A stretch of DNA of 55,498 nucleotides, from the NCBI RefSeq assembly GCF_001194135.2, contig NC_068986.1, positions 109,348,805 through 109,404,302 on the forward strand. Reading direction: 5' to 3'. Made by a program: the position numbers and the translations under genes. The notes under the pieces were generated by a model, which made no database searches, was not told where the DNA came from, and worked only from the letters and a program-made list of their open reading frames with translations. Position 1 is the stretch's first letter. Every line of letters begins with the position of its first letter. Of this stretch, positions 1-55,498 are shown one piece after another. The stretch comes from Octopus bimaculoides. Lineage: Eukaryota.

Positions 1-599
1 AAAAACACATATCCAGGTTGGAGGGGTGGCAAAGTAGGGGAGTGCATCGTGCTTGAAATTTGAAAGTATTGTTGCTGATGCATGCAGGGGGAGAAGGTTT
101 CCTCCCTAATATTTAAAGCATTACCTCACTTGGGAACAGATGAGGGGTGGTGAAAGGAAGAGCATCCAGCCACAGAAAAATCTGTCTCACAAATTCAGTC
201 CAACCAATACAAGCATGGAAAGGTGGACATTAAAATGATGACGATGACACACACAAACATACACACACACACACACATACATATATACATCCACACATGC
301 AAAGTGCTCCAGCATGGTCACAGTCTAATGACTGAAACAAGTATAAAGAAAAGATGTAAACATACACACACACACATGTATACATATGTGCACACACATA
401 CACTATGTATGTGTGTGTGTGTGTGTGTATATGCAACGTATACTGTAAACTAAGGAAGCACACTTCACAATAAGAATACCTGTGAATTTCCTTTATAGAA
501 ACTTCTAAGTCTCCATAAACGTAGTTGACAGCTTCTGTTATCGAGGTGACCTAATTAACAGTAGAGGTGGATGACCTAATAAGCAGAGGAGGTAGCCGC

Positions 600-810
600 T
601 CCCAAGAGTAAGAAAACAACTGATATAGGGAACGATTATCTCTGTTAGTAAGAAAGGGATTCTCTCCGTCTGAGCAGGGAGTAGATTGTATGATGTTCGT
701 GAATGAAGCGTGAAGTTACATGGCAACAAAATAAGGGCATTGAATGAAGAGGATTTGTGGAGAGAAAGAGGAAAAGTATGCTTGATTGGATGTGTAAGAT
801 TAGTCGTCTA
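600..810 (+). mobile_element. Decayed RTE-clade LINE ORF fragment
   Basis: Translates to a broken KGFS...GRLYD...LHG...CLIGC segment, similar to the RT C-terminal region in other RTE fragments here. Confidence 0.5.
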
Positions 811-823
811 TAAAGGTGACAGA

Positions 824-1166
824 GTAGAAGTGAGTTGAGTCCCAGTGCCGTCTGAATGGCTCCTGTGCTGGTGGCACATAAAAAGCACCCACTACACTCT
901 CGGAGTGGTTGGCATTAGAAAGGGCATCCAGCTGTAGAAATCTTGTCAGATCAGATTGGAGCCTGGTGCAGCCTTCTGGCTTGCCAGTCCTCAGTCAAGG
1001 ACTTTCTAATGCCAACCAATCCGAGAGTGTAGTGGGTGCTTTTTATATGCCGCCGGCACAGGAGCTAGTCATGTGGCACTGGCATTGACCACGCTTAAAT
1101 GGTGCTTTTTACATGCCATTGGCACAGGGGCCATTCAGGTGGCACTGGGACTCAACTCACTTCTAC
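824..1166. mobile_element. Foldback pair of RTE 3'-UTR (family A) fragments
   Basis: gtagaagtgagttgagtcccagtgcc at 824 is inverted at 1166; both arms contain family A sequence. Confidence 0.75.
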
Positions 1167-2007
1167 TTCCTGATCTTTGGTTTTCACCATAGATTCTCAT
1201 GTCTTCATTTGTAGATGTCTTCGCCTTCAATTGTTCAGTGCATCTGTACTCAAGTGTCATCCACAAAAAAATACACCAAATATCTGGAACCAACACAGGC
1301 TTCTCTTTTGCACACATTTCATTCCTTTCCTCCTCCTCCTCATTGTTTAACGTCTGCTTTCCAGAGAGAATCACAGAAGGTCCTCAACTGGCTTATTATG
1401 GAAAACAATTTCCAAGCCGGATTCCAAAAGCGGCAGGAACACGGATAACGGGTGTATTGCTGTGCAAGGGGACTATTTCAAAGGAAATGGGGTTCAAATT
1501 TAGAGAAATAAGCTATTTTTTTTATTAAACATAACTAGTGTGGGAACTTTTTGATGCCACCTTGAATGTAATTGTGGGTATATGTACGTACGACAGTATG
1601 TGAATGAATTGTGTATGGGTGTAACCAAGATTTCAATCAGGGTGGGGAGGTGGATCTCAATTGTTAAAGTAGATCCACCATTAGCCTACTAATTGATGTG
1701 AAACACAAAATTAAAATAAATGTTAGATAATAATTATATTTGCCTGGAACAGAATATAGGGTACTGTGCATGCGCGTGTGTGTGTGTGTGTGTGTTTGTG
1801 TGTGTGAAATTAAGTGTAAACTATTATAATCAGAACACAAAGCCGAGTGTCTTGAGAAAGCTGTGACAGTGACTTCTCTTGAGAAAAGCCGACTTAAATG
1901 ATCAAACAAAAGAAAAAAAGGTGCCACACCATTTTCTATAGTCAGTCACAGATTTATGAAGAAGTCAGTTATGGATGACCAATCATAGCATACGCACACG
2001 TGTGTAG

Positions 2008-2418
2008 ATCTTTTATCTTGTACTTGTTTCAGTCATTCGACTGTGGCCATGCTGCAGCACTGCCTTGAAGGGTTTTAGCTGAACAAAGGGACTTATTTTT
2101 TTAAGCTTTGTAGTTATTCTATCACTTTTTTTTTTGCCAAACTGCTAAGTTACAGGGACATAAACACACCAACACCACTTGTCAAGCAGTGGGTGGGGGA
2201 CAAACACAGACACAAACACACGCATACATAAATATATATACACATACATACATAAACACACACACACACACGCACAATGGGATTCTTTCAATTTCTTTCT
2301 ACCAAATCCACTCACAACGCTTTGGCCAGTACAAGACACTTGCCCAAATGGCATACAGTGGAACTGAACCTAGAACCATGTGCTTGAGAAACAAACTTCT
2401 TACTACACAGGCACGCCT
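2008..2418 (-). mobile_element. tRNA-headed SINE family B
   Basis: Head ggcgtg.ctgtgtagtaag..gttt...cacatggttc..ggttcagt, ccttgggcaagtgt core, internal (TA/CA)n, tail actgaaacaagta. Confidence 0.8.
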
Positions 2419-2553
2419 GTGCATATATATATATATATATATATATAATCATCATCATCGTTTAATGTCCGCTTTCCATGCTAGCATGGGTTGGACGATT
2501 TGACTGAAGACTGGTGAACCAGATAGCTGCACCAGGCTCCAATCTTGTCTATA

Positions 2554-2617
<64 letters not shown>

Positions 2618-2853
2618 TAACTGTATGCACGTATGTATGTATATATGGGAGGTAGTGATGAGGTGAGGTGTGAGAGAAATTGTAAAGAAGTCACAGATTT
2701 CAATAACCTTGCTGTGGTTTTGTTCCTTTGTCGGTGAGTCGTTTCTTGTTGATGTTTAACTAAGTCTACAATGAGAAACAAGGTGAATGGAAGGTGAAAG
2801 GTGAGATTACCCAAGAAAGAAAGAAAGAAAGAAATGGTGTGGGTAGCAGAAGG

Positions 2854-2943
2854 GGTTGGTTTGTCGGTTGGTTGGTTTGTCGGTTGGTTGGTTTGTCGGT
2901 TGGTTGGTTAGTCGGTTGGTTGGTTGGTTAGTCGGTTGGTTGA
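2854..2943. repeat. (GGTT)n-derived tandem repeat, ~16-bp unit ggttggttggtttgtc
   Basis: Direct reading. Confidence 0.9.
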
Positions 2944-3183
2944 CTGATGTAACTAAAGCAGAAACTAGTAAGACTGTCTGAACATAAGTGATTGCTGTTC
3001 ATCAGAGAAGTACACTATACACAAATATATTATCGTTTACCATTCCATGTTGGCCTGGGTTTGATGGTTTGGCTGAAACTCGTAAGCTGGAGAGCTGCAC
3101 CAGGTTCCAGTTTGATTTGCCATGGTTTCTCCAGCTGGATGACCTTCCAAGAGTGCTTTTTACATGCCAGTTAATTGACACCA

Positions 3184-3563
3184 GTGGAGGTGCAATAGCC
3201 CAGTGGTAAGGGCAGCGAACTCGCGGTCATAGGATCGCGGTTTCGATTCCCAGACCGGGCGTTGTGAGTGTTTATTGAGCGAAAAAAAAACACCTAAAGC
3301 TCCACGAGGCTCCGGCAGGGGATGGTGGCGAACCCTGCTGTACTCTTCCACCACAACTTTCTCTCACTCTTACTTCCTGTTTCTGTTGTGCCTGTAATTC
3401 AAAGGGTCAGCCTTGTCACACTCTGTGTCATGCTGAATATCCCCGAGAACTACGTTAAGGGTACACGTGTCTGTGGAGTGCTCAGCCACTTGCACGTTAA
3501 TTTCACGAGCAGGCTGTTCCGTTGATCGGATCAACTGGAACCCTTGACGTCGTTCCAACAACA
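3184..3563 (+). mobile_element. tRNA-headed SINE family C (~380 bp)
   Basis: Box A/B-like head gcaatagcccagtggtaagggcagcg...ggtttcgattccc; near-identical copies at 23488, 31151 and 36171. Confidence 0.85.
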
Positions 3564-3574
3564 ATTGACACCAG

Positions 3575-3950
3575 CATCAGCCACAGAGTCTTCACAAGCA
3601 CAGCATATCACCAAAGGTCTCAGTCACTTGTCATTGCCTCTGTGAGGCCCAACGTTCATAGAACATGCTTCACCACCTTGTCCCATGTCTTCCTGGGTAT
3701 ACCTCTACCATAGGTTCGCTCCACAGTTAGAGATTGGTGCTTCTTTACACAGCTGTCCTCATCCATACACATCACATGACCATACCAGCACAGTTGTCAC
3801 TCTTGCACATCACATCTGATGCCTCTTATGCCTGACTTTTCTCTCACGACGCTTACACTGTATCGTACATGCACAATGACACTACACATCCAGCAAAGCA
3901 TACTAGCTTCATTTCTTTCAACTAAATGCATGTCCTTGGCAACATACATG
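3575..3950 (-). mobile_element. RTE-clade LINE ORF 3' fragment
   Basis: Reverse frame gives WYGHVMCMDEDSCVKK...GRGIPRKTWDKVVK, the RTE C-terminal motif. Confidence 0.75.
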
Positions 3951-4145
3951 CATTCATCTATATTTGTAATAATAAAATCAAAATGACTATTAGGTTTGAC
4001 TTTATTATAACTAGTACGACCTGATGCCAGTACAAATCAGCCAGTCTTGACTCCACTTATGAGCAGACCCTAACAACAATTCAACGTAGTTTGTTATATT
4101 TGACTCAAGTCAAAAATTCTGGTACTATGCACCACTTCTTAACAC

Positions 4146-4990
4146 ATCATCATCATCATCATTTAACGTCCGTTTTCCATGCTGGTATGGGTTGGGTGGC
4201 TTGACAGGAGCTGACAAGTCAAAGAGCTGTGCCAGGCCCCAATTGTTTTTTTTGGCATTGTTTTTATGGCTGGATGCTCATCCTAACGCCAACCACTTTA
4301 CAGAGTGTACTGGGTACTTTTTCTGCACAGGTACTTTTTACCTGGCACAGCACCAGAGATTTTTATGTGGCACCGGCACCAGCTGGGTCACCCACTACAC
4401 TCTCGGAGTGGTTGGCATTAGGAAGGGCACCCAGCTGTAGAAACTCTGCCAAATCAGGACTGGTGAAGCAGATGGCTACACCAGGCTCCAATCTGATTTG
4501 GCAGAGTTTCTACAGCTGGATNNNNNNNNNNNNNNNNNNNNNNNNNNNNNNNNNNNNNNNNNNNNGCTGGATGCCCTTCCTAACGCCAACCACTCCAAGA
4601 GTGTAGTGGGTGCTTTTACGTGCCACCTGCACGAGGGCCAGTCAGGTGGTACTGGCAACAGCCACGCTCAAAATGGTGTATTTTATGTGCCACCTGCACA
4701 GGAGCCAGTCCATTGACACTGACAACGATCTCGCTCGAATGTCTTTTCATGTGCCAGGAAAGCGACGCTGGTAACGATCACGCTCAAATGGTGCTATTTA
4801 TGTGCCACCGGTACAGAAGCCAGACAGCTGCTCTGGCAACAATCACGCTCAGACGGTGCTCTTTGCACTCCACTGATACAGGTGCCATCACAATTTCGCT
4901 TTCGCTTGCCCCAACAGGTCTTCACAAGCCGAGTTTAGTGTCCAATGAAGGAGACGTTGGCATGGGTGCCAGTCGTCGAACTAAACCAAA
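4146..4990 (-). mobile_element. Family A copies (RTE LINE 3' end) with tandem-unit array, (GAT)n tail and an N-gap
   Basis: ggttggcgttaggaagggcatccagctgtagaaa core, catcatcat at 4146, repeated gcacgtaaaagcacc-type units. Confidence 0.8.
4522..4564. other. Assembly gap (others: 15974-15983, 20252-20372, 23364-23487, 45445-45560)
   Basis: N runs. Confidence 1.
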
Positions 4991-6153
4991 AACAGACAAG
5001 AGAACCTGGTTTGGCTCCCGGCCTTGTCAGCTGCTGGTACACCATCCATTGCATACTAGCGCAGAAAACGAATGTTAAATGATGATATCATTTAATGTCC
5101 CTTTTCCCATGCTGGTATGGGTAGGACGGTTTGACAGGAACAGGCAAAGTTAGAAAACTACATCAAGTTCTACAGTCTGTTTCGAATTGGCTTCTACAGC
5201 TGGATGCCCTTCCTAACACCAACCAATTTACTCTCCACGTGGCACCAGCAGCAGTGTGGTTACCAAGTAACTTGCAGGACAAGACTTCACAAATTGGGGG
5301 GGGGGGGTAGCCTTGAGGGACAGAGAAGGTGTCTTGCATTATAAGAGAAACCTGGTGAAGATGTGATGGACAAGGGGCAGGAGCCCGTCCAACCAAGTTA
5401 CAGGGTGATGCATATAGTGGAGTGGACAGGGCACTGGAGATATCTTTGCTGTGTTACAGCTATATATGTATATATGCATATGGTGTATGCATGCATGTAT
5501 GTCCACATGATTAGCCATGCACACACACACAGGTCTGCATGTGGCATTTTTGTATTTGTACAGAAAAAGCATAGATACATTGAGTTATTTCCCTTGGCTC
5601 AGTTTTTTTTTCTTATGCATGTGGTCATCGTGTTCATAATCGTGTGCGCGTGTGTGTGTGTTTGTATTTCCATAGGTATGTATGTATGTGTGTGTGTCCA
5701 GCAGTGATACTGGGTTATTTCCCTTTGTTCCTGGAGTCCAGGACACGAGCTATCAAATGGGTTGAAATCAACCACCAGACATATTTCCCTTTGTCAGATT
5801 CATCTAAGAAATGGTCAAAGGACAAAGGACTCGAAACAGAGTGAGGAAATTCTATAAACTTGAAACTACAAAGTGAGGCATATAAACCTCCCATATTCTA
5901 CATAGCCATTAATGTGGCATCAGTAAATTTAGGCAGGTGATAACAGTGTCTTCATGAAGCTATTTTAGATTCTCTTTCTTCCATTACCTTCATGGTTTAG
6001 GCTGATAGACACTGTATCCTTGGGATGGTCTTTTGTTGACCCCTACATATAAGCCCACACATTGACTATTTACTCCAATTTCTGCCATTGCCCAGTGTCA
6101 TTTCAAACAGGAATGGACCAAGTTATTCTGATAAAGGTGATATAATCACTTAC

Positions 6154-6257
6154 CTGAAGTAATCGCTGGTTTTCTCGAAACCTTTCGATTGGATCATCAA
6201 ATTGGTTATAATGCTGTAGAACTGACCGTACATCCTCAACGCCAGACATTGACAAAG
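6154..6257 (-). CDS. TIMM50: Tim50 coding exon 9 ((T)LSMSGVEDVRSVLQHYNQFDDPIERFRENQRLLQ); terminal exon not found in window
   Basis: GVEDVR.VL.HY...DDP motif; ttacag/gtaagt; 104 nt, phase 1 to 0; follows a 14.6-kb intron. Confidence 0.95.
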
Positions 6258-8444
6258 CTGTAAGAAATAATGGATTATATTTTTTACTCATAAACATACA
6301 AATTTACAGGAGACAGACATAAGATAATATAATACGCTCATGCTTTTCCCAGGAGTATCAATAATATAAGTGATGAGTTCTAGCGCCATCTGGAAATTGC
6401 AGCTGAGATTCTTGGTGTGGTTCACTGCAAAACTTATCTGCTACTCCACAATGCCCGCTAAATCTGTAAAAACTCTGGTTTTTTGTCACAGGTCCAAATC
6501 TTTTGTGGGATAGATGTATCAAATTGACTGTATGTAACCCTGGTGTGAATGAACATCTAAATCAAACCCAGTTTGATTTGAACTTGAAATGACAAGTGAC
6601 AACTAGAGGATATTTAATTCATCACTACAGTGATTCTCTGCTGAAGAGGCATATTGGAAAATGTTAGGAACAAAGAACCAAATCAGAGAAATGGGAAAAC
6701 AAAACAAAATTAGCAAACAAACTAAAGTGTGCATTCAATTAAAAGAGATAAATCTACAGAAAATTAGCAGTAAACGATTACGTCTGTGTTGTTTACTGTT
6801 TAATAAATGGTGGGATTACTTCTTTGCTTGGAAACATGTAAAAGATGGTGTATAGGTAGTTGACCATAGAAAATTGTGTCCCAACATTGGCAGCTGGTCA
6901 ATAGAAAACTGTGTCCTTGCAAGCATGCACAAGTAGATGTTAAAACAATGCAGCTGATCACACACACACACACAATGGCCTTCTTTCAGTTTCTGTCTAT
7001 CAGGTCCATTCCCAAGGCTTTGGTTAGCTAGGGGTTATATTAAAAGACACTTCTCCAAGGTGTCGCACAGCAAGACTGAACCCAAAACCATGTGCATCAG
7101 CTCTGAAACTTTTAACTACACAGCTATATAAGAGGCACAAAGGTAACGGATATTTATATATTATATTCAAGTTAGCTTACACGATTCTTGTAAGGTTGGA
7201 GAGTCATAGATCCAGAGTACAACAATCCCATTTATTAATTGATCCCATAATTGATCAATTGAATAAAATAGAAAACAAATTAAACTTCATTTATTACAGG
7301 AACGATTAACAAATGTGACTATTTTACTAGGAAACTCTTCAGCCTTAGCCGGAAGAAAAGAAATAAACACCCACTACTTTTGTGCCCTTTTTTATAATAC
7401 TCCGTAATGACATACCAATTTTACTTGGTGACTAAACTTCAGATTTACAAATTGAACTGGTGATGGTTTGATAAAGTACAGATTACCTGGATTTCTGTCT
7501 GTTAAAGGTCAATTTTGCTAGCCTTTGTTAGTTTATTTTTTGTCACAGAAAGCTTATAAAGTATTTCACCCAGATCCTTAATCCCTTTGTCATATGTTAA
7601 ATGTACATACATACATATTATACACAGACATGGTATATATTTATTTAGAAACATGTGCTAAACTTACAGAATATTCTTTCTTTTTCTCTATCTTACCCTA
7701 TTTCATACTTTTACGTCCCCCCCCTCTTCCTATTCATGTCTTTATTCTCCCACACTATCTTTCACTCGCTCCCTCACACATCAATCAATCAATCAATCCT
7801 CTTATTTTCACCCTTAATTTTTCTACCTAAACAATGCAGTGTGCACAATTTCTCTTCCCTCCTTTCTTTATCTTCCTGTGACATTATCATCATCACTTAA
7901 CATCCATCTTCCATGCTATAGAAATCCACCTATATATTGAAAGAAATCATAAAATCTCTCTCGCCACTGATATTTCAGGGTGTGCATTTGTGTGTGAGTT
8001 TATTCTTTTCTTACTTTTATCCCATTTTAATGATTGCCTGAGAATCTCCTTCTCTGTCACACTCTTTTCTTTCCTTATCTTATCCCCTCCTACTCCTGTT
8101 CAGAGTGAGCAAGACAGGAGACAGAAAGAGAGAGAAAGAGGAAGAAAGAAATGTGTGTGATGGTGTACTTTCCAATTGGCCGCACTGACCCAACACAACA
8201 TGTTATTCATATGGAAAAGTACCCATGCTGGGGCCAGGTAGAAAAGCACCCATGCCAGTGCTACATAATAGCACCCAGTCTAAAAACATACAGTTTCGTT
8301 ATTGAAATCTCAAAGCTACAAGACAAATGCATGATTAATTGCAAAACAATGTGAACCGATAAGCAATGTACTTGACAGAGCAATCTGAATGCTGAAGAGC
8401 TAAGAAACTCTGTTCTTTAATGAAATCCAAATAGATTAAATATT

Positions 8445-8670
8445 CCTTACTCTTTTACTTGTTTCAGTCATTTGACTGCGGCCATGCTGGAGCACCGCCT
8501 TTAGTCGAGCAAATCGACCCCGGACTTATTCTTTGTAAGCCTAGTACTTGTTCTATCGTTTCTCTTTTGCCGAGCCACTAAGTTACGGGGACGTAAACAC
8601 ACCACCATCGGTTGTCAAGCGATGTTGGGGAGACAAACACAGACACACAAACATATACACACACATGCAC

Positions 8671-8708
<38 letters not shown>

Positions 8709-8870
8709 TACGACAGGCTTCTTTCAGTTTCCGTCTACCAAATCCACTCATTAGGCTTTGGTTGGCCCAAGGCTATAGAAGACACTTGCCCAAGGTGCCA
8801 CCCAGTGGGAATGAACCCAGAACCATGTGGTCGGTAAGCAAGCTACTTACCACACAGCCACTCTTGCACC
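8445..8870 (-). mobile_element. SINE family B, full length
   Basis: Tail ttttacttgtttcagtcatttgactgcggccatgctggagcacc through head ccacacagccactc. Confidence 0.85.
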
Positions 8871-9029
8871 TATAAATTGAAAACATTTTCTCTATTTTTG
8901 TCTAATACATGACTTCATGTATTATTGTTGTTGCAGTTTAGTCCGAGATGAGCCTCAACTGAGCGAACCGAGTATCAAAGGCCCTCCACCATGGCCATCC
9001 TGCCTTTTTTCAAGATTAGTGGTAAAGGT

Positions 9030-9290
9030 ATTTGGCTCATGATCACAAGGTCAGGAGCTCGATTCCTGGTGACACGTTGTGCACTTCAGCTGGCAAAAAT
9101 GAGTTCTACCTGTATTTGAAAGGGCCAGAATTGTCACATTCTGTGTAAGCTGAATCTCTTTGAGAACTACATTAGGGGTACCCATGTCTGTGGAGTACTC
9201 AGCTACTTGCGCATGTTAATTTCATGAGCAGGCTGTTCCATTGACCGAATCAACTGGAACACTTGTCATAGTAACCAACAGAACCCCGTC
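9030..9290 (+). mobile_element. Diverged family C-related SINE
   Basis: gagaactacattaggggtacccatgtctgtggagtactcagc...gagcaggctgttcc body. Confidence 0.6.
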
Positions 9291-10402
9291 AAATCTAGAA
9301 CTAAATTATTCAAATGGTCCCTCTCTTTTTCAAGTGCCAAAATGTGATATATGAAATATTTGGCTGCTGTTTCTAACAGGCTGCTTCATTGGCCAGGAGT
9401 CCCATGGTGAGGGCTCCCTGCTGCAACTAGATTATTCACAACAATGAGATTGAGTTTAATGTAAGAGAAAACAAGGAATGAGCAGAGTGGAAGGAGAAGA
9501 TGACCCTAATAAATGGTATTACTTGATATCTCTTAATTACTAATAGGGTTATTAGTGAAACAATACAGGAGGGAAAAAGCCAAACACATAAGAACTATAA
9601 CAAAAAATCTCCCCCATTTATTATGAGGGAGTTAACCCTTCCTAAATTACCAGAGTCTGTTTGTCATAAAAATTAGAAAGAAAATGTCAAAATAGCAATT
9701 TGTGTAACAGCAGAACTGTGGGATTTTGTAGACTCATCAAATAAAGAAATAGAATATATTCCATAGACCCCTTTAAAAGCTATTCAGAAGTTGATGAATG
9801 AATTATGCGAAAAGGGAAATTTATCCAAAAATAAATAAGAATAAAAAGAAACAAACATGTGATTGGTCAGATTTGTTTGACGAATTTGGAATTTAATGAA
9901 ACTAAAGGAAAAATCAAAATAAAATAAATTTAAAAATAAAGTTTTCTGTTAATACTCTCCATTTCAGTATTGCTAGAAATAGCAGTCAAATATACATAGA
10001 AATAATATGTTAGCTAATGTGACCTTTGACAGCACCAACAGTGATAGGTTGGTCACAACTAGAATGTCATTGATTGTAGGTGCGCTCAGTCAGAACTTAC
10101 TTGGAGTTAAATATCAACAACAATAATTAACGATTAGAAATCATTAAGACTAGACATCACTTAAAGAGATGTGGCCTATTTTACAACATTGGTGCCAGCC
10201 TCAATTTCATGGGAAGGGAGAATGGGTGTTTAAGACTTTTCTATTTTACTCTCAGAGGCATCAGCCACGTAAATAAAGTGAAATGGTTTCAACCAAGAAT
10301 TAAATGTGGGTTCCAAACCCCATTTGACACCCTCGTATGCTTCATCTTCTCTAAAGAATTTAACAAGTGAAATGGCAGGATCATTAAGGTGTAACAAAGA
10401 AT

Positions 10403-10700
10403 CATCATCATCATTTAACGTCTTCTTTCTATGCTAGCATGGGTTGGACGATTTGACTGAGGACTGGTGAAACCAGATGGCTACACCAGGCTCCAATCTG
10501 ATTTGGCAGAGTTTCTACAGCTGGATGCCCTTCCTAACGCCAACCACTCCGAGAGTGTAGTGGGTGCTTTTACGTGTCACCCGCACAAAGGCCAGTCAGG
10601 TGGTACTGGCAGCGGCCAGGCTCGAAATGGTGTATTTTACGTGCCACCTGCACAGGGGCCAGTCCAGGGGCACTGGCAATGAACTCACTCAAATGACATT
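10403..10700 (-). mobile_element. Family A (RTE 3' end)
   Basis: Close to the local family A consensus, (CAT)n at left end. Confidence 0.85.
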
Positions 10701-11094
10701 TCATGTGCCAATGAATTCAAATAGCATCACAAACTTTGTTAGGGTCAATACCAGCCCAGCCGAGCCCTAAGGGTCAATTCTCTCTTTGTATTGTACCAGT
10801 AATTCAAAAGGACCATTCTAATCAAGTGATGCTGGTTCAATCTGCGAATTATGTTAAGGATACATGTGTCTGTAGAAGCCTCAACCATTTACATGCTAAT
10901 TTCACAAGAAGAAGGAATTCAAATGGTTGAGCTCACTGTCAAGACTCATAGAGAATCCAGCACCTTTAAGAATATTGGAGTGGAAGAGTTAACTTCGGTA
11001 GTGTTAAAATTCTGATGGGTATACTGAGCTTTGTATATTTTAACCCCAGTGTCACTTTGATGGCATGCATTGCTCTCTCACTCAATAATGATAA

Positions 11095-11205
11095 TGTAAA
11101 GCAAAGTCGACCACAGCAGAATTTGAACTCAGAATGTGAAGACAGACGAATTACTAGTAAGCATTTTGCCCAGCATGCTAATGATTCTACCAGCTCACCA
11201 CCTTA
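11095..11205 (-). mobile_element. SINE family D head fragment
   Basis: agtcgacc.cagcagaatttgaactcagaa...ctaatgattctaccagctcacc. Confidence 0.7.
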
Positions 11206-11526
11206 ATAATAATAATGATGATGATATTAATGATAATAATAATAATGGTGATGATGATGATGCCAGAGAGCTGAAGAGATTGTGGAAGATTAAGACACCA
11301 ATTATTCCTGTAGTAATTGGTGCATTTGGCACAACACCCAAAATGCTACGTAAAAGACTGAAAGAAATTGGAATTGAATCTCGTATGGATGACTTGCAGG
11401 AATGTACCATTGTATATTCTGTAAGAATTCTAAGGAAGATTCTTGAGATTTGAGGAGACTAGTTGTCATCTAATCTCAAGATAAAATACCTGTTAATGAA
11501 ATCAGTATACACTAACGTGATAATGC

Positions 11527-12172
11527 AGTTCTATATTTAAGAGATGAAGAATTATGGATATTATTTACATTTGACGGATATTTGTTCTCATCTTGTTTGT
11601 TGTTAACACGTTTCGGCTGGTATACCCTCCAGCCTTCATCAGGTGTCTTGGGGAAATTTTGAACCTGGGTTCTCATTCCTAAGGTATTTTTCAATGTTGT
11701 TATTATTATTCTGGTCACTGCCTTGAATTGAACTTGGAATCTTGGGGCTAGTAGCCCACGCTCTTAACTACTATGCCATATGCCCGTGGGCAATTATGGA
11801 GTGAATTTTAGGGTTTATAAATTTAATATCTTTTTTTTTGGGGGGGGGGGGGCTATAAATCTAAAAAAGGATAGGAAAATATTAGATTTATAAGCCCTAA
11901 AATTCACTCCATAATTGCCCACGGGGATATGGCGTAGTGGTTAAGAGCACGGGCTACTAACCCCAAGATTCCGAGTTCAATTCCAAGCAGTGACCTGAAT
12001 AATAATAATAATAGCAATAATAACAACAACAACAACAACAACAACATCGAAAAAAATACCTTAGGAATGAGAACCCAGGTTCGAAATTTCCCCAGGACAC
12101 CTGATGAAGGCTGGAGGTATATCAGCCAAAACGTTGATGACAAATATCCGTCAAATGTAAATAATGTATATG
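11527..12172. mobile_element. Family E locus 1: head-to-head inverted pair of tRNA-headed, hammerhead-bearing units
   Basis: About 300-bp arms; both hammerheads mutated (3-nt deletion; GAAA to AAAA); no clear TSD. Confidence 0.85.
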
Positions 12173-13494
12173 ACACTGGGTAAAACATTCACACCACAAA
12201 CATAAACAAAAGAGGCTCTATTTGGTTGCTTGACCTGTTAGAAATAACAGCAAAACCGCCCTGAAATCATACCCAATTGTCTTTTTAAAACTTTAAAAAA
12301 AGACACATTGGAAAATAGAGCCCGAGATAAAAATAAATAAATAAATAAAGCACAGGTTAATTAAGTTTGGAACAACTTTAATCATAAATCTGTTCAATCA
12401 AGACTGAGCAACAAGAACTATGGAGTTTAAAAACCAATTAGTTACTTGAGATGATAGGGTTTCACACTATCATGTAGTGTATACCATATAAGGTTACACA
12501 ATGCTTCACTGTTCCAAACGAGTTGTGGTGGTGGTGGTGGGGAAGAGGATGTGGTAGTAGAGGTTGGGTGAATAAATGATGATGCAAAATCTAGTTTATA
12601 TTCTTGGATGTGAAAGAGAAATTTATATGTTCCCCAGGGAGACATAGGTTAAACAGGTTTATATGAATTAAAAGAGACATCAATTAGACAGGTTTGTATT
12701 AATTAAAGATATACATTGCTAAGTGGGGAACGGAGGAGGGGTAGTGTTCCAGTTGGCTGAACTTACGTGCAGTTAATTTATCATGGCATCAAATGAAATA
12801 GATTGAATGCAACAAGTAGGGGAAGGATAACTTTGCACAAAGTGAACTTTGTAGCCTAGATTTTCTGTCCAAGATCGGACATCACAGAAATTGCATTTGT
12901 TGGGGTTTTTTTTGGTTTTTTTTGCAGTTTAATAATTGTACCGGTGCCGTGTAAAAAGCACTTGTGCCAGTGCCACAAAGTGTTAATATATTTAATGCAG
13001 TGAGCAGGAAAATGCTAATCAGAAAATAATTACTCCAAGGACAAATATTATTCTAGTTACTTCACAAAAGTACAAGAAACAACTACGAGTGTCTATGTTC
13101 ATCTTATCTGAATTCTCCAGAGAAACAGAGACCTTACAATAATACTTTACCAAAATTATGATGAGAGAATCACTGAATAAAAGCATAATACTGTACACTA
13201 ATTAATATGGAAAATTAATAAATTTCAGATAATTACAGTTGAAAAACTACTCAGAGACACCACTATTTTAGTAGGGGGGGGGTATCTTCTTTTATCCTGA
13301 AATACGTGTATACACCCCTTACCTAGTTTTCTGTCTTCAATCATATTGTTTACATAGACGTATTCTTATACAAAACATCATAACTTTCAGTTCTGGCTCT
13401 GAATTTTACAGAAAATCTGTAGAAATAAACTTAGAAATAATAATGCACGTGATATGATGTGCTTGCGAAGACCTGTTGAGTCAAATGAAATCGA

Positions 13495-13925
13495 AATCAT
13501 AGTCATGGCTAGTGCCACCTGACTGGCACCAGCGCTGGTGGCACATAATAGGCACTATTCGAGTGTGGGTTGATGCTAGTGCCGTCTGACTGGCTCCCCA
13601 TACTGGTGACATGTAAAAAGCACCATGCAAACGTGGTCGATGCTAGTGCCCCCTGATGGGCACCCATGCTGGTGGCATGTAAAAAAAACACCATGTGAAT
13701 GTGGTCAATGCCAGTGCCCCCTGACTGGCTCCTGTGCTGGTGGCACGTGAAATCACCCACTACACCCTCGGAGTGGTTGGTGTTAGGAAGGGCATCTAGC
13801 TGTAGAAACCTTGCCAGATCAGATTGGAGCCTGGTGCAGCCTACTGGCTTGCCAGTCCTTAGTCAAACCGTCCAACCCATGCCAACCATGGAAAGTGGAC
13901 GTTAAGCAACGATGATGATGATGTC
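13495..13925 (+). mobile_element. Family A with about 4-5 tandem hairpin units
   Basis: Repeated gccagtgcc.cctgactggc..ctgtgc.ggtggcac.taaaaagcacc units, then core and gatgatgat tail. Confidence 0.85.
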
Positions 13926-13999
13926 AAGCAGGTGGAAAACACATTTCCAGTTATCCTGGTTTTATTTACAGACACTAATGAAACACTTATCAAATACAC

Positions 14000-14470
14000 A
14001 GTCCATAGGTTGGAATGGTCTGGTTCAGGAGAGCATCACACCAGACTTCTTGTGAAGTTCAACATCCTAAATATCCTAGATTCCAGTCTTCACCATTTCT
14101 TCCCACTGTTCCATAACTCTGCCTCCTTGCCGATTTCCTCAACTCTCACCCTTCACGGAACTCCCAGACCTGCACCTCTTCATAGTCTCCTCTTACACTC
14201 TTCACCAAATTCCTCCCACTCCCAGTTTGTCTCTCAGCTCAGTTTATGTTCCATTGTTCATGGACCCTAACCGTACAAAATCCGGTAGAGCATTCTTACC
14301 GGATTTCTGTCCAACATTTATGCAATAATCACATTTCAGCACACAGGACTCACTGTCATGCAGTATTCCATTTCATACACAAGCATCATACAATCTACCC
14401 TTCATGAGAACACCCTAAACTCTTCCCACTTCACCCTTATTCTGGCTACTATGTGTCCAGCCCACCCACA
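14000..14470 (-). mobile_element. Decayed RTE LINE ORF fragment
   Basis: Reverse frames give KGRLYDACV*NGILHDSE and ELRDKLGVGGI, interrupted by stops. Confidence 0.6.
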
Positions 14471-14828
14471 CACAGCTACTGCCAACACCAGGAAGCCAAC
14501 CCAGGTGCACATGTCGACAGTTGTAATCAGCAACGTGAATTGGTTGGTGACTCAAAGCAGAAGAGAACCATTGGGAAATACACAGCTATTAATCATGGCC
14601 ATATCCCAACGACAATGAGTCAACACTGTGAGAAAGCAATAATTACAAAGACACATTACCATTTCACACAGGCATCAACGATTTCTTTATAAAAGCTCAT
14701 ATAACACTCACGTGTGTGTGTGGATTGGTGGGTAGGGTGTTGCACTTCCAATTGCAAGACTATGGTTTTAATTCCCAGACCAAGTGGTACATTGGGTTCT
14801 TGAGCAAAACACTGTTTCACACTGCTTC

Positions 14829-15090
14829 GTCATCATCATCATCATCATCATCGTTTAACGTCTATTTTCCATGCTGGCATGGGTTGGACAGTTCGACTGG
14901 GGTCTGGGAAGTCAGGAGGCTGCACCAGGTTCTAGTCTGATCTGGCAGTATTTCCCACAGCTGGATGCCCTTCCTAACGCCAACCACTCCAAGAGTGTAG
15001 TGGGTGCTTTTTACATGCCACCAGCACAGAAGCCAGTCAAGGTGACGCTGGCATCGGCCACGTTCGGATGGTGCTTTTTACATGCCACTG
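14829..15090 (-). mobile_element. Family A
   Basis: (CAT)n plus core. Confidence 0.8.
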
Positions 15091-15720
15091 GCACAGGGAT
15101 AACAACCACAATGACCAGTAAGAAGGCTGTCATGATTTAGTGTCCATTCTACACAATACACAAGTTTTCTTTCTCCATCATTAATAACGTATGCTAACAG
15201 ACGCTTATGTTGTACATCTTTTATAGATATGATGCCTTCAGGCCTCTGTAATTCTATGTTGCTTGGCAAGTATCCATTACTGAACAAACAGCTAGACTAC
15301 CATACAACTACACACTCATCATGTACATCATCAACTCACACTCGATTTTCTCTTATATTATCACTAAGATGAAAGGCAAAGTTAACCTCAGTGGGAATTG
15401 AACACAGAATTTACCTCAATACTGCAAAATAGTTTGCTTAGCACCTCACCAAGTCTTCACCTCCCACACACTCTCTCTTTCAAGTGGAGACAACTAATGA
15501 AAAGTCTGATATGTAAAAAATGTGTTGCTACTCTGACAACAACACCTGAAGTTATTCTTATCTTTTACCAGACAGCAAATCACTTAAATTAGTGTGTCGC
15601 TGTTAGCACAGTTTCTGGTCAACTCCATTTTAACAAATGTAGATAATGAGAAGCAGGACAATCACAAATTTAGACGTCATTAGACTCTCTTCCCAACTGG
15701 AAAACTCACATCTTTATAAC

Positions 15721-15873
15721 AAGACTAAGTATTTACATTATTTACATTTGACGGATATTTGTCCTCATCTTGTTTGTTAAGACAATGTTTCAGCTGACAT
15801 ACCCTCCAGCCTTCATCAGGTGTCTTGAGGAAATTTCGAACTTGGGTTCTCATTCCTAAGGCATTTTACGATG

Positions 15874-15912
<39 letters not shown>

Positions 15913-16182
15913 TCACTGCCTGGAATCAAACTCGGAATCTTGGGGTTAGTAGCCCGCGCTCTTAACCACTATGNNNNNNNNNNTATTATTATTATTCAGG
16001 TCACTGCCTGGAATCAAACTCGGAATCTTGGGGTTAGTAGCCCGCGCTCTTAACCACTATGCTATATGCCCATGGAGGGTATATCAGCCAAAACATTGTG
16101 TTAACAAACAAGATGAGGACAAATATCTGTCAAATGTAAATAATTCCTCATCTCTTAAAAATAGAACTGTAAGACTAAGTAT
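15721..16182. mobile_element. Family E locus 2 (inverted structure, 12-bp TSD aagactaagtat)
   Basis: TSD at 15721-15732 and 16171-16182; minus-strand unit followed by a plus-strand tail fragment; includes a 10-N gap. Confidence 0.85.
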
Positions 16183-16494
16183 GATTGCAAACACATAGTA
16201 ACTTCTTGCTGTTGTTGGTTAGTCTTAGGTTCACTTTGAATGAGTAGATCTATAATCAAAGGGACACACCCATGGCTATCATTTCATATTTTCTTGACAT
16301 AGTATATCACAGGATACATAATTCACTACGGCCTTCTTTTATTATCGATAGAGTATTTTTTGAGGGGGAAACTTAGCTACTCTGTTTAGGAGTCTTGACA
16401 ATGTAGTTTCAAATACACAATATTTGAGTGGAAAAAAGGATAAGACTATTGCAAACAGAATTCTTTTGATCATAAATCTGCTCAGCTAGAACTG

Positions 16495-16725
16495 ATCATC
16501 ATCGTCATCATTTAACATCTGCTTTCCATGCATCCATGTGTTGGGCAGATTGACTGAGGACTGGCAAGCCAGTAGGCTGTGCCAGACTCCAATCTGATTT
16601 GGCAAAGTTTCCACAGCTGGATGCCCTTCCTAACGCCAACCACTCCGAGAGTGTAGTGGGTGCTTTTTATGGGCTGCTGGCATGAGGGCCAGTCAGGCAG
16701 CACTGGCATTGGCTATGCTCGAATG
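16495..16725 (-). mobile_element. Family A
   Basis: Core motif plus (CAT)n. Confidence 0.8.
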
Positions 16726-16734
16726 GTGCAAAGA

Positions 16735-17160
16735 GGAAGACTGTCTGTGCAGGGCAAAAGGATCTGGATGACCAATAACATCGGAAGACACGGTAGAACG
16801 GATTCACCAAAAACTCTTGCGAATCCCCAAGAAGTCCATAAGAAGAACAAGTCTGGAAACCCAAATTCCTCCAATGACAGTTTGGTGTGTCCTGAGGAAA
16901 CACTTCCTAATGAAACCCTACAAGATGCAGCCCGTTCAGGCCATAGTGGCAGATGACAAGCGAAAGTGCAAACATGGGGTTGTGAAGGGCCTGGTCTATG
17001 TCCCCCACTCTTCCTGCAAACCTAGAGGAACTCAAGCAGAGAATCACTACCGCACTGGAGACTGTTACCGAAGACATGCTGCAGCGTGTTTGGGAGGAGC
17101 TGGACTACCGACTTGACATGTGCCATGTCTTGTGTGCGCATACTGAACATTTGTGAAATC
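16735..17160 (+). pseudogene. Internally deleted mariner-type transposase relic
   Basis: HTH-region SEDTVERI...PKKSIRRTSLETQIP.MTVW.VLRK...MKPYKMQ fused to C-terminal GVVKGLVYVP, then after a frameshift PANLEELKQRITTALETVTEDMLQRVWEELDYRLD; catalytic DD region absent. Confidence 0.85.
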
Positions 17161-17313
17161 TTTCTTGGAATCCACATACCTCTGAATTTCTCGTTCAAAT
17201 TCGGAGGAATAAATCTTATGTTGCTCAACATTAAGCCTGTTTAGTTTCATTTGCTTTGACTGTGTAGTTTCTGTGATATTTACATCTCAAATGATATATA
17301 TCTTCCAGTGTTT

Positions 17314-17580
17314 CATCATCATCATCATCGTTTAACGTCCGCTTTCCATGCTAGCATGGGTTGGATGATTTGACTGAGGACTGGCAAACCAGATGGCTAC
17401 ACCAGGCTCCAATCTGATCTGGCAGAGTTTCTACAGCTGGATGCCCTTCCTAATGCCAACCACTCTGAGAGTGTAGAGGGTGCTTTTACATGCCACCGGC
17501 ATAAAGGCCAGTCAGGAGGTACTGGCAACGGCCACGCTCAAAATGGTGTATTTTATGTGCCACCTGCACAGGAGCCAGCA
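17314..17580 (-). mobile_element. Family A
   Basis: Near-consensus copy. Confidence 0.85.
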
Positions 17581-18867
17581 AGTGATGGCTATGAGGGCTG
17601 CCTCATGCTCCAGTGTCTGCTTTGACAGGGATTCTATGGCTTGATGCCTTTCCTAAAACCAACCACTTAACTGAGTGCTTTGTTTTGTGACACCTAACAC
17701 TTGTGAGACGACTGCCACACAGCTCACAAGACTAAGATCTCCATTACTGAGAAGGGAGCAGCTTTGTATTAAGGGACAAGAGATTAAAGCAGTTGTCCTC
17801 AACTGATGTCCATATGACCCTTGTAGCAGGGGGGGGGGTCTATATAAGATTTTGCTGTTAAAATTCATGTGCAATAAATTGCTTTTACTTCTTCAATACA
17901 TTTTGATTTTTCTCATACAATTCCTAATATTTAATTATAAAAGTGTAATGTCCATCCTTTGTCAGCACCGTCCAACCCATGCCAGCATGGACAACGGACT
18001 TAAAGGATGATGATTATGATAATAATGATGATGATGATGAATGTCATTTTTTTAAAACAGTGAATGGCTATGATTACCCATCATCATTTAATATCTCTTT
18101 TCTCATGCTGGCATGGGTTGGACAGTTTGACAGGGGCTGGCTAGGCAGAAGACTGCACCATGCTTCCTTGTCTGTTTTGGCAGGGATTTTATAGCCGGAT
18201 GCCCTTCATAACACCAGGGGGTCAACAGGAAAACAATGGCTGAGAATCACTGAGTTTAAAGTGGCAACTCACATTACAAATGAAGAGGAGACGTAAGAGA
18301 TCAGAGTGTTAAGTAGAGCAGTAAGAATAGTTGAGAGGGGGGGGGGGGGGGTAAGGGTGTGTGTGTATTTGATATGTGTGTGATTGGCTGCACGAAAGTG
18401 CAGAGGACAGAGTTGTGGTCAGTGGTGATGAGGTGTCAGGGTGGATGGAGCCTGAATGGATGAGGTGGGGAGGAATATGAATGGAGAACAAAGATTGATG
18501 AATGATCAATGATAAATATAGAGTGGGGGGGAAGGTAGGGAAGGGTGAGTGATGACTGTAGAGATTTGTGGAGACAGAGACGAGTTGGGGTGGGGGGTGT
18601 TGGTGGACGTAGATGGACAGGTGATCGATAATACAAAGAAGTGCAAGGGAGAGACGAAGATCACTGACCGTGCTAAAGAGGGTGAAAAGGGGTAGAATAG
18701 TAACCAAAATCCAGCAGACAGGGAGAGGATGAGAGAGAGAGAGAGAGAGAGGAATGATGGGTGATGGGTGGGTGGGTGGTCAATGTGTATTTGACATGTC
18801 TGTGATGGCATGGATGGAAGTGCAGAGGGCAGTGTTGTCATCAGTTAATCCTGCCAATGAATTATCT

Positions 18868-19100
18868 GGTCGGTGAGCTGGCAGAATTGTTAGCACGTCG
18901 GGCGAAATGCTCAGTGGTATTTCATTTGCCGTTACGTTCTGAGTTCAAATTCCGCCGAGGCTGACTTTGCCTTTCATCCTTTCGGGGTCAATTGAATAAG
19001 TACCGGCTACGCACTGGGGATCGATGTAATCGACTTAATCCCTTTGTCTGTCCTTGTTTGTCCCCTCTATGTTTAACCCCCTGTGGGCAATAAAGAAATA
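18868..19100 (+). mobile_element. tRNA-headed SINE family D with Meta-domain-like core
   Basis: gaggctgactttgcctttcatcctttcggggtc...aataagtacc resembles the MetaSINE/Sauria-SINE central domain as recalled (not aligned). Confidence 0.75.
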
Positions 19101-19110
19101 TAAAAAATTA

Positions 19111-19272
19111 GATGCAGGAGTGGCTGTGTGGTAAGTAGTTTGCTTACCAACCACATGGTTCTGGGTTCAATCCCACTGTGTGACACCTTGGGCAAATGTC
19201 TTCTACTATAGCCTCAGGCCGACCAAAGCCTTGTAAGTGGATTTGGTAGGCGGAAACACAAAGAAACCCGTC

Positions 19273-19306
<34 letters not shown>

Positions 19307-19502
19307 GTGTGTGTGTGTGTGTGTGTGTCTGTGTTTGTACCCCCACCACCGCTTGACAACCGACGGTGGTGTCTACGTCCCCGTAACCTAGCGCTTTGGC
19401 AAAAGAGACCGATAGAATAAGTACTAGGCTCACAAAGAATAAGTCCTGGGGTCAATTTGTTCGACTAAAGGCAGTGTTCCAGTCAAATGACTGGAACAAA
19501 TA
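19111..19502 (+). mobile_element. SINE family B, directly after the A-rich tail of family D
   Basis: gcaggagtggctgtgtggtaagtag... through aaatgactggaac. Confidence 0.85.
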
Positions 19503-19823
19503 AATTATCTGGTTACTCAATGCCTTACATGAAAAACACCAATAAGTTAGCATCAGGAAGAGCATCCAGCGAGAAAAGAATGCTTCCAATAATTTATTCG
19601 TTCAATCCTTACAAGAATGGACAGAAAACAGAAGAATATTATGAAAAAAGTTTAAATCTCTGGAAGACCTTTTTTCTTCTCATTTGTAACTATAATGTAT
19701 AGGAGGAGAATCCCTGATACAAGGTAGATCTACTCTTTAGTCTTGTTACAAACAATCTCCCTACTGCCAGTGGCACATCAAAATGGATCCAGCCCCAGCT
19801 ATAAAACAGTGGCTGATGGGAAC

Positions 19824-19962
19824 GGAATTTAGCTACATTTTTTACATTTGGTATATCAGCCGAAAACTTGTGTTAACAAACAAGATGAGGACAAATATTC
19901 CGTCAAATGTAAATAATGTACATAACTCCTCACCTCTTAAATATAGAACTGGGAATTTAGCT
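19824..19962. mobile_element. Family E locus 3 (minimal inverted tail-only insertion, 11-bp TSD ggaatttagct)
   Basis: TSD at 19824-19834 and 19952-19962. Confidence 0.8.
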
Positions 19963-20016
19963 GCTAAAAACATGACACACACCTGTGAGAAAAACTGTTG
20001 ACTTGTTCTCTTACTG

Positions 20017-20760
20017 CATCATCACCATCATCATCGTCGTTTAACGTCCGCTTTCCATGCTAGCATGGGTTGGACGATTTGACTGAGGACTGGTGCAAAC
20101 CGGATGGCAACACCAGGCTCCAATCTAATTTGGCAGAGTTTCTACAGCTGGATGCCCTTCCTAACGCCAACCACTCAGAGAGTGTAGTGGGTGCTTTTAC
20201 GTGTCACCCACATGAAAACGGCCACGCTCGAAATGGTGTCTTTTATGTGCCNNNNNNNNNNNNNNNNNNNNNNNNNNNNNNNNNNNNNNNNNNNNNNNNN
20301 NNNNNNNNNNNNNNNNNNNNNNNNNNNNNNNNNNNNNNNNNNNNNNNNNNNNNNNNNNNNNNNNNNNNNNNNGCATCATCACCATCATCATCGTCGTTTA
20401 ACGTCCGCTTTCCATGCTAGCATGGGTTGGACGATTTGACTGAGGACTGGTGCAAACCGGATGGCAACACCAGGCTCCAATCTAATTTGGCAGAGTTTCT
20501 ACAGCTGGATGCCCTTCCTAACGCCAACCACTCAGAGAGTGTAGTGGGTGCTTTTACGTGTCACCCGCAAGAAGGCCAGTCAGGCGGTACTGGCAACGGC
20601 CACGCTCATCTCGCTCGAGAAACCTCATGTGTCACCCGCACAAGAGCCAGCCCAGGGGCACCAGCAACGATCCCGCTCGAAAATCCCACAACAACCCCAC
20701 ACAAGAGCCAGTTCAGATTAAAGAACACTGCACTCAATCGCTGGGTGCATTGAAGTGTGT
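20017..20760 (-). mobile_element. Family A duplicated across an N-gap
   Basis: Nearly 200 bp identical on both sides of Ns 20252-20372. Confidence 0.8.
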
Positions 20761-20855
20761 CTAACCCAGGAGTAGGAAAAGGCATAACGATGATGACGAA
20801 GATGACGATATACCCTTTGAGTTTAATAAAAGAAATTAATATTTTCATCACTTAC

Positions 20856-21012
20856 TTCTTAAGAAGTTTGCCAAGTCTATGAGTGTTCGATCATTATCAT
20901 CTCCTGTCCACCGTTTTAGTAGAAATCTGTTCTGTCTTTGAAGTTTGGTTGCCTCTTCATTCCAGTCTACAATGATTACTTTGGAAAGGTCTCGATTCAA
21001 ACAAGAAAGATC
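20856..21012 (-). CDS. TIMM50: Tim50 coding exon 8 (DLSCLNRDLSKVIIVDWNEEATKLQRQNRFLLKRWTGDDNDRTLIDLANFLR)
   Basis: DLSCLNRDLSKVI.VD motif; ttgtag/gtaagt; 157 nt, phase 0 to 1. Confidence 0.97.
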
Positions 21013-21136
21013 CTACAAAAATAAATACAGAAACACTTTTATAATATTTATTATTAAACATAACAAAGTTTCATAACAATGCACTACAAAAGCAGGGATA
21101 GAAAATGTCTTCTTACTCTGAAATATCACAATCAGC

Positions 21137-21171
<35 letters not shown>

Positions 21172-21399
21172 TCATCATTTAGCATCCATTTTCCATGCTG
21201 CTATGGGTCAGACAGTTTGACTAGAACTGGTAAACCAGGGATCTGTACCTGGCTCCAATCTGATTTTAGCTTGGTTTCTAGGGCTGGATGCCCTTCCTAA
21301 TGTCAATCACACAGGGTGTAGCGGGCACCTTTTACCTGTCACTGTAACTGTCCATAACTATGGCTTCAATTTGCCTGACAAGTCTTCTCAAGCCCAGCA

Positions 21400-21870
21400 A
21401 ACTGTCAAAGGTCTCGATTATTTGTTATCACCCTTGTGAGACCAAACAGCCAAAGATCATGCTTCACCACCTCAACCCATGTCTTCCTGGGTCTACTTCT
21501 TCCACAGGTTCCCTCCACAGAGATTGGCACTTCTTTATGCAGCTGTCCTCATCCATATGCAGCACACGACCATACCAGCTCAGTCATCTCTCTTGCACAC
21601 ACCACCTAATGCCTCTTATGCCCAATTTTACTCTCAAGACACTCTGTCATACATGCACACTGACATTGCACATCCAGTGGAACACATTGGCTTCATTTCC
21701 TTGAAGCCTACACATGTCCTCTGCAGTCCCAGTCCACGTTTCACTGCCATGTAGCACGGCTGTTTGCACACAGGCATCTACCTTTCACTCTAAGGGAGAG
21801 GCCCTTTGTTACCCACTCTATGGCAACTAGGGCAATTGTCTTCCACTCTCACCATGGGCTGACCAAAGCC
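21400..21870 (-). mobile_element. RTE LINE ORF 3' fragment
   Basis: Homologous to 3575-3950. Confidence 0.7.
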
Positions 21871-22160
21871 TTACAAGGAGATTTGGTAGATGGAAACTGA
21901 AAGAAGCCTAACATGTGTATGTGTGTCAGTATACACATATCATCATCCAGTGTTTTAAATTTGGGTTTTGTCCCCATTAACAGATCTACCTCAATGCCAT
22001 AGCAACCGCGGTAGGCATATGCAGCCCACCCCGACTTTTGGGCTGGCTGGTGCCCATTCTCCTTTGCTACTATGAGGCTTTTTTGGAGCTGGATTTTCTA
22101 CAGGGAGCATGCCCTTGCTTACCCCCAACCAAAATTCATACAAGACTAAACAAAATCAAA

Positions 22161-22520
22161 TCATCATCATTGTCATCATCGTTTAACGTCCGCTTTCCAT
22201 GCTGGCATGGGTTGGACGGTTTGACTGAGGGCTGGCGAACAAGTAGGCTGCACCAGGCTCCAAGCTGATCTGGCAATGTTTCTACAGCTGGATGCCCTTC
22301 CTAATGCCAACCACTCCGAGAGTGCACTAATAACAGTGTAATGGTAGACATCAACTGTCTCCACTTGAGGTATTCCAAAATACTCTGCCAACAAATTTAA
22401 TCAATCCACATGAGCCAGTCAGGGCGGGGGGCAGGCATTGACCATGTTTGGATGGTGTTTTTTTACATGCCACCGGCACGGGGAGCCAGTCTGGTAACAC
22501 TGGCAATGGCCACAACTACA
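22161..22520 (-). mobile_element. Family A, interrupted
   Basis: Core 22161-22325, unit fragment 22410-22520. Confidence 0.75.
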
Positions 22521-22588
22521 ATTTCCGCTTTTGATACAATGAAAACTATTTTTGTGAGGTTGCTTCAAGTGTTACTGAAAAAACTCAC

Positions 22589-22687
22589 CTTAACATGATG
22601 GCCTTCCATATAACGAGTGGCATCTCTGTAAAGACGGTACATGATAAAACCATTGGGATCGAGATTATTCACTATAGGGTCAGCATT
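22589..22687 (-). CDS. TIMM50: Tim50 coding exon 7 ([33 protein letters not shown])
   Basis: YRL.RDATRYM.GHHVK motif; tttacag/gtgagt; 99 nt. Confidence 0.97.
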
Positions 22688-23093
22688 CTGTAAAAAATGA
22701 GAAATATAAAATTTAAAGAGATGGAAAAAAGGACATTGATAAATTTAGAGATGAAATCATTCACATCTGACAAGTTAGAGGCAAGGTATACAATATTACA
22801 GCAAATCTGTAGAGAAAATATTTTGTAATGTAGTTTCTGTATGTCACCTTAGTGTCAGGCACTAATAACTTAGTGATGTATAGTACCGCGCAATGGGATA
22901 GACACCAACTGGCTCCACTTAGTGTATTCCTAAATACTCTGTCAACAACTGTAACCAATCCAAAACAACTTTCAACAAACTATAACAACTTCTTGACAAC
23001 TTCCTGTGACTCCATGAACTCATGAACAACAACTTTCAACTTTATTACATTATTTACATTTGACGGATATTTGTCCTCATCTTGTTTGTTGTT

Positions 23094-23139
23094 AACACAA
23101 CGTTTCGGCTGATATACCCTCCAGCCTTCATCAGGTGTC
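23094..23139 (-). ncRNA. Minimal type I hammerhead ribozyme motif (Penelope-like, predicted dimer-dependent)
   Basis: Minus strand reads GACAC-CUGAUGA-a-GGCUG-gagggtatat-CAGCC-GAAA-CG-U-U-GUGUU: helix I 5 bp (one G.U), helix II 5 bp, palindromic AACGUU in place of helix III; activity untested. Confidence 0.65.
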
Positions 23140-23298
23140 TTGGGGAAATTTCGAACCTGGGTTCTCATTCCTAAGGTATTTTTTTATGTTAATATTATTA
23201 TTATTATTATTCAGGTCACTGCCCATGGGCATATAACATAGTGGTTAAGGGCGCGGGCTACGAACCCCAAAATTCCGAGTTTGATTCCAAGCAGTGAT

Positions 23299-23335
<37 letters not shown>

Positions 23336-23487
23336 TTGAAAAATACTTTAGGAATGAGAACCCNNNNNNNNNNNNNNNNNNNNNNNNNNNNNNNNNNNNN
23401 NNNNNNNNNNNNNNNNNNNNNNNNNNNNNNNNNNNNNNNNNNNNNNNNNNNNNNNNNNNNNNNNNNNNNNNNNNNNNNNNNNNNNNN

Positions 23488-23842
23488 GAGGGTTCCAGTT
23501 GATCTGATCAACAGAACAGCCTGCTCATGAAATTAGCGTGCAAGTGGCTGAGCACTCCACAGACACATGTACCCTTAACGTAGTTCTCGAGGATATTCAG
23601 CGTTACACAGTGTGACAAGGCTGACCCTTTGCATTACAGGTACAACAGAAACAGGAAGTAAGAGTGAGAGAAGGTTGTGGTGAAAGAGTACAGCAGGGTT
23701 CGCCACCATCCCCTGCCGGAGCCTCGTGGAGCTTTAAGTGTTTTCGCTCAATAAACATTCACAATGCCCGGTCTGGGAATTGAAACCACGATCCTATGAC
23801 CGCGAATCCGCTGCCCTAACCACTGGGCCATTGCGCCTCCAC
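23488..23842 (-). mobile_element. SINE family C nested in family E locus 4
   Basis: Reverse complement of 36171-36556. Confidence 0.85.
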
Positions 23843-24439
23843 TACTGTCAAATGTAAATCATGTATATAATTCTTCATCTCTTAAATATAGAAGTGTACC
23901 TTTCAACTTCCTGTGATTTCTCATCTCTCCCTCGCAGTCAAACACGCTGCTACTTATATGAGTTCGGCTAGTCCATTCTCACAGGGGGTGTCATGATTCT
24001 TGCCATAACAACATAAGGGATACTTTATGGAGGAGTTAAGTTTGATTCTCAGTCGCAAGGTCCCACGTCTGTCTCACAACACATCACCCCAGACATTTGT
24101 ATCTTTCATCAAAGCCACAGAATGACCCAAGCCTTCAGAAAGTAATTAAATGGAAACTTTACAGAAGCCCATTAAATCAGATGTATCCATAATTCAATGG
24201 ACCAATTTGTCACAGACAGCATCACGCTAATTATGTTTGAAGATATAAATGATGTTGATGATGTATAAGTATTTACAGAACATTCTGGCATCATTTATAT
24301 TACAAACACATTGTGTTGGTCACTCTTTACCATCCTCCATATGGAAATCCCAGTCATCAAAGTTGATGCAAAATCCATTCATTCGAGACTGTACTGCCTG
24401 ATTAGCAGTCATGCCAGTGGAATGTTAAAAGCATATCCA

Positions 24440-25010
24440 AGTATGATCATTGTCAGGGCCGCAGATTGGCCCCTGTGTCGGTGGCATGTAAAAAGCACCA
24501 TTTGAGCGTGATCGTCGATAGCGCCGCCTTACCGGCACATGGAAAACAACATTCGAGCGTGGTCAATGCCAGTGCTGCTAGACTGGTTCCTGTGCTGGTA
24601 GCATGCAAAAAAACACCTTTTGAGCGTGGCCATTGCCAGTACCGTGTGACTGGCCCTCGTACCAGTGGCACATAAAAGCACCCACTACACTCTCAGAGTG
24701 GTTGGCGTTAGGAAAGGCATCCAGCTGTAGAAACATTACCAGATCAGAATGGAGAATGGTGCAGCCTTCTGGCTCGCCAGTCCTCAGTCAAACCGTCCAA
24801 CCCATACCAGCATGGAAAGCGGACGTTAAACGACGATGATGATGATCATCACTTAACGTCCGTTTTCCATGCTGGTATGGGTTGGACGGTTTGAAGGAGC
24901 TGGCAAGGTGGGAGGGCTGCACCAGACTCATTTGTCTGTTTCGGCAGGGTTTCTATGGCTGGGTGCCCTTCCTAACGCCAATCGCTTTACAGAGTGTACT
25001 AAGTGATTTT
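24440..25010. mobile_element. Tail-to-tail family A pair sharing a gatgat/catcat junction
   Basis: Plus copy ends gacgatgatgatgatcatc near 24848; minus copy starts there. Confidence 0.75.
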
Positions 25011-26377
25011 TACATGGCACCAACAATGTGCCTTTTATGTGACACCAGCAGGGGTCACCAAGTAACTTGCAAAACAAAAACCTCAGCTGAGAAACTTTGA
25101 AGGGCAAAAAATAAATTTAAAAAAGACAATCTAGCAACACTGATGACCATGTGGCTGAACTGGTCAGATAAATATATTTGCCACACATCTCCAACTTAGA
25201 AAATCAGTATAATTATTATTATACAATATAATCAGTTTTCGAAAGATTTCACACAAGCAAACACACACACAAAAAAAAAAAAAACGTAGAAATCATGTTC
25301 TAAGGGAAATAACTCTTATATTCCTTGAAACTATTTTACTAAATTTAAGAGGCGTGAGGTACCATCATCATTTTTTATTATTCCATGCTTAATGAGATGA
25401 ACAAAACATATCCGGTAGATTTGTTGGTTCATCTCGTTTCTTTCGATTCTTCCTATTCAATGCCCACCTTTCATTATCATTCAATATCACTCTTCGTAGT
25501 CAAACACCACCCAATATATCACAAGCATGGCTGTGCGCTTACAGAGTTTGCCTTCAGGGTCAGCCACACTGCACTTCACCTTGAGCAAGCATCTTCTGCT
25601 GTAGACCTGGGCTGACCTTGCCTTCATGTGCAAGGTCCCAACTACTATGGTCTGACTAATAAGACTCTTCCTTAGCCTATCCTATCTATGTTATTAATCA
25701 GCTAATACTCCCTACCACAATTGGTTCTGCCTGACTGGTCGTAAGTCGGCCTATAGGCCTACATAGCTTTGTTCTATATTTTTACATTCTTAAGGTAAAT
25801 TCTCAGGTAAAAGTCACACAAAGCATTCTGTATTATACTATTATACTGGAGTTAGTAAAATTCACAGAGTCTCAAGCAGTCGTCTTATAAACAAATACGA
25901 GGTTGCTTCAAGGTGTCCGCGGCAGGATAGTCACCCAAAACAGTGGCAATCGAAAACCAAACCTAGGGGAAGAGTTTTTTAGCCAGACATCATCTGTAGA
26001 CGGAGTTAATTTCTAAGAAATTAAACCCATTAGATTTCAACTGGATTATTTATTATTGCTGCTGGGAGCTGGCATACCAATCGTTGTAAAACCGATCGGT
26101 CATAAGTCAGATAGGTCACAAGTTGACGATGACCTGAACTTCAACCTACACACTCAAACCAATGAGGGAACCTCTATGCACTCACTTGACCTGAACAACA
26201 ACAACAACCAGTATAACATTGTTGATTCACCAATCATTCACTGCTTTTGGTACCAGACATATTCTCAATCATTTGCACTTGTTTTGTCATTTAAACAGAC
26301 TCACAGGACCATTCCTCTCTACCAGATTATTACTCAAACATTCCTCAACACCAAAATTATCAAAAGTATTAACTTAC

Positions 26378-26485
26378 ATATCCTTGTTCTGAAGTATAAA
26401 TTACGATTTCAAATAAAGGCGGACCAACTTGTTTTAATAAATAATCTATACCAGGTCGCTTTTTAAATCTCCAGCCAGTGCCATA
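26378..26485 (-). CDS. TIMM50: Tim50 coding exon 6 ([36 protein letters not shown])
   Basis: GWRFKKRPG and FEIVIYTSE motifs; ttgcag/gtaagt; 108 nt. Confidence 0.97.
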
Positions 26486-26544
26486 CTGCAAGAAGAAAAA
26501 GACAAGAATAAAAGACATCATGGAAAAAGAAATTCTAAGCAATC

Positions 26545-26780
26545 ATTTGAGTTTGACTTGAGACCCCCCCCCCTTGGTCATGAATGACCATGGGATTGCA
26601 CCTAGAAAGTTACCTTCCAAGGCACAAATTCGGGCAAGGTTGTTTATGGAAGACCCGCAGTGGCCCATGCATACCAGCCTCTCCACACCACTGGTGTTAT
26701 CCAAGGGAAAGGCCAAGGGGCCGATACAGCTTGGCACCAGATTGTAAGCTCGATGCTCTAACCATTGAGCCATGTGCCTT
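26545..26780 (-). mobile_element. Internally deleted tRNA-headed SINE (family F)
   Basis: Minus-strand head ggcacatggctcaatggttagagcatcgagc (box A-like). Confidence 0.55.
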
Positions 26781-26874
26781 CACTAAACAATCATAACTTA
26801 CAGTAAAACATTTCATTAGTTCTATCATATTTAATGTAAATTAAACCAATTCAGTTACATGATTAATTAAATCA

Positions 26875-27445
26875 TCATCCTTTAATGTTTGGTATTCATG
26901 CTGATATGGGTTTGATGGTTTGGTAGGAGCTGGCAAGCCAGAAAGGGATGCACTGGGCCCCAAACATCAATTTTGGCATGGTTTCTATGACTGGATGCTC
27001 TACCTTATACCAACCACTTTACAGAATGTACTGAGGTGCTTTTTGCATTGCACTGGCACAGGTACCTTTCACACAGAACCGGTACAGGTGTATTTACATG
27101 GTGCCAGCACAGGTGCATTCTATGTGGTGCCTGCACAAGCGCTTTTACATGGCACTGACCCAGGTGCTTTTTAAGCAAACTAAAGGACTTCATACTAAAA
27201 CAAGTTCTGATCCAAATATATATCATCATCATCATAGTTTAACGTCCGCCTTCCATGCTAGCATGGGTTGGACGATTTGACTGAGGATTGGCGAACCAGA
27301 TGGCAACACCAGCCTCCAATCTGATTTGGCAGAGTTTCTACAGCTGGATGCCCTTCCTAATGCCAACCACTCCGAGAGTGTAGTGGGTGCTTTTATGTGC
27401 CACCGGCACGAAGGCCAGTCATACGGTACTGACAATGGCCACGAG
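26875..27445 (-). mobile_element. Two family A copies (one old, one young)
   Basis: Cores near 26990 and 27340. Confidence 0.75.
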
Positions 27446-27696
27446 ATATAAAATGGAATTACTTTTACATAGAGAATTATGCAACTACTACCCTCCATAG
27501 TAAGAATTATATCACAACTTCCCAGTATAGTTAGTAAGGATTGTATAAGAAGTACTCTTCAATGTAAGCAACAATTATATAGCATTTACTCTGCAGAGTA
27601 AGAAATGTATAGGAATCACTCAACTTCCGTGTTTCATTGAAGAGGGGACACAGGAGTAGAAATTCATGGTCACCATCTGCACTAGAAATCTGATAT

Positions 27697-27796
27697 ATCT
27701 ATGAAACACAGTTCTATATTTAAGAGATGAGGAATTGTTTACATTTGACGGATATTTGTCCTCATCTAAATGTAAATTATGTAAATCTATAAAACA
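27697..27796. mobile_element. Family E locus 5 (tail-only inverted insertion, 12-bp TSD atctat(g/a)aaaca)
   Basis: TSD at 27697-27708 and 27785-27796 with one mismatch. Confidence 0.7.
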
Positions 27797-28785
27797 GCAT
27801 AAAAGTTTAGTAATGTTAATTTTAATGCCATCTGTATAAAAGAGGTGACCAGTGGGGGTCAGCAGAATACTACTTGGATAAAGAGCTTGGCTTGATCAAC
27901 CTTAGTTGGGTGGCCTCAATAAGGACGTTAGTCATAAGACTTGAAACAACCAGTGGCCTCAGGCTACTACAACACCAGCCTGTCCTCTGAATTAAGGGAT
28001 CATGCTAAAACTGCACTGGATCTAGATTATTGGATGCAGAATATTTTAGTTAACCACAATACTCTCAAGAAGATTTTCATGGAAAAATAAATAACATTAA
28101 AGTAATATTAGACATTGAGCATCTTTTTTCTTACATTAATACTTTTAGTTAGTTTATTAATATAGGAAGCATTAAAAGTTAACCCTAACCCTAACAACTG
28201 TTCTGCATGGGATGGCAACTCTGAACTGTTTACTCCCTAACCGCTTCTTCTATTCTCCAACATCAAGCAGAGAACATTTAGTGATTCCCCCATCACTATT
28301 TACTAAGTACAGTATAAACTGTTTTGCTTATGAAATGGTAAGACCAAAACATGTCAGAGGTTGTCTCCCATGTGTCGCAAACTTATGAAATTTATCCTTA
28401 ACCAAAATCGGTTTCTCCTCACCAAATAATTATTTCCAGTTAGTTTTTTGTTTTTCTTACTTTAAAGCTCATTATATTAAATATTTTAGCATTAACTCAA
28501 TTAGTTTTGATAGAGACAGCGTTTCTGAATTATTGATGTTCCTTACTAATGTTATTGACAATGAAGAACTCTGGTTAACACCTCTCTTGAAACTTTCGGC
28601 ATTCTCTATAGTGAGGAGTGAGGAGAGAAATTCTTTAGTTTATGTGAAGAAAGAAAATTATGCTTACCCCCCTAACAACCTGCAGACATTGTCTGGAGAG
28701 GAGAAACTGATCTACTACACATGCCCTAATCAAAAAACAGGATGAGAACATTTGAGAGGCAAAATGTCTCACTAACAGATAGAAT

Positions 28786-29403
28786 ACAGTATTAGCAACA
28801 GACAATTACGTGGTGTTAGTAACAATACAGTACTATCATCTGACAATGATAGTGTTAGCAGCAGAAAAATGGTATGTGTTAGCAACGGGGGGTGGGGTTG
28901 GAGCAGAGTTAGCAACATGCAACAATGCAGTGCTAGCAATAGGCAGTAGTATAGTGTAAGCAACAGAGAAAAGCAGTATTAGTAAGAGACAGCAATGCAA
29001 TACAGTACAATACAGTGTCAGAAACAGGTAGTATTTGGTGTTAGCAACAGGCACTGCTTATTGGCATTGGCAACAGGCACTGCTTGCCGTTAGCAACAGG
29101 TGCTGCCTGGCATTAGGAACAGGCCTGCCCAGTGCTAACAGCAGGTGCTGCCCGGCGGTAGCAACAGGTACTGGTCGGCGCTAGCAACAGGTACTGGTCG
29201 CCGCTAGCAACAGGTACTGGTTGGCACTAGTATCAGGCGTTTCCTGGCATTAGCAGCAGTCAGTGCTCCATGTTAGCAACAAATGCTGCTTGTCGTTAGC
29301 AACAGGCACTGCCCTGCATTAGCAACAGGCACTATTCAGTGTTAACAACAAGCACTGCTCAATGTTAGCAACAGGCACAAAGCAGTGTTAGCAACAGAAT
29401 ACT
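28786..29403. repeat. Minisatellite, ~23-bp period, conserved (T/C)TAGCAACAG plus variable 12-14 nt
   Basis: About 25 units; 15 or so consecutive 22-23-bp units in 29040-29400. Confidence 0.9.
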
Positions 29404-29646
29404 AACTGTCAACTTGTCTTATACTCTAATAAATTTGAATATGAGAAGGGGAAGGAATGTTTGTGATTATTTTATCATCAAGTCTATAACTGGTATCTAT
29501 TTTATCAACCATGAAGGGCCGAAGTGCACAGTAAGCCCTCAATGAAATTCAAACTTTAAAATAGTAAAGTAGATTGATCTATTTTAACACCAGTTTCTTT
29601 GTTACAACAATGAACAACATGTAATAATAATAAAAACAATACTTAC

Positions 29647-29766
29647 CGTCCAGTCAGGGTGTACAAGGACACCGGTCATTTCTATAACTAAAGTATAAGG
29701 TGGCTGAGCATAGGGGTAGTGCAAAGGGTCAGGCAGTAATTTTTCTCGAGAAGGGTCTTTTAGCAT
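29647..29766 (-). CDS. TIMM50: Tim50 coding exon 5 ([40 protein letters not shown])
   Basis: Diagnostic LLPDP..PY.QPPYTLV.E.TGVL.HP.W motif at the start of the FCP1/CPD-like domain, with degenerate DxDxT; AG/GT boundaries; 120 nt. Confidence 0.97.
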
Positions 29767-30013
29767 CTGAATAAAGAAAATAAATTCTTTTTAAAAAATC
29801 ATGAAAATAATTATAAAAATAAAAGGAAGTTGATTTTCTACTTCAGAGATGAGGACTCATTACTGGATAAAAGTTGAACCTGGCTGTTATAAGAATCATT
29901 ATTTTGGGACTAAACGATAATAATAATTCTCGTTAAGACAGATGTAATAGACCAATTGGAAGACTGAACAACAATGTTTAAGAGAAATCAGACCAGCATG
30001 GAAAGAGGGATAT

Positions 30014-30049
<36 letters not shown>

Positions 30050-30164
30050 TTGTAATTAAAGTATTCTCAGCAAAGAACCACATAATTAACCAAACTTAAC
30101 ATAAAAGTAGTTTTCAGTATATCAAAAGATGAAGATTTTATCATTTTCCCATTCTAACATTGTC

Positions 30165-30706
30165 CTTCATCATCATCATTTAATGTCTGCCTCCTTCCAT
30201 GCTGGCACAGGTCACGATGGTTTGACACAGAACCAACAAGCTGCTGGGATGCGTCAGGCTCCAACGTCATCTTTGGTATGGTTCCTATGGCTTGATGCCT
30301 TTCTTAACACTAATCACTTTACAGAATGTACAGGATATTTTTCTCATGCCACCAACACTAGTGAGGTTGCCATGTAACTTGTGCTGGTGGCACGTTAGAA
30401 AACATTCGAGCGAGGTCGTTGCCAGTGCTGCTGGACTGGTTCCTGTGCAGGTGGCACATAAAAAACACCATTTTGAGTGTGACCGTTGCCAGTACCGTCT
30501 GACCGGCCCTTGTGCCGGTGGCACGTAAATGCACCCTCTACACTCTCGAAGTGGTTGGCGTTAGGAAGAGCATCCAGCTGTAGAAACATTGCCAGATCAG
30601 ATTGGAGCCTGGAGCAGCCACTGGCTCTCCAGACCTCAGTCAAACCGTCCAACCAATATAAGCATGGAAGACGGATGTTAAACAATGACGATGATGATGA
30701 TGATGT
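30165..30706. mobile_element. Family A copies in opposite orientations
   Basis: Old minus copy 30165-30360, younger plus copy 30385-30706. Confidence 0.75.
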
Positions 30707-30880
30707 GGCACATTCTAGCACTGCCCACACAACAATGAACTGAGACAATCTATGATGTTATCTATTTTTTGTTGAATGTGTCTAGCTAGCAACAGTTGAA
30801 AGTCAGTCTTAACAACGGAAGAAAAGCAGCCACCTGAGTGAAGTGTAATTTTGCAATAAACCTTAAGCAGCTGTACTTAC

Positions 30881-30939
30881 CTGTTTGTATTGACGAAATT
30901 CCTTTAACGCTCTCTTTAAATAAGCTTGGACAAACCATA
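30881..30939 (-). CDS. TIMM50: Tim50 coding exon 4 (WFVQAYLKRALKEFRQYKQ)
   Basis: ttttccag acceptor, gtaagt donor; 59 nt, phase 1 to 0; resembles ILVQQLRRTYKYFKDYRQ. Confidence 0.9.
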
Positions 30940-31150
30940 CTGGAAAATATATTACATGACAATCATTAACAAATTAGACAAAACAATCATTAGTTAATTA
31001 GATAAAAACCAAAGTACATCACATTACAATAATTAGCTAATTAGATGTCAACCAAATATCTAACAAAAGCTGGACAACATGTTGTCCATACAGATACGAG
31101 ACACTGGACAACTCTGTGTTTATAAATGCCAAGACTGCTGTACAGGACAT

Positions 31151-31528
31151 GTTGTTGGCACTCTGTCGCTTACGATGTCGAGGATTCCAGTTGATCCGAT
31201 CAACGGAACAGCCTGCTCGTGAAATTAACGTGCAAGTGGCTGAGCACTCCACAGACAGGTGTACCCTTAACGTAGTTCTCGGGGAGATTCAGCGTGACAC
31301 AGTGTGACAAGGCTGACCCTTTGAATTACAGGCACAACAGAAACAGGAAGAAAGAGCGAGAGAAAGTTGTGGTGGAAGAGTACAGCAGGATTCGCCACCA
31401 TCCCCTGCCTTGTGGAGCTTTAGGTGTTTTTGCTCAATAAACACTCACAACGCCCGGTCTGGGAATCGAAACCGCGATCCTATGACCGCGAGTCCGCTGC
31501 CCTAACCACTGGACCATTGCACCTCCAC
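31151..31528 (-). mobile_element. SINE family C
   Basis: Full length, head at 31528. Confidence 0.85.
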
Positions 31529-32220
31529 TGTACAGGACATAATATGATGGGAACATCTATCTTTGATGGCCACATTTTACAAAATTTAAACTTAAACTGC
31601 TATTTTTGCCAACACAAACCATCAGACTGGTATTTTTCCTGTTATCCCTGATAATACCAGTCATATTAGGGGTCACATATTCAAGATGGATATGAAACTG
31701 ATGTATATCTGTGTTCATTTGAGAAGGGGTAGCAGAGGGGGCTACATTTACATTACTTAATTTTTCTTTTTGTTGTGTTTTCCTCTTTAAAGCAAATAGC
31801 CATTAGTAAATCTCAGGACACGAGGCACAAAAATTCAGAATTTCATAGCTCTGCAGCAAGTGTTGTTGTTTACAATGCTGCTACAATGGACAGACACTTA
31901 TAACTAGCTCCCAGTGAAAATATCTTAACAACAACACATTTTGGAGAAGAGCAAAACAGAAATAATAACTGCAAAACATTCCATTACCAAATGGCCTTTT
32001 CTGAAATGATTCCATGAAATTCATTTTTGTATAATCTTGCCTCCACCTCATCCCACTCTCTTTTGCAACCTCCTCTATCTCTCCCAACTGATGGTTCCTT
32101 GTTCATCCCCCCTTCAACTCTATCCCTTCTGGTAGTCTGCCACCCCATACAGTCTTGCAAGCCAATTCTTGTGCTTTGTGGGACGATATACCTCACCACA
32201 CAGACATATATATATATCTA

Positions 32221-32790
32221 GGCACAGGTGTGGCTGTGTGGTAAGAAGCTAGCTTCCCAACCACATGGTTCTGGGTTCAGTCCCACTGTGTAGCATCTTG
32301 GGCAAGTGTCTTCTCCTATAGCCTTGGCCCAACCAAAGCTTTGTAAGTGGATTTGGTAAATGGAAACTGAAAGAAGCCCATTGATTATATTTATGTATAT
32401 ATCAATGTATGTGTGTCTGTGTTTGTCCCCTATCACCAATTGACAAATGGTGCTGGTGTGTTTACATCCCTGTAACTTAGTGGTTCAGTAAAAAGAGACC
32501 GATACAATAAGTACCAGCTTAAAAATGTCCTTGGGTCAATTTGTTCAACTGAAACCCTTCAAGGTGGCGCCCCAGCATGGCCACAGTCAAATGACTGAAA
32601 CAATATACACACACACACACATAGACAATGGACTTACTTCAGTTTCCATCTATCAAATCCACTTACAAGGTTTTGGTTAGCCCAGGGTTATACTAGGAGA
32701 CACTTTCTCAAAGTGCCACACAGTGGGACTGAACCCAAGATCACGTGATTGGGAAGGAAGCTTATTACCCACACCGTCACACCTGTGCCT
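32221..32790. mobile_element. SINE family B tail-to-tail pair
   Basis: Plus copy 32221-32605, minus head fragment 32610-32790. Confidence 0.75.
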
Positions 32791-33239
32791 ATTCTGCCCT
32801 GTGTATTGAATATCATCAGAAGAGCAGACAGAACCAGTAATTAATCCCAAAGCTTTAATCCCTTCTTATTGCTGCTGAACTTGTCACAGAACAACTGCTG
32901 TTCGGGTTTCCATTAAAAACCAATTTGGTCCAACTGATGCCAGAATGGAACAAGGATGATGAGGATGATGATAATGATGATGATGATGATCATTATGGCT
33001 TAAATATGAATGTGAACAAATTAGCATTGAACTCGCATCTTTTGAAGCATTTTCTGATTTGCTCAGTAATGGAAAGATGGGAAGAATAAGATGGAAGCGA
33101 GATAGAAATCCTAGATTCCTTTCACTGTAAGCAATTTGCAGCACAGTATTTGGAGACCAAATAAGATTGGTAAAACATGGCACCATAAATGATAGAGAGG
33201 CAGGAATGACAAGATGCTGGCAAGAAATATTATCATCAA

Positions 33240-33800
33240 CATTTGGCATCTACTTTCCATGCTGGCATGGGTTGGACAGTTTCACTGGAGCTGGTAAGCT
33301 GGAAGGATGCACCAGGCTCCAGCCTGATTTGGCTTGCCCTTCCTAACATCAACCACTCCAAGAGTGTAGTCAGTTCTTTTTACATGCCACCAGCTCAGGT
33401 ACCAGTTGTGTGACACCAGCATCAGTCACAACAGTCGGAGTGGTTGGCGTTAGGAAGGGCATCCAGCTGTAGAAACTCTGCCAAATCAGATTGGAGCCTG
33501 GTGCAGCCATCTGGTTTCACCAGTCCTCAGTCAAATCATCCAACCCATGCTAGAATGGAAAGCGGACGTTAAACGATATATATATATCTCCGTGTCATGC
33601 GAATTGGCACATATGCATACCCTGGTGGCATGTAAAAAGCACCCATTACACTCTCAGAGTGGTTGGCATTAGGAAGGGCATCCAGCTGTAGAAACTCTGC
33701 CAAATCAGATTGGAGCCTGGTGCAGCCTTCCAGCTCAGTTAAATCATCCAACCCATGTCAGCATAGACAATGGACATTAAATGAGGATGATGATGATAAA
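33240..33800. mobile_element. Cluster of three family A fragments
   Basis: Cores near 33340 (-), 33450 (+) and 33670 (+). Confidence 0.75.
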
Positions 33801-33871
33801 ATGATGATGATACTAGTGAAATGATTCACATGCATAACAGGTGAACACAAAATATAGACAATAGGTGAGGG

Positions 33872-33967
33872 TAGATGTGGAAGATTTTAATTCAGAACTT
33901 ATGAAAACAAGACATTTGTACTCAGAGTCAGAGCTGGTTTCAGCTGGGTTGATAACGAAGGGGTTAA
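33872..33967 (-). mobile_element. Fragment of the TTAA piggyBac-type MITE
   Basis: Reverse complement of the first ~95 bp of 49789-50007, ends gggttaa. Confidence 0.8.
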
Positions 33968-34016
33968 TAAATTAATAAATTCATTTAGACATGGACAAAC
34001 AAAATCATCAACTTAC

Positions 34017-34038
34017 AGTCAGAAAATTCATCTTTGAA
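34017..34038 (-). CDS. TIMM50: Tim50 coding exon 3 (22-nt microexon, FKDEFSD(L))
   Basis: ttttttccag acceptor, gtaagt donor; supplies the phase 0 to 1 link needed between exons 2 and 4; resembles IPDEFDND. Confidence 0.85.
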
Positions 34039-34221
34039 CTGGAAAAAATAAATAAATAAATGATAAGTTTCTCTGTTTTAATTATAAAAGCAAAGTTGCA
34101 AATAAACAACGAGAATAGGGAAAGTAAAATACATTTTAATGTTTTGGTTCAATTTTATAATAGAATATACAGGAATTCATGAACCTGAACGCTAGTTAGG
34201 ACAGTGGATTTATAAATAACA

Positions 34222-34400
34222 TAGGTGCAGGTATGGCTGTAGAGTAAGAAGCTTGCTTCCCAACAATATGGTTCTGGGTTCAGTCCCACCGTGTGGCACC
34301 TTGGGCAAGTGTCTTCTATAGCCTCGGGCTGACCAAAGCCTTGTGAGTGGATTTGGTAGACGGAAACTGAAAGAAGCCCATCATATATATACATATTATA

Positions 34401-34432
<32 letters not shown>

Positions 34433-34562
34433 GGATATATTTATATGTGTGTGTGTGTCTGTCCCCTACATCATCACTTGACAACCGATGTTGGCATATT
34501 AACGTCCCGGTAACATAGCGGTTCAGCAAAAGAGACCGATAGAATAAGTCCTAGGCTAACAA
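34222..34562 (+). mobile_element. SINE family B
   Basis: Head, CORE-like segment, (TA)n, partial tail. Confidence 0.8.
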
Positions 34563-34767
34563 AGAGTGTAGTGGGTGCTTTTTTACGTGCCACTGGCATC
34601 GACCACACTCGAATGGTGAAGGCTGTAAGATATGACATGAACAGCTGCAACAGAGACTACAGGCTGTAACCAGTAGGAAGGGACACAACAGGTGTTCTGA
34701 CTGCATCTGCACACCAGAATTCATCCCCACATCTATGAACAGAGCTTTAGGCTCATTTCAATGTAGA

Positions 34768-35030
34768 AGGCCATGGGTGAGGCAGCAGGATTCAGCTCCT
34801 TGCCCTAACTCCAGAAAGAGTCAGAAGCGGTTGTTGGAGAATTTCTATGACTTCACCAGCCCCAGTTTTTGGCCACCTAACCCCCGCAATTATAATCCTA
34901 TGGATTACTAAGTGTGGGGCATGGTTGAGAAAGACACTAACCACTCTGCTTGAAACACCAAGGCTGAACTGGTGGCTAAAATCAAGGAGGTCTTTCAAAG
35001 ATCTTCCCAATGATACAGAGAGAATTACTC
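34768..35030 (+). pseudogene. Tc1/mariner-superfamily transposase C-terminal relic
   Basis: RPWVRQQDSAPCPNSRKSQKRLLENF...FWPPNPRNYNPMDY*VWGMVEK, matching the QQD.APCH and WPP.SPD.NP.DY motifs. Confidence 0.85.
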
Positions 35031-35035
35031 GCATC

Positions 35036-35735
35036 AGGTTTTTGGCATTAGGAAGGGCATCCAGCTGTAGAAACTCTGCCAAATTAGATTGGAGCCTGGT
35101 GTTGCCATCCGGTTTCACCAGTCCTCAGTCAAATCGTCCAACCCATGCCAGCATGGAAAGCGGACGTTAAACGATGATGATGATGATGATGAGGTTCTGA
35201 AGCTACTTGAAGACGATGGATGGATGCTGAGGCTGGTTACCTTGAGTAAACTATTATCACCCAGCCAGAGTTTTGTTGATATTTTTTCAAAATACTTTTA
35301 TTTTTGGAAGGGATGTTGGGTTTTCCTTTTAAGCAAACTGTTAAATCTAGTCTGAATCCCCTGGATGGCATAAAATAGTCTTGGGTGTGTTGTAAGATAG
35401 AGCTGCCTGACTGGCTCCTGTGCCAGTGGCATGTAAAAAGCACCATTCAGGCATGATCGATGCCAGTACCACCTGACTGGACCCCTTGCCAGTGGCACGT
35501 AAAAAGCACCATTTCAGTGTGGTTGATGCCAGGGCTTCTTGACTGGCCTCCATGCCAATGGCATGTAAAAAAGCACCCACTACACTCTAGGAGTGGTTGG
35601 CATTAGGAATGGCATCCAGCTGTAGAAACTCTGCCAAATCAGATTGGAGCCTGGTGCAGCCATCTGGTTTGCCGGTCCTCAGTCAAACTGTCCAACCCAT
35701 GCCAGCATGGAAAGCGGATGTTAAACGATGATGAT
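35036..35735 (+). mobile_element. Two family A copies
   Basis: 35036-35190 and 35400-35735 (three tandem units). Confidence 0.8.
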
Positions 35736-36170
35736 GAATGGCAAGACTGGAATGTCTTTGAACAAAGGTCTACTTGACATGGAGCTAAACAACAAGAAAA
35801 CACTACCTCAAAAGTTGTGGTGGTGATTCAATTCCAGGTTAACCTTCATTGAGCAAACCTATGATCAAAGGTATTCCAGCCATGACCATTCCATTTTTTC
35901 CCCTCAGTGTATCCAGGAATACAACCTGATGTGTCGGATCCTGTTTAAGATGGTGAGGTTTCATTTGAGGAAGATTTAACAGCTTTTTCTAGAAGGTCAA
36001 ATGACTGTATTGGAGCTAACATCACTGATGTATACTCATCATTGTTTTAATGTTGACTTTCCTTCCCATACTCAGATGGGTTGGTCACAATTCCCTGAGG
36101 CAGATTTTCAAGAGGGATTCCCTTGTTGCTGACCTTCACTGGTTTCCAAGCAAGGTAAAATCCCCACCCC

Positions 36171-36556
36171 GTGGAGGCGCAATGGCCCAGTGGTTAGGGC
36201 AGCGGACTCGCGGTCATAGGATCGCAGTTTCGATTCCCAGACCGGGCGTTGTGAGTGTTTATTGAGCGAAAACACCTAAAGCTCCACGAGGCTCCGGCAG
36301 GGGATGGTGGCGAACCCTGCTGTACTCTTTCACCACAACTTTCTCTCACTCTTACTTCCTGTTTCTGTTGTGCCTGTAATTCAAAGGGTCAGCCTTGTCA
36401 CACTGTGTCACGTTGAATATCCTCGAGAACTACGTTAAGGGTACACGTGTCTGTGGAGTGCTCAGCCACTTGCACGTTAATTTCACGAGCAGGCTGTTCC
36501 GTTGATCAGATCTAGTGGAACCCTCGACGTCGTAAGCGACGGAGTGCCAACAACAA
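36171..36556 (+). mobile_element. SINE family C, full length
   Basis: gtggaggcgcaatggcccagtggttagggcagcggactcgcgg...tttcgattcccagaccgggcg head. Confidence 0.9.
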
Positions 36557-37271
36557 ACAATATTTCCCCCATCAGGTTTGCTTCAGTTTCCATCTACCAA
36601 ATCCACTCCCAAGATTTTCTGTGCCTTTTACAGGACCATAGAGAACACTTGCCCAAGGTGTCAATCAGTGGGACTGAACTTGAAACATGAGGAAGGGGAA
36701 CAAACTTTTTAACCATACGCCCAGACCTATAATAGTAAAATATCGCCGAGGTGGAATCCCTCAGCAGACCCACGAATATGACAGTGTTTCACATTTGGAA
36801 TATAAGGAATTGGAAAACTTCAATCAATAGAGATTATCCAAGGAATCTGAAGGCAAAACATCCCTCTCGGGCTTTCAATCATGCCATGTCCAAAGTGGCT
36901 GAGGGAACAAGTTACGTAACAGTTGGCATTAATACATTCTTTGACACTGGCCGTTTTGCCTTTTCTCAAATATTACTCTCTGCTAAATTCTCTACCAATA
37001 AACAATTCTATTGACTCAAAATTTATTATTATTATTATTATACAATATTTAATATATTTTCAGGGCACTTTTTTTTTTTTCTCATGTTTTGGCCAGAAGG
37101 GCAGTCCCTATGATCTTTCACGGGGTCTCCAAGACGGATGGAGAAAAAGGGATAGGCGGTATTCTCAGTCCAGAGAGATGGCCTGAATGTTAGTGCTTGC
37201 AACAGAATGGTCTATGATAAAGACATCCAAAGTCTATATGATGGTATAAAACCGGTTAACGGATTAAGTGT

Positions 37272-37708
37272 ACGGTAGAGATGGACTATATGTAATCTGA
37301 ACCTTTCCCCCCCCTTGTTTTTTGGGGTTTTTTTTACGGAATCCCACGTTTTAGGCTATGGAGATTCCGATTCTGAAAAAATTTTTTCAAAAATCTCAAT
37401 TTCAAAATTTCGATCCCCTCCCCGGTTTTATATAGATCCACAGGGTAAACCTAACCCTAACTCAAACCCTAACCCTGACTCTGACCGTAACCCTAACCCT
37501 AACCCTGACGCTAACCCTAGTTTTGTGAGATTTGGCTGTTATTTCTAGCATGTAAATAGCCTGCTTTGTGGGGGGGGGGGTGAAATTTTTCAAAAAAATT
37601 TTTTTCAGAATCGGAATCTCCATAGCCTAAAACGTGGGATTCCGTAAAAAGAAAATTAATAAATAAGGGGGGAAAAGGTTCAGATTACATATAGTCCATC
37701 TCTACCGT
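37272..37708. mobile_element. Foldback MITE with ~125-bp terminal inverted repeats and internal telomere-like (CCCTAA)n
   Basis: acggtagagatggactatatgtaatctgaacct matches the inverted right end; second block tttacggaatcccacgttttaggctatggagattccgattctgaaaaaa also inverted. Confidence 0.9.
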
Positions 37709-37920
37709 TAAATGTTGGGGTTAGTGATGAGATCGTGTGTTGTAATCGAAACATTTGCATCGACGTAGAATCATTAACCATTCAAAGTATTGTCGCATAT
37801 CTGACTTGGTCACTTACACTATTGAACTGCAGTTAAGACAAAATTATAACAGTGTGTGTGTTAAATCAATATCATGACTCTACCACGATGTAATTGTTTG
37901 TTAGATATATGGACACTTAC

Positions 37921-37952
37921 TTCGTTCCCTTCTGGATCCACTGCAGGGGCTC
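37921..37952 (-). CDS. TIMM50: Tim50 coding exon 2 (32-nt microexon, (G)APAVDPEGNE)
   Basis: ttgcag acceptor, gtaagt donor; phase 1 to 0; resembles vertebrate Tim50 GNNPVDENGAK. Confidence 0.9.
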
Positions 37953-38971
37953 CTGCAACAAATAATATATATACATCTGTTATAATTGGGATATGTATTT
38001 GTATCCAGGTGGTTAACTTAATTATATCGTGACCAGAACATTTTTTTACAATCTCCATCATTTCAAAGCAAGAAAGCAAGTATTAAGTGAGTTTGCAAAC
38101 ATTTATTCTGCAAGGAACGTGTGTGTGTAATGGAATTTTTAGGCGACTAAGCATATATTGTAAATGTGTTAGCTATTATAAAAATAAACAGAAGAAACGA
38201 TAATGTGCTTTAGAAACAGCGCAAAGGTTGAAAACTTCTTTATTAGGACATAATATGAAACACACATACAACACAAACGCATGACATTAAGCTCAATAAA
38301 CTCACACGTACACAAGATGAAACACACAACTATTTGCTGTCTTTTTTTTTTTTCATGACTTTGTCAAAAGACGAAAGGCAGCAATCGTGTTCCTTCTCTG
38401 TGTCTGTTGGGAAAAAAATTATCCTTAGACAAGAGACTTGAACCGAATGCTTCCAACAGAGTAGACACTGTGAAAAATACGGAAGGACCAGTTGGTGATA
38501 TTAAACCAAGCGATTAAGTCGACCTTTCCTTATTTCAAATAGTAGGGTGCTGTTTGAGAAATACATGGCTGCTATTTCTAGCAAGTCGAAACAACCACGT
38601 AGAGATCCTCCTGTTCGAGTATCTTTTATCACGCATGTAGCATGGATTATGTTTTCTTTGATTCCTTACTTGTAATGGTAATAACTGAAGCAAAAATTTA
38701 TATGTAGACAAAATATGGCAAAAGGTAATAAATATTGATGTGCAGGGATAGAGAAGTGTAGAAATTTAATCATTAAATCAACAAAAGTGGAGCGATGAAT
38801 GCGAATGACACCTATATGACCTCTCACAAGTCGACGGCGAACAAATGCAAAGAAAATATCAAATGACAGAAAAAGTAACAAATACGAGAAGACAGTAGAC
38901 AGGAATAAACGATAGAGAGGCAGGTAGTAAAAGTAATCAATGCAAAGGTAAATTAAATCGCTTGTACATAC

Positions 38972-39422
38972 CCCAAATACTAATGAGTACGCCGGTCGTC
39001 AAGGTAGCCCAACCTCCGAGCAACAGTAAACCTAACTTCCATGCATTTTTACCGGTCCATCTCGAAGATTTTTCCTTTTTAGATCCTGAAGAAGAACTGG
39101 ACTGTTCTGTAGCCCCATCTTTCGAAGGTGAAGAACCTGAAGCAGCTTTGATATTGGAACTAAGGATGTCGCTTGTGAGGGAACCCAGGTCGGAAGTGCT
39201 TCTACTCCGGACACTTCGACGGTCAGGTGTATCGGCTTCTGTGCTTAAAAGTCGTTTCACATTCTCCAGACGGACACAGAGTGTGTTTAAATCATTACTG
39301 GACATTAAAGTTCTTACGATTGTGCATTTCAAACGCGATTCTGAGGTAAAATGATGAGTCAATATTGGATAGCATAGATTTATCCTCCTTGAAAGACACA
39401 TGTACCTCGTGAAGGCCGCCAT
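38972..39422 (-). CDS. TIMM50: Tim50 coding exon 1 (presequence-like N-terminus, Ser-rich linker, transmembrane segment)
   Basis: ATG at 39422 (MAAFTRYMCLSRR...), Arg-rich N-terminus, hydrophobic stretch AWKLGLLLLGGWATLTTGVLISIWG, donor gtatgt after 38972; 451 nt, phase 1, joins exon 2 in frame. Confidence 0.9.
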
Positions 39423-39530
39423 GTTATTAGTGGTGGGGGAATTGTGGGTAATTATATTACTCCTCCGCCACCGTCACCACCACAACGACGACGACCACCA
39501 CCACCACCGCCACTGCCGGTCTTTTATGTG
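39423..39530 (-). promoter_or_regulatory. Probable TIMM50 5' UTR/promoter-proximal GC-rich (CCA/CGA)n tract
   Basis: Local CpG enrichment just upstream of the ATG in an AT-rich background; no TSS evidence. Confidence 0.4.
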
Positions 39531-39643
39531 GAATTGTTTGAATGAGTGACTTTGGTATCGCAGGAGTTATAACCGAATCTGGATGACTAGCTCTCACAGA
39601 AATTATCATCTATAGACATTAATGAATATATATAAACACACGT

Positions 39644-39678
<35 letters not shown>

Positions 39679-41338
39679 CAAATAAAGGGTAAAGGATTAT
39701 TAATTTATTAATAAATTAATAATTTTTATCAAGTACTTCGGTATGTAAAAACCATTATCGGTAAAGAACTTATTTAAAAGTTCTTTTAAATTTATAAACA
39801 TAATTAAGGGATCAGCAACTGTTGCTTCACCACATACCGAAATTTAGAAATAGCAGTTAAAGTGCTAAAGCTCAACGTTTGATAAGTGCCAACGCACGAA
39901 ACTCTTGGTCCTTGAATCACTTTATTGCTTCTGCTAAATATTAATAAAAAAGTATTTACTTATACTCATTTTTGAATTCTGTTTTTCCCTGTTTGCACCA
40001 TAAAACCTGTTTATGTGTAAACACGCACACACACATACACATGTAAGTCGTTGACCTCGGTGGAATACGAAGGCAGTATATAAAAGAAGGTAACTTAATA
40101 AATAACTCAAGGATTTTGGTCTGTCGCTCCCTTGTTTCTGTCATTCTGTGGGCCTTTTGAACAAAATCATAATTATAATGACAATTTCTAATTTACGAGC
40201 AAAATCCTCAGATTTGGCAGAAAGAGATTGTCGATTACGATCGGTGCCGGTTCCTAGCAGGTATTTATTTTATAGACCCGGGAAATATGAAAGACGAAGT
40301 TGACCTTGACGCGATTTGAAATCAGAACGTAAAGCGGTGTAACAAAACACTACATGATTTCCATTTCTTCAGCGCTCTAATAATTCTACCATTCATCGTC
40401 TTTGACAACGATAAAAAAAAATTCTAATATAAACACAAAACTAAAGGTATATTCCGTAAATTCTAAGGTGACTGGGTGAAAGGTAGGTCGGCCTAGGCAG
40501 GATTTGAACTGACGACTTAAATACCTCTAGGTATTTTGTCTGCCGATCTGCCGAATCTGTTATCCTTTAGGTTTAATAAATAATGATCATTATTGAAGAT
40601 TTTAAGGTTAAACAACGGCCAAACTAAAGGGTTTGACCCGAGCAGAAAAAAAAAAAAATGGTATAATAGGTGTAAAACAACTTGCTGTAAACGAATATAA
40701 AAAAAAATTCGCGAATGGGTGGGTGGGGGAGAGGACTCTGAAAATTCACATCGGCAGACCATGACCTTTAAACTCTAGTGTTTGACCCGAGCAAAAAAAA
40801 AAAATTTTTTAATAGTGTAATAGCTGTACAAGAACATGTCCTTTAAACTCCAGTGTTTGCCCAAGGTGCCATGCAGTGGGACTGTACCAGGAACCGTGTG
40901 GTTGGGAAGAATATCCATTTTCTTTAGGGAAAAAATCGGATCGTGTGAATTGTCCTGTTCCTCCCCCCTCCCACTGTTCGCCAGTAAGCGTTTTCAACCA
41001 TAGTCTCGGGCTGACCAACGCGTCCTGGAGGCCGAAGGTGGCATTTCAGTCTAAAAAATTATCTACGCTATAAACGAAGATGAAAACAAAAATTTGCACA
41101 CATAGTTTCAAAGAACGAAAATATTTAGACACAAACGAATTTTAAATTTTGCAGTGAAAGTAACAGCTTTTGTTGTTCTGGAATTGCTTACAAACATCTT
41201 ACACGCTGCAAATTCTCTTAAATATTCAACCTTATTCTGGCCCCTATTTACAAAACTTTCCATTCTTTTTTATTTTTTTTTTATTTGATTCTTTATACAG
41301 AGAGTTCATGTTAAAATAAATTCTCTTTAACATTCGTA

Positions 41339-41512
41339 GATGTAGGAGTGGCTGTGTGGTAAGTAGCTTGCTTACCAACCACATGGTTCCAGGTTCAGTC
41401 TCAATGCGTGGCAACTTGGGCAAGTGTCTTCTACTATAGTCTCGGGCAGACCAAAGCCTTGTAAGTGGATTTGGTAGACGGAAACTGAAAGAAGCCCGTC
41501 GTATCTCCTTGT
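41339..41512 (+). mobile_element. SINE family B 5' half
   Basis: gtaggagtggctgtgtggtaagtagcttgc...aagaagcccgtcg. Confidence 0.85.
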
Positions 41513-43169
41513 TTCTGTCCTTATTTCTTTCTGTGTTCCCTTCAGTTGAAGAGCATAGCTCGAAACATCAAAGACTTTCTCTATTCCTGAGCGTTAAACT
41601 AATACATCCATTTATTGTTTACACCACCTGTCTTCGTCTGTTGTTTTTTTCGTAAATTCTCCCATGTACATATATATATATGTGTGTATATGTTGACAAT
41701 TCATGCTAGTGTGTTTACGTCCCCGTCACTTAGCAGTTCGGTAAAAGGAACTGATAGAATAAGTACTATGGGTCGATTTGCTCGACTAAAGGCAGTGCAG
41801 AGTAAAGCCACTTGGCACAGGTTGACCTTGATTTCTGCTGTGCATGTGCACTAAGTTATAATGTTCTTGTTCACTTCCGCTTTTTTGCAGCACTGCTTGG
41901 AAGGAAGATGTGTAGCTTGTGATTGTCGCATTGACCATAACAGAGAAAGTTGTCATTGTGTATACATATACATATTCCACTCACCCAATTTTCCCCCTCT
42001 CATGACTTTCTCATCACCCACTCATCTCATTGTCACTGATTCTGCCATCACTTGTCTAATATTGCACAATTCTAAAGCCGTAATTAAATGACAGTAGAAC
42101 TACATACTTCATCATCTTTTTCTATGTTACCAGTTCCCTCTGGCACTGCCAGGAACCACTTCCTTTGTTAGCCATCCTTCATTCTTAACATTGTCCCTCT
42201 CCACTCACATTTTACATTGCTCACCCTTTGTGTTACCAATGATCTCTCCCTCTGTTGACTCACCTTTTACCCTGTGGTTTTCACTCTCCCTATGCACTCT
42301 TGAGAATTACTCACCATCCATCTCTCCTTCAAGGACAAGGAACTAGTTATTTATTTTGCACAAAAGATGGCTTCCACCAGATATGTTTTACAAAACTATG
42401 ATCATTGCTGAAAAGAAAAATAGATTCAAGATGGCATTGATGACTACACATATTCCTCTCACCCTTCATATATGTGTAGTTAGAATGATAGGTTAGCAGT
42501 TGGCAATGATAGAGAGTTGAATTCTTTTAGATTCTTGAGTCAAACACCTATAAAAAAGAGTTGGAATGGATAATGCCATTTTTCTGCCTACAAGACAAAT
42601 TCCCAGTAATTGGCATTTCATTCCCGAGACATTTATCTTGTTTGGTATCACAACCCCTTTTGAGTTACACAATAAATAATATTAATTAAGGAAAATTAAT
42701 GAAATAACATAAAGAAAATTAAAAAATAATATTTCCAGTTTATTTGAAATGTAATAACAAAATGAATTAATGATTATTAGAATATAATTAAAACAAACAT
42801 AATTGATTTAATAAAATGGACAGTGGGTAGAGTTCTTGGCACAGAATAGATAAAGGGAGTTAAAGAAATATATTATGGACAGGCAGTATGCTACATCTAT
42901 TGGTAAATGTGTGTATGTCTATATATTATATATACAAACACACAGACTCTCTCTCTGTTTCTCTCTCGTGCACATACACACACACACACAATATACAAAC
43001 TGAAAGAAACATTACACACAGACGTTAGCTTACATTGACATCTATGTCTGAGTGGCTAATATAGATAAATACATGCATGCACACACACACACATACACAC
43101 AAAGAAGTATGAAACACATACGCATCCACGTTTTAAAGTCTTAGCAAAAATTTGTGCCTTCAGTAGATA

Positions 43170-43722
43170 CAGGGCGAGGCATAAAGATCTTCCACATTTG
43201 AAGGAGACATCTTGTGGACGTAAACAGAAGTAGAGAGGTGAGACAGGTTTCATTTGGAAGGCTAAGATCTACCATTTTTGAAATAACTATTAATCACTCG
43301 AAAACTTCTTTCCTTTTTTAGGTTCTACCATTTTTTTGTATTCATCATTAACTATTCAAATACTTTGAGGGAGGCTGGTAAGGTCACCAGATTTAAGCCC
43401 TTGTGACTTTTTCCTTTGGGGATACATAAAGGAAACAGTTCTTCAACATTGTCCTTGAACTTTTGAGGATTTGAAAGAAAGGATTTGTGAGGAAATCAAT
43501 ACAAAACCACCTGAGACATAGAGTCTTGGAGAACTTCTGGGAACAACAGCATCAATTTATTTCCAACAATGGCAACTATTTGCCTAATATAGTTTAGTTT
43601 TTAAAACCCAGTAAAATAAACTGTTTTTTATGTACTTTTCAGAAACATAATTTTTTTCCTAGATGGTTGTGTTCTCTTTTTGTATTCATTTACAATGTGG
43701 GAGATCTTTATACCCCACCCTG
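43170..43722 (+). mobile_element. Non-autonomous mariner-type element, 553 bp, ~29-bp TIRs, TA TSD
   Basis: ta|cagggcgaggcataaagatcttccacatt ... aatgtgggagatctttataccccaccctg|ta; internal RSPDLSPCDFFLWGYIK at 43381-43430. Confidence 0.9.
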
Positions 43723-43845
43723 TATATCTTGTGCAAGGGTGAAAGTTGTAAATATATGTTTGTGTGTGTATGTGATTAATTGCAGGTGTATATACACACT
43801 CACACACTCATATACACATATATATAACCATTTGTCTTAACATCC

Positions 43846-44155
43846 CTATTGTATTCCTGTGAAACTTGGACTTGTTATGAAAGGTATTTTAAACAGTTAG
43901 AACAATTCCACCAAAAATGCCTTCGTGATATTTTAAAAATTAAATGGAATTCTTTTACTCCAAACACAGATATCCTTGCATCTGCAGGCATCCCCTCAAT
44001 TAAAGCCATGATTCTGAGGAACCAATATACTACAAACGATCGTGATATCTGAGACAATAAAAATTTACAAGACTTTCTTAAGATTAAGAGGATGATAAAC
44101 AAAGCAAGATGCTTTTTTTCACAACCTTGCTACCAAGAAGCGGGGCAGTCAAGAT
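43846..44155 (+). mobile_element. RTE-clade (BovB-like) LINE RT C-terminal fragment
   Basis: LLYSCETWTCYERYFKQLEQFHQKCLRDILKIKW...NTDILASAGIPSIKAMIL. Confidence 0.85.
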
Positions 44156-44294
44156 TTACATACATACATATATACATACATACATACAAGCACAGCATAT
44201 AATCAAAAGGTACACACAGGCTTCAAGTATGTATCGTTCTTGTCCTAATTTTATTTTGCCTCTTACTCTACTTTGATAAAGGGTTCGTCTAAAA

Positions 44295-44520
44295 CAGGGG
44301 TTCTCAACTGGAGTCCATATGGACCCCAGTGGTCCATATAAGTTATTAGTGTGGGAGGGTTTCCACACATGATAAATTGAGGACCCATGGTAATTTTTCA
44401 GGAACCAAGTAAATATTTTCACAATTTTTATGCAATTCTTAATAATATTTAATCATAAAAAATACTAAAAGATTTTCTAAACATTGGATGGCTATGAGGG
44501 TCCAACCAAGTAAAATAGGA
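44295..44520 (+). mobile_element. hAT-type non-autonomous element left end
   Basis: Starts caggggttctcaac; related fragment near 17810-17940. Confidence 0.5.
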
Positions 44521-44549
44521 ATTAACTGTAAACCTATTTTTGGGCCACC

Positions 44550-44580
<31 letters not shown>

Positions 44581-46149
44581 ACGTGAGAGAGTTAGGGGTT
44601 GGGGGTTCAACCCACTAAGGGATAGTATCTATCCAGTATACTGCTGGGAGGGTACCCAATTATTGCTACACTAGTGCTATACTAGGTGCAATCAATGGGA
44701 GCGGGTAAAAGTGGAGGTTTTATATATATATATATATATGTCTCGGAGTGGTTGGTGTTAGGAAGGGCATCCAGCTGTAGAAACTCTGCCAGATCAGATC
44801 TGGTTCGCCAGTCCTCAGTCAAATCGTCCAACCAATGCTAGCATGGAAAGCGGACGTTAAATGATGATGATGATGTCTTCGACAGGCGAGTCCATCATAT
44901 ATATGTGTGTGTGTGTGTGTATACACAGACAGACAGACAGACAGGCAGACACACACATGTAAGGAATCAATTATTATTATATATCAGATTGAAATATATA
45001 TATGTTAGAGATGGATGTAGTTTGCTCTACATCAGGTTTTCCAATGTGTATTTGTTTAATAGTTAGAATTTATAGCAAAGCTTAGGATGTGATGTCGAAG
45101 TGTATGGGTTATTGAAATGTTGATGGTGAAGAGATTTTATATTAATCAAAATGAATAAAGTGGGGGTACCAGTTGGAGAGGGGATTGAAGTTTTTGTGTG
45201 AGTTGTAAAGCAAAAGACAAATGGTAATCAGAATAACAGAGTAACAGACAAAGAAAGAAAAGAAAACTTAGAAATAGTTTGGAAAATGATAAAGAACAAA
45301 GAATTTAGTTCTTAACAGAAAGAGTGGGGAGAGGGGGTAAGGAAGTTATGTTACTGGCATTGTAGTGGTGGTGGTGGTGGTGGTGGTGGTGGTGGAGTAC
45401 TTAGCTCCAAATAAAAGTGTGAATGGCTACAGAAAGGTTGCAATNNNNNNNNNNNNNNNNNNNNNNNNNNNNNNNNNNNNNNNNNNNNNNNNNNNNNNNN
45501 NNNNNNNNNNNNNNNNNNNNNNNNNNNNNNNNNNNNNNNNNNNNNNNNNNNNNNNNNNNNGGGGTATGGGGCATGTGTGAAAGGGTATCAAGATGATAAC
45601 TATAAAGGTTAAAGACTGCTTTTGGTATTCTTACAAAAATGTGAAATTTACAGAAAATTTAGGAAACCTAATATATAGAAAATAATATCAATGAAGTAAG
45701 CAACTTAACGACCCCTGGGTTTGAGTATAAAAATTGGATTCTAGATATATTTTTTATTATTAACGAATATATATTTGATAAATGTATTATATCAATAATA
45801 CAATAATATATTATGTCAATAATGAATGTATATTTATTATTAATAAACATGGGTATGAGTATAATAACAGCATCTCTCTGCCAAGTCGTGTTGAGCCAGT
45901 GTGATAGATTAGGCTCATCAAACCAGCGTGATCGCAAGCTCAAATTCATGGCCTGCACATCAAACCATGGTTGGTGGGGAGAGAATGCTGAGGCGGTCAT
46001 CTTGAATGAGCATGGGACAATCCAAGTCCAAAATATCAATGTTTTGAAATACAATGACCAGAAAAGATAAACAATAAAAATCCTTAAGTTATTAAAAGAT
46101 AAATAATATAAAGTATATTTAAGAACTGATGTATGGTTACATTTGGCAC

Positions 46150-46560
46150 ATTTCAAAGGCAGAATTGTTAGCATGCTGGGTGTAATGCTAAGCAGTATTT
46201 CATTTGTCACTACATCCTGAGTTCAAATTCTGCCAAGGTCGACCTTTGCCTTTCATCCGTTTGGGATCGGTAAATTAAGTACCAGTTGCATACTGGGGTT
46301 GATCTAATTGACTGCCCCCCCCCCTCCCACTCCTAACTTCGGTCCTTGTGCCTAGAGTAGAAAAGAATATTTTAAAGGTGGTGAGCCAGCAGAAACGTTA
46401 GCAGGCCAGGCGAAATGCTTAGTGGCATTTCGTCTGTCGTTACGTTCTGAGTTCAAATTCAGCTGAGGTTGAGTTTGCCTTTCTTCCTTTCGGGATCGAT
46501 AAATTAAGTACCAGTTGCATACTGGGGTAGATCTAATTGACTGGCCCCCCTCCCACTCCT
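46150..46560 (+). mobile_element. Two tandem SINE family D copies
   Basis: Heads near 46160 and 46378, both ending actgg/gccccccctcccactcctaac. Confidence 0.8.
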
Positions 46561-46579
46561 AACTACTGAGAGTAACTTC

Positions 46580-46761
46580 TAACTTCTAGTTCTGTATTTA
46601 AGAGATGAGGAATTATGTACATTATTTACATTATTTACATTTGACAGATATTTGTCCTCATCTTGTTTGTTGTTAACACAACGTTTCGGTTGATATACCT
46701 TCCAGCTTTCATCAGGTGTCTTGGGGAAATTTCGAATCTGGGTTCTCATTCAATGTTGTTG

Positions 46762-46800
<39 letters not shown>

Positions 46801-46987
46801 TTACTGCCTGGAATCGAACTCAGAATCTTGGGGTTAGTAGCCCTGTGCTCTTAATCACTATGCCATATGCCCAAGACACCTGATGAAGGCTGGAGGGTAT
46901 ATCAGCCGAAACGTTGTGTTAACAACAAACAAGATGACAAATATCTGTCAAATGTAAATAATGTAAATAATGTTTTAACTTCTAGTT
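46580..46987. mobile_element. Family E locus 6 (inverted structure, 12-bp TSD taacttctagtt)
   Basis: TSD at 46580-46591 and 46976-46987; the plus arm starts just before the hammerhead. Confidence 0.85.
46875..46920 (+). ncRNA. Minimal type I hammerhead ribozyme motif (second intact copy)
   Basis: gacac ctgatga a ggctg gagggtatat cagcc gaaa cg t t gtgtt, identical to the 23094-23139 copy. Confidence 0.65.
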
Positions 46988-47321
46988 TAAGACAATTCTT
47001 CTAAATATAATATAATATAATACATACAGAAACACAAAAGAAACTGACACAAATTCTCCAAAATTCAATAATCTGTTAGTGGCACAGTGAAGATCTGTAA
47101 GACATTCTAAAGATTCTCCTTCTGAGGTTCTTTAGGTGAATAGATGCACACCCAAATGCGTACATCGACAGTTCAACCAACACAACCAACTCAACCACAG
47201 ATTTACAAACACCGGGAACTCCCAAAAAAGCCTTGTCACTTTGTTTATGGGTGGCTTGAACTCTCTCAAGAAGAACTTAAATAAAACTCAAGGAAAAACA
47301 TTCACACACACACACACACAC

Positions 47322-47394
<73 letters not shown>

Positions 47395-47716
47395 CAGACA
47401 TACATACACATACATACATACACGCACATATACATACATATATACAGACACACACATACATACACACCCATACACACTCGTACATACCTACACACGCATA
47501 CATACATATACACACACACACACAAATACATACTTACATACATATATGTAGCTGCGTGGTAAGAAGTTTGCTTTCCAACCACGTGTTTAGGTTTCAATCT
47601 CACCTCATGGGACTTTAAGTAAATGTCTTTTTCTATAGCCCTGGGCTAACCTAAGCTTTGTGAGAAGATTTAGTAGACAGAAACCAAAAGAAGCTCATCA
47701 TTTATATATGTATTTG

Positions 47717-47769
<53 letters not shown>

Positions 47770-48220
47770 TTTAATTAAGTGAAACCTCTCAGACTTTAAC
47801 ATTCATAAAACATAGCCAAGCATAAACACCACATTATACACGCTATGACATATATATACCCACACATTAGTCATTATTCATTATTCATGTAATAAGAATG
47901 CAAAATTTGTATAAATGTTGTCTGCTTTTTCACTTGTTTCTTTGGTTCTTTTTTAACTATTTTCCTCAACTTAGATACGTTACTGACCCAATAGTTTGAC
48001 TGGTATATTTTCTAATTTGTTATTTGAATGTGATACTCCAAGGACTATCATCTTAATATCACTTGGTGACGGTTGGAGGGCAACAACAATGAAAATGCTG
48101 TCAGTAACTCAACCAAGATGAGAAAAATAGGAAAACAGGCATCATTATTAAGTTGGACCAGAAAAAAAAATGTCTAGACTGTGTAACGAATGATTGCCTT
48201 GGTTAAATGTCTGAAGTGTG

Positions 48221-48535
48221 TTAGTAAGAACGTGGATCTCTTTTCACTTGAACTGGTGACACAGATCGAGCTCTGGGTCGTCGCCGTCTTTGGTCCATCC
48301 ATCTTCTTGCATACGCCCCGGCAGTTTGCGTTCTCTTTTCCCTGTTTTGTACAGCTTCTTCATAACCACTGACGAATCCATCTTCCAGTTGAGCAAGAGA
48401 CATGTGTGGCATGGCAATCATGTGATGTGACTGAATCAACTTCTCCAGTCTGGAAATAATTTCATAGTCAGGAATTGCCAAAGTAGTCAAGTCAAGACCC
48501 AACATACGGCCGATCACGTTACGGAAATCCAACAA
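48221..48535 (-). CDS. CCDC170: CCDC170-like last coding exon (LLDFRNVIGRMLGLDLTTLAIPDYEIISRLEKLIQSH...DPRSY*)
   Basis: Signature DFR.V..MLGL....LA.PDYEII..LE.L; tttccag acceptor; TAA at 48221-48223. Confidence 0.93.
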   Translation of the reverse strand: MLDFRNVIGRMLGLDLTTLAIPDYEIISRLEKLIQSHHMIAMPHMSLAQLEDGFVSGYEEAVQNREKRTQTAGAYARRWMDQRRRRPRARSVSPVQVKRDPRSY

Positions 48536-48600
48536 CTGGAAATAAATGGTGGGAAAATAAAGAAATAGATGTATTAGTATGAAAGTGCTTATGTCCATTG

Positions 48601-48826
48601 TATTCTTTTATTCTTTTACTCGTTTCAGTCATTTGACTGTGGCCATGCTGGAGCACCGCCTTTAGTTTAAGAAATCGATCCGAGGACTTATTCCTTGTAA
48701 GCCTAGTACTTATTCTATCAGTCTCTTTTTGCCAAACCACTAAGCGACAGAGACGTAAACACAGCAACATCAGTTGTCAAGCGATGGTAGGTGGACAAAC
48801 ACAGATACACACACACACATACATAC

Positions 48827-48861
<35 letters not shown>

Positions 48862-49020
48862 AATATATTACGACAGGCTTCTTTCAGTTTCTGTCTACCA
48901 AACCCACTCTCAAGGCTCGAGGCTATAGTAAAAGATACTTGCCCAAGATGCCAAGTGGTGGGACTGAACCCAGAAGCATGTGGTTGGGAAGCAAGTTTCT
49001 TACTACACAGTCACTCCTGC
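48601..49020 (-). mobile_element. SINE family B, full length
   Basis: Tail to head as at 8445-8870. Confidence 0.85.
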
Positions 49021-49526
49021 CATGTTTGGTCTCAGTAACTTTCTGGTTAACTATGTGTTTTGGAACCACTGATAGATTGAGTGAGCTATGTTTACTACAT
49101 GTAACACTTTTGTTAACTATGTTCACTGCGTGTACACTAGGTCTTCTTAGTAACATTCTGGTTTATTGTTGAGGTGCATTCATTGCCAGAATAAAGACTG
49201 GAAGTGGTTAGTTCTTGTCTTTGCATCCCACAATCTCAATGTGAAACACAGTATATGTAGAGAGCATGGAGAGGAAAGCCTTTCTGATAAATGTGTTACA
49301 AGTTGAGATCAAAAGACAGCTTTTTCTGAGAAATGAACAATTCATCACACGATCAACTGTCAAATGATTTGTTACAATAATTTTAGTTGGAAAACACATT
49401 TCCTTTCTTGAAATCTATTTCTGTCTCTCTTATCATCTGACAGCAAATATAGGAAATTGAACAAATGCTTTTAAACAATTAACGTTTATTGATTTCAGTC
49501 AGAAGCACAAGGCAAGGGTGTGTTAA

Positions 49527-49757
49527 CCCTTTTGATACCAACCCAACCCAACTGAAACCAGCTCTGGCTCAGTAATACAAATGTCTTGTTTTCATAAATT
49601 TTGAATTAAAATCTTCCACCAATCCTTAGTCACAATTTATGTTCCTAACACTTGCTGAATGATATTTTACTAAGTTCTTTTACTAAATTCTTTGTTATAT
49701 TTAAAATTAATTGAAAGAAACACAGAGCATCTCAACAGAAATATGGTAATGAAAAGG
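49527..49757 (+). mobile_element. piggyBac-type MITE copy 1
   Basis: ttaa|cccttttg ... tgaaaagg|ttaa. Confidence 0.8.
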
Positions 49758-49788
49758 TTAAAATATATAATAGAGAAACAATTCTTAA

Positions 49789-50007
49789 CCCTTTCGATAC
49801 CAACCTGGCTGAAACTGGCTCTGAGTACAAATGTCTTGTTTTCATAAGTTTGGGATTAAAATCTTCCACCAAACAAACCTTAGTCACAATTTATGTTCCT
49901 AACACTAGCTTAATGATAACTAAGTTATTTTACTAAATTCTTTGTTATATTTTAAATTAATTGAAAGAAACACAGAGCATCTCAACAGAAATATGGTAAC
50001 AAAAGGG
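49789..50007 (+). mobile_element. piggyBac-type MITE copy 2
   Basis: ttaa|ccctttcg ... caaaaggg|ttaa. Confidence 0.85.
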
Positions 50008-50189
50008 TTAAGTGAGTAGGGGTGGGGTGCTGTTTATGTCTTACACAACAGCATTCATGATATAAGTGAACTGAAATAACAACAAAATAGTTCTGGACAG
50101 AGATCACTTCCTTAAACATTGTGTACCAAAACCTATTTACCTAAATGGCATCCATTTTCACCATTCAAAACTTGTAAGATGATCCTTAC

Positions 50190-50426
50190 CTGTTTCTCTC
50201 TGTTTGTGATAGCTGTTAATGCATTCTTGGTTGTGTGAAGTTCACTGGACAGGGAGTGAATTGTATTCTGAGATGATGTGCATTTATCTTTCTTGTCTTC
50301 TTCTTGGGATTTACATTTTACTTCAAGACAGGAGATTCTTTGAGCTTGTTTTAGTCGTATCTTTTTCAGTTCTTCCACCTCTTTAGCAAGTTCTTCCAAA
50401 TCTTTCTCCTGTTCTAAGGAATGAAC
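50190..50426 (-). CDS. CCDC170: CCDC170-like penultimate coding exon (VHSLEQEKDLEELAKEVEELKK...TAITNREKQ)
   Basis: Polypyrimidine tract + aag acceptor, gtaagg donor; 237 nt; ends REKQ as in the recalled vertebrate exon. Confidence 0.9.
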
Positions 50427-50512
50427 CTTTTAGGGAGAAAAGAGAAAAGGAAAACCAACAACTTCTGATCTAATATATATATTATATATGTATTCATTAA
50501 TAATGAATCATC

Positions 50513-50815
50513 CTCATCATCATCATCGTTTAACATCCGCTTTCCATGCTATCATGGGTTGGACGATTCGACTGAGGACTAGTGAACCAGGTGGTTACAC
50601 CAGGTGGTTACACCAGGCTCCAATCTGATTTGGCAGGATTTCTACAGCTGGATGCCCTTCCTAACGCCAACCACTCCGAGAGTGGCACGAAGGCCAGTCA
50701 GGTGGTACTGGCAATGGCCACGCTCAAAATGGTGTATTTTACGTGCCACCTGCACAGAAGCCAGTCCAGCGGCACTGGCAACGATCTCGCTTGAATGTCT
50801 TTTCATGTGCCACTG
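50513..50815 (-). mobile_element. Family A
   Basis: (CAT)n plus core, with a small internal duplication caccaggtggtta. Confidence 0.8.
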
Positions 50816-50983
50816 CATGTGTTCAATATATTTTGGATTGGGTTGGATTGTCCATGTACAATCTACTTCAGGATGAGGATCTCAGCATTCTCTTCCCATC
50901 AACCATAGTTTAATATGCAGGCCATGAATTTGAGTTTGAGATCATTCAGGATTAATAAGCTTACTCTGGCTTATCAAACCTGT

Positions 50984-51047
50984 CTCTGGCTTATCTACTC
51001 TGGCTTATCTACTCTGGCTTATCTACTCTGGCTTATCTACACTGGCT
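50984..51047. repeat. 14-bp tandem repeat ctctggcttatcta x4 plus partial
   Basis: Direct reading. Confidence 0.95.
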
Positions 51048-51463
51048 CAACATGGCTTGGTAGAGGGATGCAGTTTTTATATTCATACACAAGAGTTTAT
51101 TAATAATAAATATACATTTATTATTGATATGAAATGTTTAATAAATACCTTCTTTTATTCTTTTATTCTTTTACTTGTTTCAGTCATCTGACTGCGGCCA
51201 TGCTGGAGCACCACTTTTAGTCAAGCAAATTGATCCAAGGACTTATTCTTTGTAAGCCTAGTACTTATTCTATCAGTCTCTTTTGCCGAACCACTAATTC
51301 AATACCCTGCTTGCCTACTATCACCCTCAATGCCTTCACATATCTACTGCAACCCCTGCTATATTCCTTTGCTACAGTAACCTCATCCTCCCCACTCACC
51401 CAGCCCAAGCTTCTCTATCACCTCACCTATTCTCACCATGAGAAATAACTTTGCTTTTTTTAC

Positions 51464-51880
51464 CTTCAAATCACTGGATTCTAAGAGGCGAGCCTTCAAG
51501 TCAGTTTTTTCTGATATCGATTCCTTTAGTTGTGCTTTATATTTTTCAATGACTTTTTCCAATTTTCGTACTCTCATGCTCTCAGAATCCCTTTCTTTCT
51601 CTAAATCTGATCTGCCATGTAAAAGCTCTTCCAGGTTTGAAATCTTCTTTCTCAAGAGATCCAAATGTAAATCTTTACTTGTAAGTTGTTCCTTCAAAGC
51701 TTTCAGTTTCTTTTGTTGACCATAAACTTGAGTACTTCGTTCAGCCAAAGCAGTGGATTCTAGCTTCACCAGTTGTTCGGCTCGTGCCAAGATAGCATCG
51801 ATGGTCAAATCAAATCCTGTATCTTTAGTTATTGTATCCATTTTCATGATTTCAGAAAGTTCTTCAAGACATTTCATATA
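51464..51880 (-). CDS. CCDC170: CCDC170-like exon (YMKCLEELSEIMKMD...GFDLTIDAILARAEQLVKLES...KARLLESSDLK)
   Basis: Matches CCDC170 GFD...D..LAR.EQLV.LES and SKELH..LLR.KI as recalled; ttttatag/gtaaaa; 417 nt. Confidence 0.92.
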
Positions 51881-51982
51881 CTATAAAATCAAGACGAGAA
51901 ATGTTTTGGAATATTTTGTAAATTTCAACCAAAAAACAATTCTTAAGAAAGGAAAAAAATTTTTAAACTCCTTAATAATCAC

Positions 51983-52183
51983 CTTTTCTTTGCTTGTTTT
52001 ATAACTTGAACGAAGTATGTCCCCTGTAGCCAGTTCTTCTTCATTTTTATATAGCTTCTCTTCTAAATCAGCACATTTAATTTCAGTGAGTTTTAACTGT
52101 TTTATTGCCGTCTGATGAAGATCATGTTGGCTTTCTAATTGATCCAGAAGTTTCTTTATTTCTTTCTCACAGAAATTGATTTG
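51983..52183 (-). CDS. CCDC170: CCDC170-like exon (QINFCEKEIKKLLDQLESQHDLHQ...ELATGDILRSSYKTSKEK)
   Basis: tttttag acceptor, gtgatt donor; 201 nt, phase 0-0; resembles ELVSGGVLRDNL..EKQK as recalled; absent from the ORF track. Confidence 0.85.
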
Positions 52184-52436
52184 CTAAAAAAGTAACGGAA
52201 CAAACAAAATGACAGCTAAGAGTCTTTACAACATGATATACATGTTTGTCTATATGTGTGTGTGTGTGTAATTGTGTATTTAAGCAGCTGGCTTCCCAAC
52301 CACATAGTTGCAGGTTCAATCTCACAGCATGGCACCTTGGGTAAATGTCTTCTGCTGTAGCTCCAGGCTCACAAGTCTTGTGGGTTGGTTTGATAGACAG
52401 AAACTAAAAAGTCTATCGTGTGTGTGTGTGTGTATA

Positions 52437-52467
<31 letters not shown>

Positions 52468-52496
52468 CGTATAATATATGTGTGTGTGTGTGTGTT

Positions 52497-52775
52497 GGGC
52501 ATAAGAGGAATCAAATATAGCATGCAAGAGAGAAGATTACATTGGTTTGGACATGTGATGCATATGAATGAGGACAACTGCATAAAGAAGTGCTTGTCAC
52601 TGAAAGTGAATGGTACCCACGGAAGAGGGAGACCCAGGCAGACGTTGGATGAAGTGGTAAGGACTGATCTCAGGATGTTGGGTTCCATGGAGGAAATGAC
52701 CATGGACTGAGATGTCTGGCAATATGAAGTTCTTGAGAAGACCTGCCCACATTAGCGAAACTGAGTTCTAGAAGT
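52497..52775 (+). mobile_element. RTE LINE ORF 3' end
   Basis: GIRGIKYSMQERRLHWFGHVMHMNEDNCIKKC...GRGRPRQTLDEVV. Confidence 0.85.
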
Positions 52776-52879
52776 GCTGTGTGTCCCACCCATACTCAAT
52801 GAAAAAACTCCTCACACACTCTACTAAAAAGTGTTTGGTATATAAAGCAGATTTAACAAAATGGTTTCTATTTTAAATA

Positions 52880-53190
52880 CCAAGAAGCCAGCAATTTTGA
52901 GAGGAACCCTAGCTCTGTTCATATTAAAAATCATTTAAACGAAGAGAATCGTTTTATGTATCTGAGAAGTATTGTGTCTGCATCTGGAAGCAGAGAAGAA
53001 AACATCAGCAAAGTGTAAGAGAAGATGGTTAGGCCATATATTAAGAAAATTAGATGTTTTGCAAGACAAGCCTTAGATTGGAACCCAGAGAGAAAAGGAA
53101 GGCAGAATGTCCAAGGATCACACGGCAGAAATCAGCAGAAGAGGAATGAAAAATGGCATTGAATGACATGGGATCAAATGAAAATGGAAT
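52880..53190 (+). mobile_element. Decayed second RTE-type LINE fragment
   Basis: F.YL.SIVS..G and RQALDWNP motifs. Confidence 0.55.
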
Positions 53191-53284
53191 CATGGGAAAA
53201 AATATATTGGAAACTGCTGTTGAGAGCTAATATTCTTATATAGCATCTAAACATCATGATATGCGTGTGCATGTGTACATATAC

Positions 53285-53675
53285 CAGTACGAATAAAGAT
53301 AACATGTGTGTGTGTGTGTGTGTGTGCGTGTATGAGAGAGAGAGAGAAAGTGTGTGTGTGTGTGTGTGCATGTATGTATGTGTGTGTATGAGTGTGTGTG
53401 TGTGTGTGTTTGTGTAAGTATGTATGCATGCATGTATGTATATGGTTTTGTCTGTGTGTGTGTGTACGTGTGTGTATGTATGTATGTTTGTGTGTGTGTG
53501 TATGTATGTTTGTGTGTATGCACGTATGTATATATGTACGTACATAGGTATGTACATATGTATGTTTGTGTGTATGTCTATGTACGTATGTTTGAATGTA
53601 CATATGTATGCATGTGCATATATGTATGTATGTATGTATGCATACGTGTATGTACATACATACATATGTGTGTAT
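53285..53675. repeat. Compound (TG)/(TATG)n microsatellite
   Basis: Direct reading; source of the His/Thr-rich and Val/Cys-rich spurious ORFs. Confidence 0.95.
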
Positions 53676-53691
53676 ATAAATAACTCCTTAC

Positions 53692-54009
53692 ATTGCCATA
53701 CTCTTGGTTTTTAAACATCAGCTGCTGGCATCTTTGTTTGATGTCCTCATCAGTTGCCTGTACAACATTATAGTGGTCAGTGAGGATTGTAGCAATTTGT
53801 TCCCTCAATAATAACAGTTGAGATTGTGTGGTCTTCATGCTCTGTCCAGACTCTCTCACGTCACGGTTCATCAATGACATTTGGTTTTCTCGAAGTTTTA
53901 ACTCATTCTGGCAACTGTCCAGAGCTCTTTGACAACTCAACACTTGTTCCTTCAGATGGCTCACTTCTCTCTCTGCATTCTTTTTGATATCAAGGGCATT
54001 ATCACGTTC
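53692..54009 (-). CDS. CCDC170: CCDC170-like coiled-coil protein, internal exon (ERDNALDIKKNAEREVSHLKEQVL...NQEYGN)
   Basis: Open coiled-coil frame, donor gtaagg after 53692; acceptor taken as the nearest in-frame AG at 54010-54011, so the 5' boundary is less certain; upstream exons lie beyond the window. Confidence 0.8.
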
Positions 54010-54181
54010 CTTTTGAGGTCCCAGACAAAAACAAAATAGAAATACATTTATAAAAAAATAAGGAACATAATTTGAAGATAAACAGAACGGAATAATGATG
54101 ATAATGATAATAATAATAAATGGCTTAAATGCCTTCTAAACATCTTCCATGTTGCAATAATAATGATAATGATGATGATGA

Positions 54182-54346
54182 TAAGAAGAAGAAGAAGGAG
54201 AAGGAGAAGAAGAAGAAAAAGAAGAAGAAGAAGGAGAAGGAGAAGAAGAAGAAGAAGAAGGAGAAGAAGAAGAAGAAGAAGGAGAAGGAGAAGAAGAAGA
54301 AGAAGAAGAAGAAGAAGAAGAAGAAGAAGAAGAAGAAGAAGAAGAA
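54182..54346. repeat. (AAG/GAG)n purine tract
   Basis: About 165 bp of pure purine. Confidence 0.95.
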
Positions 54347-54349
54347 GGA

Positions 54350-54563
54350 TGCTTTCTACTGGAAGTACAAGGTCTCAAATTTTGGGGGAAGGGATTAAGT
54401 TGAATACATCGACCCCAGTACGCAACTGGTACTTAATTTATTGACCCCAAAAGGATGACAGGCCAAATCAACCTCGGAGGAATTTGAACTCACAACGTAC
54501 CGACAGGCAAAATACCATGAAGCATTTCGTCTGGCACACTAACAATTCTGCCAGCTCACCACC

Positions 54564-54612
<49 letters not shown>

Positions 54613-54831
54613 TTTTTTTTTTCCTACTCTAGTCACAAGGTCTGAAATTTTGGGGGAGAGGGCCACTCAATTAGATCGACCTCAGTATGCAACTGGTACT
54701 TAATTCATCAACCCCGAAAGGATGAAAGGCAAAGTTGACCTCAGTGGAATTTGAACTCAGAACGTAAAGACAGACGAAATACTGTCAAGCATTTCGCTCG
54801 GTGTGCTAACGATTCGGCCAGCTTGCCACCT

Positions 54832-54832
<1 letters not shown>
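54350..54832 (-). mobile_element. Two SINE family D copies separated by (AAT)n
   Basis: 54350-54565 and 54612-54832. Confidence 0.8.
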
Positions 54833-54865
<33 letters not shown>

Positions 54866-55243
54866 TAACAAAAAGCACAAGGTCTATAATCCAATTGTAT
54901 CAATCATCATAATTTGATTGGCATTGTATCTTAACAACCCAGGAAAGAAGAAATGCCAAGCTAATATCAGTGGGATTTGAACTCAAAACATAAAGAAGTG
55001 GAACAAATACCACAAGGCATTATAAGGATTCCACCAATCTTCTGCCTTTATTATTATCTAAAGAGACAAAGGATACAAATTTTTATTATTCGAGAAAGGA
55101 TGACAGTTAATGACCCCAGTATATGACAGATACATATTTTATTGATTCCACCCCCATAATGAAAGGTAAAGTTAGACTCAACTGAATTTGAACTCAGCAT
55201 GCAACTAAATACTGTTAGAAATATTTTTTCCAATGCTCTACAG

Positions 55244-55310
55244 CAGCGTTTCTCAACCAAGGTTCCCTGGATCCCTAGGGTTCTGCAAAAGGTTCCTAGG
55301 GGTTTCCGTG
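55244..55310 (+). mobile_element. hAT-type element left end
   Basis: cagcgtttctcaacc...ggttcc. Confidence 0.45.
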
Positions 55311-55466
55311 AGAAAGAGTGAGATAAGCTAATGCTAATTTCATGATTGTAATATTACTATGCATGCACAACATATTGGTTATTGTAATATTGGAATATAG
55401 ACATCATCCTATTTAACCTATTATGTTATCAAAAAAATATAACAACCATATATATATATATGTATG

Positions 55467-55498
<32 letters not shown>

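Follow-up and report, generated by a model that had tools for sequence, protein, structure and literature searches.

Insertions of Penelope-like elements (PLEs) can carry an inverted, 5'-truncated copy of the element, and one of their ends can be extended by a 30-40 bp tail (PMC8557442); a PLE tail of 31 bp and, in Adineta vaga, target site duplications (TSDs) of 8-10 bp have been described (PMC3846280). A PLE protein can cut both strands and extend them from two neighboring start sites, the tail sits between these two reverse transcription start sites with a hammerhead upstream, and Frangieh et al. saw no strand difference in start-site use (PMC11167929). The statement in an earlier note on this DNA that PLE insertions often have inverted truncated repeats plus a short 3' tail is confirmed in the literature (PMC8557442, PMC3846280, PMC11167929). 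Minimal hammerheads (min-HHRs) in pairs, 100-700 bp apart and on opposite strands, are a further published PLE hallmark (PMC4209133). Some PLE families have been active recently in octopus genomes, where hundreds of SINE families have no class beyond 'Unclassified SINE' (PMC13282606).

We describe here family E of Octopus bimaculoides, which is most likely a short (~270 nt) non-autonomous retroelement of the octopus genome. The sample consists of six copies in one window, the 55,498-nt stretch of contig NC_068986.1 that was analyzed. We consider it probable that family E is a SINE-like passenger of a PLE, mobilized in trans with priming on both strands.

Anatomy and census of family E

Four parts make up family E: a tRNA-like head of putative pol III type, a stretch of (AAT)n/(AAC)n, a core with the hammerhead motif and a 3' module with two putative reverse transcription start points 31 nt apart. 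It has no ORF and terminates in ...TTAAATATAGAACTG, with neither the A-tail nor the repeat of a SINE tail. Unbiased searches (blastn with one arm and three motif searches) recovered six loci in the window, the same set that had been listed before, and no single-orientation copy (0/6). The complete-end 25-mer TCCTCATCTCTTAAATATAGAACTG had exactly six matches in the window, one per locus (chance expectation 0), and the inner motif GTCAAATGTAAATAATGT was present twice per locus, as 11 matches at ≤3 mismatches plus the diverged CTAAATGTAAATTATGTA. The loci and associated features were as follows.

11526-12168: locus 1; left arm reverse-complement with complete end at 11526, right arm forward with short end at ~12168
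15733-16169: locus 2; left arm with short end, full length to the head 5' end
19835-19951 (117 bp): locus 3; 16-17 nt short-end arm, junction 19850/19851, 100-nt complete-end arm
23043-23896 (854 bp): locus 4; left arm with short end, 5'-truncated, junction 23223/23224 (GCC shared)
23488-23846, minus strand: unrelated SINE of tRNA type inside the locus 4 right arm; a gap removes its other junction
27709-27784 (76 bp): locus 5; 59-nt complete-end arm, junction near 27767/27768, 17-nt short-end arm
27767-27784: diverged inner motif CTAAATGTAAATTATGTA, second copy of locus 5
46587-46975: locus 6; left arm with complete end, full length to the head 5' end

Two earlier values were corrected, in that locus 1 starts at 11526 rather than 11527 and locus 5 measures 76 bp rather than about 90. 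Both arms of locus 1 span the tRNA-like head and continue ~43 nt further, a 5' extension private to this locus; a spacer of 43 nt (11833-11875) includes T9G13, and the locus forms an almost complete palindrome. At locus 2 the right arm begins within the hammerhead and reaches the complete end (junction 16075/16076, TGG shared). An exact 78-nt duplicate lies on either side of a 10-N gap in this locus (15974-15983), which marks these as redundant contig ends, so that locus 2 is inflated and its true size is about 349 bp. In locus 4 the 5' end of the head is where the right arm begins; this arm is broken by a gap and the nested SINE and resumes at 23847 to reach the complete end, and about 50 nt of it are unreadable in the 124-N gap (23364-23487). 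At locus 6 the right arm begins immediately ahead of the hammerhead and reaches the short end (junction 46872/46873, CCC shared), and both arms have a private 9-nt GTAAATAAT duplication. Two further gaps (20252-20372 and 45445-45560) fall between loci and leave the finding unaffected.

All six loci have an inverted 5'-truncated copy adjoining head to head, the arrangement defined for PLEs (PMC8557442). We found no direct repeat of family E (pseudo-LTR or partial tandem copy) at any of the six loci, and no tandem head-to-tail copies with hammerheads, as in retrozymes, in the window.

Outer ends, target sites and inner junctions

The left arm was always reverse-complement, tail first, and the right arm always forward, tail last, a geometry that fits priming from both 3'-OH ends of a 5'-staggered cut. 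As the earlier note had described, the two ends of every locus (6/6) point outward in opposite orientations, one complete and the other about 30 nt shorter; the difference measured 31 nt (±3 nt). Each locus has a single, one-sided tail of 31 nt, within the 30-40 bp range of PLEs.

16145-16169, plus strand: last 25 nt of the 31-nt extra tail, locus 2
11526-11550, minus strand: tail end
19927-19951, plus strand: tail end
23872-23896, plus strand: tail end
27709-27733, minus strand: tail end
46587-46611, minus strand: tail end

In an alignment of all arms, the short end stopped at ...AATGT, GTA, GTAA, GTAATA or GTT. All of these stops lie no more than about 3 nt from a single point that precedes the complete end by 31 nt, and they are ragged by ±3 nt with 1-3 extra bases. 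If each end picked its start independently, the probability of six mixed pairs (complete plus short) would be at most 0.5^6 = 0.016. The complete arms of loci 2 and 5 are missing 9 nt (GTACATAAT), yet their short arms end in GTAA, suggesting that the two arms may not derive from identical templates.

TSDs of 10-12 bp, previously reported at five of the six loci, were found again (lengths 10, 11, 12, 12 and 12; up to 15 with one mismatch), and locus 1 again yielded none. These short duplications of variable length resemble those of PLEs. Among 3000 random position pairs with the same spacings, a score ≥10 was reached in 11.

15721-15732, plus strand, and 16171-16182: TSD of locus 2, AAGACTAAGTAT, 12/12, right copy following one extra T
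19824-19834, plus strand, and 19952-19962: TSD of locus 3, GGAATTTAGCT, 11/11
23033-23042, plus strand, and 23900-23909: TSD of locus 4, CTTTCAACTT, 10/10 (11/12 extended), right copy after TAC
27697-27708, plus strand, and 27785-27796: TSD of locus 5, ATCTATGAAACA, 11/12, mismatch in the right copy
46580-46591, plus strand, and 46976-46987: TSD of locus 6, TAACTTCTAGTT, 12/12 (14/15 extended)

The left TSD of locus 6 overlaps the last 5 nt of the tail, equivalent to a target/tail microhomology of 4-5 nt. At 5/6 loci the TSD encloses the whole inverted pair and abuts both outward 3' ends, which two separate SINE insertions cannot explain and which supports the proposal that each palindrome is a single insertion. 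Chance pairing of independent opposite insertions does occur in this DNA, since another abundant SINE forms a tail-to-tail pair at 32229-32780, and palindromic assembly artefacts might be suspected from the gaps in two loci and the T9G13 center of locus 1. Both are nevertheless extremely improbable as an account of family E: the TSDs surround the pair and not each copy, all six loci obey the same rule of one complete and one short end, and the 76-bp and 117-bp loci (5 and 3) are gap-free.

The internal inversion point varies among loci, as had been claimed, and at the inner junctions 1-3 nt of microhomology link element positions that differ (approximately 72|230, 285|235, 139|69, 268|284 and 76|209 in a 334-nt reference). 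Because the joined positions do not match, a snap-back hairpin is excluded. The arms of a locus both begin at the 3' module and overlap by 17 to about 270 nt, whereas an L1-type twin-priming inversion has no large arm overlap; twin priming on a single RNA is therefore excluded as well. Arm-to-arm distances were not smaller than between-locus distances, except at locus 6.

We also considered mobilization by a non-Penelope reverse transcriptase, namely a LINE partner with stringent 3' recognition. A side reaction akin to twin priming would then produce the inversions, and the hammerhead-like motif would have no connection with mobilization. In favor of this, a tRNA-like head, 5' truncation, TSDs and junctions with microhomology are common to target-primed reverse transcription at large; LINEs abound in octopus genomes, where the majority of SINE families lack an assigned partner (PMC13282606). 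We nonetheless regard this explanation as unlikely. Twin priming gives non-overlapping arms with a random inner site and is a minority outcome of LINE and SINE insertion, but the arms of family E overlap, their outer ends are fixed and the inverted form was seen at 6/6 loci. Family E also lacks an A-tail or short 3' repeat, and its one-sided 31-nt tail and min-HHR motif are PLE signatures.

The tRNA-like head and the hammerhead motif

The tRNA-like head matched box A at 11/11 and box B at 10/11 positions, with a spacing of ~33 nt. ARAGORN produced a cloverleaf only at relaxed thresholds (Arg-ACG, one copy); its default settings gave no tRNA match in the head, and the Rfam tRNA model gave none even on narrow windows.

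23231-23299, plus strand: tRNA-like head, TAGCATAGTGG-type box A and box B AGTTYGATTCC
11713-11781, minus strand: tRNA-like head
11927-11995, plus strand: tRNA-like head
15999-16067, minus strand: tRNA-like head
46799-46868, minus strand: tRNA-like head

The three long arms of loci 2, 4 and 6 end at most about 8 nt apart at the 5' edge of the head, ~10 nt upstream of box A, which is the predicted pol III start. The extra 5' sequence of locus 1 should not occur in a pol III transcript and counts against the PLE-passenger reading. Private features common to both arms of one locus, found at loci 1 and 6, were counted in its favor.

These ends bear on a further explanation, that family E is a foldback or MITE-type DNA transposon in which a palindromic master resembling locus 1 was cut and pasted and the shorter loci arose by internal deletion during abortive gap repair. 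Such an origin would agree with the retention of both termini in all copies with differing interiors, with the nearly palindromic locus 1 and with the 1-3 nt junction microhomology that abortive gap repair also leaves, and the window holds other TIR or MITE-like elements. We judge it improbable, even more so than a LINE partner. In place of identical inverted termini and a fixed TSD length, the termini differ by 31 nt, the short one is ragged by ±3 nt with extra bases, and TSDs vary from 10 to 12 bp or more. Moreover, three deletion end points would have to meet at the predicted transcript start, although the putative master reaches 43 nt beyond it, and family E bears pol III boxes and a ribozyme motif. 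The earlier view that these are products of reverse transcription and not DNA-type MITEs is upheld by the asymmetric ragged termini, the variable TSDs and the arm ends at the predicted pol III start.

The family consensus carries a Penelope-type minimal hammerhead motif, intact in two of the six arms that span it; the remaining four show single decay mutations. Our descriptor, written from published min-HHR features (PMC4209133) after the sequence had been seen, required 4-5 bp in helix I, an unpaired nucleotide following A9, pairing of G10.1 with C11.1, a long helix II and a palindrome at 15.2/16.2, and it matched family E only, with 0/300 matches in dinucleotide shuffles of the window.

23094-23139, minus strand: intact minimal hammerhead, GACAC, CUGAUGA, A, GGCUGG-loop-UCAGCC, GAAA, CG, U, U^, GUGUU
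46875-46920, plus strand: intact minimal hammerhead, same sequence as 23094-23139

The MFE fold forms helices I and II, and the Rfam hammerhead models gave no match on family E, narrow windows included. All published min-HHR features are present in two arms and the consensus, and the motif is a candidate ribozyme.

Proposed two-strand priming and comparison with known systems

An inverted copy, a one-sided 30-40 bp tail, a hammerhead and short TSDs are published PLE hallmarks, and their combination leads to the Penelope-like reading of family E. No PLE reverse transcriptase/GIY-YIG gene was present among window ORFs ≥110 aa. In our model, a PLE reverse transcriptase/GIY-YIG endonuclease would make a staggered double-strand cut, 10-12 bp apart, and both exposed 3'-OH ends would prime cDNA on element RNA, one at the outer point (complete end) and one at the inner point (short end). 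Each cDNA would extend toward the RNA 5' end, arriving there or stopping early; the two cDNA ends would be joined via 1-3 nt microhomology, and fill-in would yield a tails-out, heads-in inverted pair within one TSD. The observed anatomy, TSDs, two fixed outer points, variable non-matching junctions, arm ends at the predicted start and hammerhead motif are consistent with this model, for which we infer the enzyme's identity, that two RNA templates are used, in which order the events occur and why the ends always differ. A stereotyped inversion step, as proposed before, holds for the two fixed outer start points and fails for the inversion point; a pair of cDNAs, each primed from one of the two strands, describes the structure better. 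Since Frangieh et al. saw no strand difference in start-site use, the strict one-of-each rule is left unexplained. Also weighing against the model are the absence of a PLE gene from the window, the silence of the Rfam models, the intact motif in two of six arms, the absence of direct copies, the missing TSD at locus 1, the possibly non-identical templates at loci 2 and 5, the arm-to-arm distances and the sample of six copies.

The family E core has 76% identity to positions 7812-7898 of the metagenome assembly contig L001. A more tentative proposal, which we hold to be possible but rather less than even in likelihood, is that family E is a pol III-driven SINE parasitizing PLEs, that every insertion is a complete record of two-sided target-primed reverse transcription with one outer and one inner start being obligatory, as from an asymmetric dimeric RNP, and that the conserved SINE core shared with L001 is the minimal hammerhead. 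We found no published account of a pol III SINE parasitizing Penelope-like elements. If true, at least one 'highly conserved domain' found in SINEs of invertebrates would have a function, that of the hammerhead core.

Family E shares a tRNA-like head with putative A and B boxes, an internal simple repeat, TSDs and the host lineage with octopus tRNA-derived SINEs (OK, OR1, OR2; CORE-SINEs). In contrast to these classical SINEs, it lacks a CORE domain as well as an A-rich or repeat tail, shows no single-orientation copies in the window, and the CORE-type SINE of the window (32229-32600) is unrelated in sequence. The schistosome Sm-alpha and Sj-alpha SINE-like elements are short, pol III-type and hammerhead-bearing, as is predicted for family E, but have a canonical hammerhead and lie largely in tandem arrays, whereas family E has a minimal dimer-type motif and dispersed inverted pairs with TSDs.

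In L1 twin priming, the second target strand primes a second cDNA and microhomology joining produces an inversion inside one TSD. Family E resembles this process in its proposed second-strand priming, microhomology joint and inversion within one TSD. The second L1 primer, however, anneals at a random internal site on the same RNA and the arms do not overlap, whereas in family E both putative primers start at fixed 3' sites and the arms duplicate the same sequence.

The closest systems are PLEs (Penelope/Poseidon, Neptune, Naiad and others) and their non-autonomous derivatives (solo or inverted pLTR units, MRC1 of Chlamydomonas and animal non-LTR retrozymes). PLEs and family E have in common a head-to-head inverted 5'-truncated copy, a one-end tail (optional in PLEs, 31 nt in family E), a short variable TSD, 5' truncation and a minimal type-I hammerhead, predicted in family E, upstream of the reverse transcription starts. 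Unlike PLEs, family E is without an ORF and without the direct pseudo-LTR or tandem copy that is the commonest PLE arrangement, and it has a tRNA-like head of putative pol III type where PLEs have the pLTR promoter. Finally, the inverted form and the mixed pair of ends, both described for PLEs only as frequent or optional, characterize every family E copy.

Paired copies, their ends and target duplications

A blastn search of the window with a single arm as query, an arm being one of the two opposite-facing family-E copies at a locus, recovered family E at exactly six loci. These are the same six that an earlier note, made from the sequence alone, had described as asymmetric inverted insertions, and each had one complete and one short end. 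Motif searches of the window found the complete-end 25-mer six times, once per locus (0 expected by chance), and the core motif in five arms. The inner motif GTCAAATGTAAATAATGT was present twice per locus; a limit of three mismatches excluded only its twelfth site (27767-27784), which is too diverged. No plain single-orientation insertion was found among these six copies in one 55-kb window.

Alignment of all arms gave a plan, from head to tail, of a tRNA-like head, an (AAT)n(AAC)n stretch, a body with the core, ...GTCAAATGTAAATAATGTA and a further 31 nt, CATAATTCCTCATCTCTTAAATATAGAACTG; the hammerhead-to-tail module reads ...CUGAUGA...GAAACGUU...GUCAAAUGUAAAUAAUGUA plus these 31 nt. In every locus the left arm was reverse-complemented, with its 3' end first, and the right arm was forward, with its 3' end last. 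One arm of each pair carried the extra 31 nt (the complete end), and the other (the short end) stopped at GT, GTA, GTAA, GTAATA or GTT, within ~3 nt of one point; the offset, put at about 30 nt in the earlier note, measured 31 nt. Whole insertions span only 76-650 bp.

Family-E loci: coordinates, side of the complete end, score in the search for target duplications (TSDs), approximate element positions at which the arms meet (334-nt reference numbering), and nucleotides common to both arms at the joint
Locus 1: 11526-12168; left; no TSD
Locus 2: 15733-16169; right; 12/12; ~72 to 230; TGG
Locus 3: 19835-19951; right; 11/11; 285 to 235; G
Locus 4: 23043-23896; right; 11/12 (10/10 exact); 139 to 69; GCC
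Locus 5: 27709-27784; left; 11/12; 268 to 284; 1-2 nt
Locus 6: 46587-46975; left; 14/15 (12/12 exact); 76 to 209; CCC

TSDs were sought within ±6 nt of each end pair with one mismatch allowed; as a control, 3000 position pairs were drawn at random with matching spacings, and 11 of them scored at least 10. Search and control together bore out the expectation of duplications at five loci and none clear at locus 1. The TSDs were 64-75% A+T. One to three additional bases lay between element and TSD at several ends, and at locus 6 the final 5 nt of the tail also belong to the TSD. Neither independent insertions nor assembly artefacts can have produced the pairs, since the TSDs enclose the pair and the 76-bp and 117-bp loci are gap-free.

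All six loci lie upstream of or between host genes and outside three long open exons of a coiled-coil protein (48221-53964, minus strand). Pfam returned nothing informative on the host ORFs, and the best relatives of this protein in a protein search (at most 72% identity) were on metagenome or Logan contigs. Other repeats occur in the window. At 32229-32780 two copies of another SINE, the CORE-type tRNA SINE that is abundant in octopus, face each other with their tails across a (CA)n run and have their heads on the outside, a geometry opposite to that of family E that looks like two independent insertions. An element at 37280-37700 has ~100-nt terminal inverted repeats (…GGACTATATGTAATCTGAACC…) around degenerate telomere-like CCCTAA repeats and poly-G/poly-C runs. 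A palindromic MITE-like element at 812-1178 has termini GTAGAAGTGAGTTGAGTCCCAGTGCC and an internal GGGCATCCAGCTGTAGAAA motif, and ORF-like sequence related to it recurs at ~4229-5078, 20070-20420 and 30395-30748.

The predicted hammerhead core, the tRNA-like head and related sequences

The family-E core reads GACAC-CUGAUGA-A-GGCUGG(loop)UCAGCC-GAAA-CG-U-U^GUGUU. The conserved boxes are present, and one base between A9 and 10.1 is left unpaired. Helix I has 5 bp and helix II, which is closed by a G10.1-C11.1 pair, has 6 bp; there is also a palindromic 15.2/16.2 pair, and U16.1 with a permitted H17. These are the features listed for the minimal hammerhead ribozymes (min-HHRs) of metazoan Penelope-like elements (PLEs) by Cervera and de la Peña (PMC4209133). 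Because the 15.2/16.2 pair is palindromic, two molecules are needed for ACGU to form helix III. A descriptor coding these published features, written after the core sequence had been seen, matched twice in the window, both times in family E:

23094-23139, minus strand, intact min-HHR
46875-46920, plus strand, intact min-HHR

When the window was dinucleotide-shuffled 300 times, the descriptor gave 0 matches, both strands included. The other four arms spanning the min-HHR had single changes each, several at CpG sites. Helices I and II formed in a thermodynamic fold of the core, and the Rfam hammerhead models, which require helix III, did not match it. On this sequence evidence the core is predicted to be a minimal hammerhead.

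Cleavage is predicted 53 nt ahead of the inner end point, at a distance of 84 nt from the outer one. No family-E arm begins at the cut, in agreement with a PLE template reported to be mainly uncleaved RNA (PMC11167929). We propose that reverse transcription starts at two points 31 nt apart, an inner one at the short end and an outer one at the complete end. The inner start point would fall in the loop of a 9-bp AGAUGAGGA/UCCUCAUCU stem (chance expectation ~0.05, no covariation support), in which AGAUGAGGA is upstream of the inner start point and UCCUCAUCU is in the tail (consensus; for example 23049-23090, with the tail as at 19927-19935). In loci 2 and 5 the complete arm has lost 9 nt, GTACATAAT, from between a pair of ATAAT direct repeats (16141-16146, 27733-27738), exactly at the inner start point; the short arms of these loci nevertheless end in GTAA. 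Either the loss marks a subfamily, or the template slipped from one start site to the other.

In the head, box A matched the consensus at 11 of 11 positions and box B at 10 of 11, ~33 nt apart. ARAGORN found no tRNA at default settings and drew a cloverleaf at relaxed thresholds only, with anticodon ACG in the locus-4 copy and ACT in the consensus. Rfam searches of the whole window and of narrow stretches of it, at gathering thresholds and at E<=10, gave no tRNA or hammerhead match and returned only palindrome-driven, miRNA-like noise. Given the relaxed-threshold cloverleaf and the silent Rfam tRNA model, we describe the head as tRNA-like and do not regard its derivation from a tRNA as proven. 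Elsewhere in the window, a 112-nt near-perfect hairpin (24785-24896) scored 61 bits against the plant miRNA model MIR4374, below the family threshold, and is probably another small inverted repeat.

Beyond the window, a tail-pattern scan of metagenomes found six chance 20-mers only, and hammerhead-core scans of genome-contig and viral-contig collections gave 0 matches. Loci L001, L002 and L009-L011, which were found through host-exon protein matches, contained neither family E nor the min-HHR; the one exception was a decayed, related core in L001 (contig ctg85040l of the metagenome assembly ERZ21867824 in ENA). There, a SINE-like element at 7812-7898 carries the family-E core at 76% identity; the similarity takes in the hammerhead region and has GTTCGAAATT and AAGATGARGACAAT as its limits, with the CUGAUGA box decayed to CUGAAUA. 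This 76%-identical core suggests that SINEs have the family-E core as a conserved domain. No family-E copy was present in a 20-kb Octopus vulgaris locus that was reached with a chimeric repeat-peptide query. The translated 3' module matched two Octopus bimaculoides proteins, one at 90% identity, which places the window in this species or a close relative. The second is dystrobrevin beta isoform X1, whose predicted N-terminus MPMGIWHSGEGWRVYQPKCCVNNKQDEDKYPSK (first exon) equals a translated family-E copy in which the head 5' end is joined to the 3' module, so that an alternative first exon of this gene model appears to come from family E.

Inner junctions and assembly gaps

The arms of loci 2-6 meet at unlike element positions and share 1-3 nt at the joint. 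The five position pairs all differ, so the internal inversion point is indeed variable, as the earlier note had it. Fold-back (snap-back) copying, which would join position x to x, is excluded by joints that link different positions. The arms overlap by 17 to ~270 nt, which likewise excludes L1-style twin priming on one RNA, as this needs arms that are complementary parts of the template.

The long arms of loci 2, 4 and 6 end within ~8 nt of one point, the head 5' edge, which a perfect box A, TAGCATAGTGG, follows about 10 nt downstream; judged from this position, the shared end would be the predicted start of a pol III transcript. By our own estimate, three of five loci would fall in one 8-nt window with a probability of order 10^-3 if breakpoints were random over ~300 nt. 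Part of the structure, the conserved termini and the microhomology, would be explained if family E were a foldback DNA transposon that had undergone internal deletions. This model leaves unaccounted for the three breakpoints at the predicted transcript start, as well as the 31-nt asymmetry, the ragged short end and the variable TSD length.

Two assembly gaps fall within loci, and the other two in the window fall between them. The 10-N gap of locus 2 (15974-15983) has an exact 78-nt duplicate on both flanks; read as redundant contig ends, this makes the locus really ~349 bp and leaves its structure unaffected. The right arm of locus 4 is interrupted by a 124-N gap (23364-23487), which adjoins a nested element:

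23488-23846, reverse orientation, unrelated tRNA-type SINE nested in the locus 4 right arm, beside the 124-N gap

About 50 nt of this arm and one junction of the nested SINE are unread. The arm resumes at 23847 with its orientation unchanged, and the TSD encloses the whole. In locus 1 both arms contain 5' sequence beyond the head, and its centre is unusual:

11833-11875, locus 1 palindrome centre, a T9 G13 homopolymer pair, after which part of the adjacent sequence is repeated for a third time (GGGCTATAAATCTAAAAA)

This centre may be a sequencing or assembly artefact at the hairpin, or untemplated synthesis.

Proposed two-sided priming and comparison with Penelope-like elements

The most likely mechanism for family E is two-sided priming, which predicts every structural feature seen, including each arm's orientation relative to its TSD copy. 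The target would be cut with a stagger of 10-12 bp, and both 3'-OH ends would serve as primers on element RNA, the first cDNA beginning at the outer start point and the second at the inner. Either would reach the RNA 5' end or stop early, the two cDNA ends would be joined through microhomology, and fill-in would duplicate the stagger as the TSD. The TSD enclosing the pair, the 31-nt asymmetry with its ragged short end and the variable TSD length support the proposal of the earlier note that each palindrome is one reverse-transcription insertion. A non-PLE reverse transcriptase could possibly mobilise family E, and would leave the fixed double start points, the tail and the predicted ribozyme unexplained.

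There is limited evidence that the two arms share a source: a 9-nt duplication private to locus 6 is present in both of its arms, and the two arms of locus 1 have in common a ~43-nt 5' extension that no other locus shows. Arm-to-arm distances were not smaller than between-locus distances, except at locus 6, as expected for old copies. The strict rule of one complete and one short end would have a probability of at most 0.016 if ends chose start points independently. In vitro PLE data show no strand difference and do not account for this rule (PMC11167929); an asymmetric dimeric RNP is one possibility, which we only infer.

If this reading is true, family E offers whole insertion events of which one sequencing read can cover the TSD, the two start points, the cDNA-cDNA joint and the junctions on either side, and a genome-wide table of copies would directly test two-sided priming and whether the one-complete/one-short rule is absolute. 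It would also broaden the SINE concept by a third partner class. PLE families with recent activity are present in octopus genomes, as are SINE families in the hundreds that have no class beyond 'Unclassified SINE' (PMC13282606); family E would help to classify some of the latter. Transcribed inverted pairs form long hairpins and are relevant to studies of cephalopod dsRNA and RNA editing. Phrase searches of the literature gave no paper linking a tRNA-headed SINE to PLE mobilisation, and the core sequence matched primers only in literature text.

The PLE habit invoked in the earlier note, inverted truncated repeats with a short extra tail, matches published accounts (PMC8557442, PMC3846280, PMC11167929). 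PLE insertions often have an inverted 5'-truncated copy, with a 30-40 bp tail often at one end only, put down to unresolved features of the transposition cycle (PMC8557442). Purified Anolis PLE protein cleaved and extended both target strands; reverse transcription began at two adjacent internal sites, with the tail being the sequence between them and the hammerhead upstream, and later integration steps were left unvalidated by this in vitro work (PMC11167929). The origin of PLE inverted repeats and the one-sided tail is still open in the literature (PMC8557442, PMC11167929), and family E would bear on it. In Schistosoma, min-HHR pairs on opposite strands, 100-700 bp apart, had already been noted (PMC4209133). 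The Adineta vaga PLE has a 31-bp tail, 8-10 bp TSDs and head-to-head inverted repeats (PMC3846280); family E has a one-sided tail of 31 nt and TSDs of 10-12 bp. Its structure matches the known Penelope-type insertion signature, and what is unusual is the carrier, a short element with a tRNA-like head and a predicted hammerhead.
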